Notes under the pieces: generated by a model
What the model was told of the DNA's origin: nothing
Database searches by the model: none
What the model saw: the letters and a program-made list of their open reading frames with translations, nothing else
Program-made: the position numbers and the translations under genes
In this document: positions 1 to 64,000 of the stretch, piece by piece
Layout: each line of letters opens with the position of its first letter
How positions within the stretch are numbered: the stretch's first letter is position 1
Virus record (IMG/VR): IMGVR_UViG_3300026549_001031
Source of the DNA: a virus
Lineage: Duplodnaviria > Heunggongvirae > Uroviricota > Caudoviricetes
Direction: 5' to 3' (one strand)
DNA: 64,000 nt

Positions 1-1406
1 GCAAACAGGGTTCCCTTTATACGAACATCAAAGGAAAGAATGACTACAACAATGTGTTTAGTGTTGCAATGAACAACAGCGCAGTCGAGAAAGCCCTGAA
101 CACGAATAAGAATTTCATAGCAAATGCAGCCTGCAACAGCTATACCGATCTGGATATAGACGATGAGGAAAAGTGTGTGAACATGGCATTGAATGCATAC
201 TTCAATCTGTTGCCTGATGGTACAGAGGCAAATGCAGATGCATCATTGACAAGGGCACAGTTCATGGCTATGGTCATGAGGGCAGATACCCCTGTGACAG
301 AGATTCAGACAGATACTGCATTTGAGAAATCAGTTGGACAGTCAGAATATAACAGGTACGCGCAGAGTGTGAACAAGGACAGCTATCTTACTTTGAATAA
401 CCAGTTGTACAATAGCAGTATGACACGGGCAGAAGCTGTTTATACCATAGTAAGCAGATATTATGCAGACAGCTTAAAAAATGCAAGCAGTTCAGCAAGT
501 TGTTATACAGATGCAAAGGATGGTGGAGCTGTAGCGAAATCAGATCGTGCATCAGCCTTGAATAACAGTATTTCAAATCCAGACAGTGGGATGGACAGGG
601 AGCTCTATAAGAGTTTATGTGTTGCAAAGGAAAAGAATCTGCTGACAAGTGCAAGGAGCAGGTGGGATGAAGCGATCACTAAGAATGAAGCGATTGCATT
701 GTTAAGATCAGTTTATACCCATAAGTTAGTAGAGTGTAATGCGAAAGGAGCACTTCTAACCTCATCCTCAACATCAACAAATAAAACCACAACAGTTAAA
801 AAAACAACAGCAAAAAAGAAAAAATATATCACAGTAAAGAAATATAAAAAGAGCAAGAAATTGTATGTGAAGGTAAGTTCAGCGAAAGCATATAAGAATC
901 CTGACACTACAAAGGGAAAGCTGGTAGTTACAAAGAAGTATAAGAAAGCTACAAAGTTAACAGTTACAGGTACAACAAAATACAAAGGAAAGTCATATTA
1001 TGTTGTGAAATCAGGTAAAAATGTTTATTTAGTACAGCAGAGTTTATTAAGCAAGACCAAACCAAAGACAGCAAAGCCAAGCAGCAACAAGCCTTCAACA
1101 AAACCGAGCAGCAACAGCAGCAGTAGCAAACCGAGCAATACAGATAGTGGTAATAGTACGGCTACTTTTGATCCTAATGGAGGTTGGGATGATTTTATCA
1201 GATGCAAAATGCCTGGAGTAAAACCTCATCATGGAGACAAATGCGTTGGTTATAAAATGGTCAATGGTAAAAAGAAGAACATCTATTATAATAAAAAAGA
1301 TAATCACTGCTATTACATTGATGTAAATGGAACAGAGAGTATAGTAATGCATAAGGATGCATTTAAGTACATTGATCTCGATGATGATGGACCTGATTTT
1401 AAGTAA
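1..1406 (+). CDS. Surface protein with SLH-like motifs and Lys/Ser-rich C-terminal region (5' end runs off the window)
   Basis: The frame is open from position 3. Three SLH-like motifs (LTRAQFMAMVMRA, MTRAEAVYTI, ITKNEAIALL), T/K-rich and S/P-rich linkers, and an SH3b-like segment. Confidence 0.6.
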   Translation, partial: KQGSLYTNIKGKNDYNNVFSVAMNNSAVEKALNTNKNFIANAACNSYTDLDIDDEEKCVNMALNAYFNLLPDGTEANADASLTRAQFMAMVMRADTPVTEIQTDTAFEKSVGQSEYNRYAQSVNKDSYLTLNNQLYNSSMTRAEAVYTIVSRYYADSLKNASSSASCYTDAKDGGAVAKSDRASALNNSISNPDSGMDRELYKSLCVAKEKNLLTSARSRWDEAITKNEAIALLRSVYTHKLVECNAKGALLTSSSTSTNKTTTVKKTTAKKKKYITVKKYKKSKKLYVKVSSAKAYKNPDTTKGKLVVTKKYKKATKLTVTGTTKYKGKSYYVVKSGKNVYLVQQSLLSKTKPKTAKPSSNKPSTKPSSNSSSSKPSNTDSGNSTATFDPNGGWDDFIRCKMPGVKPHHGDKCVGYKMVNGKKKNIYYNKKDNHCYYIDVNGTESIVMHKDAFKYIDLDDDGPDFK

Positions 1407-1476
1407 ATAGCAGCATTGAGCTGGTGGCTACTATTACCCTGTAGCATACCAATGCACTAAATTTAATTATCAAGCA

Positions 1477-1514
1477 AAGAATCCAGTTGTATAAGCAGCT
1501 GGATTCTTGTTTTT
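1477..1514 (+). terminator. Intrinsic terminator
   Basis: Stem AAGAATCCAGTTGT / GCAGCTGGATTCTT followed by a T-rich tail. Confidence 0.75.
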
Positions 1515-1577
1515 ACATAAAGCACTTACATTTCAGTATATAAAATAAAAAATATTTTTTATTAGATGAGCATTAGT

Positions 1578-1606
1578 TTGTAAAATAAGGGTTCACGCGT
1601 TATAAT
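1578..1606 (+). promoter_or_regulatory. Sigma-A-type promoter
   Basis: TTGTAA-17 nt-TATAAT upstream of the 1646 gene. Confidence 0.65.
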
Positions 1607-1645
1607 ATAGATAGAGGAAGATTGAATGGAAAGGAGCAGATATTT

Positions 1646-1882
1646 ATGTTAGAAATGAATAAAATCTATAAGTGGAATGAAGTAGTAAAAGCATATCCTG
1701 ATTTATGGGTTATCATTACAAATGTAAAGGAGCATGATGGAGAAATTGAATCATGTAAATTATTGGATGTTTGTTCTAAAGAAAATAAAAGTGACTATAT
1801 AAGAAAATATATGGCATCAAATATAGAATTTGAATGCCGGCGAACAACATTTAATGCTCCGAATATAGGTATGTTAGCATGA
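1646..1882 (+). CDS. Small DUF5678-like protein, coupled to the downstream protease-like gene
   Basis: AAGGAG RBS before the ATG at 1646. WNEVVKAYPDLWVII resembles the DUF5678 YPxxWV signature. ATGA overlap with the next gene. Confidence 0.5.
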   Translation: MLEMNKIYKWNEVVKAYPDLWVIITNVKEHDGEIESCKLLDVCSKENKSDYIRKYMASNIEFECRRTTFNAPNIGMLA

Positions 1883-2433
1883 TAAATTTGAAATTTAATT
1901 TACAGAGATTAAAAAATACATATGGATTAACGATAATCAGCAACAGACACAAGAATACAAAAATTGGATGCTTGTTGGATACTGGAGCAAACGTGCCAGT
2001 ATGGTGTGCAGGAGAGGAAAGCTTAAAATCATACTATCATAACTGTCATAAGCAAGACGCAGTATTCTTGCTCAGAGGGTTTGGTAGAGGGTATGAGATC
2101 GCGAAAGTGTATATAATTCCAGATTTCATCTTGTCAGATGGTAAAGAGGAAATACATTATAATAACTTAATAGTAGCAGTGGTAGAGAGAGATTTTTCAT
2201 TTAACATGATATTAAGCTACACAATGTTTAATAAAATGAATATAAGTATTGATACATTTACAAATAGAAATGGGACACATAATGTAGCACCAAATTTGAG
2301 GATATCATCAGTAAAAGATACATATATGGTCAGATATAAATTAGCAGACCTATCAAATTTTAATAAACAAACAATTTGTCAAAAGTGTGGGACAGAGAGG
2401 ATACTAGATAGCATTTATGTATTCAATCAATAG
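1879..2433 (+). CDS. Retropepsin-like (clan AA) aspartyl protease-fold protein
   Basis: CLLDTGANVPVW (DTG motif), flap-like LRGFG, and MILSY at the usual ILG position. Confidence 0.6.
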   Translation: MINLKFNLQRLKNTYGLTIISNRHKNTKIGCLLDTGANVPVWCAGEESLKSYYHNCHKQDAVFLLRGFGRGYEIAKVYIIPDFILSDGKEEIHYNNLIVAVVERDFSFNMILSYTMFNKMNISIDTFTNRNGTHNVAPNLRISSVKDTYMVRYKLADLSNFNKQTICQKCGTERILDSIYVFNQ

Positions 2434-2463
2434 TAGAGGGAGAATAAAATACATCAAAGGTAT

Positions 2464-2497
2464 AAAAGTCAGCATCAGTAAAAAGGTGCTGGCTTTT
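2464..2497 (+). terminator. Intrinsic terminator
   Basis: Stem AAAAGTCAGCATC / GGTGCTGGCTTTT. Confidence 0.7.
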
Positions 2498-2579
2498 ATA
2501 ATTTCCAATCATGCATAAAAAGCTACATTTCCATATAGTAAGTATAATTTTTATTTTTTAATTAAAGGAGAGAAAAAAG

Positions 2580-2915
2580 ATGAGAGAGTGTACATATTGC
2601 AAGAGTCCTATTGTGAAAACAAAGAGCAATCCTGAACAGAAATGTGCGTATAAATTATGTGATGGGTTTGGGTTTAATCGCATTGATGGAGATGGAGTAC
2701 CATATTCACCAGGCACTACAAATGAAAGCCTTACAAAATTTACAGGTATGTGTACATACATTGAGGAACTTGGCAATGTAATAGAGGCAGTGAACATAGT
2801 GGATGGTGATAAGCTATTGTGCATAGGAACATGTTACCCTTGTCAATTAGTATTAACATTGGATGAATTTTTACAGGCAGTATTAACACAACACTTGGAC
2901 TTACCAAAGGAATAA
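2580..2915 (+). CDS. Small Cys-rich hypothetical protein
   Basis: AAGGAG RBS; CxxC pairs (CTYC, CYPC). Confidence 0.6.
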   Translation: MRECTYCKSPIVKTKSNPEQKCAYKLCDGFGFNRIDGDGVPYSPGTTNESLTKFTGMCTYIEELGNVIEAVNIVDGDKLLCIGTCYPCQLVLTLDEFLQAVLTQHLDLPKE

Positions 2916-2953
2916 TAAAAGCATTTTATTAAAAGGAAAGAAAGGACAAAGAC

Positions 2954-4228
2954 ATGGATATTGCAGGATCACTTTATCCTACAGGTAGGATTGGTACTAC
3001 AAATTATATATTAACACCAGAGAATATCGTGAATGACATGATCAACATGCTTCCTGATGATTTCTGGACACCAGATGTTAAGGTGTTAGACATTTTCTCT
3101 AAATCTGGTAGATTTTTAATGGCTGCATACAAGAAATTGTTTAACTCACCATACCTTGCAGATATGGACATTGCAAAGAGAAAGCATCATATTCTGAATG
3201 AACAACTTTATGGTATAACAGATGATTTCACATGTTTAATGCTTGCAGAGAGTTCTTTATATGGCTACGCGCAATATGGAAAAAAGAACATCAGAATGAT
3301 TGAAGATCTACAATCAATTGTAAAGACAACAGACAAGAAATTAGTTGCAGAGAGACTAGGAAAGGAACTGGGCGGACAGATGAAATTTGATTTGGTCATT
3401 GGCAATCCTCCATACAACAAAGGAGCAGACATAGATTTTGTATTTTTAGGTTGTGAGTTAAGCAGTAAATATGTTTGTATGATTACACCTGCAAAATGGC
3501 AGACAGCAGAAGCAACACAAGGAATTTCAAGTAAGCATAGTTATGGAGATTTCAGAAAAGAGATTGTACCTCATATAAAGGAATTATGCTTTTATTCTTG
3601 TTGCAAGGATGTGTTTGACATTTATCAAACAGATGGAATCACTTATTTTTTAGTAGATAAGGATACAAAATATGATATGACACGCATTGTCAATAAATGT
3701 CACGACATAGAAGTGTTTAATGGGGAACAATGTAGAAGCATATTAAAAGAAGAAAGTCTACTTAATATAGGGCAGGAGATAATAGAGTCATTGGGAGAGT
3801 ATAAAGCATTTCAGTTCCCATATATAACAGGAAATAAGCAGTATGAAATATGGATGAACACTAAAGTGTCTGGCTATGACTGGTATTCAACACAACGTCC
3901 TCGTTATGTTTTAAGTACCTCACGACTTATTGACAACTCAAAAAATGAGTCATACAGCGGTGAAGCAAAATGCATTTTCGAGTCAGACAGTTTAGATGAA
4001 TGTAAATCATTTGTATCTTGGATATACAGTAGGTTTACAAGATTCTTCTTGGTTCCGAATATAAGTAAGCTTACCAATATTCAAACAGATCATTGTTTCC
4101 GGTTTGTTCCTGCTCCTCCCTCAGGTAAATTCGATCATATTTACACGGATGAGGAACTGTATAAAGAGTTTAAATTACCACAGGAATACATAGATGTCAT
4201 TGAATCAGTTATAAAGGAGCGTAAGTAA
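2954..4228 (+). CDS. Orphan N6-adenine DNA methyltransferase (Eco57I-like, gamma motif order)
   Basis: TP motif X, variant motif I LDIFSKSGRFL, motif IV VIGNPPY, MITPAKW, and a C-terminal TDEELYKEF..YIDVIE tail typical of Eco57I-type MTases. No nuclease domain or adjacent REase is visible. Confidence 0.85.
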   Translation: MDIAGSLYPTGRIGTTNYILTPENIVNDMINMLPDDFWTPDVKVLDIFSKSGRFLMAAYKKLFNSPYLADMDIAKRKHHILNEQLYGITDDFTCLMLAESSLYGYAQYGKKNIRMIEDLQSIVKTTDKKLVAERLGKELGGQMKFDLVIGNPPYNKGADIDFVFLGCELSSKYVCMITPAKWQTAEATQGISSKHSYGDFRKEIVPHIKELCFYSCCKDVFDIYQTDGITYFLVDKDTKYDMTRIVNKCHDIEVFNGEQCRSILKEESLLNIGQEIIESLGEYKAFQFPYITGNKQYEIWMNTKVSGYDWYSTQRPRYVLSTSRLIDNSKNESYSGEAKCIFESDSLDECKSFVSWIYSRFTRFFLVPNISKLTNIQTDHCFRFVPAPPSGKFDHIYTDEELYKEFKLPQEYIDVIESVIKERK

Positions 4229-4234
4229 AGAAAG

Positions 4235-4263
4235 AGCCAGCACCTATAGAAAAAGTGCTGGCT
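4235..4263. terminator. Bidirectional terminator between convergent genes
   Basis: Stem AGCCAGCAC / GTGCTGGCT between the stops at 4228 (+) and 4274 (-). Confidence 0.65.
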
Positions 4264-4273
4264 TATTTCCTGT

Positions 4274-4570
4274 TTATTTTGCAGGTTCCGGTTCAAGGAA
4301 TGCATAGATATACTTTTGTCTACATTTATATTCTGGTGGTTTACGAGTAAGTTTTCTGCGTAAAGTAAAGTTTTTACCTCTGAAGTAATTACAAATGCAT
4401 GTGCGTATGTAATGATGAAAGTCATCTGGTGTCTTACCAAAATCATCTTCTACATTATCATCAACAATAGCATAAATTTCTTGAATGTCATAAAATCTGT
4501 TTGGACTTACAGGGAATAAATCCGTGTTGCGTAAAACCTCATTAATAGCTGCGGTAATACCTGTATGCAT
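4274..4570 (-). CDS. Hypothetical protein; the only credible minus-strand gene
   Basis: Strong AAAGGAGGAG RBS and TATAAT upstream on the minus strand; does not overlap a + gene. Confidence 0.75.
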   Translation of the reverse strand: MHTGITAAINEVLRNTDLFPVSPNRFYDIQEIYAIVDDNVEDDFGKTPDDFHHYIRTCICNYFRGKNFTLRRKLTRKPPEYKCRQKYIYAFLEPEPAK

Positions 4571-4751
4571 ATCAACAACTCCTCCTTTGTAATTATATGA
4601 CTATTATACTACAAACAAGCATAAATGCTAGTGCAAATACACTATGAATAGAAAACTGCATTTCTAATAAACCAATGAACAAAAGAAATTGCATTAGAAT
4701 TATATAAAATAAAAATTATTTTTATTAAAAGATTAGGGAGGAAGAGCAGTC

Positions 4752-5459
4752 ATGAAGAGAAAGAAGCTTGTAATTTCAGTAGTGATAGCAGTAATAATTA
4801 TGGTATTAATCCTAATTGGTTTATCACACAGAGGACAGAATAAAGGAACAGATGCGAGTGAGTATACGAACACCATAAAGGATAGTAGTACAGAATCCTC
4901 AGCAGCATCAGCAGATAAAACTGCTAAATTGACACAGGAGTATACAGCAGAGGCAGAGAAATTGTGGGACAAGACACATGAGGAAATGGAGTATACATGT
5001 ACAAAGGATGAGTTTGTTGAGAACTATGTGGCATATAGACTTGATGGGGATACACCAGAGTCAGCAGAGCAGAACTTAAAGGATGTTTATAGTAAAGATT
5101 CAAAAGTAGGTGTAGACGATAATGGAGATGTTTATGTGCAGTTAACAGACGAAGAAGCCAGTGAAGTTGAGGAACAGCAGAAAGAGGATGAAAAGAATAC
5201 ATCAGTAGTTTCAGATATAAGAACAGATGAAGAAAAAGCTGCATCAAATGATGAGGAAAAGATCAAGCAATATGAAAAAGAGAACACTGATAAGAGGGCT
5301 GGTACATATACAGATGCAGATGGAGTAAAGCATAATCAGTTTATTGATGATGATGGGCGTCATTACTATTTAGACATCAATGGTTCAAAGATAATAACAG
5401 ACACAATTGAGAGTGAAGAGGACTTTTATGACTTTTTAGATGAAATAGACCATGAGTAA
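4752..5459 (+). CDS. Membrane-anchored acidic extracellular protein
   Basis: GGAGG RBS, N-terminal KRKK plus hydrophobic helix. Confidence 0.75.
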   Translation: MKRKKLVISVVIAVIIMVLILIGLSHRGQNKGTDASEYTNTIKDSSTESSAASADKTAKLTQEYTAEAEKLWDKTHEEMEYTCTKDEFVENYVAYRLDGDTPESAEQNLKDVYSKDSKVGVDDNGDVYVQLTDEEASEVEEQQKEDEKNTSVVSDIRTDEEKAASNDEEKIKQYEKENTDKRAGTYTDADGVKHNQFIDDDGRHYYLDINGSKIITDTIESEEDFYDFLDEIDHE

Positions 5460-8400
5460 GGAGGGCAGTGATAAAATGAAATGGATAAAAAGAGTTTTAT
5501 GTTTAACACTTGCATTTGCAATGATAATCACAGCATTGCCAACTGCCAGCATAACAGAGACAGTTTATGCAAAAGAAAATAGTAATGGTACTGGTGGTGG
5601 TACACAAGGAGCAGGTGGAAACCTACATGGTGGACCAACAGAGAGCAAACAGGGTTACAGAATATACATTATGACAAAAAGTAAAAAGACATTATCAACA
5701 GTTTACGACTGCTATTTTGGGTATAATTCTGTTAGTGTTGGTCATTATGAGAGAGATACAAGATTAGGCAGCAAAGATCAAAAAGGGGGCTTCAATATTA
5801 CACCTCAAATACAAAAAATGTTTGGAGTACCTAAAGCATTTTATTATTCTGGTGGTAGCTTTCATGGTAATGGAGTTGCATTTAAGAAATGGGCAGCTAA
5901 TCATCCTAAGAAAAAAAACGGGGAAAAAGCTAAACATAACAATATTTATTATTTTGTTCAATATGTAATTGGAAAAGAGGCTTATGATAAAGCAGAGAAT
6001 GCAGCGGGAGATGAAGCTCTGTATGTAGTAGTAGAACCTTTAGCCTGGCATTCAGTTTTGCCTAATAGAGCAAGCAAATTAAATGGTCAGACAATTCTTG
6101 CTACAGGGTATGAGTATTTGAATTTTAATGCTGAACATGGTTTTGGTTCTAATACATATACAAAGATTCTGGACAACTTCATTTTACAGTACTGCATGGT
6201 ATTAAAGAGAAATGAATTAGGTTTAACAAAGGTAGACACACATAAAAAGAATTTACCATATGTAACTAAAAGTGGCTTAGGAAAGAAAGGTTTATCATTA
6301 CATTTATATTCACTTACTCCTGAAAAGGATGCAATAGATAGCACCTGTACATATGATGAAAATTACGATAGTCATTATAAACCTGAAAAGGCACCTAATA
6401 AGGTAACAGGAACAGCAGATGAAAAGGAGAAAAAGAAAGAGGCATACAAGGTTACAATAGTAAAGACATACCGAGTTAAGAAGATCAACTTGGATGGAGA
6501 TGTGAAATACATTGATAAAGGAACATTTGTTAGAAAGTATAATCCTTCTACAATAGACATAGAAAATGAGCCAAAGACAAAGATTCAGTATCATGTCATA
6601 GGCTATCAAACAACAGACAAGGTCAAAAAGTCTATTGATGCCTTAAAGTGGAAATCAATCATGAAGAATAAGAAACTGGTTGGTAATGCTACAAAATCTG
6701 CAACAGTGAAACCTAATAATGATGCAGTGGTTACAACAGTGACACTACATAAGAAAGTAGAGAAACAGAAGAACAAGAAAACTGGTAAAACAGAAACCGT
6801 TAAGCAGAAACATGATGAGACAGTACTTTATGTGTTGTTACAGAAAGAGGAAAAAGAGAAGCCTATTTCTGGAGATTATACATTAAAGCAGTCACAGATT
6901 TCTAAGAAAGTAGACTTATATCAAACTGAAAAGGGCAAGAATATATTAAAGAATCACTCATTTGTATGGGATTCAAGTGCATTAAATGATGCATGTGGTG
7001 GTCATACTTATTTCTGTGGTGGTAAATACTGTAGCGGTCATATTCGTCATTGTAGCTGGTCATTGGCTGATACAAGTTTAAACTTGGCAATTATGAATGC
7101 ACGTTATAGGGCTGATGAATACAAGTACAATATAGCTTATAAGGCATGGGATGATGAATGGGAAGATACATTAGTTAGTGGTAATCGTAGAACTTTGAGT
7201 TCATACTCGTTTAATTCACAAAACCTTAGCAATATAGATGGTGGTACACATAGGTTTGAGCATTATTACCTTGTATTTCACAGAGGAAAAGATGCCTTGT
7301 GTTTAGCAAAGTGGAAAAATACAGCAGCTGGAATCAATACTGCATCTCTTGAAAAACTTGATTCATTCTATAGTGCTAATCAGTCAAAGGGGTTAAGAAG
7401 AAAGGTTGATTTCAAAGGAAGGATATCAGCTAAGTTTATTGACAACAGTGATGATATTTACACTTCATCAAGTGGTTCAGAAGGATGCAGTGATAGTGAT
7501 GTGGCTGATTCACCTATTCCTTTCATAGCAGGCATTGAAATTGCTTACTTGACATTTTCAGGAAGTAGAAGTGGTGGAAGTTCTAACAATGACATTGAGG
7601 ATGAGACAATGACAAATCCTGGTGTTCATAGTGGTACACATGATGGAATTACTTACGGCAGTAATACAGTAAGTACAGCAACTATGGCAAAGAGTGGTCT
7701 TAAGTTTAGTTTCTTCCCTTACATCAGAATGAGATATGACAGTATGGGTGCTAAGGACAAAGAGGTTTATGTACTTGGTGAATATGCAAGATCATTGAAT
7801 TTCAATTCAGCTTGTCAGGTAATTTGGGATAAGACAGCTAAACCTAACATGACACTTGAAAGTTTACAGTGGTCAACACATTCACAAGCTCTGAAAAATC
7901 ATGAAGTAAATAGTGTACTGCCTGGTGGTGCAACATTTACATTAAGGGTTTTGAGTAGTAGCAAGAAAGCAAAGAATAACAGACAGACAATAACAGTTAA
8001 GACATATCAACCTGTACTTGAGGGAGATGGTTTAACACAGGTTAAGAATACAACCTTAACAAATGGTTTGGACTACAGCAAGTTTACTAGAAGCGCAGCA
8101 GAGAAAAATGATGAAAAGACCACTAAGAATATAGTAGATGCTTTGAATCAATTAAAGGTTGCACAGTGGCAGAACAGGAAAGACAACAGTGATCCTTTCA
8201 AGGGTATCTTGGTAGACAGTGGAACAGACATAAGTAGTTTAGCTACAGGCAGTAAACATGCTAGTACAGCTAAGAAATACTATTTCAAGGCAGCTAAGGG
8301 TAAGGGATTTATCAATGCTCATATAGTTAGTACATCAGAACAGTTCTATACTTTCACAGCTGATTATAAGGGCAACATCAAGATGAATGGAACTACAATT

Positions 8401-8895
8401 TTGACAAAAGGTCAGGGCAAGAGTTATATTAAGAAGCTTAAAAATGAACCTAATGACTCACCTAAGAAAATAGCTTTGGACATCAATGAAAAGACCTTGG
8501 TACTTGAGAAGTTGTGTGATGCACTTGAGAGAAATAGAGGTTACGATGATGATGCTGCTTGGGCAGGTAGTGATGGTAAGTGGTACAATGAAGCATTTGA
8601 TGGTATCACTTATGAAGAGATAACTACAAAGATTGAGACAGGTATGATTGAGCCAACAGAGAGAAGTTCAGTATTAGACCCTAAGTTGTGTCCAATCAAC
8701 CAGGGTAAATCTGATTTCTTCAGTCACTTCCAGACAGCAGGAATTAAGATGAATAGCTATAGTGATATGTACTATAACATGGATAATATGTTAGGAACCT
8801 TTAATGGGAAAGACATTTATACAGAGGATCTTGACAAGCTGTATTATACAAGACCATTCTATGTACCGAATGTAAACGTTCAGGATTTGCACTAA
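5452..8895 (+). CDS. Large secreted/surface protein, adhesin-like (start 5452 or 5476)
   Basis: Signal peptide MKWIKRVLCLTLAFAMIITALP..VYA, Gly-rich N-terminus then GYRIY, Cys/His cluster, 1147 aa. Confidence 0.7.
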   Translation: MSKEGSDKMKWIKRVLCLTLAFAMIITALPTASITETVYAKENSNGTGGGTQGAGGNLHGGPTESKQGYRIYIMTKSKKTLSTVYDCYFGYNSVSVGHYERDTRLGSKDQKGGFNITPQIQKMFGVPKAFYYSGGSFHGNGVAFKKWAANHPKKKNGEKAKHNNIYYFVQYVIGKEAYDKAENAAGDEALYVVVEPLAWHSVLPNRASKLNGQTILATGYEYLNFNAEHGFGSNTYTKILDNFILQYCMVLKRNELGLTKVDTHKKNLPYVTKSGLGKKGLSLHLYSLTPEKDAIDSTCTYDENYDSHYKPEKAPNKVTGTADEKEKKKEAYKVTIVKTYRVKKINLDGDVKYIDKGTFVRKYNPSTIDIENEPKTKIQYHVIGYQTTDKVKKSIDALKWKSIMKNKKLVGNATKSATVKPNNDAVVTTVTLHKKVEKQKNKKTGKTETVKQKHDETVLYVLLQKEEKEKPISGDYTLKQSQISKKVDLYQTEKGKNILKNHSFVWDSSALNDACGGHTYFCGGKYCSGHIRHCSWSLADTSLNLAIMNARYRADEYKYNIAYKAWDDEWEDTLVSGNRRTLSSYSFNSQNLSNIDGGTHRFEHYYLVFHRGKDALCLAKWKNTAAGINTASLEKLDSFYSANQSKGLRRKVDFKGRISAKFIDNSDDIYTSSSGSEGCSDSDVADSPIPFIAGIEIAYLTFSGSRSGGSSNNDIEDETMTNPGVHSGTHDGITYGSNTVSTATMAKSGLKFSFFPYIRMRYDSMGAKDKEVYVLGEYARSLNFNSACQVIWDKTAKPNMTLESLQWSTHSQALKNHEVNSVLPGGATFTLRVLSSSKKAKNNRQTITVKTYQPVLEGDGLTQVKNTTLTNGLDYSKFTRSAAEKNDEKTTKNIVDALNQLKVAQWQNRKDNSDPFKGILVDSGTDISSLATGSKHASTAKKYYFKAAKGKGFINAHIVSTSEQFYTFTADYKGNIKMNGTTILTKGQGKSYIKKLKNEPNDSPKKIALDINEKTLVLEKLCDALERNRGYDDDAAWAGSDGKWYNEAFDGITYEEITTKIETGMIEPTERSSVLDPKLCPINQGKSDFFSHFQTAGIKMNSYSDMYYNMDNMLGTFNGKDIYTEDLDKLYYTRPFYVPNVNVQDLH

Positions 8896-8916
8896 TGCAT
8901 AGGAAAGAACAGTAAG

Positions 8917-8961
8917 AAAATAAGAGGCATGGGCTTTAGAGACCTGTGCCTCTTATTTTTT
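8917..8961 (+). terminator. Intrinsic terminator
   Basis: Long stem AAAATAAGAGGCATGGG / CCTGTGCCTCTTATTTT with T tail. Confidence 0.85.
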
Positions 8962-8998
8962 AGCACATACACAAGGAATAATAAGGTTTAGCATTAAC

Positions 8999-9027
8999 TT
9001 GTAAAAAGAGGTAAAATGTGATATAAT
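8999..9027 (+). promoter_or_regulatory. Sigma-A promoter with extended -10
   Basis: TTGTAA-17 nt-TATAAT, with TGn before the -10. Confidence 0.75.
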
Positions 9028-9041
9028 AAAAGAAAGAGAGG

Positions 9042-9998
9042 TTGGAGAGAAAGATGTATAATGGGTTTATCATTCAAGATAAAATGAAAAACAATAAGAA
9101 ATATGATGGCAACACCTCTAAATTTGGAATTACAGTGGATAAGGTGGATTACATTGTAAAGACAGCTAAAACAGAGATTTCTTCAGTATTCAGTGAACAT
9201 GTAGCATCTAGGTTTATAAGAGGAATAGGGATAGCATGTCATGAGACTTGGTTAGGCTGGTACAATAATGAACTTGCAGTGATATTAAAAGACTTTACAT
9301 CTGGAACTAATTTTCAGCTTAAGAGTTATAAAGATACAGAGCAGTCAAGTGAGAGTACAGATTTAAGTAATAAGATATACAGTTATGATGATGTATTAAG
9401 AATGATAGGTAAGCATACTAAAATGAGTGACCTTAATAAACAAAAAGCAATCATAAGATTTTGGGATATGTTTATATGTGATGCAATACTGGGAAACAGA
9501 GACAGACATCATGGAAATTGGGGGTACATTATAACTGATAAGGGATACATACCCGCACCCATATATGATAATGGAGGATCATTGTTTCCTGATATATCTA
9601 AGCGTATAAGAGAGTATGACAATGCAGTAGTAAATGGTAAAGAACTCATGTTTATTGCTGATAGGGCAGAGAAATTTCCTGCATCATTGTTTAGATTGAA
9701 GAGACAGGATGGAACTTCAAGAAGGACTAATTATAATGAGATTCTGTCAGACTTGAGAATGAATAAGACAATGGCTAGAGAAGTGAAAGCAGTAAGGGAG
9801 AAAGTAGGGTTTAATAGGGTTTATGAGACTATCATAAGAATAATGATAGATGCAAAGGACATAATACCTGCAGACTATAGGAGATTTTATGTAATGATAG
9901 TTTGTGTTAGGTACTTGCATCTAATTGAAAGAAAAGACATTAAAAATAGTTATAGAATAACATATAGGAGGTTGCAGAATGAAGTTAGGAATTGGTAG
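9042..9998 (+). CDS. HipA-family (HipA_C/CtkA-like) Ser/Thr kinase
   Basis: YDGNTSKF loop, YIVK, SEHVAS, catalytic DAILGNRDRHHGNWG, and PIYDNGGSL. Confidence 0.85.
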   Translation: MERKMYNGFIIQDKMKNNKKYDGNTSKFGITVDKVDYIVKTAKTEISSVFSEHVASRFIRGIGIACHETWLGWYNNELAVILKDFTSGTNFQLKSYKDTEQSSESTDLSNKIYSYDDVLRMIGKHTKMSDLNKQKAIIRFWDMFICDAILGNRDRHHGNWGYIITDKGYIPAPIYDNGGSLFPDISKRIREYDNAVVNGKELMFIADRAEKFPASLFRLKRQDGTSRRTNYNEILSDLRMNKTMAREVKAVREKVGFNRVYETIIRIMIDAKDIIPADYRRFYVMIVCVRYLHLIERKDIKNSYRITYRRLQNEVRNW

Positions 9999-10569
9999 AG
10001 GACCTACAAAGAAAGAGCAGGAACTTGCTAGAAAGAATTGTATACTCTATAAAAGAATAGAAGAGATTGATAGAATTAGAAAGGCATATATCTTCTTGGA
10101 CAATGATGTAATTTGCGACTTGTTCCATGAGTACAGCGAGCTCTCTGGTGAATTTGATTGGATCTTTAGGATACATTGGGATACATGGGATCGTTTAATT
10201 GCAGAGGGTAAAATTGTGGACATTGCAGGAATTGATGATACAATGAGAAAACAGTTTTATATCAGGAGAGGGTTTAACCCATCATTTGTAACTCAGAGGA
10301 CAGTACCTGAAGGCAGGGATGATTTATTTCCTTTGCTTGAGGAAATAAAACTGACATACAATGATTTGTTTGAGGTATTATGCAGGACACATGGTGTTTG
10401 TGGGAATGATCCTTACTATGTGAGCAGGAGACCTGATGAATTTGTGAATGTACATCAACAAATTGTACCTTACAGTATTCCTGATTTTGATACATCTGAT
10501 TATGGATGGTTATACGGTGAGGAAAGAGAAAAGGCAAATAAGGGGATTGAGTATCTGCTTACAATTTAG
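9979..10569 (+). CDS. HipA N-terminal-like (HipS-like) partner protein
   Basis: FVTQRTVPEGRDDL..LL..DLFEVLCRTHG..NDPYYV resembles the R-x-x-P-x-x-R...THG...D-x-Y motif found N-terminal to Firmicutes HipA-like kinases. Overlaps the kinase stop. Confidence 0.55.
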   Translation: MKLGIGRGPTKKEQELARKNCILYKRIEEIDRIRKAYIFLDNDVICDLFHEYSELSGEFDWIFRIHWDTWDRLIAEGKIVDIAGIDDTMRKQFYIRRGFNPSFVTQRTVPEGRDDLFPLLEEIKLTYNDLFEVLCRTHGVCGNDPYYVSRRPDEFVNVHQQIVPYSIPDFDTSDYGWLYGEEREKANKGIEYLLTI

Positions 10570-10613
10570 GTACATGGAGGCATAGGGACAAAAAAGAGTA
10601 GTAGCGTAGGGAC

Positions 10614-11410
10614 TAAAAAGCAGATGCATAGCTATAAAAAGCAGATGCATCACTATAAAGGGGAGTGTGGCATTGAAATTGGTCTATATGCAACTTGAAA
10701 CAGATAGATGCATTGAACAACTAAAAAGTAGATGCATCTATGGTAAAAATGGGGTACATTATGTTACTATTAAGGTATGCATTTAGTGAAACTTGAAAAG
10801 CTGATGCATATAAAAGTAGATGGATGCATAGATGGTTTATGAAGGGAAATCAAGTACTAATAAGTGGAGAAAATTTTACTATTAAGGGGTTGCATTTAAC
10901 AACTATAATGGTACAGTTGAACACTAATTGAATACAGTGTGTACAACTATAATACACTAGAAAAAGTTGATGCATTGGTACTATTAAGTATAGACAGGTC
11001 TGATGCATTAAACAATCATCAGCTAGCATAAAAAATGATGGTGTTGAGCAGTAAGATGGTTTAATGGTGTTTGTTTACTATAAAGGAACGACAGTGACTG
11101 ATGCAGTGGTATAAAAAGGGTATATCATTTAACAATCATCACTATACAGGTAGTGTTAAAATAAGACATTGTACTATTAAGAAACGACAGCTCTGATGCA
11201 TTTAACAACTATGAGTTATGCACTGGTGAATGACACCGGCAAAATCAAGAAAAGAAATGACAGTTTACTAAAAGGGATAGACAGATCTGATGCATTAAAC
11301 AACTATGAGTAGGCATAGAGATAAGAGGATGCAGTGGTACAAAAATGAATGGGCATTGTACTAAAAGGGATAGACAGATCTGATGCATTAAACAACTATG
11401 AATAGGCATT
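10614..11410 (+). repeat. Non-coding repeat array (short iteron-like repeats plus ~95-bp units)
   Basis: TAAAAAGCAGATGCAT at 10614 and 10635. Perfect 43-bp repeat at 11266 and 11359. Degenerate copies at 10979, 11076 and 11172. 13 same-strand GATGCA. Confidence 0.85.
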
Positions 11411-11448
11411 GAAACAGCATAGGACATATTAAAAGAAAAGAGGCAGTT

Positions 11449-12216
11449 ATGAGTATACTTTGGAAACAGATTATAAACAATAGAGAATATGAGGCAGACT
11501 TATACAGAAGATTAGTATACAATATGCGTTTAGTGGATGGTAAGAGGGTGGACTTTGAAGAAGTAAAGAAAGCAGTGATTTTACCAGAGAATATACCTAC
11601 TAAAGATGGGATGTACAGTGGAGTTAGTAAGCAATCCATTGTGAATACTTTCTTGGCAGTAGAAACAGGCATTAGGTTTAAAACAGGGTTTGATGTTGTG
11701 GATATGTATACATTGGCTAAGTTATTAAGATACAATCAATTAAAAATAATGAACAGGTTTACAAGAACAGACAGTAATGAAAACAGGGCTGCACATAAGA
11801 ATTATTTGAACTTCATTGTAGAAATGTACAATGAGAAAATAGAAAAGGCACATAGCATTCAGAAAGGTTTGGATGCAATTTTAGAAAATCAGGAGCGTAA
11901 GAAAATAATTGAAGCAATTGCAAATGTTTATGTGCACCTGATTGGAATGGATGTTTTTGGAAAAGAGACAAGAGACATTGGACAGATAGTGGTTGCAAAG
12001 TTATGTATTGATAATGACATTGCACCTGTAGTAATAACACCTGATAAGTTTGATAGAGTCAATATGTTAGTAAGTGGGATCTGGGATATTGTTGAGACAA
12101 GCACTGAAATAAATGGAACTTACATTTGTAAATGCAGAGAGGCACTTATTGATGAATTTGATCATATGAGTAAACTTGAGGAACTTGAGATGAAAAGAGT
12201 AGGCATTACAGTCTAA
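11449..12216 (+). CDS. Fic-fold protein with degenerate active-site motif
   Basis: N-terminal VYNMRLVDGKRVDFEEVK matches the Fic YNSxxIEGNxLTxxE pattern. ANVYVHLIGMDVFGKETRDIG sits where HPFxDGNGRxxR belongs, followed by DNDIAPVVI. Confidence 0.55.
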   Translation: MSILWKQIINNREYEADLYRRLVYNMRLVDGKRVDFEEVKKAVILPENIPTKDGMYSGVSKQSIVNTFLAVETGIRFKTGFDVVDMYTLAKLLRYNQLKIMNRFTRTDSNENRAAHKNYLNFIVEMYNEKIEKAHSIQKGLDAILENQERKKIIEAIANVYVHLIGMDVFGKETRDIGQIVVAKLCIDNDIAPVVITPDKFDRVNMLVSGIWDIVETSTEINGTYICKCREALIDEFDHMSKLEELEMKRVGITV

Positions 12217-12428
12217 ATAGGACATATTGGTTTATAGGGTGATGAGCATATAAGCTAAAAACTTGAATGAAGTAAAGAGAAAAGTAAGCATTTGAAAACA
12301 GTGTATGAGCATAGAAAACAGGATAATGTTTGGTAGGTAAGACATAAATAAAGTGAAATTTGCATAGGGCAAAAAGAGAGATAAGCATTTGGAAAAATCA
12401 GTGTAGCATTGGGGTAAAAATCAATTAG

Positions 12429-13343
12429 CAAATAATTAAAATAAAGAGAATAGGTGATATTTCAGATATCAAGATTTATGATTGGGATCACATCAGAGTA
12501 CAGAGGTTAGGGCATAGGGAAACTGCTAAGTTAAAGTTTAGAAATCCTGATCACTTTAAGAAATTCGTTGAGCACACAGCAATTAAGAATAAGGCAAGTA
12601 TTTCTGCACAGAATGCATTACAGAACTTCACAGATAAGTATAGTAGTAAAAAAGCAATTATGAGGTTTAACATCACAACACCTGTGGTTAACAGTAATGA
12701 AAAGTACTTGCTCTCAATAAGAAAGATACCTAAACATAAGTACACAACAGAGAGACTTATTGAGTTAGGATTCTTCACTAGGGAAATGGCAGACTACTTT
12801 GAAGATAGGGTCAAGAATGGAGGCGGTTTGTTAGTTGCAGGTAAGGGAGGATCTGGTAAGACAACCTTATTAAACTGGGCATTGGATAAATTACCTGACG
12901 ACATTTCAGGATTGTGCATACAGGAAAACGAAGAGTTGTTTAGCAATCATCCTGACATTGCATTTCAGCACACAATCATTAACCGTGGTGAAGGTAAGAT
13001 TGAATATAACTTGGGAGACCTTGCAAGGAATGGTTTGCTCATGGATATTGATTACTTCATCATTGGTGAAATTAAGGGTGCTGAGGCACTTTACCTGTTA
13101 AATGCAGTTTATACAGGTGCAAAAGGATGGGCAACAGTTCATGGTTCTTCTGCTACAGAGGCAATGAAAAAGCTGGTTGATTACATCAAATATAATTCAG
13201 ACTATTCACAGGAAGAAGCACTACAGATGTTAGTTCACTTGGATACAGTAGTATTTATGAAGGACTTTGGTGTAAGAGAAGTACAGGAGATTACAGGATA
13301 TGATCCTGAAATTGGAGATTTGACATACAAGAAAATCTTCTAA
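12429..13343 (+). pseudogene. cpaF: TadA/CpaF (VirB11-family) pilus ATPase, apparently 5'-truncated
   Basis: Walker A GKGGSGKTT, IQENEEL, IIGEIKGAEA and ATVHG. The frame is open back to 12429 and encodes the conserved DISDIKIYDWDHIRVQRLG, but has no ATG or RBS before it. The first ATG (12660) is mid-domain. Confidence 0.7.
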
Positions 13344-13372
13344 AAAGTAGAGGACATGAGAGGTAAAAGGTA

Positions 13373-14383
13373 ATGGACATTAAAGAATTGTTTTTAGAGT
13401 TCTTAGATAGCAAGTTGCTCATATATGTTTTGGAGATATACCTATTTGGTTTAATCTTCTACGTTGTATATAGTGTGATTAACTACTTCAAGTATAACTC
13501 ACATGCAAATGAGAAAATCAAGTCATTCTATGCACAAATAAGTGAGGCAGAGCGAGAAAGAGCAGAAGCAGAGAGAAGAGATAGAGACATCCATGGTGAG
13601 GGTGGTAAGAAAGATTTCTTAGCTAGCATTGACGAAAAGTTAGCATACAGTGGAATAAAAGAAAAGATTCCGTGGCTGACAACTGAATTTTACTTGCTAG
13701 CAGTGATTGTGTTTGATGCAATTATAACACTAATCGTTGTAGTGTTTAAGGGTGCAGGATTTGGAATAATGGCTGCAGTACTTGTACCAATGATCTTTGA
13801 GTTGTTACTTTCTGGTTCTATTGTGATACGTAGCAACAAAACAGAAGAGCAGATGTTACAGTTTATGAACATCATTGATAACTTTTCAAAGTCAAGTGAT
13901 GATTTGATTGATATACTTGAGAGATCATCAAGGTACATTGAGAATCCTTTAGGAGATCAGATTTACACAGCTGTAGTAAATGCAAAAAACAGTGGTAATC
14001 AGACATTAGCATTGATTGAGTTACAGAATAGTGTTAAGAATAAGCATTTTAAGGTGTTGATAAGAAACCTTGAGATTTGTTCTAGGTATGATACAAATTA
14101 TGATACAATCATTGAGGATTGTAGAGAGGTCTTTCATTCTTATATAAGGAGTGAAAGAGAAAAAGGAACAATCAGGAAAAATGGAGTTGCACAGATCTTG
14201 ATAATGATTGTACTTGGTGCTTTCTGTGTAGTTGCAACTTCAAGTATGGATGATACAAGTAGTAATTTCATTCAGGCATTTACATCAGGTGGTACACTTG
14301 GATATTTGGTACTTGGTTTTCTAGCATTTGCACTTGTGGCTGCATTGTATATAATGATATTCAAAGTTCTTAGAAGTAAGTAA
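13373..14383 (+). CDS. tadB: TadB-like (T2SS F family) pilus platform membrane protein
   Basis: Follows cpaF. TM-TM-soluble T2SSF-like domain-TM-TM topology. Confidence 0.7.
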   Translation: MDIKELFLEFLDSKLLIYVLEIYLFGLIFYVVYSVINYFKYNSHANEKIKSFYAQISEAERERAEAERRDRDIHGEGGKKDFLASIDEKLAYSGIKEKIPWLTTEFYLLAVIVFDAIITLIVVVFKGAGFGIMAAVLVPMIFELLLSGSIVIRSNKTEEQMLQFMNIIDNFSKSSDDLIDILERSSRYIENPLGDQIYTAVVNAKNSGNQTLALIELQNSVKNKHFKVLIRNLEICSRYDTNYDTIIEDCREVFHSYIRSEREKGTIRKNGVAQILIMIVLGAFCVVATSSMDDTSSNFIQAFTSGGTLGYLVLGFLAFALVAALYIMIFKVLRSK

Positions 14384-14399
14384 GAGAGGAAAAGGAAAG

Positions 14400-15221
14400 A
14401 TGAGTACATACAATTGGTTAGGAATTGCATCTAAGTTGTTAATGTTGTTTATCATTTTTGCAGTAGCTTACTTAGTGGATTACATGGTAAAGACTGAGAT
14501 TATACAAAAGCAATACAGCAAGATGCAGGGGCAAGGAAAGCAGTTCCTTACAAAAAATATGAAGAGAGCAAAGGGAAAAGCTTTCAACTATGATTACATG
14601 GATGCCTTCATTAACAAATATGGTGTAAACTTTATGATTAAAGGAATAACACCTGTTGGATATGTGGCTTTGAAGCTAGTTGCTTCACTATTCGTTATGT
14701 TGATAACAATGCATGAGAATATAGTTTTAGGTCTTGTTTTCGGACCTACCTGTTATTTTATTTTAGATTTTATTTTTATTGAGAGCAATAAAAGTGATAA
14801 TAAGATGATGTTGGAGGACATTAAAAATGTCTATGATACATTAAGAATTCAGATTAAAGCAGGTGTTTATATTACTTCAGTATTAACAGATTGTTACTTG
14901 GTAGTAAAAAATAAACGGCTTAAGAAAGCATTCTTGGAACTTACAAGTGATATAGCTGCAAAGAATGATTTGGAGGATTCACTTGATAGATTCACTTACA
15001 AGTTCGATAATCAATACATCGACAACCTGGCAACAGTAATTAAGCAGTCTATGACAACAGGTCAGGCAGGTAAGATGTTTGATGATATAAAAGGGCAGAT
15101 CAATGACATTGAAAACGCAATGGTTGAGGCAGAGAAACAGAAAATTAACACTCAAATAATTATAGTACAAGCTTTAATGTACGTAGCAATTCTAGTTTCA
15201 ACAGTTTATTTGCTGAAATGA
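14400..15221 (+). CDS. tadC: TadC-like pilus platform membrane protein
   Basis: LRIQIKAGVYITSVL, LEDSLDRF and LATVIKQSMTTG are TadC-like; position after tadB. Confidence 0.7.
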   Translation: MSTYNWLGIASKLLMLFIIFAVAYLVDYMVKTEIIQKQYSKMQGQGKQFLTKNMKRAKGKAFNYDYMDAFINKYGVNFMIKGITPVGYVALKLVASLFVMLITMHENIVLGLVFGPTCYFILDFIFIESNKSDNKMMLEDIKNVYDTLRIQIKAGVYITSVLTDCYLVVKNKRLKKAFLELTSDIAAKNDLEDSLDRFTYKFDNQYIDNLATVIKQSMTTGQAGKMFDDIKGQINDIENAMVEAEKQKINTQIIIVQALMYVAILVSTVYLLK

Positions 15222-15712
15222 TTGCTAACTGTGGTGATAGTATCAGACTTGGTAAGTTGCAGTACAACACCAGTCAAGATTATCAGGTATTCCTTCAGAG
15301 AGGAAATACAAACACAGGGTTTGTAGAGAGTAACACAAGCAAAGAGAGTAGTTCAGACAGTACAAGTGAATCAGACACAGATAAAGAAGCAAAGGCTGCA
15401 GCTAAGAAACAAAAGGCTGCGGCTAAAGCCTTAGATGAGCAGTTAAAGAATGACACAGCAACTGGAACAACAGCAGCTCAGGAAAAGGCACAGGCAAAGA
15501 AAGATCAAGAAGAGGCAGCTAAAGCAAAGAAAGAAGCAGAGCAAGCTAAACAAGAGGCAGAAAAAGCTAAAGAGGAAGCAGCTAAAGCAAAAGAAGAGGC
15601 TACTAAAGAAAAAGAAGAGGCAGCTAAAGCAAAGAAAGAAGCAGAGCAAAGTAAGACAAGCAATAAGGACAGCAGTAAGACAAGTAGTGTGACAGTTAAG
15701 AAAGCACAGTAA
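15218..15712 (+). CDS. Ala/Lys/Glu-rich coiled-coil (TolA-like low-complexity) protein, possibly a gene fragment
   Basis: EAAKAKK/EAEKAKE heptad repeats. ATGA overlap with the tadC stop; no RBS, signal peptide or anchor. Confidence 0.55.
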   Translation: MIANCGDSIRLGKLQYNTSQDYQVFLQRGNTNTGFVESNTSKESSSDSTSESDTDKEAKAAAKKQKAAAKALDEQLKNDTATGTTAAQEKAQAKKDQEEAAKAKKEAEQAKQEAEKAKEEAAKAKEEATKEKEEAAKAKKEAEQSKTSNKDSSKTSSVTVKKAQ

Positions 15713-15742
15713 ATAGGACAGGTAAGAGGTTTAACAGACAAG

Positions 15743-16375
15743 ATGAAATTGAGAGTGACATATATGGCACTGAGCATGGCAATACTTTTTGTATTGCCAT
15801 TACTTTTATCAGTGGCTTTTGAGCATATAGATAAAGAAAATACCATAAAATTAAATAAGAAAGACATAATATGGCTTGTAGTAGTTTCGATAGGGTTGAG
15901 CGTAGGATTTGAGATAATAGCTCATATGAATTTATTAACATTAGCATTAACAAGTTTCATAATGGCATATCTAATTTTTATGAGTTACACAGATCAGAAA
16001 ACAAAGCAAGTGTATTCAGCAGTTAGCTTTGGAATATTTTTGATTGCAATAGTAACTTGTATGATACAGATACTGAATAGAGGTATGTACAGTATATTTA
16101 ATGTAGGTGCAATGATATGTTTGAATGTGTTGCTTGTAACTTTAGGTCAGTTTGGTTTATTAGGTATGGGAGATGTTGATATTTATGGAGTAATAGAACT
16201 CTATTATTTGCAGACTAGGCCTGAAGCATTTTTCTCAATCATATTAAATTTATTACTAGCAAACATATTGTTTGGAATTTCAGCAATAGCAAGAAAAGCA
16301 AAGCATAAAGAAAAATTACCTTTTACACTATACATTGCAATTAGTACAGGTATAATGTGTGTAATAGGAATTTGA
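15743..16375 (+). CDS. Prepilin peptidase, A24 family (TadV/CpaA-like)
   Basis: Multi-TM; first Asp in SYTDQKTKQV, GxGD motif LGMGDV, and C-terminal LPF. Confidence 0.8.
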   Translation: MKLRVTYMALSMAILFVLPLLLSVAFEHIDKENTIKLNKKDIIWLVVVSIGLSVGFEIIAHMNLLTLALTSFIMAYLIFMSYTDQKTKQVYSAVSFGIFLIAIVTCMIQILNRGMYSIFNVGAMICLNVLLVTLGQFGLLGMGDVDIYGVIELYYLQTRPEAFFSIILNLLLANILFGISAIARKAKHKEKLPFTLYIAISTGIMCVIGI

Positions 16376-16396
16376 CAGCAGTATAGGGTTACAGAG

Positions 16397-16435
16397 ATAC
16401 AGGTAAAGTTTAGAGTGGACTTTACCTGTATTTTT
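16397..16435 (+). terminator. Intrinsic terminator
   Basis: Stem ATACAGGTAAAGTT / GACTTTACCTGTAT plus T tail. Confidence 0.85.
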
Positions 16436-16510
16436 ATATACAAGAAAAAGTGCAGTTAAGTTAATATTAGTAAATTTAATTTTTATTTTAAGTTAGAAAG
16501 GACAGTTAAA

Positions 16511-17488
16511 ATGGCATTCATTAAGAGAAAAGGCATGGATAGAAATGATGGAGTGTACAGGGGAGAGGTTGAGGAGCCTTTAGTTACATGGAAAGACATT
16601 AGAAGAGGTATTAGAAAAGCAATAGTATTATGTCTATGTATAGTTAGTTTGGTTGGCATGGTCTGGTGGAATGGGAGAGACACAGTAAATGCAAGTTATA
16701 TACAAAGTAAGATAAATAAGAGCATGAAATTAGTAAATACAGACGAGGGCAATGGAAATAATGTACAGTTAGTAATAAATGGTGGTGGCATTGGTTTCCC
16801 TATGACAGTAAAGGAAATGGGGAAGGCTATACAGTTAAAGACAGTGGAGGACACAGTAAGTAAAGAGACTAACAAGTTGAATCCTCATAATGAGTCAGGG
16901 TTTAAGGAGCAGGAGTTAGTAAAGGATATAGACTTCAAATATAAGGCAATAAACCTTGGAGATAATGTTGAAGGCATTGGAAAGTGCTTAGTTAGCAATG
17001 TTAAGATTAAATGTAAAGATACAGTAGAGGCACAGAATATAAATAAGATAGACTATGATAAAGTAAGATTAAACATTAACAATGGAAGTATAAAACTTGG
17101 TGAATCAGTTGAGGACATATTAAAAGAGTTAGGTAAGCAGGGATATAGTTTCTATTGTGCATCTAGACAGAGTGTGAATCTCATAAATGTTTATACAAAT
17201 CAGCAGTTCATGGATATGCCAAACACGTTAATGATTACAGATGGCAATGTTAAAAAATGGCACATTGAAATTCAGATGTATGACAAGGCAAATGAGAATA
17301 ATGCATTTGGAGAATGTAAGTATTTACCTGATTTAATGAAAGGTACAAATGGAATTGAGATAAGACATAAAGCAGTTAAGCTTGTAGGAAACAGTGTAAA
17401 TGGTTTGTATGACATAGAGGTCGAATATGAGACCATTAACAAAAATACAATAGCTTATAATAAAATTAAGGAGATGCATAACTGGTAA
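16511..17488 (+). CDS. Single-pass membrane protein, unknown function
   Basis: AAGGA RBS; one hydrophobic helix near residue 40. Confidence 0.7.
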   Translation: MAFIKRKGMDRNDGVYRGEVEEPLVTWKDIRRGIRKAIVLCLCIVSLVGMVWWNGRDTVNASYIQSKINKSMKLVNTDEGNGNNVQLVINGGGIGFPMTVKEMGKAIQLKTVEDTVSKETNKLNPHNESGFKEQELVKDIDFKYKAINLGDNVEGIGKCLVSNVKIKCKDTVEAQNINKIDYDKVRLNINNGSIKLGESVEDILKELGKQGYSFYCASRQSVNLINVYTNQQFMDMPNTLMITDGNVKKWHIEIQMYDKANENNAFGECKYLPDLMKGTNGIEIRHKAVKLVGNSVNGLYDIEVEYETINKNTIAYNKIKEMHNW

Positions 17489-17538
17489 TAAAATGATAGT
17501 AAGTTGGATATAATAAATAAAAAGGAGACTTAACGAAC

Positions 17539-17769
17539 ATGAAGAAAAAATTAAGGGCAGTGCTGGAAAGGTTTGGACAAAATCAATCTGATCTAGCAGA
17601 GCTGTTAGGACTGACATATCAGTCAGTTAGTATTAAGATCAATGGTAAAAAAGATTGGACACAATCAGAAATGTTTAAGATCATACATTGTTATGGATTA
17701 ACACCAGATGAAGCAATGGACATTTTCTTTAATGAAAGGGACTGGTTAGGTTTAGATGATGAAAAATAG
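17539..17769 (+). CDS. XRE/Cro-like helix-turn-helix regulator
   Basis: NQSDLAELLGLTYQSVSIKINGKKDWTQSEM...IFF; strong RBS. Confidence 0.85.
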   Translation: MKKKLRAVLERFGQNQSDLAELLGLTYQSVSIKINGKKDWTQSEMFKIIHCYGLTPDEAMDIFFNERDWLGLDDEK

Positions 17770-18466
17770 CAAGAGCAATGACAAGGCAGAGAATAGCAAA
17801 GGCAAAACAGAGAGTGGCAAGGATAAGCACAAAGTTAAAGAGAAGCGTGCTAGACTGCTGGAGTTGACAGACAGTGAGGTTGAAGACTTAATAAGGCATA
17901 CAAGATTGGTTATGCAATTTGAAGATGGCACTGCTAAATCAGAAATGCTTGGTGATATGATAGAGCTGACACATACAGAAATGCTGGGCGACAAGTTGAA
18001 AAAAGCAAATACACATAAGGGTCAGATAGAGTTCAACAAGGCGATGGATGGTATGGTTGAGGCTTATGAGAGAGATGTCATTCATAAAAAGGTGTTACAC
18101 TTGATTACAATACCTGAAGAAACAAGAACTAGCATGAGTGATGAAGAAGCAGCACAGTTGTTTAGTAGTAATAAGCAGGAGGTTGTAGATTTAAGACAGG
18201 TACCTGCAAAAAGAATTCATTTCTTTGTTGGTGATTATGAGGTTGATTTTACATTGAGTATATTAGATGTAAACATAATAGGTCAAGTAATCGTCAGGGT
18301 GTTTATGTTTGGTTTATTTGTTGAGGTTACAAGAGCAATGGAGTTGTTCAACACAACAACAATGGCTATATACTTAGGTTTACAAATATTAGCTTATCTA
18401 GGAATAATTAAGCTGGTACAAAGAATAATAGAAATTGGAGGAACACAGGATTGGATGCAAAAGTGA
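17756..18466 (+). CDS. Hypothetical protein with two C-terminal TM segments
   Basis: Overlaps the HTH gene; hydrophobic C-terminus. Confidence 0.65.
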   Translation: MMKNSKSNDKAENSKGKTESGKDKHKVKEKRARLLELTDSEVEDLIRHTRLVMQFEDGTAKSEMLGDMIELTHTEMLGDKLKKANTHKGQIEFNKAMDGMVEAYERDVIHKKVLHLITIPEETRTSMSDEEAAQLFSSNKQEVVDLRQVPAKRIHFFVGDYEVDFTLSILDVNIIGQVIVRVFMFGLFVEVTRAMELFNTTTMAIYLGLQILAYLGIIKLVQRIIEIGGTQDWMQK

Positions 18467-19098
18467 TTTTACTAAAAACTATAGACAATGTACAAGTGGT
18501 GTATTACAGGGTATTGAATTTAGATACATTTGAGACAATGGATATACCTGCATACAGAATAATGGATGAGATTGTTAATAATGGACTTAACATTGTAAAT
18601 GTGACTTGTACAAATAATCAGTTACATATTATAAATGAGGATGGATACAATAGTATTGAAGATGTAATCACTACTGATGAGTTTGACAGCTCTGTAAAGA
18701 GTTTATATGACTGGGCAGTTGATAACAATGACATTGGTTCAGATATGTTAAGCAGTTATGACACGGAGAAAAATAGGTCAACACCTAGTAAAATAGAGAT
18801 ATGCAGCAATAAAGAGTTAGCTTGGACATGTAAAAACGGTCACACAGTCTATTGTGATTTTGCTACATACTTTAGTTTAGGTTGTAAATGTCCTTTATGT
18901 GAAGCAAAGAAAACAAAAGATACCATTTCCCTTAAAAAATGGGCAGTGATGACAAAGAATAAAAACATATTAAATGATTATGAATCATCTGATAAAAATA
19001 AACTTAACAGTGATGAGATTGAGTGGAACTCAAAGAAGATGATTTGGATGGGAGAAGAGCATAAGAAATTATGTGAATTTACATCAGGGAAAAGATAA
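18451..19098 (+). CDS. Zinc-ribbon (DUF4379-like) domain protein
   Basis: WTCKNGH...CKCPLC, followed by a partial second repeat (KN..EI..NSKKMIW). Confidence 0.6.
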   Translation: MDAKVILLKTIDNVQVVYYRVLNLDTFETMDIPAYRIMDEIVNNGLNIVNVTCTNNQLHIINEDGYNSIEDVITTDEFDSSVKSLYDWAVDNNDIGSDMLSSYDTEKNRSTPSKIEICSNKELAWTCKNGHTVYCDFATYFSLGCKCPLCEAKKTKDTISLKKWAVMTKNKNILNDYESSDKNKLNSDEIEWNSKKMIWMGEEHKKLCEFTSGKR

Positions 19099-19125
19099 AA
19101 CATAGTAGGAAAGTTGAAATAAAGA

Positions 19126-19758
19126 GTGAGAGATATGGAAAACAACATTCAGGAAATTGAAGAGAACAATATAAGTGATGCTGAAGCATTGTTTAATATG
19201 CTGGGTATTGACTCAATAATCAGACTAAGTAGCGAGTTATATCTTATGGGAGAGTTCTTTGACATTAACTCATTTGAAAATGACAGGCAGAGAAAAATGG
19301 AAGGCCTGAAAAGAGCAATGTTTAAGCATGGAAACACAATAGGGGATGTGAATAGTGGAGATAGGATACTTGGTTATAGAGGTAATTACTTCAGGGTAAT
19401 AGATAGTGATGGCTGTATATTATTTGATGAATACATAACAATTACTGGAGAGATTTGGAATACAGACAAACCTGAATATGTGTTTGCATTGAGAGATTAC
19501 AAAGTGGCAAATAAGTTTGATAGTTTCTTCTGTAGTGATGCTAAGATGCTTGATGGATTGATCTATTATGATGGAAAAGACACATATACAAATTGTTTGG
19601 AACTTAAGGATAAATACAAATACATGGAAAATTTGAAATTGGAGAGGGTAGTTGGAAGTAGTTACACATTAGATGTAGGAAACAACGTGTATAGTTCATA
19701 TGAACTATCATCTATAAATAATGTGTTTGGATTTAACAGAGTAGGAGATAGAACATAA
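19126..19758 (+). CDS. Hypothetical protein
   Basis: 210-aa ORF in a tight operon. Confidence 0.65.
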   Translation: MRDMENNIQEIEENNISDAEALFNMLGIDSIIRLSSELYLMGEFFDINSFENDRQRKMEGLKRAMFKHGNTIGDVNSGDRILGYRGNYFRVIDSDGCILFDEYITITGEIWNTDKPEYVFALRDYKVANKFDSFFCSDAKMLDGLIYYDGKDTYTNCLELKDKYKYMENLKLERVVGSSYTLDVGNNVYSSYELSSINNVFGFNRVGDRT

Positions 19759-20537
19759 TGAATGAAAAGATACTTAAAAACAAAAGTAAGTTGCTATTTG
19801 GTTTAGTGATTATCTGCAGTTTAATTACTTGTATAGTTGAGTTTTTAACTACTAAAAACATGAAAATGGTTTGTATAATCACAGAAACATTGGTTTATAC
19901 ATTTCAAATTTATTCATACATAACATTGTTAAATAAGCCTGTGGTTACAGTGGGGTTGCTTACATTAACTCAGGCAATGTCAGTATTAAATTCTTTAGCT
20001 TATGGAAATTCATTTAACTTAGCACTAGTTAATAATGGAACAATCTTAATAATTTCAATGATTGCATTGATTATTCAGATTTCATTAGCAAAGAAACAGA
20101 TACTTAAGGATAAGGGAGAGGATCATAGATTAAATATAAAAGATTACATAAATTTTAAGCGGGCACCCCTTAAGGTAGGGGTTGTACCTCAAGTAATCAT
20201 CTGGTCAATGTTTGTAACATTGATAGCATCAGTTGAAAATGGTACAGTAATGAATACATTAAGTACTGATGTGAAATCAAGGTTGTTTGCAGCATTATCA
20301 CTGGTTCTTCCTGTAGTACTTATTTTAATGTTGTTGACAACATCAGTAATGTCTTATGAGTTCCTGGTAGTTTATATGCTAGCTCATTTGTATGTGATTT
20401 ATACATTATTTGTAATACATCAGTTAAATGTTTCAACAGTAATGTTTGTAGTATTGCAGGATGTAACAATTGTTTATTCAGTTATAGGATATATAAAGCA
20501 TAAAAGGATGGTAAAAGGAAATGGTAAAAAGAATTAA
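19758..20537 (+). CDS. Polytopic membrane protein
   Basis: About 8 hydrophobic segments; TAATG coupling to the upstream gene. Confidence 0.7.
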   Translation: MNEKILKNKSKLLFGLVIICSLITCIVEFLTTKNMKMVCIITETLVYTFQIYSYITLLNKPVVTVGLLTLTQAMSVLNSLAYGNSFNLALVNNGTILIISMIALIIQISLAKKQILKDKGEDHRLNIKDYINFKRAPLKVGVVPQVIIWSMFVTLIASVENGTVMNTLSTDVKSRLFAALSLVLPVVLILMLLTTSVMSYEFLVVYMLAHLYVIYTLFVIHQLNVSTVMFVVLQDVTIVYSVIGYIKHKRMVKGNGKKN

Positions 20538-21588
20538 AGAGGCATTGATAATTTTGATAGTACTTCTGGGAATCATTTATAAGGTAAGTACAATACCTGA
20601 AATAATGATTTATAACAGTAGTAAAACAGGAGAGTACATTGGAAATGTTTTGAATGTATCAAATGATTCAGAAAATAACTTACAATGTGAAATGAAAAGC
20701 ATTGCAGTTAAGTCACACATTGATGATAAGTATATACAGTTCAATAATTCAAGTGTGGCATGGTTAGATAAAGTAGACAGTAAGAAAGATACATATAAAA
20801 TTGATGGAAAGACATATGAGATTTCAAAGGATTTACAGCTAGGAAGTTGTTTAATCAGTAGTGATTTTGTTTATGAGCAATATGTTAATAAAGAAAGTAC
20901 AGCTGGTAAAGAATTGATACTTGGAAGTTTAAGTAAATGCAGTGATGTAAATACTTTAGATCTTAAGAAAAAAGGAGATAGGTACTTAGGATATGATAGC
21001 TTGCTAGCAGCTAAAGGTTGTTTGAACACTTATGGAAAATTGGAGTTGTATTTAAGAGAGTCAGTTGCAGGTGGTGGGGTTAGCAATAGTAATTTGAAAG
21101 ATGCAAGTTCAGAAATAGAATCAAGCATGGTAACATGTGAAAACAGCATTGGAAGTACAGAGGAAAACACAATAGAATTAGAAGAACTTGGAAATTTGAA
21201 AATAAGCAGTGACAATGAAATTGTTTATTCAAATGAGACAGGTTTAATAGAGATAAGAGACAAGGAAACAGGAAAAGATTCATTAGTAATTGGAAGCATT
21301 AACAACTTAGTTGACATGACAACATTGGTTGAAACAGATAATAGCAATGTGTTTGTAAGCACAAGCAATAAGAAAGTAATAGTAGTTATTAGAAATAATA
21401 AGGTGTATGCTTTTAGATTTGAGGGTACACAAGGAAAAGAGTTAATTAAAACATTGGGAATTGATGTTGATGCATTGAAAGTTAAGAAAATACAGCAATT
21501 TGTTGAAGTTGAAAACACTGGAGAAGTAAATGATGGCTTGGGTGATGGTTTGAGTGAAGTTGAGGAGGGCACCAATGAAAACAAGTAG
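20521..21588 (+). CDS. Membrane-anchored extracellular protein
   Basis: N-terminal hydrophobic helix; overlapping operon arrangement. Confidence 0.7.
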   Translation: MVKRIKEALIILIVLLGIIYKVSTIPEIMIYNSSKTGEYIGNVLNVSNDSENNLQCEMKSIAVKSHIDDKYIQFNNSSVAWLDKVDSKKDTYKIDGKTYEISKDLQLGSCLISSDFVYEQYVNKESTAGKELILGSLSKCSDVNTLDLKKKGDRYLGYDSLLAAKGCLNTYGKLELYLRESVAGGGVSNSNLKDASSEIESSMVTCENSIGSTEENTIELEELGNLKISSDNEIVYSNETGLIEIRDKETGKDSLVIGSINNLVDMTTLVETDNSNVFVSTSNKKVIVVIRNNKVYAFRFEGTQGKELIKTLGIDVDALKVKKIQQFVEVENTGEVNDGLGDGLSEVEEGTNENK

Positions 21589-22495
21589 GACACAAAGAAA
21601 ATGGATAGGTGCTCTGATGGGATTCAATGAAAACAGTGTGTTTGTTAACAATGCAGAAGCATTTAATGATAGAGCAGAATTGTTTAATGTTAAATACAAT
21701 ACAGATAAACTGATAGAACAGTATAATTCGGAGATGAGCACTTTTGAGAGTGAAAAAGATTATGATAAGTACTTGGAAAATTGCATAGAGATCTTAAGAT
21801 ATGACATTGAGAGCAAGATAAGTATATGTAAAAATTTAATTTTAAGTATTAAGTTGATTAGATTTGATGCATATGATAAAAGAATTGAACAGTTAGAAAA
21901 GATAGGAATGGCAAGGATAGGAGAGACAGAGACAAGAGTTTATTTTGAGTCACCAGTATATGAGACAATTAAATACATTTGTAATGGAATGTTTACATTT
22001 CATAAGTATTTAGGAGAATATGTATTGGATGCAACAGGCAGTAAGTTTTTAAGTAATATGTTAGATATAAGACTTGAGAGGCTAGGAGTAAGACATGATA
22101 ATGTAAAATATATACAGTATAGTATGAAAGAGTTAAGCATGTATATGTATGGTTTAATACATAGAGATTTCAAGTTAAAAAGAGTTGGAAATTCTGAAAT
22201 TACATTATATAGAGGAAATCATCCTTCAATACTTTGTTCAAGTATTATATATGACATATTAGAAAAAGCAAGTATTCAAAATGTAGTTGTTGATACATAT
22301 GAAATTAAAGAGAATGCAGGTAGGAAAGTAAAGAGTAGCAAGTTAAATGATGTTTATGACCTAGTTAAAGATGGTGATACATTAGATAATATCAAGTACT
22401 TAAGAGAAATTAGAGGGGAGCAGCTAAGTAAGTATGATGGTTACTTTAATTGCTATGGAGTAGAGACATATATGGATATACAGTGTAGCGATTAG
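21575..22495 (+). CDS. Hypothetical protein
   Basis: GAGGAGG RBS before the ATG at 21575. Confidence 0.7.
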   Translation: MKTSRTQRKWIGALMGFNENSVFVNNAEAFNDRAELFNVKYNTDKLIEQYNSEMSTFESEKDYDKYLENCIEILRYDIESKISICKNLILSIKLIRFDAYDKRIEQLEKIGMARIGETETRVYFESPVYETIKYICNGMFTFHKYLGEYVLDATGSKFLSNMLDIRLERLGVRHDNVKYIQYSMKELSMYMYGLIHRDFKLKRVGNSEITLYRGNHPSILCSSIIYDILEKASIQNVVVDTYEIKENAGRKVKSSKLNDVYDLVKDGDTLDNIKYLREIRGEQLSKYDGYFNCYGVETYMDIQCSD

Positions 22496-22691
22496 CATTG
22501 TTTCAAAATATAAAAATTTTTGAAAATTATAAGCATTGGATTAAAAATGGTGCGGACATTCAGAGGACATATAATAAAAATCACCAACATTTTATAAGTG
22601 AAAAATTAAGGGTGATAAAAGAGAAGTAAAGAAAGAGGTTTTCAGAAACTTTTGAAAAGTATGTAAATACAGTGGTCATTCGGAGGTAGAC

Positions 22692-23288
22692 ATGGAAGAG
22701 GATAAAGTGTTTAAAGTAAGTAATACATCATCTTTAGTCATTCATAATGGAAAGATATACATTAAAGATACAGAGAGCAAGGTAAATGTGGTTACTATCA
22801 CTCCTGGTTTTCAAATAAGCTTTGGATATAATATAGAGATTATTATTCAAGCACTGAAATTAACAAGATTACCTATAATGGTTAAGTTAATCACTGATAT
22901 GAATGGGATTCAGCAATATCAAATAATTAGGATGCATACAGGAAATGTAGATGATAAGGTAATTGCAACTGTTGCATGCGCTGGAAATTGTATTAAAGCA
23001 GTAAGTTTTAATAAAGCATTGTTAACTGATGATGAATACAAGAGATACAATAGATTATCATTGATACATCAGGTAAGTTTACAGTATGATTTAACAAAGA
23101 CAAAATACAGTTGCAGGAAAAGTCAGGTAATCACAGTATTCTATATGGTGATTGGACTTAAGGGATATGAAGAAAGCATTGAGGTACATGAGGAAGGTAC
23201 AAGATTAGAAGTGTTTATACATAATATAAGGTATAAATTCATCAAAACTGTTGATAGGTTTGAAATGCTTAGCATTACAAAAATGTAA
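22692..23288 (+). CDS. Hypothetical protein
   Basis: GGAGG RBS; 198 aa. Confidence 0.7.
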   Translation: MEEDKVFKVSNTSSLVIHNGKIYIKDTESKVNVVTITPGFQISFGYNIEIIIQALKLTRLPIMVKLITDMNGIQQYQIIRMHTGNVDDKVIATVACAGNCIKAVSFNKALLTDDEYKRYNRLSLIHQVSLQYDLTKTKYSCRKSQVITVFYMVIGLKGYEESIEVHEEGTRLEVFIHNIRYKFIKTVDRFEMLSITKM

Positions 23289-23326
23289 GAACATTAAAAA
23301 AGAAAAGGAAAGAGAGAATAAGAGGC

Positions 23327-23794
23327 ATGAGTATTGGAATTAACATTACAGATGATGCAAGAATTGAATTAGGAGACAGCAGAGATAAATTGATTAAACT
23401 TTTAGATGGAGTTAAGTACTCTATACCTTATGATAAGGAAGATGAAAATGGAGTGAAATCAACACTAGTGCAGTTAGATGATCTTGGTATGGGAATTCAG
23501 TTAACACAGGATAAAGTTACATACATTAGGTCAGATAATAACAAGTACAGTAATGTGGATAACATTCAGGATATTAAGAAAGACCCTATAAATGATGTGA
23601 AACGCATTACAAGTTTATTAGAGGAAAAATTTACACCAGAGAGGTCTGCAATTAAAATTGAGAATCTGAATATCAGTACTATGCAACTAGCAGTGGTGAT
23701 TACATATAAGGCACAGCAGGCAAGAGCAGTAGTTCAAAGAGATGCATTTGGTGATGTATATGTTAACACATTAAGGTCAGTAAATGGTAAGTAG
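23327..23794 (+). CDS. Hypothetical protein
   Basis: GAGG RBS; 155 aa. Confidence 0.7.
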   Translation: MSIGINITDDARIELGDSRDKLIKLLDGVKYSIPYDKEDENGVKSTLVQLDDLGMGIQLTQDKVTYIRSDNNKYSNVDNIQDIKKDPINDVKRITSLLEEKFTPERSAIKIENLNISTMQLAVVITYKAQQARAVVQRDAFGDVYVNTLRSVNGK

Positions 23795-23843
23795 GGAGTA
23801 AGTTAGGACATTTGTAAAAGCAAAAGGAGCAGGTTTATAAACT

Positions 23844-25331
23844 ATGGATGCAAGCAGTAAAAAGATAGAGTTTTTCAAAAATAAAATAAGGCAAAGACTA
23901 AAAGAGTTGTGTCCATACATGTCAGACGTTAAATATAGATTATATAACTCTATGATTAACGATTGTCAGTCTCTTGATGATATAAGAGAAATGGCAGAAC
24001 TTGATATGCAGTTTAGCATGATTAAATACGTGCAGGAACTTGATGATAAGCTTAAAAAGAGTGATACAAACATTGATGAGTTAGAGGCAGTTACAAGTCA
24101 GAATAATAGAGCAGCTAAATTAGCTGTAATAGCACCTAAGAAAGAGAGAAATGCTAAGCAATATGATGATGTTGACTTAACAAATATAGTAGATGACTTA
24201 GATGATCCTGAAATACTCAATACACAAGCAGACTTGCTAATGGCAAGGATGGCTGCTGAGAAATTATCAGGATACACAGAAGACGATGAAGAGGACAATG
24301 AGGATGACGAACTCTACGATGAAATGTTTGTAGACTCAGAAGAGGATGAAGATACAGAAGATACAGAAGATAGTGACATTTCAGAGTATGAAAATTACAT
24401 AGAAGATGATGAAACTGACATAAATAGTAAAGAAGATAACACTAATAGTAGTGATGAGGACTTTATAGATTTTGGAGATAGCTCTGAAAGTGAAGATGAT
24501 ACAGAAGAAGAATTAGAAGAATCAGATGATGATTTGATTGATGACATGTTCGATGATGAGGATGACACGTTAAGTGATGAAGAGGACAGTGAGGATGAGG
24601 AAGAATCAGATGAAGATCTACTTGACGAAATGTTCGACGACTCAGAGGATGAAGATGACAGCAATGAGGAATATGGTGATACAGAAGAGACAGATGATGG
24701 GTTACTGGATGATATGTTTGACGACTCTGAAGAAGATGAAGAGGACAGTGAGGACGAAGAAGAATCAGATGACGAGTTATTAGAGGACATGTTTGCAGAT
24801 GATGAGGAAGAAGAGCAAGACACTGACGAGGAAGAGGAGTCAGATGATGATTTGATTGATGACATGTTCGACGATGAAGACGACATAGCAGATGAAGATG
24901 ACAGCAGTGAGAATGAGGAAGAGACAGATGATGAATTACTAGACGACATGTTCGATGATGAGGATGATAATTATAGTAAGGATGAGGACAGTGAAAATGA
25001 AGATAATGATGATGATTTAGATAATATAAACTTAGATGATATATTTGGCGACGAAGAGGAAGATGATAATGACTTTGACATAAATGAAGAGGATCTTGGA
25101 TATACAAGTGATAACAGTGGAGATTCATTTGACGACTTCTTCAAAGATTGTGACACTAAAACTAGTAAAAAAGCAGTAAAAAGAGAGTTAACACCTAATA
25201 AGGTTTTCATAAATGGCACTTCTAAGGGCACACAGACACAGCAAATGTTTAGCTTAATACTGAATGTAGTCAAGGGTGTGGACAAAACATCTCAAAAGAT
25301 GTATAATGGTATTAGAAGGAAGATTAAATAG
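23844..25331 (+). CDS. Highly acidic repeat protein
   Basis: Central Asp/Glu tract of about 290 aa with seven (D/E)xL(L/I/Y)(D/E)(D/E)MF repeats. Confidence 0.8.
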   Translation: MDASSKKIEFFKNKIRQRLKELCPYMSDVKYRLYNSMINDCQSLDDIREMAELDMQFSMIKYVQELDDKLKKSDTNIDELEAVTSQNNRAAKLAVIAPKKERNAKQYDDVDLTNIVDDLDDPEILNTQADLLMARMAAEKLSGYTEDDEEDNEDDELYDEMFVDSEEDEDTEDTEDSDISEYENYIEDDETDINSKEDNTNSSDEDFIDFGDSSESEDDTEEELEESDDDLIDDMFDDEDDTLSDEEDSEDEEESDEDLLDEMFDDSEDEDDSNEEYGDTEETDDGLLDDMFDDSEEDEEDSEDEEESDDELLEDMFADDEEEEQDTDEEEESDDDLIDDMFDDEDDIADEDDSSENEEETDDELLDDMFDDEDDNYSKDEDSENEDNDDDLDNINLDDIFGDEEEDDNDFDINEEDLGYTSDNSGDSFDDFFKDCDTKTSKKAVKRELTPNKVFINGTSKGTQTQQMFSLILNVVKGVDKTSQKMYNGIRRKIK

Positions 25332-25361
25332 GACTCACACTTAAATGGAGGTAGCAGTAAG

Positions 25362-25802
25362 TTGGGTGATAGGACAGATGAAAAGATAATGTACATATAT
25401 AGAGGAAAGTTAACAACATTAAGTGTGAAACTGGAGTTTTATATTGATAATGAAATACCAATATATTCTTCACAAGATACAAATGATATTTCTCTAATAG
25501 AACTTAAAAATAATGAAATGATTGTGATTGTTTCAAAGGATGCATTAGATAAATTAGGACACAAGCATATTGAATTATGTGTGTGGCATAGATTGATAAG
25601 CAGTGTTTATAAAAATGTTTATTATGCTGATATGTGTGTGGCATATTGGTATGGATTTAGCAACACAATATCAGTAATAGACAATAAAGACAGAGAGAAA
25701 AGACTTGAGGACTTGCTGGTAAGTAATAAGGAAGTAAGTGTACCTATTAAGTCTGACATTCTTAGTAAATTAAAATTCATAGAGATTGGAGAAATAGCAT
25801 GA
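25362..25802 (+). CDS. Hypothetical protein, possibly a degenerate zincin/M48-like fold
   Basis: GGAGG RBS. VWHRL...YYADMCVAYWYG...REKRL loosely parallels the HExxH...ExxAD..A...R layout. Confidence 0.55.
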   Translation: MGDRTDEKIMYIYRGKLTTLSVKLEFYIDNEIPIYSSQDTNDISLIELKNNEMIVIVSKDALDKLGHKHIELCVWHRLISSVYKNVYYADMCVAYWYGFSNTISVIDNKDREKRLEDLLVSNKEVSVPIKSDILSKLKFIEIGEIA

Positions 25803-26941
25803 GGAAATTAGTAAATGACAAAGTAATAGAAATTGCTAACATGAAATTATTTGAATTAGCAGCTGAGGGTTTAGCATTGCAAAATACAGCAGTGAGTAAT
25901 ACATCTGAGGGTATAGAGGCAAGCATAAACTCACCTTTAGTACATAAGTACATTAAGCAGTATGACATATTCTTTAAGTCAATGCCTTATCCATTATATG
26001 CTATTGAGGCAGATATTAAATACGCTACACTTGGTAGTTTCATTAAAACATTGGCAAAAGAGAAAATAGAATTATGGGTACATAATGGGTTAAACATTAA
26101 GCTTGATGCTAAAACAGGTATGACATTAAATGTGGTAAATAATACATGGAGTATTGTTTATGATACAAATGAACATGAAGACAACACTACATTGGAATTA
26201 TATACAGATGCAGTAGGCTACAAGGAATATGCATGGATATTAAAAAAGATAGTAAATAAAGAGAATACAGCTAATTTTTATGCAGAGTTCATGCCAGATT
26301 TTGTAAAGGCATGTAATAATCAGGCTGTGGTACTTAAGTGGGAACTTGAGAACATTCTCACATTTGGGTCAATACCTCAGAAAATGCAATTCAAACATGA
26401 TAAAATAATCAATCCTCAAGCAAATGAAGAGTATACACTGGATATATTTTTCAATGGTACAGTAGAGACAGATGAAAAGGTACAGACTTGGTCTTTCGTA
26501 GGTAATGGCATGGGTTCAGGTACAAGGTATAAGACAATTAAGACATACGGGTTTGATGTTTATGCTAAAGTATTAGATGATAATGATGGTCCTACAACTA
26601 AGATGGAGCCTAAGAAAATAAATGGTATGCATAATCTGTTTATGGAGTTATGTGGACTGAAAAATGCTAAGGAAATGAGTACCTTCCCTGAATTTGAGGG
26701 TATCATATTTGATACAAATTTAGTCTTTACAATTGATAGAAGATTATTTGTGGCTAAAAGTAATAGACTTGTGAAACCTGTAGATGTTGCACATGGTGTA
26801 GAGTTGTATGCAGTAGACAAAGGCAAGGTTTATTTTGTTAAGTCTAAAAAAGTAAATGAGAGGATCAGTAAAGATAGTTTGTATAGTTATAATATTACAG
26901 ATGGTACAGTTAGGCTTTGTAAGATAATCTTTAGCTATTAG
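25799..26941 (+). CDS. Hypothetical protein
   Basis: 380 aa; ATGA coupling; beta-rich C-terminus. Confidence 0.7.
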   Translation: MRKLVNDKVIEIANMKLFELAAEGLALQNTAVSNTSEGIEASINSPLVHKYIKQYDIFFKSMPYPLYAIEADIKYATLGSFIKTLAKEKIELWVHNGLNIKLDAKTGMTLNVVNNTWSIVYDTNEHEDNTTLELYTDAVGYKEYAWILKKIVNKENTANFYAEFMPDFVKACNNQAVVLKWELENILTFGSIPQKMQFKHDKIINPQANEEYTLDIFFNGTVETDEKVQTWSFVGNGMGSGTRYKTIKTYGFDVYAKVLDDNDGPTTKMEPKKINGMHNLFMELCGLKNAKEMSTFPEFEGIIFDTNLVFTIDRRLFVAKSNRLVKPVDVAHGVELYAVDKGKVYFVKSKKVNERISKDSLYSYNITDGTVRLCKIIFSY

Positions 26942-26959
26942 AGAGGAAATTGAAAAAAT

Positions 26960-27886
26960 ATGGATACTAAACAGTTATACAATATGCTTGCATCTAATAT
27001 AGATAAGCTAAAACATGAGAAATATTACAAGAAAGTCATTTATAATGGAAGTAATCTTGTAAGGTTTGATACAATCAATAGAATATTAATTATGCTGCAG
27101 AATGATAAAGCTATAGACCTTAAGACAGACTTAGAGTGGCAGGAGCTGGGTAGGATGGTTACAAGAGATGCAAAACCTGTCTACTTATTATTCCCTAAAA
27201 CAACATATAAGTACTTTGATACAAGCACTAATAAAGAGGTTGGGAAATGTGACTTAAGTCCTGATGAATTGAACAAGGCATTGGAGTATAACATTCTTAA
27301 TAAACAGGAATCAGTTGATGAATTATATATAGTCAGTACTTATGATGTTAGAGACACTAGAAATTTAGAAGATAGCAATGAGTTTATTGTCAATAAGCCT
27401 TTATTAAATTCTAGTGAGATACTTAAATTATTAAGCAACGTAACAGGTGCAGATATAGTGTCCTGTGATGATGACTACTATTCATTGAGCGATAATGTGA
27501 TATACATTAAAAAGAAAGGATATACAGAATTAGCAGGTTTGGTTGCACAGTATATCACAGAATATATACTTAGTATTTCTGATCTGGGAGAGTATCAAGT
27601 TTATAAGGACATAATAAGTAGGAGTGTGGAGTATTCAATAAGTTCATTTCTACTTGGGGATAATGATAGTATAGACATAGCAGGCTTGAACGAGCTTGCT
27701 ATTGATGATATATTGAACATTTTATGCTATGTTGATACAGTAGTTCCTGGTGTAGTATCACAAATGAAATGTAGCAATAACAGTATAAATGAGGCTACTT
27801 GCAATATAGCTAAAGTAAGGAAGGCAGAATTATTATTAACTTTAATGGAATCAAATTATGCTAGCATGGAGTTGCTAGGGAAGTAA
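26960..27886 (+). CDS. ArdC-N-like ssDNA-binding domain protein
   Basis: NRILIMLQ...WQELGRMV...YLLFP...YDVRDT follows the ArdC N-domain pattern (N..L..Q, W..LGR.V, P, FD..QT). No HExxH. Confidence 0.6.
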   Translation: MDTKQLYNMLASNIDKLKHEKYYKKVIYNGSNLVRFDTINRILIMLQNDKAIDLKTDLEWQELGRMVTRDAKPVYLLFPKTTYKYFDTSTNKEVGKCDLSPDELNKALEYNILNKQESVDELYIVSTYDVRDTRNLEDSNEFIVNKPLLNSSEILKLLSNVTGADIVSCDDDYYSLSDNVIYIKKKGYTELAGLVAQYITEYILSISDLGEYQVYKDIISRSVEYSISSFLLGDNDSIDIAGLNELAIDDILNILCYVDTVVPGVVSQMKCSNNSINEATCNIAKVRKAELLLTLMESNYASMELLGK

Positions 27887-27954
27887 TTTGTAATAAAGCA
27901 CTATAAATAATAGAAATATAAAATATAAAAAATAAAAAGATAGGAGAGCATAAT

Positions 27955-28836
27955 ATGGGTAATGATGGCTTTGAAGATAGCGGTTTTGACAGTTTGTTTG
28001 ATGATGGGGGCTTTGACAGTGCAGGCTTTGGAGATGATGGTGGATTCGATAGCTCAGATGAGTCAAGCACATCAAGTGGCTTTGACAGCTTTGATTCAGG
28101 GGATGGTGATTCAAAGGGGTTTAGTGGTGCAAAAGCACAAAATAATGGGGGTGCTTCTATTTCAGAGGATGATCTTGGAAATGCCTTTGATAATTCATTA
28201 AAGGATAATACTGATACACCTGAAAGTGGAAATGAGCATGGTGGATTAAAGAAACAGGCTATAATTATGGTAGTAGTGGGGGTTGTGGCACTGCTTTTGG
28301 TAATAGCAATAGCATCAGCAGTTGGAAGACACAGCAGTAACAATACTGTTAATCCTAATAATGATGGTGTGAACAATAATGTTGTTGCACAGACACCTGA
28401 TAATTCAGCTAATACACGAGTAGACATCAGCGACAATAGTGATTATTCAAGCAGCAACAATACTAACAATAATAGCACTAATAACAATGATGCTAGCACA
28501 TCTAATGATGAGAATAGCGTTAAGTATGTGCAGGACGAGAATATGTTTAATTGGGTGGAGATCACTAATAATGAGAATGTTCAAATTGAAGATAATTACT
28601 CAGACATGACATTTACAGTGACTGGACTTAAATTCTATGCTAGGTCAGTCGATACTAATAATAATCTAGTTATTAAATGTGTAGTGTCAGGTAGTGTTTC
28701 AGGTTTGTCCGGTACTTATACTTTGGATGTGCCTTATAATAAGGGTGTTAGACTAGTTGTAGGTAACAGTTTTACAGTTCATGTTCAATTGGGAACTTAC
28801 AATGGTAAAACTGTTGTGTGCGATATGAAATATTAA
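27955..28836 (+). CDS. Single-pass membrane protein: GFD-repeat N-terminus, Asn-rich linker, beta-rich C-domain
   Basis: DGF/GFD repeats in the first ~55 aa; TM helix at about residues 103-123. Confidence 0.75.
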   Translation: MGNDGFEDSGFDSLFDDGGFDSAGFGDDGGFDSSDESSTSSGFDSFDSGDGDSKGFSGAKAQNNGGASISEDDLGNAFDNSLKDNTDTPESGNEHGGLKKQAIIMVVVGVVALLLVIAIASAVGRHSSNNTVNPNNDGVNNNVVAQTPDNSANTRVDISDNSDYSSSNNTNNNSTNNNDASTSNDENSVKYVQDENMFNWVEITNNENVQIEDNYSDMTFTVTGLKFYARSVDTNNNLVIKCVVSGSVSGLSGTYTLDVPYNKGVRLVVGNSFTVHVQLGTYNGKTVVCDMKY

Positions 28837-28859
28837 GTGGAAAATTTTAGAAAAAGTGG

Positions 28860-28888
28860 TTGACAGATTGGAAGTCGTGCGGTATTAT
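28860..28888 (+). promoter_or_regulatory. Strong sigma-A promoter P1
   Basis: A-tract, then TTGACA-17 nt-TATTAT. Confidence 0.8.
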
Positions 28889-28957
28889 TATTATAGTGAT
28901 TGAGAGAGATATAAAAAAGACTTAAAAAATTATTTTTAAGAATTTTTCAAAAAGCTG

Positions 28958-28986
28958 TTGACAAAATGAGGTCGCGGCGTTAGTAT
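28958..28986 (+). promoter_or_regulatory. Strong sigma-A promoter P2
   Basis: A/T-rich UP-like tract, then TTGACA-17 nt-TAGTAT. Confidence 0.75.
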
Positions 28987-29099
28987 TAAGATAAAGAAAA
29001 GGAAATGAGTTTTCAATCATTAAAATTTATTAGGTATGTAGTACTAAGGTACATCATATAAAATAACTATCAAATTATTATTTACGGAGGTAAAAAATC

Positions 29100-29888
29100 A
29101 TGGGAATGGAAGACATTTTCGGAGGAGCAGCATCAGCTCCAGCAGAGGCTCCAGTAGCAGAGTCTAGTGAAACATCAAAGGATCGTAAGAGACAGAAGTT
29201 AGCTCAGTGGAAAGATGCAATGAAGCTTACTATTGCTCAGGATGAGACATATCTTGCAAAGAGAGGAACACTTTCTGGCAGCCTTAAAGTTGTTAACACA
29301 CTTGGATATGGCGCAGCTGGTAACATCTTACTGGACAAAGAAGCTACTAAGAAAACTGGTAGCCGTGTAGTTAAGGGTACATCTAAGATCGTTGGATACC
29401 TGATCGAGAACTGTGGTACAGAGCCTCTCACTTATGAGACAGAGGTTTGGACAAAGGGTGAGAACGGATTATTCGAAGCTCGCAGCGTTACAAAGACTCT
29501 TGCTCCTGGACAGCAGGCAGCAATCTCAAGAAAGTGGCTCACAGCTTTAACAGCTAAGCCTGAGTTCTCATTCGTACTTGCAAATGGTAAGATCGTTTCT
29601 TCTTCTTCTAATACAGAAGGAAAAGGAATTGATGCAATCCTTGAGGCTCACTACTTTGTATTCTCAAAAGAGACAGGTCTTGAAGTTAACGACGACGCAA
29701 TCAAGAACAGCATTGACGTTGATAACGTTGTTAAGCCAGAGTACGAGGAAGTATTCGGTTACCTTAACAACCCTAAGGCTTCTAAGGCTGGCAAGAGAGG
29801 CAAAGGTGGAGCAAAGGGACCTTCAGCTCAGGAACTTGCAGCAAACTACATCAACAGACTTATCCACTCAGAGCAGTCTGTACAGTAG
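29100..29888 (+). CDS. Probably highly expressed protein of unknown function
   Basis: Tandem promoters, GGAGG RBS, own terminator, and codons enriched in TTC/AAC/ATC/TAC/GCT relative to neighbours. Confidence 0.85.
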   Translation: MGMEDIFGGAASAPAEAPVAESSETSKDRKRQKLAQWKDAMKLTIAQDETYLAKRGTLSGSLKVVNTLGYGAAGNILLDKEATKKTGSRVVKGTSKIVGYLIENCGTEPLTYETEVWTKGENGLFEARSVTKTLAPGQQAAISRKWLTALTAKPEFSFVLANGKIVSSSSNTEGKGIDAILEAHYFVFSKETGLEVNDDAIKNSIDVDNVVKPEYEEVFGYLNNPKASKAGKRGKGGAKGPSAQELAANYINRLIHSEQSVQ

Positions 29889-29928
29889 TAATTGCGGTGG
29901 CAGCTTGAAAAAAGTTAAATCGACAGAG

Positions 29929-29961
29929 AAAGGCCTACCCATTGTGGTAGGTCTTTTTTTT
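29929..29961 (+). terminator. Intrinsic terminator
   Basis: Stem AAAGGCCTACC / GGTAGGTCTTT plus T tract. Confidence 0.85.
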
Positions 29962-30259
29962 GTTATAAACAGACATATAGGGTACTATTAGTGCTAGCAC
30001 TATTATAAGTTGGTGTAATAAAGAAAGTGAATAGAGGCAACAGATAGTTGAAAATTAGACTTATGGATAAAATTGATATTGACTATGGGTAAGCAGAGAT
30101 TGGCATAGATAATAAAATTAGTATGGGCATAGGTGGTTTATTTCAGGTGGTTTATTTTATATGTAGAGATGAGCATAGGTGGTAAGGATTAACGTGGAAA
30201 ACTACATTAGTTTATTATATTATATGAAATATAATAATTTGAAAGGGGCTTAAATTGGA

Positions 30260-31687
30260 ATGGACTATACACAAGTAGGAAAAAGTTGGTTCACTAAATA
30301 TAGACCGAAGAGCGAGGAAGATTACTGTGGAGACTCTATAAAAAAGGTGATAGCAAAGAGGTTTGTTAAGAAAGAGGATTTTCCTCATGTATTGTTTATC
30401 AGCGGACTTAGGGGATGCGGCAAAACTACATTCTGTAGGTTAATTGCAAAGCGTTATTTGTGTTTACATCCTCACGAAGATGGTTCACCTTGTGATGAAT
30501 GTGAGATGTGTGAGTCAATAAATGAGATACTTATTGGTGGAGAGTCTACACAGGTTGAATGTCCTGGCGTTGTTGAAGTGGATGCTACCATTGCAAATGG
30601 TAAAGAGGCTATTCAGGAAGTAATGGATGAGGCATTACAGCCTCCTGTATACGGTGACTTAAAAGTGCTAATCATGGATGAGTGTCATATGTTCAGTAAG
30701 GCGGCTCAAAACTCCTTACTAAAATTAATTGAGGACATTCCTCCTCATCTGGTAGTCATGTTTGCTACTACTGATCCTCAAAATGTACTTGACACAATTA
30801 AAAGTAGATGTCAGCTCATGTTGGAGGTAGGTAAGCAGTCAATTAAGGATATGAGCAGAAGACTTAAGCAGATCAGTGTTATGGAGGGACTTACAGTTAG
30901 TGATGAGGCACTTGAAGTAATAGCTAAAAAAGGAGATAGAGTACCTAGAGAGTGTATTAACTTGCTTGAGGCTATTGCAAAGACATATGATAAGCAGGTC
31001 ACCATTGATAATGTGAGAGACTATATTGGTGGTGATATGTCTGATAGATATGTTGAGTTCTACAAGGCAGCAAACAGTGAAAATGTCTATGATCTTCTTA
31101 AGTTTATAAGAGGTCTTAGAGAAAATAACATAAGACAGGTTGATTTTATAAGAGGTTTATTGAAATTCACAGTTGATGCACTTTATATTAAGAATGGCAT
31201 TGCCATTGATGAGTATCCTGTTGAGTATATTGAGGCAGTTAAAGAATTGTTCAATACATATACAATAAATCAGTTTGACATGCTATTACAGGTGGTTGAG
31301 CAGTTGTCTAATCAGATTAAGGCTGAAGATAATACAGATAAGTTTGAGTCTAGTCTTATCACAACTGGTATGAGGATTTCAAAAATTGATATGCTAGCAA
31401 AGGGATTAGTTAGTGAGCAATTGGAATCAGATAAAGAGAATAAAGAATCACTTTACAAGCATAGTCAAATGTTAAAGAGGGACAATGCAGCTATATCAGA
31501 GAAATTGAAAGTTGACCTTGGTATTGAGGAAATGGCAGATTCATTTGGCAATGTAGAACCTGTGGAAAACACATCAGGTTTATTTGAGGACATTGATGTA
31601 CCAGAGCTGAAGCCTGTTGAAGAAAAGGTTGAACAAATAGATACTGATAATAACATTGGGGATGGTGTTGACGACTTCTTTGGATAG
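30260..31687 (+). CDS. dnaX: DNA polymerase III gamma/tau-like clamp-loader ATPase
   Basis: KYRP, Walker A GLRGCGKTT, Zn module (C..PCDECEMC), DECHM, AQNSLLK and TIKSRC. Confidence 0.9.
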   Translation: MDYTQVGKSWFTKYRPKSEEDYCGDSIKKVIAKRFVKKEDFPHVLFISGLRGCGKTTFCRLIAKRYLCLHPHEDGSPCDECEMCESINEILIGGESTQVECPGVVEVDATIANGKEAIQEVMDEALQPPVYGDLKVLIMDECHMFSKAAQNSLLKLIEDIPPHLVVMFATTDPQNVLDTIKSRCQLMLEVGKQSIKDMSRRLKQISVMEGLTVSDEALEVIAKKGDRVPRECINLLEAIAKTYDKQVTIDNVRDYIGGDMSDRYVEFYKAANSENVYDLLKFIRGLRENNIRQVDFIRGLLKFTVDALYIKNGIAIDEYPVEYIEAVKELFNTYTINQFDMLLQVVEQLSNQIKAEDNTDKFESSLITTGMRISKIDMLAKGLVSEQLESDKENKESLYKHSQMLKRDNAAISEKLKVDLGIEEMADSFGNVEPVENTSGLFEDIDVPELKPVEEKVEQIDTDNNIGDGVDDFFG

Positions 31688-31728
31688 AGAGCAGTCAATC
31701 AAATAAATAGAATAGCAGTGAGAGTTTG

Positions 31729-31764
31729 AGGACACATATAACAGTTTATATGTGTCCTTTTTTT
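31729..31764 (+). terminator. Intrinsic terminator
   Basis: Stem AGGACACATATAA / TTATATGTGTCCT plus T tract. Confidence 0.85.
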
Positions 31765-31829
31765 GTGCATTAGTTCGAAAAAATAGAAATTTTATATTTT
31801 TAATAAAAAATAAAACGGAGGGAAAAGAA

Positions 31830-32654
31830 ATGGAAAAAGTACAAAGAGCCTTATTAACTTTGTTAACTGCTTTCATGGTTTGTACTGTGGCATTTAGTTG
31901 TCATACAACAGCATATGCTAGTTCCTTGGATGACATCACAAATAATGCATCAGCAAGTGATAATAGTAAATCCAGTGGAAGTAGTAAATCACAGTCACAA
32001 GATGACTACAATAAGTCATATATTGATTCATTGCAGTCAGCAACTAACTTAGAGGCAGAGTCAGCTAATGTTTCTAAGGTAAACAGCTATATTCAAAAGA
32101 TTGCATCAGTTCTGGTACAGGTAATTTCATATTTTATTATAGCATTCCTTGTAGTTAGAATCTTGCTTGATATTTGTTATATAGTACTTCCATTTACCAG
32201 AAAGTTCCTTGCCAATGGATATCAAGGACAGCCTTCTCAGGGTCAACCTGGAATGGGTGGCATGGGCATGAACGGCGGCATGGGCATGGGCGGCTTCGGC
32301 GGCGGCATGGGCATGGGAGGTTACGGTAGTAGTTATGGTCGCATGGGTGGCATGGGAATGTCAGGCATGGGCGGCATGGGTGGTATGGGAGGAATGCAGG
32401 GACAAGGAATGGCACCTGCAGGACGTGTTCAGCTTGTGTCAGAGGCAGCCTTAAATGCAGCAGCTCCTGGTAATATGGGAGAAGATGGTAGACCTGTGTC
32501 AGCATTGAAAGTTTATGCTAAAGACATGATGACAACATTGATCTTGACACCTATTCTATTAGTACTTGCTATATCAGGTGTAATATCTAAGCTTGGTTTC
32601 CTTATTGGATACGTTATAGCAAAAGCAGTTTCTTCTTTAGGCAACATGTTTTAG
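31830..32654 (+). CDS. Pilin-like (VirB2-like topology) membrane protein, paralog 1, with Gly/Met-rich loop
   Basis: GGAGG RBS before 31830, signal peptide ending AYA, two TM helices, LDICYIVLPFTR motif, and GMGG repeats. Confidence 0.6.
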   Translation: MEKVQRALLTLLTAFMVCTVAFSCHTTAYASSLDDITNNASASDNSKSSGSSKSQSQDDYNKSYIDSLQSATNLEAESANVSKVNSYIQKIASVLVQVISYFIIAFLVVRILLDICYIVLPFTRKFLANGYQGQPSQGQPGMGGMGMNGGMGMGGFGGGMGMGGYGSSYGRMGGMGMSGMGGMGGMGGMQGQGMAPAGRVQLVSEAALNAAAPGNMGEDGRPVSALKVYAKDMMTTLILTPILLVLAISGVISKLGFLIGYVIAKAVSSLGNMF

Positions 32655-32671
32655 AATGGAGCTAACAGGAT

Positions 32672-32995
32672 ATGAGTAGAACTAGCGAGGTATTAAAAAA
32701 TAAGAACAAGGTAGAAAAAGCTAGAAGAGCTCGTAGAAAGAATGAAATAAACTCATTACGCAGCATCTCAGCTTTTAAAGCTAAGCTTTATGACGAATTG
32801 AAACACATTGAGGTAATTTTACAAGATGAAAATATTGAATCAGTAATCATATATGTGCCTGATAGGTACATGGCTCAATTCAGTAATGCAATATATTCAG
32901 AAGATTTAGCTAGTTATGAAGTAATTCAGGATACAGAAAGTAGTAAAGAGGGCACAAATAGGTTCTTCATTCAGAAGAGATATGTTGCTTTCTAG
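32672..32995 (+). CDS. Hypothetical protein
   Basis: 107 aa; basic N-terminal helix; operon context. Confidence 0.7.
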   Translation: MSRTSEVLKNKNKVEKARRARRKNEINSLRSISAFKAKLYDELKHIEVILQDENIESVIIYVPDRYMAQFSNAIYSEDLASYEVIQDTESSKEGTNRFFIQKRYVAF

Positions 32996-33013
32996 TTTAA
33001 GGAGGACAGACAG

Positions 33014-33406
33014 ATGTCAAAAAATATGAGTTTGCATGACAGATATGCAGAGGTTTCAGAATTGTCTGGTATATCAGAAGAGGTAATCAGAAGAGTTTAT
33101 AAGGCTACACGTACAAGTTTAGTCTCATCACTTACAAGAGGGGAGAAGGCAACATTGCCTGGAATTTGTACAATCAATGCTAGTGTAAGAAATAGAATCA
33201 ACATTGGTGGAGAACAGGAGTCTTATATAAAATTGAAAGCAACACCATCAAGTGCTCTGGCTACAGAGCTTGATAAGCTTTCAGGATTTGAGAGTGCAGA
33301 AGAAAAAGAAGCAGAGCAGAGAGAAGAGGAAGAGAGACTTAAGATTTTGAATATTAAGCAACCTGTTATTACAGTAAGGACTAAGCAGATAAATGCACTG
33401 CTTTAG
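33014..33406 (+). CDS. HU/IHF-like DNA-binding protein
   Basis: EVSELSGISEEVIRRVYKA..SLVSSLTRGEKATLPGICTI..KLKATPSSAL follows the HU fold pattern. Confidence 0.65.
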   Translation: MSKNMSLHDRYAEVSELSGISEEVIRRVYKATRTSLVSSLTRGEKATLPGICTINASVRNRINIGGEQESYIKLKATPSSALATELDKLSGFESAEEKEAEQREEEERLKILNIKQPVITVRTKQINALL

Positions 33407-33422
33407 TAATTAGGTGTAAGAC

Positions 33423-34034
33423 ATGACAGGTCCAACTCATAGACAATATTCAATTTGCTTTGCTTGTTTAGCAGCGATGCTCTTCTTCACAATGGGTATA
33501 TCACATGTAAATTACTATTTAGCACTGCCTATTCTGTTATCTGCATCAAGAGCAGGGGCTTTGTTTCCTGATGTTGATCACAATTGGCAGAATGTTTCTG
33601 ATAAGACAGTGATAAATAAGATTATTAACACCTTAATTCATTTGACAGGTGGAAAACATAGGAGTTGGCAGACACATAGTATTGATATATGTGCTTGGTT
33701 TACAATTATTTCCTACATTATACCGAATAGATTATATCACGCAGGTATTTTGTCAGCAGTAAATAGAGAAGTGGCAACACTCTTACTTTTAGGGTTCAGC
33801 TCTGGTTGGATAAGTCACATATTTGCTGATATGTTGAACGGCGTAGGTGTTAGATTAGTATGCTGGAATAAATTGCATGTGGCATTTGTTCCTAGACAGT
33901 TGTTTGGATTGAGGTTCAACACTGGGCACGAGTGGGAGAACTTTAATTATAAATTAATGAGGATAATTAACGTGATTCTTGGGTGTATTTGTTTAATATA
34001 CCCTCTGATTGTCAAGGGATACATACATTTTTAA
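33423..34034 (+). CDS. YdjM-like membrane metal-dependent hydrolase
   Basis: MTGPTH, GALFPDVDH, HRSWQTHS and SHIFADML..GV motifs. Confidence 0.85.
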   Translation: MTGPTHRQYSICFACLAAMLFFTMGISHVNYYLALPILLSASRAGALFPDVDHNWQNVSDKTVINKIINTLIHLTGGKHRSWQTHSIDICAWFTIISYIIPNRLYHAGILSAVNREVATLLLLGFSSGWISHIFADMLNGVGVRLVCWNKLHVAFVPRQLFGLRFNTGHEWENFNYKLMRIINVILGCICLIYPLIVKGYIHF

Positions 34035-34049
34035 GGAGGTATCATTATT

Positions 34050-34907
34050 ATGAAAAAGAATATGAGACTAAAAGCAGTGCTTATATTGTTAACAGCAATG
34101 CTTATGTGCTTTGGGTCATCAGTAACAGCTTTTGCACATGGTGTAGGCAGAAGTAGTGCAGGAACAAGCAGTAGCGTTGGTACAGACACTACAATTTCTA
34201 GTTATCTTGGTAACATAGACAACTATAATGATATTGACAGGGATTTAAAACAAAAGATTAAGAGAAACTATAGCACAGGTTACAAAGCATATAGTCTAAA
34301 AGATGGTACAACAGTTTATATTGCACCAGGCAATGAAACTAATGTAAGCTCTACAATTAATAACCTTAACAGTAAGGCAGCGGCTGATCAATCTGCAGCA
34401 AATGAGCAGTATGTGCAAAGGCAGGATAGGGCAGCAACAGACCTTGGACAAATATCAGTTACACCTGATATTAAAAAAGCAAATAATATGTTAAGCGGTT
34501 TCATGCCATTGTTAGACATGATTGTATCAGTAGTAATTGTAGGTGTTACATTAGGCATGACACTGTTTACAGCTTTTGATATTTGTTACATTGAATTTCC
34601 TATCTTCAGGAATAAATGTGAGGATGCTAAGGCAAGTGGAAACAAGATGATGACACGTACAGACTCTAAGACAGGCGAGACTAAGCTTAGAATTGTAACT
34701 GATGAAGCACAGTATGCAATTCAGGCAGCAGATACAATTCAATCTGGACAGAATCCATTAGTCATTTACTTTAAGAAGAGATTCGTGGCAATTCTTCTTT
34801 TGGCAATTGTATTGTTCATCCTGCTTACAGGAAATATGTCCGTATTCTCCAAGATTGCACTCAAACTTGTTAGTGGTATCATTAGCATCATTCAGAGTTA
34901 CTCTTAA
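34050..34907 (+). CDS. Pilin-like membrane protein, paralog 2
   Basis: Signal peptide ending AFA, FDICYIEFPIFR motif, two TM helices. Confidence 0.6.
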   Translation: MKKNMRLKAVLILLTAMLMCFGSSVTAFAHGVGRSSAGTSSSVGTDTTISSYLGNIDNYNDIDRDLKQKIKRNYSTGYKAYSLKDGTTVYIAPGNETNVSSTINNLNSKAAADQSAANEQYVQRQDRAATDLGQISVTPDIKKANNMLSGFMPLLDMIVSVVIVGVTLGMTLFTAFDICYIEFPIFRNKCEDAKASGNKMMTRTDSKTGETKLRIVTDEAQYAIQAADTIQSGQNPLVIYFKKRFVAILLLAIVLFILLTGNMSVFSKIALKLVSGIISIIQSYS

Positions 34908-34927
34908 AAGGCAGGTGCAAATAGCTT

Positions 34928-35404
34928 ATGGACGTACAAAGTATAATTGATTCCATTAGTGAGAAGGCACAGTCTGATGGAAGTATTGACAGAATACGTT
35001 TCATTGAGCAAACGGACAATATACAACAGATTGCTAACTTCTTGTATGGGTTTGTAACCACAATAATATTACTAGTTGTGCCTCTAGTAATTGCCTTGGA
35101 GGTCATTTATATTTGCTTTCCTTTTATAAGAGATAAATTTGATAAATTACTTATTAAAGTAGAGAGCAAGGGCACTGCAAAGAAAGTGATTGGCTTAGCA
35201 TTAAGAGATGCCAAAGCAGCAGTGTATAAAGCGAATACAACACAAACTGGAGAGTCTGCATTGTATTTATACTTAATCATTAAGTGTAAATCAATGATGT
35301 TCATAATGTTTATCATCTGCATGGTTCTGAAAGGAACAACACCTATTATAATATGGGTATGGCAGATGATTAAGAACATACTTGCTAACATTTGGACATT
35401 CTAA
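34928..35404 (+). CDS. Pilin-like membrane protein, paralog 3
   Basis: LEVIYICFPFIR motif; two TM helices. Confidence 0.6.
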   Translation: MDVQSIIDSISEKAQSDGSIDRIRFIEQTDNIQQIANFLYGFVTTIILLVVPLVIALEVIYICFPFIRDKFDKLLIKVESKGTAKKVIGLALRDAKAAVYKANTTQTGESALYLYLIIKCKSMMFIMFIICMVLKGTTPIIIWVWQMIKNILANIWTF

Positions 35405-35416
35405 ATAGACTCACAC

Positions 35417-35465
35417 ATAGATGCATCTACTTTACATTAAGTAAGTGGATGCATCTATTTTTTTT
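35417..35465 (+). terminator. Internal terminator/attenuator hairpin
   Basis: Stem ATAGATGCATCTACTT / AAGTGGATGCATCTAT plus T tract, immediately before the next RBS. Confidence 0.75.
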
Positions 35466-35478
35466 GCAGGAGGTAGAA

Positions 35479-38139
35479 ATGGGTAAGCTTAAAAAATTGT
35501 TTATAACAGGTTTAATATGTATGGGTGCACTTGGAGTTACAGGATGTACAAATACAGACTTGATGACATCAGCTAAAAATAATTTAAGTACCTCTATTTC
35601 AGATAGGGGTACAGTAAATAAGGAGTATGCTGACCAGTTATACGAGGAGGGTATACTCACAAAAAGTGATAGGGATGCAATAAAAAAGTCTATTAACACT
35701 GTAGTAAAGACATACACAAAAGGTATTGAAAAGTTGGATGAGAAAGATGCATCCGAGAAAGATGCAATGAGCGTATTAAATACCGTGGCTAAGGCAGTAA
35801 GTGATTATACATTGGCTGGTAATGGAAAACCTTCCTATATAGTACAGAGTAATGACAATGGATCATCTACACGGTTAGATTGGCATTCTAATGCTAAGGA
35901 AGAAGGTGGTGGACACTATTGTCCTAAAAATGAGAATGATGAATTTACATGTAGTCCTAAAGTACACCTGATAATGGTAAATAATTATAAGAAAGAACTT
36001 AAAGCAAACTATACAGACTCTTATGTAATGAGTGATTACATTGAGGCATCCTTCTGGGGAGGTAGATGGAAAGGCAATCCTAAGTTAAGTAAACCTAAGA
36101 TTAAAGATGATGGTACATTGAAATATGGAAAAGACAAGAACAATTATGTAGATCCTATCAAGTTTTTAAGTACATCACAGGTAAAACAGCTTAACACAAT
36201 TTCAAAAGTTCAGCTTTGCGTATTAAAATCTAGCATTACAGAAGGTACATTGAATAATGATGATAAAAGCGTACCATCAATTGATGGTGTCTCTGAAATT
36301 ATTAAAAAGACAATAGATAGTTACAAAGATAACAGTATAGATTCAACTAAAGCAGCATCCATTTTGAAAAATTACTTTACAGATGTTAAGGTAGATGATA
36401 AACCTGTATACCTCATAAACAATGAGGAAAAAGGGATGAAGAAGTATAGGCTTGTAGATGTATCAAAGAATAATGATGGTTCACATACTGGCGTAGGGTA
36501 TGATCAGATAGTACCAGATAAAGAATTAACAGATGCATTGCACATATGCTATTTGGAGTTTAATGGGGACTTCCTTGAGAATATGAAGTCATTAGGTTTG
36601 GAGACAACACGTATGTTTCTTCTGAAAGATGGTTCAGCTTGGAAAGCATACCTTATGGAATATCCATTATACACTATTGATGAAATATCAGACACAGGTA
36701 AGAATAATAAGGTCAAAGCTACTTTTAAGAAGTCAGGTTTAGGAGTTAACTTATACACTCAGAAATGGATTAAATACCCTATTAAAAATGGTAGTTATGA
36801 CTATGAGAGTGGTGCAGAGACAAATGTGAAAACTGGATACCTTACATTAGCAGGTGCTAGCAATAATAATGCTACAGGCCAGGCATCAGTTTTACTGAAG
36901 GGTTCAGGTACAAATTATATAGTAGACGGGGCAGGTGTAAAGAGAAGCTTTTTAACAGGAAGATTGATCTTGCAAGATTATTTGGAGGCAACTTATGCAC
37001 CTGGATATACAGATGATGAAAATCTTGTTTGTTTTGGTAGAAAGATGAGAGTTAAGATGACTAACTCTAATTTCTTTAAGGATAAGAATGCACCTAAGAC
37101 ATCTATTAAAGATGATAAGACAGGTGTAACTTCTGAAAAGACAACTGTAAATTACAAGTTTATCAAGGATGAATCTTGTATAACATTTGTAGATCAAAAG
37201 GGCAAGCAAATAGAGAACTCACCTAGTTTGGGTATTACAGACTTGTGTGATGCTAGTGCATTGGACAATTCAGATTATACAAAAGCAACAGTAATAAGCA
37301 TAGTTCCGAATGGAATGAAGCCTGAACATGTAAATGCATCATTTCAACAGGATTCATTACCTAATGAAAATGAGTTGGAATCATATAAAATTGATGATAA
37401 GGGTGCAAAGATAGGTAGTAAGAGCATTACATCAATAAAACCTGCAATAATGTTTCCTGGTAGTTCAATTGATAATGGAGACTATACATCTGATTCCCCT
37501 AAAATACAGAGGTTTTATTGCTTAACTACAACTAAAGGTTTGTTTGACTCAGGTTTGTTTAGTGACTGGATAAATAGTTCTGCATCAACTTGTTCCTTGG
37601 ATTGGTGGAATAAGTTCCTTTCAAAGAATGGATATACATATAAACTTGATCATAATGACATAAATGATTATGTGAGTGGCAATTACAGTTATGAGATAAG
37701 TGAAAATGGTATTGTAGTACTAGACTTAAATGTTGTTGCAGCTATACAGAAGCAGTACAATAAAGAGGCAGATGCTAACAGAGTTATGGCTATAAGGACA
37801 GCATTTAAGGTAATAGGTTATATACTAATAATTTTTAGTATGTTTCTAATGTTGCTTTGGATTGTAGATACAAACATTGATGTTGGTGTTGGTTTCTTAA
37901 ATAAAGTAAGTTTTGGACATTGGCAAGCAGTTAAATACCCTGAAGATATACCTGAAGGCAGCCTGGGAGATGTGGAGTACATGACAGCAGGCAAATTGTT
38001 TATGAGGTGTTTGGTGATTATATCATTGGGTATTTTGCTAATACTTGTAAATGTGTTCGATATAGTTGAAGTACTTCTTAGGTTGTTTGGACCAATAGCA
38101 TTAGCATTAGAAGACTTAATCTCAGGAATGAGAGAATAA
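35479..38139 (+). CDS. Large lipoprotein with C-terminal TM helices (transfer-cluster component)
   Basis: GGAGG RBS before 35479, lipobox-like LGVTGC, and two C-terminal TM segments. Confidence 0.7.
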   Translation: MGKLKKLFITGLICMGALGVTGCTNTDLMTSAKNNLSTSISDRGTVNKEYADQLYEEGILTKSDRDAIKKSINTVVKTYTKGIEKLDEKDASEKDAMSVLNTVAKAVSDYTLAGNGKPSYIVQSNDNGSSTRLDWHSNAKEEGGGHYCPKNENDEFTCSPKVHLIMVNNYKKELKANYTDSYVMSDYIEASFWGGRWKGNPKLSKPKIKDDGTLKYGKDKNNYVDPIKFLSTSQVKQLNTISKVQLCVLKSSITEGTLNNDDKSVPSIDGVSEIIKKTIDSYKDNSIDSTKAASILKNYFTDVKVDDKPVYLINNEEKGMKKYRLVDVSKNNDGSHTGVGYDQIVPDKELTDALHICYLEFNGDFLENMKSLGLETTRMFLLKDGSAWKAYLMEYPLYTIDEISDTGKNNKVKATFKKSGLGVNLYTQKWIKYPIKNGSYDYESGAETNVKTGYLTLAGASNNNATGQASVLLKGSGTNYIVDGAGVKRSFLTGRLILQDYLEATYAPGYTDDENLVCFGRKMRVKMTNSNFFKDKNAPKTSIKDDKTGVTSEKTTVNYKFIKDESCITFVDQKGKQIENSPSLGITDLCDASALDNSDYTKATVISIVPNGMKPEHVNASFQQDSLPNENELESYKIDDKGAKIGSKSITSIKPAIMFPGSSIDNGDYTSDSPKIQRFYCLTTTKGLFDSGLFSDWINSSASTCSLDWWNKFLSKNGYTYKLDHNDINDYVSGNYSYEISENGIVVLDLNVVAAIQKQYNKEADANRVMAIRTAFKVIGYILIIFSMFLMLLWIVDTNIDVGVGFLNKVSFGHWQAVKYPEDIPEGSLGDVEYMTAGKLFMRCLVIISLGILLILVNVFDIVEVLLRLFGPIALALEDLISGMRE

Positions 38140-38162
38140 TCATTTATGAAAGGATAGGAACA

Positions 38163-41100
38163 ATGAAAAAAGCTAAAGTACTCTTAAAAAGAATAGTGGC
38201 TGTTGCATTGTGTGTATGCTCTATTAGTTCAGCAGTAATTGCATCAATACCAGTTGCTAAAGCAAGTGGAACTTCAATACTAGGCACTAATGAAGCATTG
38301 GGGTCGCCTGTCTTAAATAACAACTTCCTCTTGGAAGATTGGAACAAATGGGAAATGGTTTGTTGGGGCGTGTTTTTAAGTAACTTCTGTCAGCCTTTGA
38401 TTGATGACTATCAGTCAGCATTTCAAACTACAGGTACAGGAAGTAACGGAGCAGGATATAAAGCTTTATGCTTTGGTAGTGGCAGTGATCAGACAAATAA
38501 TGAGACTATTGAAAAGCTTTGCAATTATGCAATAGCACAGTCTCAGGCTGGTAACAACACTGTTTATGTAGCTTATACAAAGTTGAAGAAAACAAAACAG
38601 CCTGATGGAACAGAGGTTGGACAGCTTGGAAAAAAGAAAGATCCTAATAAGGATGATAAGGTAGTGAGACAGGCACACTTCAAGGATTTCTTCTTCCAGA
38701 TGGAAGAGGATGATGGCACTACAGATGATGCTGATGCAAGTACAGATCCTAATTCATCATCTGGTACAAGTGGATCAACAACACAGGATGATTCAACTTG
38801 GGCTAATTCAAATGACACAACATATCCTTCCGGTACATTGAAAGAATATCAATTAGATCAGTATAATAAATTAGCAATGCTAAAAGAGGGAAAAGTACCT
38901 ACCTTTTATATTAAGAATACAGAGGGTAAATATGTTAAGCTTTTAGATTATACAAATCCTTGGGATGTGCAGATGATATCATTGATGATGAATGCTGTAC
39001 GTAATTCAGATTATAAAAAGACATTTGTAAAAAACTTTGAGAGTTATTGGAGTACTAACCCTGTTGTGACAGCAGATCCATTTGCGAATATAATGGTCAG
39101 CAAGAAAATGTTAATTCCTGCATGCGTAAATCAGAATATTACAACTGATAAACAGGTAAATATCATTAACTCTTGGGTAATGAATCATTACACAAATACA
39201 TATACAGATCAGCAAATTCTGCTAGGGCTTAGACAAAATAACAATGCTACACTTGGTACAAGAAATCTGTTGTTTGAGCCTTATCAAGCAGGATATCCTG
39301 CATTGGGAGAGACAAACATAGGTAGCATAGCATTGATGTACTACGATACAGACACTATAGTTGCTCAGTCATACTTAAATAGTAATAAGGTACCCGAGTA
39401 TGGTAATACCTTATTGACATTGTTTGGACAAAATGCAACTAAAAATAAGCACAAGTACACTCCTAAAATTGAGATTGCAGGCAATGGGGCACGTACAAAG
39501 AAATGGTTTCAGTCTACAACAGATACAGATGCAGTCATAACTAATACATTATATGTTTGTAGTTTATTACCTAATGTGCTCAAGTATAAAGATACAAACA
39601 TTATCAACTATATTGAGGACTTTCAGGGTAATAAAGTAAAACTTATGTCAGATAATCCTGTTGCAATTCCGATTCAGATGCTTACATCTACTGTCAACAA
39701 CGAAAATAAAAAAGGTACTAATCAAGGAGCAGTAAGAAATTTCTATAATACATTGTATCAGGCATATGCAGGTAAGTTAAAGTATTCTGCAGACATGGAT
39801 AGTGATGGTAAGATGGATAAAACATCAATCACTGATGAATTAACAGATACAACATTTGAGGACTTTAAGAATAAAGTAGTAGAGGACAGATTGTTTAAGA
39901 AGTTTAAGAAAATTGATACCCGTTATAAAAAAGTGGGTAATCTTGCTGGGATGTGGAGAGAGTTCTTTGACTATGGTAATGATGAGACATTCAATGATGA
40001 TCATAATAGGGTAATTCTAGCATATCCTGTTTCTGATGTAATGAAAAACGTCAGCAATGTGTTGGGTATAGAGGACGGTACGGAATTTAGTGTGTACTCA
40101 ACAATGATTTATATGACCTACTTAAATTGGTATGGAATCACTAGTACTAACACAATGGCAACAGGTACAGAAAAGACAAGTAAGTTTAGTACAGATATAT
40201 ACAGTGATAACCTTGATATTTTGAAATATGATCCTAGTGCTGATATCAATGCTAAATCAGAAGAGGACATGGAAAAAGAGGTATTACAGTATGGATATTT
40301 AATGTTACATCCTGAAGATGGTAGGTCATATAGAAAGACAATGGCACTAAATGGTTTAGCAGACTGGATGTATGAGGAATACAATAGAATTTGTTATGGT
40401 GGTTCTGATAGCACTTACAATGGTACAGCATCAAGAAGTAATTCAGGCTTCTTAGCAGTTCAGTCATACAAGGAGAATTTCTTAACTAAACCTGTATTAA
40501 ATGCTTATGCTAACTTCTCTGTTTGGGCGATTGCAATATGTGCTATACTGATTGTCTTGGTGGGTATACTAAAACATAGAAAAGCAACTTGGTACTTATT
40601 GAGTTTTATGTTTGCATTTAATGCAATATTGTTGGTACCTGCTTCGGGAGATATAGTACCTTATATTACATCGAACTTCGTTCAGAATATGTTTAGCAGC
40701 AAGATGACTTATTGGTCAATCAGTCAGGGAATAACAAATGCAGCGGCTGAAAAAGAAGCAGCATCTGGAACTTTGGATTCTAGTTCAGACCTGACCAGTG
40801 AGGAGGCTCAAGAGGTCGTTAAATTAGTAAAACAGCTCAATAATGTTTATACTGATAGGTCACTAATGGTTAAGCAAGACATATCACAAAAAGTTACTCA
40901 AAAAGTTTCATCTTCATATTCAAGCATTCAGCAGTTGCAATCAGCAAGATGGTTATTACCTATGGTCATGCAACAGTTTACTGGAGACAAGGGTAATGAG
41001 GAGAATTACATTTATAAATCATTATCTAACATATGGGATGATATGTCAAACTTCTATTGGTATTACAAACCTCAAGATGCTACATTTACAAATGCATCAT

Positions 41101-43310
41101 CACCTACTGCAACGTCTGGACAGCAGACAGCAGATCAACAAGCAGCTGATGATAGTGGCACAACAAGTACAACCAGCACAACAAGTACGACAAGTACAGC
41201 CTCAAGTTCAAGTACAGGCAGTACAAGTGATACAGCAACAGGTACAGGAAATGCAACTTACAAGTCAATTTCAGAGAAATACAGTGAGATTGGTGCTATA
41301 TACGCTGATCATAAGAACACTAACAATGCTGAACAAACAGGAGTACACTATAAATGTTACTGTTATGAAGTAAACGGTGGCTCTGACAGTTTAGTTCACA
41401 CAGTTGCATACTATTTACCTAGAGGTACACGTCAGGTAGTTTCAAGAGGTAGCGACTTTACAGCAAACTATAAAAATGTTGACTCATGGCAGAGTTACAT
41501 TGATAAGGCTTCAAAGACAAGTGGGGATCAATGGAGGACAGATGTAGATAATGGAGACATTGCTGGATTTGAGACAACAGCAGATTCTTATGATAGGACA
41601 GACAGAAGTACTATTACAGAGGATATGGAATATCTTATAAGCACTGAATCTCCTATGTATTACATGTACAACACAGTTAAAGACACATTTGATAATTCAA
41701 AGACACTTGGATACTTAATTGGACAGTTGCAAGGTAACATTAAGAGTACAACAGACAGTGATGGAAATACAGAGGACATTAGAGATAACTTCATGTATGC
41801 AACAAGGTCTGATGGAAGCACTACAAACAGTGAAGGACAATTAACAGATGATGAAGCATCTAATAATTATACAGGCTGGGTAAGAGATGTAGTTGACTTG
41901 GAGGAAATGTTTAATAACATGATGCCTTATATGTATCAAGTTCAGCTTGAGACAGGTGGTTTTGATGGAGTCTCTGGAGTTCTGAAAGATAAAGAGATAA
42001 CAGACAAGTTGCCTATGTACGAAGGCACTAAACAGTCTTGGATGTACAGATCTAATTGGGTTACAAAGATCATGGAAAATCCTGAATACAGCAAACCAGA
42101 GACAGCTATGACAGCTGATGGAAAGAGTTTTACAGTGAATAATCCTGTGTTACCTGAAAGTTATACAAACAGAGACATGGTGTTTAGTGAGGCACAGCAA
42201 AAAGCAGCTGGATTGTCGGATGATGATTTAACACTCGTTGAGTTAAAATGTGTAGAGTGCAATAAAAAGATTGCTAAGCAGTGGACATTGCTGATCAACT
42301 ATGCAGGAACTTCTGGTTTGACAAAAGAAGTGGTTTATAGACAGATGGCTACAGACGCAGCATTGATATTCTGCGATGAGTTCAGTACAAGTGGAATTCT
42401 TAACACTAAATATGACTTATATCCTCAGTCACTGGATTTGAGATACATTTCATTTGATAGTGTCATGAAAATGTTAGTAATGAACATTTCAAAAGATACA
42501 AGTTACTCTTATGGAAATACAATGTCAACATTGATTACAAATGAGAGTGCAGTAACAGGAGCGTTCTTGTTGATAGATGCATTTATTTGTTCCTATGTAG
42601 TTTCATTTATAAGAGTAATACTTATGGCTTTGATTTTCTACTTAGGATTTGTAGCAATGTTACAATCAATATTTAGTAGTGGCAAGGCTAAAGCAAAGGT
42701 TGCATGCGGACAGATAACACAGAACATATTATTCTGTGGTTTAACCATTGTATATTATGCACTGTTTGCATTGATGATGAAAATATCATCAAATGATGAG
42801 GTGTTGTCAGTAAATAGTGTACAGACGAGTGCAGGAAACCCCGTATGGATGTTAGTGATAGTACTTGTAATAAGTGTGGTTTATACAGTTCTTATGGTAA
42901 AGATGATTAAGTTCTGTGTACTTACTTACAGAGATATGGGTTTTGCGGCAATGTCAATGGTTGCAAGTGGAATTGTTGGCAGACTTAGAGACACAATTGG
43001 AGGACTTGGAGATAAGATTTCTGACTCTGTCAATGGCATAGCAGAAGCTGATGTAACTTCTAATACAGATAGTATTGAAGGCAGTGGAAATATGGAAGGA
43101 CAGGCACAGAATGTTAATGTCGTTGAAGCTAATAATCAAACAATAAAAATTGAAAACAATACAAAAGATGAGGATCAGCAGAGCCCTGATGTTTATAATG
43201 GAGCATATTCAAGTGGAGATGTAGACAATGTTGATGAGACTGGTGGCATGACCGCTGAGGATATAGATGCTCAGATTAGGGCTGGACAAGAAATAGAAAG
43301 TGATTCTTAA
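38163..43310 (+). CDS. Very large polytopic membrane protein (possible VirB6-like channel component)
   Basis: 1715 aa with signal peptide, TM pair near residues 780-830, TM cluster near 1470-1600, and S/T-rich linkers. The VirB6 role is inferred from context only. Confidence 0.6.
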   Translation: MKKAKVLLKRIVAVALCVCSISSAVIASIPVAKASGTSILGTNEALGSPVLNNNFLLEDWNKWEMVCWGVFLSNFCQPLIDDYQSAFQTTGTGSNGAGYKALCFGSGSDQTNNETIEKLCNYAIAQSQAGNNTVYVAYTKLKKTKQPDGTEVGQLGKKKDPNKDDKVVRQAHFKDFFFQMEEDDGTTDDADASTDPNSSSGTSGSTTQDDSTWANSNDTTYPSGTLKEYQLDQYNKLAMLKEGKVPTFYIKNTEGKYVKLLDYTNPWDVQMISLMMNAVRNSDYKKTFVKNFESYWSTNPVVTADPFANIMVSKKMLIPACVNQNITTDKQVNIINSWVMNHYTNTYTDQQILLGLRQNNNATLGTRNLLFEPYQAGYPALGETNIGSIALMYYDTDTIVAQSYLNSNKVPEYGNTLLTLFGQNATKNKHKYTPKIEIAGNGARTKKWFQSTTDTDAVITNTLYVCSLLPNVLKYKDTNIINYIEDFQGNKVKLMSDNPVAIPIQMLTSTVNNENKKGTNQGAVRNFYNTLYQAYAGKLKYSADMDSDGKMDKTSITDELTDTTFEDFKNKVVEDRLFKKFKKIDTRYKKVGNLAGMWREFFDYGNDETFNDDHNRVILAYPVSDVMKNVSNVLGIEDGTEFSVYSTMIYMTYLNWYGITSTNTMATGTEKTSKFSTDIYSDNLDILKYDPSADINAKSEEDMEKEVLQYGYLMLHPEDGRSYRKTMALNGLADWMYEEYNRICYGGSDSTYNGTASRSNSGFLAVQSYKENFLTKPVLNAYANFSVWAIAICAILIVLVGILKHRKATWYLLSFMFAFNAILLVPASGDIVPYITSNFVQNMFSSKMTYWSISQGITNAAAEKEAASGTLDSSSDLTSEEAQEVVKLVKQLNNVYTDRSLMVKQDISQKVTQKVSSSYSSIQQLQSARWLLPMVMQQFTGDKGNEENYIYKSLSNIWDDMSNFYWYYKPQDATFTNASSPTATSGQQTADQQAADDSGTTSTTSTTSTTSTASSSSTGSTSDTATGTGNATYKSISEKYSEIGAIYADHKNTNNAEQTGVHYKCYCYEVNGGSDSLVHTVAYYLPRGTRQVVSRGSDFTANYKNVDSWQSYIDKASKTSGDQWRTDVDNGDIAGFETTADSYDRTDRSTITEDMEYLISTESPMYYMYNTVKDTFDNSKTLGYLIGQLQGNIKSTTDSDGNTEDIRDNFMYATRSDGSTTNSEGQLTDDEASNNYTGWVRDVVDLEEMFNNMMPYMYQVQLETGGFDGVSGVLKDKEITDKLPMYEGTKQSWMYRSNWVTKIMENPEYSKPETAMTADGKSFTVNNPVLPESYTNRDMVFSEAQQKAAGLSDDDLTLVELKCVECNKKIAKQWTLLINYAGTSGLTKEVVYRQMATDAALIFCDEFSTSGILNTKYDLYPQSLDLRYISFDSVMKMLVMNISKDTSYSYGNTMSTLITNESAVTGAFLLIDAFICSYVVSFIRVILMALIFYLGFVAMLQSIFSSGKAKAKVACGQITQNILFCGLTIVYYALFALMMKISSNDEVLSVNSVQTSAGNPVWMLVIVLVISVVYTVLMVKMIKFCVLTYRDMGFAAMSMVASGIVGRLRDTIGGLGDKISDSVNGIAEADVTSNTDSIEGSGNMEGQAQNVNVVEANNQTIKIENNTKDEDQQSPDVYNGAYSSGDVDNVDETGGMTAEDIDAQIRAGQEIESDS

Positions 43311-43327
43311 ATTTAGTGTTGGTTTTG

Positions 43328-43363
43328 AGGCTAGGTTGAGGAACGACCTAGCCTTTTATTTTT
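43328..43363 (+). terminator. Intrinsic terminator
   Basis: Stem AGGCTAGGTT / GACCTAGCCT plus T tract. Confidence 0.75.
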
Positions 43364-43383
43364 GGACAAGGAGAAATTGAGAG

Positions 43384-44547
43384 ATGGCAAATGTAACAAG
43401 AAGAAGAAAATATGTAGACAGTGGCGGTGGTATGTTTATACCTATGAATGTAGAGGGAGGTACTTGGAATGAGCATTTCATCACTACTCCTAAACTTGTA
43501 ACCATAGGCTGTATGTTCGCAGCATTGCTATTTTTGTGTTCATACTTAGCAAGTATAAATTCATCAGTAGCAGGCTACATATTGTGGATAGCAGTCTGGT
43601 TTTTCTGTTGCATTCAAATTACTAGGTTTATCATATTTGAGGAAAAGTATTACTATAGAATGTATTTGGAGTTGCAGGAACATGAAATTTCTACACCTTC
43701 ATTATTTTGGAACATTGCATCTATGAATGATACAGAGGATGGAGCAGTTATGACATACTCTGATGGTAAGGTTGGCATTGTAGTTAAAATTGAGCGTGAC
43801 ACAATTACAGGTAAGACAAAGGATTTTGAAGAGACACATTATGATGCGATTTCAGACTTCTATAAAGAGGTCATTAGTAATAGATATTCATTCATGCAAA
43901 TGAATATCATGGAGCAGGCAGGAAAAGATCCTAGACTTGCTGAATTATCAAAGATAGTTTATAAGAGTGACAATGAGAATATTTGCAAGCTTATGGAGAT
44001 GGAGGTCGGTCACATTAAGAATATCACTCATAAGTCATTATATGAAAGCGATTACTTCTTGTTTTATACAAATGACATTACAAAAGTAGATACAATCATA
44101 CAGGACATTACAGAGTGCATATTTAAGTTACTTGATGGAGCATATATAGGTTTTCAGATACTTACAAGTAAAGGTATAGTTGACCTGGTAAAGGAGATAT
44201 ATGGCGTTAACTATTTTAACTCTACAGAAGCTAGTTTGTTGATGTTTAGTGATGAGTATAAGGCAACGGTTCCTCCTTTCAACCTTGTAGGTCTGAAGTG
44301 GACAGATGGAAATGTGCAAGAGTTAACACCTGCAGAAAGAAATAGACTCAGAAACATAACTAGTAGTGTAGTTAATGGTAGCATTGATATGGGAGAGGTA
44401 TCCTTGAAAAAGGCAGTATATAGAAAGGAAGAAAAGAATAATATATTTGATGATATGGGTATTGAAGAGCTCAAGAGCAATATTGAGAATTTCAGTACAG
44501 ATATAGTTAATGAATCATCAGACGATGATGAATACATAGACATATAA
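43384..44547 (+). CDS. Two-TM protein with soluble domain (VirB3/PrgI-like position and topology)
   Basis: N-terminal TM hairpin, soluble alpha/beta domain and acidic tail; upstream of the VirB4-like gene. Confidence 0.5.
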   Translation: MANVTRRRKYVDSGGGMFIPMNVEGGTWNEHFITTPKLVTIGCMFAALLFLCSYLASINSSVAGYILWIAVWFFCCIQITRFIIFEEKYYYRMYLELQEHEISTPSLFWNIASMNDTEDGAVMTYSDGKVGIVVKIERDTITGKTKDFEETHYDAISDFYKEVISNRYSFMQMNIMEQAGKDPRLAELSKIVYKSDNENICKLMEMEVGHIKNITHKSLYESDYFLFYTNDITKVDTIIQDITECIFKLLDGAYIGFQILTSKGIVDLVKEIYGVNYFNSTEASLLMFSDEYKATVPPFNLVGLKWTDGNVQELTPAERNRLRNITSSVVNGSIDMGEVSLKKAVYRKEEKNNIFDDMGIEELKSNIENFSTDIVNESSDDDEYIDI

Positions 44548-44572
44548 AAATATGGAAGGAGACAATTAAAAG

Positions 44573-47278
44573 ATGAGGATATTGTTATCAGGTGGTCTAA
44601 AGACACAGAATATTATTAGTGGAGTCAGTAAGAAGTTTACTTCTAGCGGTGATGAGTTTATTGTGGAGACATTCCTTGACTCCGTTACTTCAATTTTTGC
44701 TAAGGGAGATTATTTTGATAGAGCACTGATTACAGATCAGAGCATTACTAAAGAGGGAGAGATCACAGACGAAAGTGAAATCAGACAGAGAATAAATAAC
44801 TTTGCATTGGAGATGGCAGCTAAAAATAAGAGATACAGCTTTGTATTTCTTACACAGCATAAACATATGGCAGAGATTATTTATGAAGAGATCCTTCCTA
44901 TTTTAGATGACAGCGTTGTAATTTATAAAAAGCCTAAGTATTCAGTACAGTTCTTTGTTGAGTTGATCATTACCGATGTAAAACAGATGCCTAAGGAATG
45001 GGTTTATTCAGCAGAGGATATTGTGGTTGATACACCTGAAACAGATAACGAGCAACCAGAGGAAGAGGTAGATCCTATGGCAGATATGGATGTGCCTGAG
45101 GATACATTCACAGCAACAGCAATTCCTCATGATATGGACAGTGATTTCTTTGGTAAGGCAGAGGAAATTGATAGTGATAAACTTAATGGTTTATTTGAGG
45201 GCACTGAACTTGACACAGACGAGCTTGGTTTACCTGAAGGAGCAGAGGAAGAAGAGGGAGATGGCTTCACTGGAGGATTTGGAGATGGCTTTGGGGACAG
45301 TTTTGGTAGCTTCAGTGAAAATGAAGACAGCATAGGAGAAAATGAGCAGGGATTTAACAATGGCTTCAGCGATTTTGCAGATACACAGGATAGTGGGTTT
45401 GGAGACACAGGAGAAAATGAGGCTAGTCTTGGAGAAAATGGGTTTGTGCAGGATGATGAGACAATAGATACAGATGATATTCAGCCTATTGTACAGTCTG
45501 GGGATATGGCAGACCTTACTGAAGATGAGAATGACACAGATGAAATTCCTGTAGACATGGGCAACAATGAGTTTAACATGAATAGTAATAACTTTGGACA
45601 CCTTGAGGGATTTGATGATTCATTTGAGGATGAAGACAACAGTGAACAGGAGGCAGAGTCAGAAATAGATCCTTCATTATTTGATGACACAAGTTCATTG
45701 ATGGGTAATAATGAAAACACTGGGTTTGAAAGCAACAGCAGTAATGAATTTGAGGAAAGCAACAATAATTTTGAAAATAACACTGAAACACCTGAGGAAA
45801 GCAATGAGTTTGGTACACAGGGTTTAGGAAATGCAGCTGGATTCATAGCTGGTGCAGCTACAGCAACTGTATTGAACAATGGGTTAAACAGTGGAAATGG
45901 TTTAATTGACAATAATGGGAATCAGCAGAGCAATAATGGTTTACTGGAGGGCTTTGATGATGAGGAGGAAACAGCAGTGACTGAAAACGACAGCTTCAAC
46001 GATAATGCTAGTGGGTTTGGGTTTAATGACTATGGTTATGAAAATAATAACACTAATAATGCGGCAGCACCTCTGGTAGATGGTGGAGATTACAGTGGAG
46101 ATTCAGACATGGAGTTTGGACCTGACGACTATGCTGATGATATGGCAGACAATGACGAGAATGCTCAAGAGCAGTATCAAAATGATATTGCCGAACAGGT
46201 AGCAAGAACTCAAGGTGCCTTTGGTATGGAAGATTATCAGGAGCAGGAAGATGAGAACAGCTTAATGAGTCAGCAAAACGTACAGGCAAATAATCAGAGA
46301 CCTGCTAAGAAAAAGGGTGGACTATTTAGCAAAGTTAAAAAGACAGTGTCTGGTGCAGTGAGTACACAGCATAATGAAGAGGAAGAAACAATTAGACCTG
46401 TTGTAAATAAGAAAGCCACATCTTCATCAAATGCTAACAAGATTAAAGAGGATTTAAGACCTTTTGCAGCTAGAGGAAACTCTATATTAGTAACTGGTTG
46501 CGGTGGATGTGGAACAAGTACAATAGCGTTTAACTTGGCAAACATTATTTGTCAGCTAGGATACACAGTTTTACTTGTGGACATGGATACAGAAGAGAGG
46601 ACACAGAATTATATCTCTAAATTGAACTATGAGAGCATGGAAGCAGAGGGAGCTAACTTGATGGTTGCCGTTAATAGCACTACAGGAATTAGTAAAGACG
46701 TAAGTGTTGTTAAGACAGGTTTTCATTTATTGACAATGGGAATTGCAACAGACACAGCTCCTGTAGAGGATATACTTCACAAAGAAAAGATTGCAAGGTT
46801 TATTAACTTGGCTAAGACATCATATAATTTTGTAATCTATGATGTTCCTTTTAAGGAAACAGTTGGTTTCTTAAGTGACATTACTTATATGTGTGACAAC
46901 TTGGTATTAACAGTAGATGCTAGCAACTGGGGAATTACAAAGACATTGTTATCAATGTGTAACATTGATTCAGATGATATGCAGGATACAATGTTTAGTA
47001 GAGCACAGTTAGTGTTTAACAAACAGAGAAGTTTAAGTAGGGTACTTGGTACAAAAGTAAGAAGCTGTCATGACATTGTAAAGGCAATGGATAAAAAAGT
47101 GAAAGAGCTTATAGGAGAGGATCCTGGCTATCATTTCGAGGATTTACACATTGCTGGAATTATTAACGATGACCCTGTATTTGAGGATGGTTGGTTTGAA
47201 CAGGTTCAGTACTCTGATACAAGAAAGGGTCAGGCAATATTCCTTGAGTTAGCAGATAACATTATACTTAAGAAATAA
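44573..47278 (+). CDS. MinD/ParA/CpaE(TadZ)-like ATPase with long acidic, FG-rich linker
   Basis: C-terminal VTGCGGCGTSTIAFNLA, VLLVDMD and FVIYDVP motifs; about 470-aa low-complexity middle. Confidence 0.75.
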   Translation: MRILLSGGLKTQNIISGVSKKFTSSGDEFIVETFLDSVTSIFAKGDYFDRALITDQSITKEGEITDESEIRQRINNFALEMAAKNKRYSFVFLTQHKHMAEIIYEEILPILDDSVVIYKKPKYSVQFFVELIITDVKQMPKEWVYSAEDIVVDTPETDNEQPEEEVDPMADMDVPEDTFTATAIPHDMDSDFFGKAEEIDSDKLNGLFEGTELDTDELGLPEGAEEEEGDGFTGGFGDGFGDSFGSFSENEDSIGENEQGFNNGFSDFADTQDSGFGDTGENEASLGENGFVQDDETIDTDDIQPIVQSGDMADLTEDENDTDEIPVDMGNNEFNMNSNNFGHLEGFDDSFEDEDNSEQEAESEIDPSLFDDTSSLMGNNENTGFESNSSNEFEESNNNFENNTETPEESNEFGTQGLGNAAGFIAGAATATVLNNGLNSGNGLIDNNGNQQSNNGLLEGFDDEEETAVTENDSFNDNASGFGFNDYGYENNNTNNAAAPLVDGGDYSGDSDMEFGPDDYADDMADNDENAQEQYQNDIAEQVARTQGAFGMEDYQEQEDENSLMSQQNVQANNQRPAKKKGGLFSKVKKTVSGAVSTQHNEEEETIRPVVNKKATSSSNANKIKEDLRPFAARGNSILVTGCGGCGTSTIAFNLANIICQLGYTVLLVDMDTEERTQNYISKLNYESMEAEGANLMVAVNSTTGISKDVSVVKTGFHLLTMGIATDTAPVEDILHKEKIARFINLAKTSYNFVIYDVPFKETVGFLSDITYMCDNLVLTVDASNWGITKTLLSMCNIDSDDMQDTMFSRAQLVFNKQRSLSRVLGTKVRSCHDIVKAMDKKVKELIGEDPGYHFEDLHIAGIINDDPVFEDGWFEQVQYSDTRKGQAIFLELADNIILKK

Positions 47279-47410
47279 AGAAAAGACACAGCTTAGAAAG
47301 AGAGATACATGTGAGAGTTGGGAAAATAAATATAGAAAAGACATAAGAATTGGGAAAGCACATGTAGAGAAAGTCATTTAGGAAATATAAATAGCATGGA
47401 GGAAAGATAA

Positions 47411-48826
47411 ATGGACAAGTATTTAATTAACAGTGACCTTCACGGTTACAACAAACAGGAGATAAATAGTTTTGATGCATCTGATGTAAAAGATAGTTTG
47501 ATCATTACAGTTGTAAATAAAAGCTGTGATGATAAAGTAGGTGCATATTACAAAATGGTTAGAAATGCACTAAGCAACTTCAATAGAGTCATTCTTATTG
47601 GAGTAGATGATGAAAACAGAGTGTTTAAGACACTGGCTTGTTTGATGACTACATACAGAGCATACGATATTTACACAGTGGATTCTGAAGAGTCTCTGTC
47701 AATTAAAGAAGTACTTGCTATGGAGGATAGACATCCTGACTTAACAGAGGTTCAGACATATATAGGTGGAGATGTTACAGCCTATAGTGATATGTCAGCA
47801 ATACTATTTGGTATTGAGAGTTTAGTTTCTGAAGGGAACTCTGATAAATTAAAAGAGTACTTAAATGAGCATATGCTTAGCATTGAAAACTTAACATCAA
47901 CATTGGATAGTATGAAAAAGACATGTGACATTTTCAACAGTGACGAGTTGATTGATAAGATCAACAAGTTAGTTGAGGAAAAGAAAGAATTAAGTGCAGA
48001 GATAGATGTCAAGGATACAAAGTTGAAAGGCTTGGAATATGATAAGACAAAGCTTAAGGTTGATTATGAGACATTACAGAGAGAGAATAGGAAAATAGTT
48101 TCAGAGAAAGAAGCAATGGAGGCATCAGCTAATCTTGGTGGAAATGTGTTGAAAGCATATAAACCTATTAAAACACCATTGATTCATTGCAGGACTAAAA
48201 TAGTTCTGTACTTTAAGGAAATATCTTATGTACAGTATGTAAATAGTTTAGTCACACATCTTTTGTATATGCTTACATCTGTAATGAAGATCAAGGCAAA
48301 GTTATTGATTTATGATACACAAACTAATATGTACTCATCATATGGTAGTTTAAGAATTGTTTCAAGCCAGGCTTATATATCTAGTAAGCATGGACTTATT
48401 AGTAAGAATAAGGCATTTGTAGTTTCAGAGCCTAACAGTTCAATTATTAAGGATGTGCTTGAATCAGATCAATCATTCGACGTTGTAATTGTCTATGACA
48501 GAATGAAAAATCCGATTGACGTAGTTGAAGGAAATAACGTTTATAAGTTCTTTGTCATTAATTCTAGTCAGGAGTTTTCAAAGATGTACAAGGAACTTAA
48601 GATTAAAGATCTTGACTATGTAATTACAAGACCTGGTAGTACAATTGGATTACATGAGAAAGATACCTTTGAGGGCAGCTACATTGATATACCTAGCATT
48701 GATGATTATTCAAAGGCAACAAATTCAGCTAAGCTTTCAAAGTATATAAGGTTAGCGTCAATGAATGATAAACAGAACATTTTGAATAAAATTCAAAAAT
48801 TGGCAAATATTGATAGCATGAGATAA
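47411..48826 (+). CDS. Coiled-coil-containing hypothetical protein
   Basis: GGAGG RBS; heptad region at about residues 175-240. Confidence 0.7.
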   Translation: MDKYLINSDLHGYNKQEINSFDASDVKDSLIITVVNKSCDDKVGAYYKMVRNALSNFNRVILIGVDDENRVFKTLACLMTTYRAYDIYTVDSEESLSIKEVLAMEDRHPDLTEVQTYIGGDVTAYSDMSAILFGIESLVSEGNSDKLKEYLNEHMLSIENLTSTLDSMKKTCDIFNSDELIDKINKLVEEKKELSAEIDVKDTKLKGLEYDKTKLKVDYETLQRENRKIVSEKEAMEASANLGGNVLKAYKPIKTPLIHCRTKIVLYFKEISYVQYVNSLVTHLLYMLTSVMKIKAKLLIYDTQTNMYSSYGSLRIVSSQAYISSKHGLISKNKAFVVSEPNSSIIKDVLESDQSFDVVIVYDRMKNPIDVVEGNNVYKFFVINSSQEFSKMYKELKIKDLDYVITRPGSTIGLHEKDTFEGSYIDIPSIDDYSKATNSAKLSKYIRLASMNDKQNILNKIQKLANIDSMR

Positions 48827-48919
48827 ATAAAGAGATAGGCAAGGATATAAAGAGAGATCAACAGGGTTAAACTTATGGTTTAGCCCTGTAAAAATAAAAA
48901 GGCAATAGAGGGTTGAGAT

Positions 48920-51109
48920 ATGTTTGGGAAGAAAAGTAATCAGAAAAAAGGAAATGACTTAAGTAAAAGAAAAAACAACGCTCAATTAAATAGTGAGGCA
49001 GAGAGAAAACTTAAGGCATTGGGTCAAATGAGTACACGTAGTGATGTGAGAAGATCTAAAAGAAAAGAAAAGTTAGACATGTATGATATGATTGTGGCTA
49101 ACTTGGTTGCAGGTAATTCAATTATCGAGCCTGAGCAGAAGTTGGATAGTAGTCAGCTGGCGATAGGGTTTAGCAATATTTCCTCAGAGACACAGCTTAC
49201 AAAATATTTCATGATCAGTAAGTTTCCTGACTTCCTCAAGCCTAAGTTGATTGATACCATTAGAACAAGGTGTATGATGCCTGGTTTGAAAATAAACTTC
49301 TACTTCAATGCTCAACCTCACCGTATCAATTGGGATTCACAGGAAATGATTAGTAGGATGAACATTTGGAAACAATATGCAGCTAAGCATGATGGACCTG
49401 TAGACGTATTCCAATATAGAAAACAGCATGGTGAGGCAGCAGCACGTAATCGAATGATTATGTCTACTAAATACTTGAATGAGGCAGAGTTGGAATATAA
49501 GAGAAGCTTTATGAAAGTTTACTTCATCATTGAGGTTTCAGCTAAACGAACAGAGGAAAGTTTAGCAAACATGAGTGAGGCAATTTTGAAATTAAAAGAA
49601 ATGTGCAATCACTCTGATATAAAGCTTACAGAATTAAGAGTAAACATGATTGATTGGGTTAAGACCATTGGTCCTTTTAGTCTTAAGTCTATAAAAGAAA
49701 TGAATGGTAAACTTGCTAAAAGAGTTCTGACAGATGATTTGTTAGCTAACTTTAACAGTTATAAGCAAGGACGTGTTGGAATTAAGGGAGTACCTCTTGG
49801 AATTGATATTCTTAACAATGGTCCTGTAATGAGAGTGTTTAAGGAAGATCCTGATGGAGCAGATAATTGGTTGATTGCTGCAGCTACTGGTGGTGGTAAA
49901 TCATATTGGTTAAAAACATTATTAACATATCTGTTAGCTGAGGGCTTCATTACTTGTATAATGGACTATGAGGGTGATGAATATACGCGTTTTGCTAACT
50001 TTGTAAGGGCAGGAAATCCTGAGGATGTTAAGATAGTATCAATGGGTAAGGGCAGCACAGTTTATTTTGATCCTTGTGAAATTCCTGATTTAACAGGTGA
50101 TCCTGAAGTAGATGATACATTGAAAAAGAGTGCAATAAGTTTTATACTGTCTGTCTTTAGAATTATAGTTAATGGACTTGAGGGAGTTTTAACAAAAGAG
50201 GAAGAGCGTGTTATTTCACTAGCAATACAGAGGGTATATGATAGTGTGGGTGTTACAGATGATAAAGAGACATGGCATAGATCAAAAGGACTTAGGTTGA
50301 GTATGATCTATGATGAAATCAAATTCATGGTTGATAACAAAGAGCTTGTAGATGATGCTTCAGACAACTTGAAACATAAAGCTGCAGTATCAATTTTGGA
50401 TTCAGCAAGTGTTTATTTTGAAGAGGGTGAAGCAAAATATGGTACATTCAAGAATCCTATGTCTGCAAATGAATTATATAAAGCTAAACTTGTTGTTTTC
50501 TCGTTTGGTATGCAAGGAGAGGATCAAGAGTCATCAGATCCTACAGAGCTAGCATTGAAGCAGTTGAGTGTAGCATATGTAAATATTAAGATCAGCAACT
50601 ATTGTAAGTATGTTAGACATTGTTTCAATGTTAAGGTTTGGGAAGAGTTTCAGAGATATGGTGAAGCAAAAGGTAGTGCATCTACAATAGCTAACGTAAT
50701 CACTGGTGGTCGTAAGAGGGGTGATGTTAATTTCATCATTACAAATGACTTGGGTGCAATGCTGGATGATGAAAACCTCCTGTCACAAAAGATTATACAG
50801 AACATTCAGAATTATGCAATTGGAAAAATCAAGGATACAAAGATAAGGAGAAAGTTCTGTGAGAAGCTAGACTTACAAGATGTACTTCCTGCACTTGATA
50901 ATATAGCTAAGGCACATACAGCTAGACAGAATGGTTCTAAAAAGGCATCTGGTGCACAGAGTAGATACAAAAATGCTTTCTGCATTGTACTTGAAGAAGG
51001 AAAGAAAGCAGTTGTTAAAGTTAATTTGCCTCCTGCATTAAGAGAGTCAAACTTGTTTAAGACAGGAGTTGACACGAAAGAGGAGGAAGAGAGCAGGGAG
51101 GAAAGTTAA
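48920..51109 (+). CDS. virB4: VirB4-like (HerA/FtsK superfamily) conjugation ATPase
   Basis: NWLIAAATGGGKS Walker A, IMDYEGDEY, FDP, KVWEEFQRY Walker B, and GGRKRG motif. Confidence 0.75.
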   Translation: MFGKKSNQKKGNDLSKRKNNAQLNSEAERKLKALGQMSTRSDVRRSKRKEKLDMYDMIVANLVAGNSIIEPEQKLDSSQLAIGFSNISSETQLTKYFMISKFPDFLKPKLIDTIRTRCMMPGLKINFYFNAQPHRINWDSQEMISRMNIWKQYAAKHDGPVDVFQYRKQHGEAAARNRMIMSTKYLNEAELEYKRSFMKVYFIIEVSAKRTEESLANMSEAILKLKEMCNHSDIKLTELRVNMIDWVKTIGPFSLKSIKEMNGKLAKRVLTDDLLANFNSYKQGRVGIKGVPLGIDILNNGPVMRVFKEDPDGADNWLIAAATGGGKSYWLKTLLTYLLAEGFITCIMDYEGDEYTRFANFVRAGNPEDVKIVSMGKGSTVYFDPCEIPDLTGDPEVDDTLKKSAISFILSVFRIIVNGLEGVLTKEEERVISLAIQRVYDSVGVTDDKETWHRSKGLRLSMIYDEIKFMVDNKELVDDASDNLKHKAAVSILDSASVYFEEGEAKYGTFKNPMSANELYKAKLVVFSFGMQGEDQESSDPTELALKQLSVAYVNIKISNYCKYVRHCFNVKVWEEFQRYGEAKGSASTIANVITGGRKRGDVNFIITNDLGAMLDDENLLSQKIIQNIQNYAIGKIKDTKIRRKFCEKLDLQDVLPALDNIAKAHTARQNGSKKASGAQSRYKNAFCIVLEEGKKAVVKVNLPPALRESNLFKTGVDTKEEEESREES

Positions 51110-51268
51110 ATGTATGCATTATTGTTTTTGTTACTTGTTGGAATAGTTTATGTATACTCCTTCAAAGAGAACTTTACAAAGGAAAAAGTAGACAAGATAG
51201 CAATGGTAATGTTCGTGGGGGCAATACTTATTATCCTTCTTAGTTTATTAGGGAGTATAGGAAAATAA
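51110..51268 (+). CDS. 52-aa two-TM microprotein (not in the ORF track)
   Basis: GGAGG RBS; translates as MYALLFLLLVGIVYVYSFKENFTKEKVDKIAMVMFVGAILIILLSLLGSIGK; fills the gap between the two ATPase genes. Confidence 0.7.
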   Translation: MYALLFLLLVGIVYVYSFKENFTKEKVDKIAMVMFVGAILIILLSLLGSIGK

Positions 51269-51288
51269 AGGAACTGGAGGTGTGAACA

Positions 51289-53646
51289 GTGGGAATAAGT
51301 TTGAATAACGTATCAGAAGCTGATAAGCAGAGAGTTTCAGATATGAGGAATCATCCTCAATATGAGTCAGGCTTTGAAGATGAATCTGGTGGTGATGGAA
51401 GTGAGGAGGATTTATTCAACGACATGTTTGGCGACGGTGATGGTTTTGGAGATTTTGGGAACGACAATGATGGGTTTGATAGTTTCACTAGTGGTGGTTC
51501 AGACTCAGGTTCAAGCTCAAGCTTTAGCTCTGGTGGTTTTGGAAATGACACTTTCAATAATGGGAACAACAATGGCTTTGGAAATAATACATTCAGCAGT
51601 AATGGGTTTGGCACTAATACATTTAACAGTAACAATACCTTTGGTAATACTGGTTTTGGTGGGTTTGGAGCACAACCTCAGCAACAACAGCAACAGGCAC
51701 AGCCTGATAGAATGGATGCAGTAGTAGATGCAAGTGTTGACCTTGCTAAAGATTTTGGTTCAGTATTAGGAGAAATGTTTCACAGTATTAAGTTGAGAAA
51801 TGCAGATGATTTTGGATACTTAAGTCGTAACCTAATAATGGCTGGTGCAGGATTTGCAGCTGCTGGCATTGTATTAAGTTTGATAGGTCTTGCAGGTCAA
51901 ATTGGAGTACTTAGGTTCTTTGGTTTCTCACATAATTTGGTATTTTGTGGAGCATTATCATTATGTAGTGGAATCATTGGTATGGGAACTTCAGCGTTGG
52001 TTCTTATGAAAGTTGGCGGAGAGATTGCAGAGAATGACAATGTAGATTCTTTACAGGACATACCTGATAGTGATGATAATCATACACAAGAGTATTCAGA
52101 CAATATAGATGATATATTGAATGACCTGTTTCAGGATGAGGATGATAGTGGTTTTATGGATGATACAAGTGAGTTGCAAGAGGACGAGCCTGAAGAACAG
52201 GGAGAGTCACTTGAGTTAGAAGAGGATGAGGCACCTGAAATGGATCCTGGACCTTTAGATTTGACTGATGCACTTGATAATATTAGAGGCAATCAGGTAA
52301 TTTCAAGAGAGACACTGTTTAATACATTCAAACCTTTGTTTCCGACTAACACAAGAGGTTTCTCAGACGTAACAGAAATCGAACCTGACAGTGATGTGTT
52401 TAATACACTTGAGACTTATTGTATTAAAGCATTAGCAATTTTAGCTAACTGTGAGGAAGAGGAAGTAAACAGTGAATTATGCAGTGCTAAAGAGAATTAT
52501 TTCTCTTATGAATTAAGATTGAAGCGTATCAACAAGGTTAAGAGAACAGATATGCTAGCAACTGAAATCGAGAACTACATGAGGTCAAGTAGTGATGATG
52601 ATTCAGTTAATGCAACTGTTTCAATTGAGGGAGACTTCTACAAGATAATTGTTACAAAGGGTGTTACAGCGGTAGTTACTTTTGGAGATGTATTTCAGCA
52701 GCAATATTGTTGTGACTTCTTCTTAAATGCTAAGAATCAGCTTCCAATGATTGCTGGTATCAATGAGTTAGGTGAGGTAATGCTTGAGGATGCTAAGATA
52801 TTTGACACTATGATGATTGCTGGTAAGCCTAGGTCAGGTAAGTCATGGTACGTATTAGGAGTGTTAGCAAGCTTAATGTTGTTTAATCCTCCTGAATCAG
52901 TTCAGTTCATCATAGTAGATCCTAAGGGGTCTCACTTGTTTAAGACTTTGGCACTTATGCCTCATGTGTGTGGACTTCATGATGATAGTCATATACTTGA
53001 TATATTAGATGACATCATTAACGTTGAAGCTCCTAGACGTAAAGAGTTGTTAGATGCACATGAAGTCGATGATATCTGGGGTCTTAGAAAGAAGGGCGTT
53101 ATGTTACCTGTGCTTTACTTGGTAATTGATGAGTATATGTCAGTACTTGGTAATTTGGGTAAGGATAGAAAAGAAGAGTTTGACACTAAAATCAAAATTC
53201 TTATCAGTCAGTTACCTTCGTTAGGCATTAGACTTATATTCGTACCTCATAGAGCAATGGGTGTCGTTGATAAGACAAACAGAACAATGATTCAATTTGC
53301 AGCAGCAGTAAGGGCTAACGTAGATGATGTAAAAGATACATTGAGTATTCAGAAGTGGTCACGTGCTTTAACAAATCAAGGTGACGTGGCAATTAAGTCA
53401 TCATCAATGAAAAACGCAATGTTTGTAAGAGGCGCAGCGTTAACAACTTCTGATGAGAGCAACTCAACGTTTATTGAGACAGCTGCAAAGGCATTCTATA
53501 AAATGGGTGTTGATTTACCTGACATGAGTACAATGAGGTTTGCAGTAAATAGAGATGAGGATACAATAAGAGAGCAGTTAGTTGGTAATGGAAACAGAAT
53601 TCAATATGATGCAGCAGCTACTATAGCAGAGGCAGACGCGATTTAG
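51289..53646 (+). CDS. Membrane-bound FtsK/SpoIIIE-domain ATPase (TcpA-like coupling protein candidate) with FG-rich N-terminus
   Basis: Two TM helices; MIAGKPRSGKS, IVDPKG and LVIDEY motifs. Confidence 0.8.
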   Translation: MGISLNNVSEADKQRVSDMRNHPQYESGFEDESGGDGSEEDLFNDMFGDGDGFGDFGNDNDGFDSFTSGGSDSGSSSSFSSGGFGNDTFNNGNNNGFGNNTFSSNGFGTNTFNSNNTFGNTGFGGFGAQPQQQQQQAQPDRMDAVVDASVDLAKDFGSVLGEMFHSIKLRNADDFGYLSRNLIMAGAGFAAAGIVLSLIGLAGQIGVLRFFGFSHNLVFCGALSLCSGIIGMGTSALVLMKVGGEIAENDNVDSLQDIPDSDDNHTQEYSDNIDDILNDLFQDEDDSGFMDDTSELQEDEPEEQGESLELEEDEAPEMDPGPLDLTDALDNIRGNQVISRETLFNTFKPLFPTNTRGFSDVTEIEPDSDVFNTLETYCIKALAILANCEEEEVNSELCSAKENYFSYELRLKRINKVKRTDMLATEIENYMRSSSDDDSVNATVSIEGDFYKIIVTKGVTAVVTFGDVFQQQYCCDFFLNAKNQLPMIAGINELGEVMLEDAKIFDTMMIAGKPRSGKSWYVLGVLASLMLFNPPESVQFIIVDPKGSHLFKTLALMPHVCGLHDDSHILDILDDIINVEAPRRKELLDAHEVDDIWGLRKKGVMLPVLYLVIDEYMSVLGNLGKDRKEEFDTKIKILISQLPSLGIRLIFVPHRAMGVVDKTNRTMIQFAAAVRANVDDVKDTLSIQKWSRALTNQGDVAIKSSSMKNAMFVRGAALTTSDESNSTFIETAAKAFYKMGVDLPDMSTMRFAVNRDEDTIREQLVGNGNRIQYDAAATIAEADAI

Positions 53647-53662
53647 AAATTGTTTAGCATGT

Positions 53663-53700
53663 ATACTAGCAGTAAATTATATACTGCTAGTATTTTTTTT
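53663..53700 (+). terminator. Intrinsic terminator
   Basis: Stem ATACTAGCAGTA / TACTGCTAGTAT plus T tract. Confidence 0.85.
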
Positions 53701-53780
53701 ATTTTATTTTTAGCATTGGAAAAGGCATTAAGAATATAGAAAAAGAAAAGGAATTTTAATTTAGATTTGGAGGTGAGCAA

Positions 53781-55391
53781 ATGAATTTTTCAAGTAGCAT
53801 GATGTCTGGAATGGGTATAAGTCTTGGCGGTTTAGAGATTGCAACTGATTATTTATATGCTAACCCTGAGTTTTATGAACCTGACTTGACAGAGGTCAAG
53901 GCTACTATATCAAATAAACCTAATAAGCAGTTAAAACCTAGGGTAAAGCCTGTAAAACCTAAGGTATCTAAAGAGAGTATCATTAGTAAATATAGTATTA
54001 TACAGCCTAAACTGAAAGTGACAGCAGATGAGGTCATTGAGGATGATATGGTTGTGCAGGATGATAAGGATTTTGACTTCTCATTTGATGACTTTGACAT
54101 GGGAGATAGTAAACAGGGACAATTAGAAAACGAAGTAGATAACATTGATGAAACAGAGACAGAGGAACAGGTTGTTTCAGATGCAGACTTAATAAATCAG
54201 ATGTTAATGCAGCAATTAGCAGGAAGGACAAGTGAAGTTTATGAGTCAGGCAGTGGCTCAGAGGATGGGGACGAAGTAGAAAACAAGATGGACATGGATA
54301 AAGATGAATTAGACAATGAAATGGATGAAGATGATGCACTCCTAAATGAAATGTTTGGCAACGAGGAAGAGGATTCAGACAGTGATGATGAGTTACTTGC
54401 AGAGATGTTTGATGACGAGGACAGTGATGAAGAGTCAGAATCATATGAGGAAGAGTCAGATACAGAGGAAATAGAGAAAGCACCAGTGAGTTTTGAGGTT
54501 CAGGCACCTCAGAATCAAGTTGAATCTGCTGATAGTACACAAGAGATTGAAGATACAGACAGTTATAGCGAAGAGTCAGACATAGAAGATGATGACGATT
54601 TATTAAATGAAATGTTTGATGATGAGGATGATAACTATGATGAGGAAGAGACAGACAGTTATGAAGATGGGGATACAGATGAAGATGATTTAGCAGACAC
54701 CACAGAAGACGAAACATACAATGAGGAAAATGAATTAAACAGTGCAGAGTATGAACAAGACAGCAGCGAAGATGATGAGGAAGAGTCAGATGATGATCTA
54801 CTTGCTGAAATGTTTGGCGACGACATGGATGAATCAGAATATGATGAAAATGAGGATGATTCAGACATTGAGGAAAATGAAGAATATCCTGAGTTAGAGG
54901 ATGATGAGCCTGAAGTTGATGTGTCAGACAATGAATCTGAATTGAGTAGTTTACCTACCAGCATTTCAGAAAATCAAAAAAGCATTGAAGAAAAATCGAG
55001 AGAGCAAGTTCAAGGAATCAATGTTTCGAATGAGAGTAAAGTCACCAGTGAGAATAGTGAAGAGAGTCTTCAGAAAAAGTTAGCAGAAGCTATGGCTGAA
55101 ATAGAAAGGCTTAAAAACGGTTCAAGTAAACCTGCTGATAAAGAAGAGGCTACTAAAGATGATGCATCTGATAAAATAGAAAATAAAAAAGATAAATATA
55201 TGATGTATGCTGGCATGTCAACAGAAAAGTTGTATGGTCAGGTTAAAGAGTTTATGATTGCATCTAATGTTTCAAAGAAGCCTGTTGATTTAGCAGTGCT
55301 CTATGATAAGTTTGGAGATGCTAATGTAAAGAAGTTAATACATAAAAGTTATTTAATAAAATTAGGAAAAGGAGTAACAATAGGACGATGA
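53781..55391 (+). CDS. Second highly acidic repeat protein
   Basis: Asp/Glu tract with four DxLL(N/A)EMF repeats; small basic C-terminal domain. Confidence 0.8.
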   Translation: MNFSSSMMSGMGISLGGLEIATDYLYANPEFYEPDLTEVKATISNKPNKQLKPRVKPVKPKVSKESIISKYSIIQPKLKVTADEVIEDDMVVQDDKDFDFSFDDFDMGDSKQGQLENEVDNIDETETEEQVVSDADLINQMLMQQLAGRTSEVYESGSGSEDGDEVENKMDMDKDELDNEMDEDDALLNEMFGNEEEDSDSDDELLAEMFDDEDSDEESESYEEESDTEEIEKAPVSFEVQAPQNQVESADSTQEIEDTDSYSEESDIEDDDDLLNEMFDDEDDNYDEEETDSYEDGDTDEDDLADTTEDETYNEENELNSAEYEQDSSEDDEEESDDDLLAEMFGDDMDESEYDENEDDSDIEENEEYPELEDDEPEVDVSDNESELSSLPTSISENQKSIEEKSREQVQGINVSNESKVTSENSEESLQKKLAEAMAEIERLKNGSSKPADKEEATKDDASDKIENKKDKYMMYAGMSTEKLYGQVKEFMIASNVSKKPVDLAVLYDKFGDANVKKLIHKSYLIKLGKGVTIGR

Positions 55392-57466
55392 AAAAGAGAG
55401 TTGTAGCAATGATGTTAGTAGTGATAAGCTGTATTTCACTTACAGGATGTGCATCGTTTCTTCATGAGGACGTTGCAAAATATCCTTTAGTAAATCAGCT
55501 GACAAATCAGGAAGTCGTTGATTATTATGCTAAAGCATTAGATTATGATGCTGTCGTTGATAAGAATGTAACTGTACATGAAACTACTTACGAAGTTAAG
55601 GACGTTCAGGGTTCAAAAGAGACAGTACTTAAAGATTTAGTGTCACAGGCAGAGGGAATCCTAAGCGCTGGAGAATATGATAAGACGCCTGAAACAAAGA
55701 AGGTATTGAGTGAGGATACTTATAACTATTTGAAGGCAACATTGGATAATGAGCAGTTATCTGATGGACAGATTCAGAGTATTAAGGGAGCATTAGGTTA
55801 CTACTTTGTAGACGTTAAGTATAATGTGGGTCCTGCAGAGTCAGGAGAGTTTGAGCCTGCAGCTTCAATGTTAGGGCTTGATGGTGTTTGGATTAGCAAG
55901 CATGATGGCTCAGCAGAGGTTGATGCAGCATACTTAAGCAATATAGCTGATAAGCTTAATAAGTATTTTGAGGAAAATGTAATTGATGATGAAGTCACAG
56001 TTACAGATGATGGAGTACTTGAGTTTAAGAGTTTAGCAGGTGATAGCAGCAGTGATAACAGCGATACAGATGATGGTTCAAATGCAGGCGATTATGATGT
56101 TTCAATTCCTGGCGCTGAAGAAGATCAGGGTAACAGTGATGATGTTACAAGTGACACAGCTGTAAATGGAGAGGACATTGACAATGAATCAATCAAGAGT
56201 AATTATACAGATACAATACCTGATGATAGAAAGATCAAGATTGATTTAAGTTTGATCAACAGGGTGGTTGGTTCATCACTTGCAGAGAAAGCGTTTCTTC
56301 CTTCACTTGATACAGTGTACAAGACACCTGAAAACAGTAATGTAGGTGGTTATGGTGTTTATCCTGCAGGTTCTGAAGGACTTAAGCTTTTTGGTTTTAA
56401 CAGAGATGATCTTGCTGGTGATGTTACAATCAGGTATGTGTTTAAGGATGCAGATGATGCTTCTGGAAACATTGTTGGAACAAATGCTTACGTTACAACA
56501 GAAAATATTACAAATGGATTTAATGTTTCAGACCAGAATGTAATTATTCCTGACTTCTTAAATGATCAGCTGGACGAGATTATTGAGAGAGCAGACAGAG
56601 TTCAGTCAAATGTAGACTTATCAGGTATGTTATCAGGTAATGTTTATGCAGACTTAGGACCTGCAGTGTTAGCAGGATTCAAGGACGAGAGCAGTAGAAC
56701 TTTGAAATATATGTCTACTATAAGACAGGTACTTGCAAGAGATACTGCTGACAATGCTTATTTGGTAGAGGTTGAGACAACTTTAACAGATGGTCCTCGT
56801 TCAGTTGATTGCTATGGTACTTACAAAGATAAGTATTATGCAGTAATTCAGCAGAAAGGAAACAGTTTCTTAATTACTGACATGTTAAGAGTTGCACGAG
56901 AAATGACTGGTGAGCCTCCTATTTATCCGAACTCTTCTACAGAAAAGAGATTGGTTGCATTGAATTTAGCAGGTGAGGTTGCAGAGGATGATAAGACAGA
57001 CATTAAGAGTTTAATGGGAGATCTTTATCAGGCTTGTACATACAGGATTTTGAAAGCTAAAGACGATGATGGAAATTATAAGAAGATTAAAGTAAATGGC
57101 AAGACACAGGAAATTAAACGAGGCATGTATGATTGCTTTGATAAAGATAGGACAATGCTTACTAAACAGCAGGGTGAGTACATTACATCTTATTTGAGAG
57201 GCAAGTTAACAAAGTATGGTGCAAATGTTGGATCTCAGTTGAGTGGAACAATTACAGAGTGGATTGGTGGTTATGACAATCAGGCAGAGTTCACTACAGA
57301 GGAATTGATTCAGTACGACGGTAGAGATACAGGATATTACATGACAGTTTATTACCTGGTTTCAAAAATGGGTGATGATTGGGCAATAGATGAAAGAAAA
57401 GTCATGAGTGAAGAAGAAGTGACAGGCAATGATTTGTCTAATGCAGTGGATAGAATTACAAACTAG
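55388..57466 (+). CDS. Large acidic lipoprotein
   Basis: Lipobox ISLTGC; ATGA coupling to the upstream gene. Confidence 0.75.
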   Translation: MKKRVVAMMLVVISCISLTGCASFLHEDVAKYPLVNQLTNQEVVDYYAKALDYDAVVDKNVTVHETTYEVKDVQGSKETVLKDLVSQAEGILSAGEYDKTPETKKVLSEDTYNYLKATLDNEQLSDGQIQSIKGALGYYFVDVKYNVGPAESGEFEPAASMLGLDGVWISKHDGSAEVDAAYLSNIADKLNKYFEENVIDDEVTVTDDGVLEFKSLAGDSSSDNSDTDDGSNAGDYDVSIPGAEEDQGNSDDVTSDTAVNGEDIDNESIKSNYTDTIPDDRKIKIDLSLINRVVGSSLAEKAFLPSLDTVYKTPENSNVGGYGVYPAGSEGLKLFGFNRDDLAGDVTIRYVFKDADDASGNIVGTNAYVTTENITNGFNVSDQNVIIPDFLNDQLDEIIERADRVQSNVDLSGMLSGNVYADLGPAVLAGFKDESSRTLKYMSTIRQVLARDTADNAYLVEVETTLTDGPRSVDCYGTYKDKYYAVIQQKGNSFLITDMLRVAREMTGEPPIYPNSSTEKRLVALNLAGEVAEDDKTDIKSLMGDLYQACTYRILKAKDDDGNYKKIKVNGKTQEIKRGMYDCFDKDRTMLTKQQGEYITSYLRGKLTKYGANVGSQLSGTITEWIGGYDNQAEFTTEELIQYDGRDTGYYMTVYYLVSKMGDDWAIDERKVMSEEEVTGNDLSNAVDRITN

Positions 57467-57530
57467 GTAATAAAAGATAGCACTTGGCAGAGAAAAGATA
57501 GTACATACAACTAAAAAGATATAAGCATTG

Positions 57531-57563
57531 AAGGGGTAAAATTGTTGATTTTACCCCTTTTTT
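57531..57563 (+). terminator. Terminator overlapping the next promoter
   Basis: Stem AAGGGGTAAAAT / ATTTTACCCCTT plus T tract. TTGATT-17-TATAAT at 57545-57573 overlaps it. Confidence 0.75.
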
Positions 57564-57605
57564 GTTGTATAATGATAATGTAGTAAATAAAGATTGGAGG
57601 ATGAT

Positions 57606-58652
57606 ATGGTGGGAACAGAGGATGTAATCAAAGGTACAGTAGAAGAAAGCGTAGATACATCGAAAGAAATTGCAACCAGTGGCACTGAAGTAGGGCTTGA
57701 GGTTGATGAGAATGAACTTAGTAGAGTTAAGGCTATGTCACTCAAGCAGATTGACGAGTATGGTTCAACAATTCAGGACATGATTGGTTCAAAATCAACA
57801 GCTATTCTGCAGAAGGCAACAGTGAATGATACTGGTGCAACCATGAAGAAAGGCTTAGATGATCTTCAGGAGGTTGTGGACAAGCAGAGAAAAATGCTTC
57901 CTACAAGTAAGTCTCCTATGAGACTCTTTAGAAAGTTTACAGCAAACTATACTAAAGTAGAGAAGCGCATTGATGATATCAGTGATGTACTTAGCGAACA
58001 GAAAGATAAGCTTGAGAAGTATGTGCAGTACATGATGGAACAAAGTCAGAGTCTTGGTGAAGCAGTTAAGACACTGCGTAAATATGAGGGTGCATTAGCA
58101 GAATATGCTAAAGAGCTTGAGTTAGCAGATAATCCTGATCAGATTAGATTACAGGCAGTTGCTAGTAGACTTAAGATCATCACAAGTACACGTGTAAATG
58201 CAGAGCAGGCTCAGGTTGAAAGTTTAATGATCATTAAAGCGAATCAGGAAAGCAAGTATCAGCTTGCTCAGGTAGTACAGAACGTAATGCCTATTCTGAA
58301 AATGCAGGCAGTAAATGCTATTGGCATTAAAGCAAATCAGGAAAGCTTGGAAATTGCAGAGAAAACAAAGAAGATCACAGGAGACCTTATCGAGCGTAAC
58401 GCAGCAGATGTAAAAGCAATGGTGGACAAGCTTCAGAGTAACCGTACCAGTGGTGTTATTGATGAGGACAAGTTACTGAATGCTCAGCGTACATTACAGG
58501 AGGCTATCAAAACTGTTATGGAGGCATCAGAGAAAGAGGCTCAGGCAAACCTGGAAATTTCAAAGAGACTTCGCGAGAACAGTGGTTTTACAGAGCAGCA
58601 TATCAAGGACCTTTCAAGAGCATTGGATATCAATGACTCTAATGCAATCTAA
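57606..58652 (+). CDS. telA: TelA/KlaB-family toxic anion resistance protein
   Basis: IDEYGSTIQ, F.KF...Y.KVEKRIDDI, and L..VVQNVMPILK..A..AI...NQ pattern; all-helical; GGAGG RBS before 57606. Confidence 0.7.
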   Translation: MVGTEDVIKGTVEESVDTSKEIATSGTEVGLEVDENELSRVKAMSLKQIDEYGSTIQDMIGSKSTAILQKATVNDTGATMKKGLDDLQEVVDKQRKMLPTSKSPMRLFRKFTANYTKVEKRIDDISDVLSEQKDKLEKYVQYMMEQSQSLGEAVKTLRKYEGALAEYAKELELADNPDQIRLQAVASRLKIITSTRVNAEQAQVESLMIIKANQESKYQLAQVVQNVMPILKMQAVNAIGIKANQESLEIAEKTKKITGDLIERNAADVKAMVDKLQSNRTSGVIDEDKLLNAQRTLQEAIKTVMEASEKEAQANLEISKRLRENSGFTEQHIKDLSRALDINDSNAI

Positions 58653-58669
58653 AGAGTAGAGACATAGAT

Positions 58670-59476
58670 ATGGGAGATAGTAAGAGCATAAAGGTGCACG
58701 GAAAAGCATTGAATAGGTTTATGCAAGCAACAAGTTGTGCTGAGATATTCTTGGATAAATATGAAAAGGATCCTGACAATTTGACTAGTAATGACATATT
58801 GATACTGTTCTATGCACTGGAATGTTTAAGACAGCAACTTAGGGATGGTTGCAAGAGCACTATGATAAGAAATGAAGCAGAGGCGCTATATGCTAGACTT
58901 GAGGCTATAGTGAGTCTGCTTCAAGTCATAGATTGGGATAACATTAGATATAGGACAGATACAAAGACATCATGGAAATATGCAGCTAGAGTGTTTGGAA
59001 AATCATTTGAAGAGGCTAAACAATCACGTAATGATGTAAAACATACACTCTTTTGGAAAAGATTTGCTAAGTCATTGGCGGTGGGTGGCATAGGAATGGT
59101 TAGTTTGTTACCTACAGCTAGTATCATAGCAATGGGAATTGGAGCAGCTTGCTTTGGTGGTATTACATATATATTTCTTAGGGCAGACGACGAATCACAT
59201 TTGCACAGGATAGGTTTGATATATCCATACTGTATTTACAATGATAACTTGTTTACAAATATGATGCAGTATGTATATGGTGTTTGTACAGGTATTTACA
59301 ATACTAGTGGCATAGGGTCTTATATGATGCCTGGTTGTCCTCAAGAAAAGCAGCTTAAGGAGGACATGGAGTATATCAGATGCACAGGAGTAAAGGAATT
59401 AAACAGTGAGAATTATAGAGATGTACTTACTGTTTATGCTCGCATACTATATGAAATTTCTGATAACATAAAGTAA
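58670..59476 (+). CDS. Membrane protein, paralog family member 1
   Basis: LTSNDILILFY motif; central TM hairpin. Confidence 0.7.
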   Translation: MGDSKSIKVHGKALNRFMQATSCAEIFLDKYEKDPDNLTSNDILILFYALECLRQQLRDGCKSTMIRNEAEALYARLEAIVSLLQVIDWDNIRYRTDTKTSWKYAARVFGKSFEEAKQSRNDVKHTLFWKRFAKSLAVGGIGMVSLLPTASIIAMGIGAACFGGITYIFLRADDESHLHRIGLIYPYCIYNDNLFTNMMQYVYGVCTGIYNTSGIGSYMMPGCPQEKQLKEDMEYIRCTGVKELNSENYRDVLTVYARILYEISDNIK

Positions 59477-59488
59477 AAGGGTAAAGAC

Positions 59489-60349
59489 ATGGAAAAAGAG
59501 AAAGAGACAGAGATCAAGAAAAATGGTGAGAGCATTTCATATCAGGCTAATGCATTGAATGAATATGAAAAGATCGTTGATATTTCTAACAATATACTTG
59601 AGAAGTACAAGGATACAGATAGTTTAGATTTTAATGGCATTTTTGTTTTATTCTATGTAGAGAAAAAATTGGATAACATGTTGAAAGAATACCCTGATGC
59701 AGTGTTTTACAAAAACGCAGACGCTATACATGATAGGCTGTCACTTATTTGTGATGACTACAGAGATTCTGATATAAGAGTCTCACAGTATCCTAGAAAT
59801 ACAGGCAAAAAGGGAGCTAAGGCATTATTTGGTAATAGATATAGACTTAGTATAGTGAAGTATAGACTTAACAAGTTTATGTTTAACTTCTTTAGAATTG
59901 TCAAGTGGTATGCACCTGCTTTAACATTAGGTACATTGCTAATAAATATAGCATGTCCTTTATTTATAAATGGTACACGTGTTGCTAGAATTGGGATTAG
60001 GGCATTTTTTGAAGAGCAGTTAGCAATTTGGGGGCATGTGTTTGGACAATTTGCAACACTTGGAGTAATAGGTTCAATCATTGGAGCAACTCTTCATACA
60101 TTCTATGAGTTGCACTCTAGAGATGAAGATACATCAGAAAGAGAATTCTACGTTCATGGAGACATTAAGAGATATATAAGTTACATATCTAAAAAAGCTG
60201 AGTTTGTATTGGCGATTGATCCAGATCATATTGGTACAGTAGAAGCACTTAAGGGTTTAGTGAGTGAGTTCATATGCATGGAGGAAGTCATTGGCGAAGA
60301 AAAGATACTTACAGGAGACTTTGGTTTAGCAGATCAGGGTTTTAGATAA
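59489..60349 (+). CDS. Membrane protein, paralog family member 2
   Basis: LDFNGIFVLFY motif; two TM segments. Confidence 0.7.
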   Translation: MEKEKETEIKKNGESISYQANALNEYEKIVDISNNILEKYKDTDSLDFNGIFVLFYVEKKLDNMLKEYPDAVFYKNADAIHDRLSLICDDYRDSDIRVSQYPRNTGKKGAKALFGNRYRLSIVKYRLNKFMFNFFRIVKWYAPALTLGTLLINIACPLFINGTRVARIGIRAFFEEQLAIWGHVFGQFATLGVIGSIIGATLHTFYELHSRDEDTSEREFYVHGDIKRYISYISKKAEFVLAIDPDHIGTVEALKGLVSEFICMEEVIGEEKILTGDFGLADQGFR

Positions 60350-60363
60350 AGGGGGATAGGACA

Positions 60364-61092
60364 TTGGCATTATTTTTGGTTGACTTTGAAAACGTAAAAG
60401 GGACAGATGCTTTTAATGGAGCAGACTTATTAACACCTGATGATACAGTTTGTATTTTCTATAGCAAGGAGGCTTTTAGGCTTAAGGCATATGAGTATGA
60501 AGCACTGCAGCGGTCAGGATGTAAGATAGAGTATTATAAACTCATTAAAGGTGGTAAAAATGCACTGGATTTTTACATAGTAGGCAAGGCATCAAGTGAA
60601 TTGCATAAGAAATGTGATGCAATAGGCATTATCAGTAATGATAGTGGCTATGATACATTTGTTGATTACATATCAAATTACGAGGGTATTGACAAGAAAG
60701 TAGTAAAGTGCAGTGGTACAATTAGAAAGGTACTTAGTGTGATGTCTACTGATGCACTGGGTAGGGCTGGAGAGGCAAATAGATCCTTACAGGCTATATC
60801 AATAGATACACTTGCTAATCAGGCTAAGGCATTGAAAGTTAAGGCAGATGAAGTAAGAGAGGTATTGAAAGAGTACCTTGAGGAACAGAATTGTAGCATT
60901 GATGATTATACTGGTTCATTTATTCAGGATATGTGGACAGTACCTTTGAAAGAGGTTTATTCAAAGTCACTTCAGACTTTTGGTAAAGACAATGGTATTG
61001 AAGTACATTACATGGTAAAAGAGTACAAGAGGCTTAAAGAAGAAAAGGGAGACCTTGACTTAAGCAAGCTAAGCAACATTATGCAGAAGTAA
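60364..61092 (+). CDS. PIN/NYN-fold (PIN7-like) nuclease domain protein
   Basis: FLVDFENV, IFYS, GKNALDFYI and IISNDSGYD motifs. Confidence 0.8.
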   Translation: MALFLVDFENVKGTDAFNGADLLTPDDTVCIFYSKEAFRLKAYEYEALQRSGCKIEYYKLIKGGKNALDFYIVGKASSELHKKCDAIGIISNDSGYDTFVDYISNYEGIDKKVVKCSGTIRKVLSVMSTDALGRAGEANRSLQAISIDTLANQAKALKVKADEVREVLKEYLEEQNCSIDDYTGSFIQDMWTVPLKEVYSKSLQTFGKDNGIEVHYMVKEYKRLKEEKGDLDLSKLSNIMQK

Positions 61093-61131
61093 TACATGGG
61101 GAGAATCAAGGTTTAGCAGGAGAGATGTAGT

Positions 61132-61806
61132 ATGATTACAGATATGAAATTTCAGACCATTAAGAAAAGAGCAATGGACTTTTCAGATTTAACTACATAC
61201 GTTATTAAAATACTTGATATGTATGAAAGCGACAATGATCATGGTGAACTTACAGTGCTTGGTTACTATGGAGTATTGGTTGCTAACAAAGTGTTAGAAG
61301 AAGCAGACTTTGAGGAATATGAGCCTGAACTTAATAGAATGAGGGCTACAGTAGGAAGTATTGCAACAATCTTGAAAAATAGTGAGGTTAGACCTTATCC
61401 AGATGATTCATTGTACAATATTTTTGCAAGACTAAACATTATTTTGGATTGGAGACTTAACAAGAAAGAGTTAAAGCAGGAAATAGAGAAATTCAACTAT
61501 CTTCATGTTGGAGTACATGATTACAATGCAAGGCATACAGTAAGAGTATTCATAGGCGACGCATTTGGCATTACTACTTGCAAGTACCTTGGGTTTATTG
61601 ATCAGGTTTATTTTGGATCAGACATTGATAACTTAATAATTGACACACTATATAAGAATATAGGCAATCCAGCATCAGAGAGGATCCCTATAGGTGATAA
61701 CAGGGTCATTAGATCAGAAGAAAAGACAATAGAAAATTGGATATGGGCTGATTCGCTTGAGGATGATGAGGAGGATTTAACTAACTATGGAATGCACTTG
61801 GTATAA
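61132..61806 (+). CDS. Paralog family member 3 (diverged; no clear TM)
   Basis: DFSDLTTYVIKILDMY...LTVLGYYGV..L aligns loosely with the family N-domain. Confidence 0.6.
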   Translation: MITDMKFQTIKKRAMDFSDLTTYVIKILDMYESDNDHGELTVLGYYGVLVANKVLEEADFEEYEPELNRMRATVGSIATILKNSEVRPYPDDSLYNIFARLNIILDWRLNKKELKQEIEKFNYLHVGVHDYNARHTVRVFIGDAFGITTCKYLGFIDQVYFGSDIDNLIIDTLYKNIGNPASERIPIGDNRVIRSEEKTIENWIWADSLEDDEEDLTNYGMHLV

Positions 61807-62644
61807 AGATCATGCTATAAGCGAGCACATGGTGGCATACGAGAATTATCAGGAGATCTATGATTTCTTGGCTTTGGTCATGGCTACAATAGAGAAAAGA
61901 GGATTAAGTAGACTTACTTCAAATGATATATACTATTTGGTTTACTGTAAGTGCATGCTGGAGGATGCTGTAGAGCAGACCAGTGAGGACTATGTCACTA
62001 GTGGTTGTTTAAGCAGAAATTTGGATAATGTGAATAACTTATTGAAGTTGATACCTGACATGTCATTGAAGAAAGCATTACATAAGAAAACAAACTTAAT
62101 AGACACATTCAAGTTGGAGAGGGCATTGTTGCTTGGTACTAGGGAGAAGAAGTCGTTCTCTGATAAAATGGAGACATACAATGTATTTATTCCTGGGGCA
62201 TTTGCTATTGTTTATTTAGTACTTGGATTTCCTATTAGGACAGGAACATATTTTGCTGTGGGTACAATAGTTGTATCATTGACACTTGGTTTACTTTCAG
62301 TATTTGAAGAGAAAAGACCATTGCTATTGTTTAATAACAGGTTAAGAAATTCTGAATACATATTAGCTAATATGTATAAACATTGTTTAAGATGTGTATG
62401 TTGCACCTGTAATAAGGAAGATGGGCCTTATTACCATTGTAGTAGGTTTATGATGTGTGTAGATGGCATAGCACACGATTTAAGGTGTCTGGAAAAGAAG
62501 ACAGAACAACAGTATTATGATTATAGGGACTCTATACGGAAGATAAAGGCAGCTAGTAGATATGTGGACACTACAATAAAAGACGTGGAAAATGTTGTAA
62601 GATATGAACGCAGTATTTTAAGAGGTTGGAACTATAGGGTATAA
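61787..62644 (+). CDS. Membrane protein, paralog family member 4
   Basis: LTSNDIYYLVY motif; TM hairpin. Confidence 0.7.
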   Translation: MECTWYKDHAISEHMVAYENYQEIYDFLALVMATIEKRGLSRLTSNDIYYLVYCKCMLEDAVEQTSEDYVTSGCLSRNLDNVNNLLKLIPDMSLKKALHKKTNLIDTFKLERALLLGTREKKSFSDKMETYNVFIPGAFAIVYLVLGFPIRTGTYFAVGTIVVSLTLGLLSVFEEKRPLLLFNNRLRNSEYILANMYKHCLRCVCCTCNKEDGPYYHCSRFMMCVDGIAHDLRCLEKKTEQQYYDYRDSIRKIKAASRYVDTTIKDVENVVRYERSILRGWNYRV

Positions 62645-62742
62645 GGAAATGCATATCATAGTGTAATCAGTTACATTGTGGTATGCATAATTTTATTATA
62701 AGAAAAATTTTAATTTTAATTTAGGAAAGGAAAAAGAGCAAT

Positions 62743-63258
62743 ATGCAGGAGACAAGGGTAGTTGAACAGGGTAAGGAGTTGGAGGAATATAATAAGCTAT
62801 GTGAGTACACTAATGCTATATTAAGGGACTTTAATGCAGAGACAGCAACAAGAAATGATATCTATGACTTAGCTTATGCTAAACTTAAGTTAGATGAGTT
62901 TCAGCATAGTGGTTTGCATAACAGCATTATTGATGGTGCAGTTGAGAGAACAAGGGGCAATGTTAGTTTAGTACTTAACATGACTAAAAATAATGCTGAC
63001 ATTTATACTAGAGATATAGATAAGGCAAAATCAAAAAGCATCAATAAGAAAAAGGGTACACAGTTGCAAATGCAAAATACAGGTAGTCCTACAGTGGCAA
63101 GTTGTGACAGTGCAATTAAGAAAGTAATGGTACAAAAGATGATTGGACCTATGGTCTTTGGTGGTATTATGTTATTCGTTGGTAATATAGATAGTATACT
63201 TAAAATGTTTGGGCTTAACATTGCACTACCTAGATTGAAACAAATGCAGTTTAATTAA
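62743..63258 (+). CDS. Membrane protein, paralog family member 5 (short)
   Basis: ATRNDIYDLAY motif; C-terminal hydrophobic segment. Confidence 0.65.
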   Translation: MQETRVVEQGKELEEYNKLCEYTNAILRDFNAETATRNDIYDLAYAKLKLDEFQHSGLHNSIIDGAVERTRGNVSLVLNMTKNNADIYTRDIDKAKSKSINKKKGTQLQMQNTGSPTVASCDSAIKKVMVQKMIGPMVFGGIMLFVGNIDSILKMFGLNIALPRLKQMQFN

Positions 63259-63301
63259 AGATGGACAATATAAAAGAGCAGATAGAAAGGAAGTTATAAA
63301 C

Positions 63302-64000
63302 ATGGGAGTTACATATCCGACAATGTGGAATGGAATGTATCTTGGTAATATGTCAGAGCAGCAGGCAAGTTTGATTATGCAGACAAGGTCATCAGAAAAG
63401 ATTGAAAATCTTAAGCATATGATTTTTGATTTTCCTCCTGAATTGATTAAAAGAAGCCTTGATGAAGGAATTAGCATTAGAGAAATAGCAAAGACAGATG
63501 AAAGTGTTGACTTAAAGCAGTATGTTTCAGAGTTGCGTGATTATCAGACAGTGGGTACAGCTTTTATGTACCTTAGTCCAAGAAGTATCATCGCTGATGG
63601 TTGTGGTTTAGGCAAGACAGCAGAAGTAAGTGCTCTTATAAATTATTTGAAGAGTACAGGGGTTTTAACAAGATTCCTCATTGCAGTTGAGTCAGGTGCA
63701 TTAGGTCAGACACAGTGTGAACTTGAGAGGTTTACAGGTTTGAATGTGGTAGCTATGCCTTCTGAGGCACCTAAAATTAGGAGAGTCATTAAGAAAACAG
63801 ACTGGAGAAAAGTTGATGGCATTGTAATTAAACACAGTACATTGAGAAGTGATCCTTTCTCACAGTGGTTGGCACTTAATCTTGATGAGAATGGACTTTG
63901 TAAGATTTTCAATACATTCTTCCTTGATGAAAGTTCCCTGATTAAAAATAATAAGACAAAGACTTATGAATATACACGTAACATTTGTAATATTGTTACA
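63302..64000 (+). CDS. SNF2-type SF2 helicase/ATPase, 3' end runs off the window (not in the ORF track)
   Basis: My translation from the ATG at 63302 gives LRDYQ (Q motif), IIADGCGLGKT (motif I) and FFLDESSLIKN (motif II), with no stop before the window end. Confidence 0.85.
   Translation, partial: MGVTYPTMWNGMYLGNMSEQQASLIMQTRSSEKIENLKHMIFDFPPELIKRSLDEGISIREIAKTDESVDLKQYVSELRDYQTVGTAFMYLSPRSIIADGCGLGKTAEVSALINYLKSTGVLTRFLIAVESGALGQTQCELERFTGLNVVAMPSEAPKIRRVIKKTDWRKVDGIVIKHSTLRSDPFSQWLALNLDENGLCKIFNTFFLDESSLIKNNKTKTYEYTRNICNIVT

What the first reader, a model, noticed from the sequence alone, without database searches (positions are those of the whole stretch)
31830..57466. Divergent ~26-kb conjugation-like machine of a giant Firmicutes element
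Seen: a co-oriented cluster with three pilin-like paralogs, an 886-aa lipoprotein, a 1715-aa polytopic protein, a VirB3-like protein, a MinD/CpaE-like ATPase, a VirB4-like ATPase, an FtsK-type membrane ATPase and another lipoprotein. HU-like and YdjM-like genes are embedded in it. Known: Gram-positive T4SSs use VirB4 plus a coupling protein; FtsK-like TcpA does this in pCW3 and FtsK-like TraB moves dsDNA in Streptomyces. Inference: the gene set and sizes do not match the Tn916, pCW3 or pCF10 layouts I know. No relaxase, VirD4 or cell-wall hydrolase is visible, so this may be an uncharacterised transfer-system class.
Basis: partly seen in the sequence, partly recalled or inferred. Interest (0 to 1): 0.8.

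Follow-up and report, generated by a model that had tools for sequence, protein, structure and literature searches.

The report
Gut relative of pXO16 transfer locus
This gene cluster is the gut-bacterial counterpart of the conjugation locus of pXO16, a giant Bacillus plasmid whose DNA-transfer starter enzyme has never been found; that system, regarded as nearly unique, turns out to be shared by a large family of 250-600 kb gut and digester plasmids.

Summary
The cluster is real but not an uncharacterised class. It is homologous and colinear to the conjugation ('tip') region of pXO16 from Bacillus thuringiensis israelensis: nine window genes match in identical order (VirB4-like 30%, E 5e-76).

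A closed 264.6-kb relative (IMG/VR) shares 23 genes with pXO16 in the same circular order. In it I found no MOBP, MOBT or MOBM relaxase, VirD4, terminase, capsid or sheath. The window's own element is probably about 465 kb (human-gut contig, VirB4 99% identical).

Supported: a divergent VirB4; a TcpA/FtsK-type coupling ATPase; a 692-aa lipoprotein with VirB8-like tandem NTF2 domains. Not supported: 'pilin' and 'VirB3'. Differences from pXO16: no NlpC/P60 hydrolase in the locus (relatives carry one elsewhere), two added lipoproteins and a degenerate MinD-like ATPase.

Hundreds of relatives exist; I found no paper describing them. One nested subclade reads TAG as serine (45/60 conserved columns). 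Transfer itself is inferred from homology to pXO16, not shown. The scan reached a pXO16-type reading before on another genome (e1-5324961).

The parts
29100..29888 (+). 262-aa conserved protein of unknown function upstream of the locus; homolog at the same place in pXO16
   Evidence: profile hit E 1.2e-5, HHalign 86%
30260..31687 (+). clamp-loader-like AAA+ ATPase (DnaX/HolB type), directly upstream as in pXO16
   Evidence: Pfam DNA_pol3_delta2 E 6e-28; 28% to pXO16, E 7e-50
31830..32654 (+). small membrane protein, paralog 1 (function unknown; pilin not supported)
   Evidence: HHalign 95% to paralog 2; weak hit to a pXO16 paralog
32672..32995 (+). 107-aa conserved protein, unknown
   Evidence: 35-65% in G001, G002, G005; no pXO16 match
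33014..33406 (+). HU-like DNA-binding protein
   Evidence: Pfam Bac_DNA_binding E 0.006, below cut-off; conserved in relatives
33423..34034 (+). YdjM-family membrane protein; same family as the pXO16 gene at this position and as pCW3 TcpI
   Evidence: Pfam E 8e-11; pXO16 E 1e-6; TcpI E 0.001
34050..34907 (+). small membrane protein, paralog 2
   Evidence: pXO16 homolog E 2e-9; weak TrbL/VirB6 hit E 0.001
34928..35404 (+). small membrane protein, paralog 3
   Evidence: HHalign 97% to paralog 2
35479..38139 (+). 886-aa lipoprotein with a C-terminal membrane anchor; ectodomain without a match; anchor shared with two pXO16 proteins outside the tip region, one of them a glucosaminidase
   Evidence: 344 relatives; model pLDDT 83, no fold match; anchor HHalign 96% and 93%; Pfam on the pXO16 protein
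38163..43310 (+). 1715-aa polytopic membrane protein; candidate VirB6-like channel subunit (inference from size, topology and conservation only)
   Evidence: homolog of the 1834-aa pXO16 protein, profile E 5e-62; no match to TcpH/Orf15
43384..44547 (+). 387-aa protein with two N-terminal TMs, conserved in pXO16 and both other Bacillus plasmid types; VirB3 identity not supported
   Evidence: profile E 3e-28 to pXO16; HHalign 1% to TcpE/Orf17
44573..47278 (+). MinD/CpaE-like protein with degenerate P-loop and FG/GF-rich linker
   Evidence: Pfam AAA_31 E 2e-7; motif; homolog in B. subtilis plasmid E 1e-9, none clear in pXO16
47411..48826 (+). 471-aa conserved soluble protein with central coiled coil, always directly before VirB4
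   Evidence: pXO16 homolog profile E 1e-6
48920..51109 (+). divergent VirB4-like ATPase
   Evidence: 30% to pXO16, E 5e-76; HHalign 96% to FATA VirB4; conserved Walker A and B
51289..53646 (+). FtsK/TcpA-type membrane ATPase, presumed coupling protein or DNA pump
   Evidence: Pfam FtsK_SpoIIIE E 4e-12; HHalign 96% to TcpA/Orf21, 0.7% to VirD4; groups with pXO16
53781..55391 (+). 536-aa protein, variable, with a conserved C-terminal domain of about 60 aa (possibly DNA-binding; not tested)
   Evidence: no Pfam hit
55388..57466 (+). 692-aa lipoprotein with tandem NTF2-like domains, VirB8/TcpC-like
   Evidence: model pLDDT 76; Foldseek TcpC 3UB1 E 3.6e-4, OrfG 7PKW E 4e-3; NTF2 folds up to Z 11.7, TcpC Z 8.6

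Best explanation
The cluster is the mating-pair and DNA-pump operon of a pXO16-type conjugative megaplasmid (about 465 kb) of a gut Firmicute, probably Clostridia. Shown: homology and gene order with pXO16; ATPase families; NTF2-like folds; absence of the tested relaxase families in closed relatives. Inferred: VirB4 with the 387- and 471-aa proteins assembles a membrane channel from the 1715-aa protein, the three paralogs and YdjM; the VirB8-like lipoprotein and the 886-aa lipoprotein extend it through the wall, opened by an NlpC/P60 hydrolase encoded elsewhere; the FtsK/TcpA-type hexamer pumps DNA. How transfer starts is open. I favour (about 0.55 within this model) single-strand transfer started by an unrecognised nickase or by the plasmid's own replication proteins (SNF2 helicase, gyrase, DnaB follow the locus in relatives), because single-strand transfer was reported for pXO16.
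For: Best plasmid hits are pXO16 copies, no phage hit. Nine genes colinear with pXO16. Closed 264.6-kb relative G005 has the whole cluster and 23 pXO16 homologs in the same circular order. VirB4 and FtsK trees put the gut proteins with pXO16 and two other Bacillus plasmid types, apart from FA/FATA proteins. ParM-like actin, ParB-HNH, gyrase and DnaB shared with pXO16. The pXO16 tip locus (25 kb, 16 CDS, two ATPases, one hydrolase) is needed for transfer (PMC9673590); ssDNA transfer reported (PMC6199540).
Against: No transfer shown for any gut member. Identity to pXO16 is only 20-30%; the 886-, 692-, 536- and 107-aa proteins have no counterpart in the pXO16 locus. The VirB4 profile does not retrieve TcpF, Orf16 or PrgJ by HMMER and has no PDB hit. 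NTF2 folds are common and TcpC is not the top hit. Both trees have long branches meeting. I could not read the primary tip papers, so tip boundaries and which gene is TipB are inferred from size and Pfam.
Confidence: 0.85

Rival explanations
1. Same machine, but relaxase-free: the FtsK-type hexamer moves double-stranded or otherwise uncut DNA, as TraB does in Streptomyces and as suggested for TcpA. This would explain pXO16's capture of non-mobilisable plasmids and long chromosome pieces. It is a sub-case of the best explanation, not an alternative to it.
For: No relaxase family found in closed pXO16 or the closed B. velezensis plasmid (six families) or in G005 (MOBP, MOBT, tyrosine recombinase). 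The ATPase matches FtsK/EccC structures and TcpA, not VirD4. The TcpA dsDNA suggestion is in PMC12857230.
Against: pXO16 was reported to transfer ssDNA (PMC6199540). TcpA-type proteins work with relaxases in Tn916 and pCW3. Failure to detect a relaxase by HMM does not prove absence.
Confidence: 0.3
2. The element is a jumbo phage or phage-plasmid, and the cluster serves packaging, entry or superinfection rather than conjugation.
For: Seven relatives are filed in IMG/VR; genes almost all on one strand, tRNA arrays and tmRNA; a TAG-recoded subclade, a trait known from phages.
Against: No terminase, HK97 capsid or sheath above noise in any record searched, including closed G005 and pXO16 (the weak terminase rows are the FtsK P-loop); no hit in 50,697 phage genomes; pXO16 is a proven conjugative plasmid.
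Confidence: 0.05
3. A protein-secretion or contact-dependent system (type VII-like) on a large plasmid, with DNA transfer absent or secondary.
For: FtsK domain scores as well with EccC/EssC as with FtsK.
Against: Only one FtsK domain, no WXG100 or other type VII parts seen; VirB4- and VirB8-like partners; the homologous pXO16 locus is needed for DNA transfer.
Confidence: 0.06

Closest known systems
pXO16 (pBTHD789-1, NC_018516) tip locus, Bacillus thuringiensis sv. israelensis
   Same: Homologs in the same order: upstream 262-aa gene, clamp loader, small membrane paralogs, YdjM, giant membrane protein, 387-aa and 471-aa proteins, VirB4, FtsK; one-strand coding; shared backbone in relatives; no known relaxase or VirD4.
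   Different: 20-30% identity; no NlpC/P60 hydrolase inside the locus; added 886-aa and 692-aa (VirB8-like) lipoproteins and a MinD-like domain; relatives carry tRNA arrays and tmRNA (pXO16 has none); gut or digester origin; 250-600 kb.
Unnamed 215-kb B. velezensis (NZ_CP076292) and 143-kb B. subtilis (NZ_CP032858) plasmids
   Same: 387-aa-like, MinD-like AAA, 471-aa-like, VirB4, FtsK in order; typed non-mobilizable.
   Different: Hydrolases (C40 and glucosaminidase, or M23) lie in the locus; longer FtsK; more distant than pXO16.
pCW3 Tcp and Tn916 (MPF_FA with TcpA-type coupling protein)
   Same: FtsK-like coupling ATPase, VirB4, NTF2-type VirB8 (TcpC), YdjM-family TcpI.
   Different: No detectable homology for VirB3, VirB6, hydrolase or relaxase; different order; VirB4 outside the FA pair.
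Hodor gut megaplasmids (PMC12934698)
   Same: Giant, gut, Bacillota, often misfiled as phages, VirB4.
   Different: Hodors have VirD4, a MOBH-like relaxase, sortases and 44-47% GC; none of the first two found here.

Membership tests
pXO16-type tip system | Two ATPases (VirB4-like and FtsK-like) homologous to those of pXO16 | tested here: met
   30% E 5e-76 and 25% E 6e-30; trees
pXO16-type tip system | Conserved order of the accessory membrane genes | tested here: met
   nine pairs, rank correlation 1.0
pXO16-type tip system | Cell-wall hydrolase (TipB) inside the locus | tested here: not met
   710-aa NlpC/P60 gene of pXO16 has no homolog in the window; NlpC/P60 genes lie elsewhere in G001 and G005; rest of the window's own element not available
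pXO16-type tip system | No known relaxase on the replicon | tested here: inconclusive
   none in closed G005 (MOBP, MOBT, tyrosine recombinase by HMM; four relaxases by phmmer) or partial G001/G002; own replicon not searchable
pXO16-type tip system | Large circular plasmid coded on one strand with pXO16 backbone genes | tested here: met
   met in relatives: G005 closed, 214 of 220 ORFs on one strand, 23 colinear homologs; window all on +; 465-kb contig not shown to be circular
pXO16-type tip system | Self-transfer, mobilisation and retro-mobilisation | not testable with these tools
   needs matings
MPF_FA (Tn916, pCW3) | VirB4 of the FA clade | tested here: not met
   HMMER finds neither TcpF nor Orf16; HHalign 65%; outside their pair in the tree, long branches
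MPF_FA (Tn916, pCW3) | TcpA-type coupling protein | tested here: met
   HHalign 96% over 111 columns
MPF_FA (Tn916, pCW3) | TcpE/Orf17, TcpH/Orf15, hydrolase and MOBT or MOBM relaxase in the module | tested here: not met
   no hits
MPF_FATA (pCF10, pLS20) | VirD4-type coupling protein and MOBP/MOBQ relaxase | tested here: not met
   PF02534, PF03432, PF03389 absent from the records searched; HHalign 0.7%
VirB8/TcpC family (692-aa lipoprotein) | Membrane-anchored tandem NTF2-like domains | tested here: inconclusive
   NTF2-like fold found, TcpC among Foldseek hits at E 3.6e-4, but unrelated NTF2 proteins score as well; no sequence support
Tailed phage | Terminase, capsid, tail genes | tested here: not met
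   PF03237, PF05065, PF04984 absent from closed G005; PF03354 absent from G001, G002 and pXO16; highly divergent virion genes could be missed

The most novel reading that the evidence does not exclude
pXO16 is one member of an old, widespread third class of Gram-positive conjugation system (VirB4 outside MPF_FA and MPF_FATA, FtsK pump, no known relaxase) carried by 140-600 kb plasmids that typing tools call non-mobilizable or file as phages. The gut members move DNA without a classical relaxase and could mobilise host chromosomes as pXO16 does. One lineage has switched to TAG = serine, so some amber-serine 'phage' contigs may be such plasmids.
Probability: 0.35. Interest if true: 0.85.

Novelty: new variant of a known kind. 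Interest (0 to 1): 0.58.

Why it matters
pXO16 transfers 350 kb in minutes, captures plasmids without oriT and moves chromosome pieces of at least 791 kb, yet its relaxase and oriT are unknown and it was treated as unique (PMC9673590). A family of hundreds of divergent, colinear relatives, with closed members, narrows the search for the missing initiator to about a dozen shared backbone genes and names which tip genes are core. If the gut members behave like pXO16 they are an overlooked route of gene flow among gut Clostridia that MOB typing and phage databases mislabel. The TAG-serine subclade would be a conjugative element with its own genetic code.

Tried and rejected
No whole genome was held for the window, and the 465-kb and 483-kb contigs were not searchable. 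Hodor megaplasmids and pELF linear plasmids were read and rejected as the match. The 886-aa lipoprotein gave no Pfam hit in 55 members, no Foldseek hit at E<=0.001, best Z 6.6 on helices only, and no usable Atlas hit; this does not show a new fold. The idea that it shares a membrane module with the three paralogs or the 1715-aa protein failed. PDB sequence searches with the VirB4 and 471-aa profiles gave nothing or coiled-coil noise. Positional pairs with pXO16 for the 107-, 130-, 536-, 692- and 901-aa proteins showed no homology. The promoter scan was near chance (91 vs 75 +/- 9). Code 4 does not open L037. No long TAG-recoded contig was found in IMG/VR, so no suppressor tRNA could be sought. 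A weak MOBH-like hit in the B. velezensis plasmid is below cut-off (HD-domain gene). The IQ-TREE run for FtsK did not finish; a FastTree run replaced it.
Full report
Observation. All genes of the window lie on the + strand at about 35% GC. The cluster 31830-57466 holds 15 ORFs with gaps mostly under 140 bp. Pfam and NCBIfam confirm YdjM, a MinD/ParA-like domain and FtsK, and give weak HU and VirB4 signals. The three small membrane proteins are true paralogs (HHalign 92-97%), but nothing marks them as pilins. The 387-aa protein has no profile similarity to VirB3 proteins. The MinD-like P-loop lacks its lysine.

Identification. A tblastn of the VirB4-like protein against 72,556 plasmids returned only 21 records: ten copies of the 350-kb B. 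thuringiensis plasmid (30%, E 5e-76), two 215-kb and nine 136-155-kb Bacillus plasmids, all typed non-mobilizable. There was no phage hit. pBTHD789-1 is pXO16 (PMC6199540). Around the hit lie homologs of the 262-aa gene, clamp loader, YdjM, the paralogs, the 1715-, 387- and 471-aa proteins, VirB4 and FtsK, in the window's order. The stretch is about 25 kb and fits the description of the tip locus: 16 CDS, two ATPases, one wall hydrolase, no identified relaxase or oriT (PMC9673590). I could not read the primary papers, so the exact tip limits are my inference.

The family. The VirB4-like protein has at least 395 relatives at 90% clustering, many on contigs of 450-600 kb; the 886-aa lipoprotein has 344 at 50% clustering. 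A 464,735-bp human-gut contig carries a 99% identical VirB4 and is 90-93% identical in DNA over the locus. The core order is kept in about 30 loci from gut and bioreactor assemblies. Two short contigs in one Lachnospiraceae MAG give a weak host hint. G001 and G002 (268 and 250 kb, partial) share with pXO16 an SNF2 helicase, gyrase A and B and a DnaB-like helicase; G001 also shares ParB-HNH, a 5'-3' exonuclease and a ParM-like actin. G005 is closed (264,603 bp, terminal repeat), codes 214 of 220 ORFs on one strand, holds the cluster, and has 23 pXO16 homologs in the same order around the whole circle. This makes common descent of the whole replicon, not just the locus, very likely.

What is absent. 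MOBP, T, C, V, Q, F and H models and VirD4 found nothing above cut-off in pXO16, the B. velezensis plasmid, G001 or G002. In G005, MOBP, MOBT, tyrosine recombinase, terminase, capsid and sheath models found nothing, and phmmer with four relaxases and two VirD4s found nothing. Controls rang in each case, though MOBC only below cut-off. The window's own replicon could not be searched.

Parts. The VirB4-like profile aligns to PrgJ/pLS20 VirB4 at 96% over 260 columns that reach into the N-terminal half, and to TcpF/Orf16 at 65%. It is very divergent: HMMER misses those proteins. The FtsK-like protein aligns to TcpA/Orf21 at 96% and to VirD4 at 0.7%. In both trees the gut proteins group with pXO16, with long-branch caveats. 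The 692-aa lipoprotein folds into tandem NTF2-like domains, with TcpC and OrfG among the hits; I read it as the VirB8 analogue, with the caveat that the fold is common. The 886-aa lipoprotein folds confidently but matches nothing. Its C-terminal anchor is homologous to two pXO16 proteins outside the locus, one a glucosaminidase, and it sits where the B. velezensis plasmid has its hydrolases. A wall-associated role is therefore plausible but unproven. The NlpC/P60 gene inside the pXO16 locus (probably TipB) is missing here; G001 has an 894-aa membrane-anchored NlpC/P60 protein about 55 kb downstream and G005 has two NlpC/P60-like genes elsewhere.

Mechanism. Most likely a T4SS-like channel with VirB4 as assembly motor and the FtsK/TcpA-type hexamer as pump (0.85). 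Initiation is open: ssDNA transfer was reported for pXO16, whereas TcpA's likeness to FtsK has prompted a dsDNA model (PMC12857230). All of this is inference from homology; no transfer or expression was tested.

Side finding. Four related contigs are fragmented under code 11 (coding density 0.00-0.46) and open when TAG is read (0.90-0.97). At conserved columns TAG stands against Ser in 45 of 60 cases, as AGT does (25 of 33), and against Gln in 2. The three recoded VirB4s form one clade nested among code-11 members. TAG as Ser has been reported for phage-assigned metagenome contigs (Ivanova 2014, as cited in PMC4695839); I found no report for a conjugative element. The window itself uses code 11, with TAG ending 16 of 54 genes.

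Verdict. A new variant of a known but poorly understood system. My searches of open-access papers found no description of the gut family; subscription papers were not searchable. The scan noted a pXO16-type element on another genome earlier; I had reached that reading independently.

Noticed in passing
L037 (ERZ1643251 node 1055), L032, L038, L061; also L117: A nested clade of these elements reads TAG as serine: 45 of 60 conserved TAG columns are Ser, 2 Gln; 182 TAG codons in nine L037 genes. No suppressor tRNA in the short loci held.
   Followed up: partly
L006:12294-14414, L007, L008, L009, L011, L013, L015, L018, L039, L058: A 470-710-aa ORF family with a weak Mom (PF25680) hit is inserted at several different sites in and near the locus, up to three copies per element; behaves like a mobile gene. 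Absent from the window.
   Followed up: partly
window:12660-16375: Tad-like cassette (T2SSE ATPase, TadB/TadC-like, prepilin peptidase); the ATPase is only 227 aa and appears to lack its N-terminal half, so the cassette may be decaying. G005 has a 516-aa TadA-like gene.
   Followed up: partly
window:10570-11448: Non-coding 880-bp stretch with 13 copies of GATGCA in degenerate repeats (69 in the whole window); possible iteron or regulatory array.
   Followed up: no
G001 (L069-L076), G002 (L077-L084), G005: tRNA arrays (26, 18 and 9 genes) and a tmRNA in G001 and G002; pXO16 has none.
   Followed up: partly
window:44573-47278 and 51289-51750: FG/GF-rich low-complexity stretches on the MinD-like and FtsK-like proteins; the FG repeats are kept in the FtsK alignment consensus.
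   Followed up: partly
window:2954-4228, 9042-9998, 57594-58652, 60364-61092: Cargo: Eco57I-type methyltransferase, HipA-like kinase, TelA and a PIN7 protein; TelA follows the locus in several close relatives in place of the SNF2 helicase.
   Followed up: no
IMG/VR records G001-G007: Seven members are filed as viruses although no terminase, capsid or sheath gene was found in those searched.
   Followed up: yes
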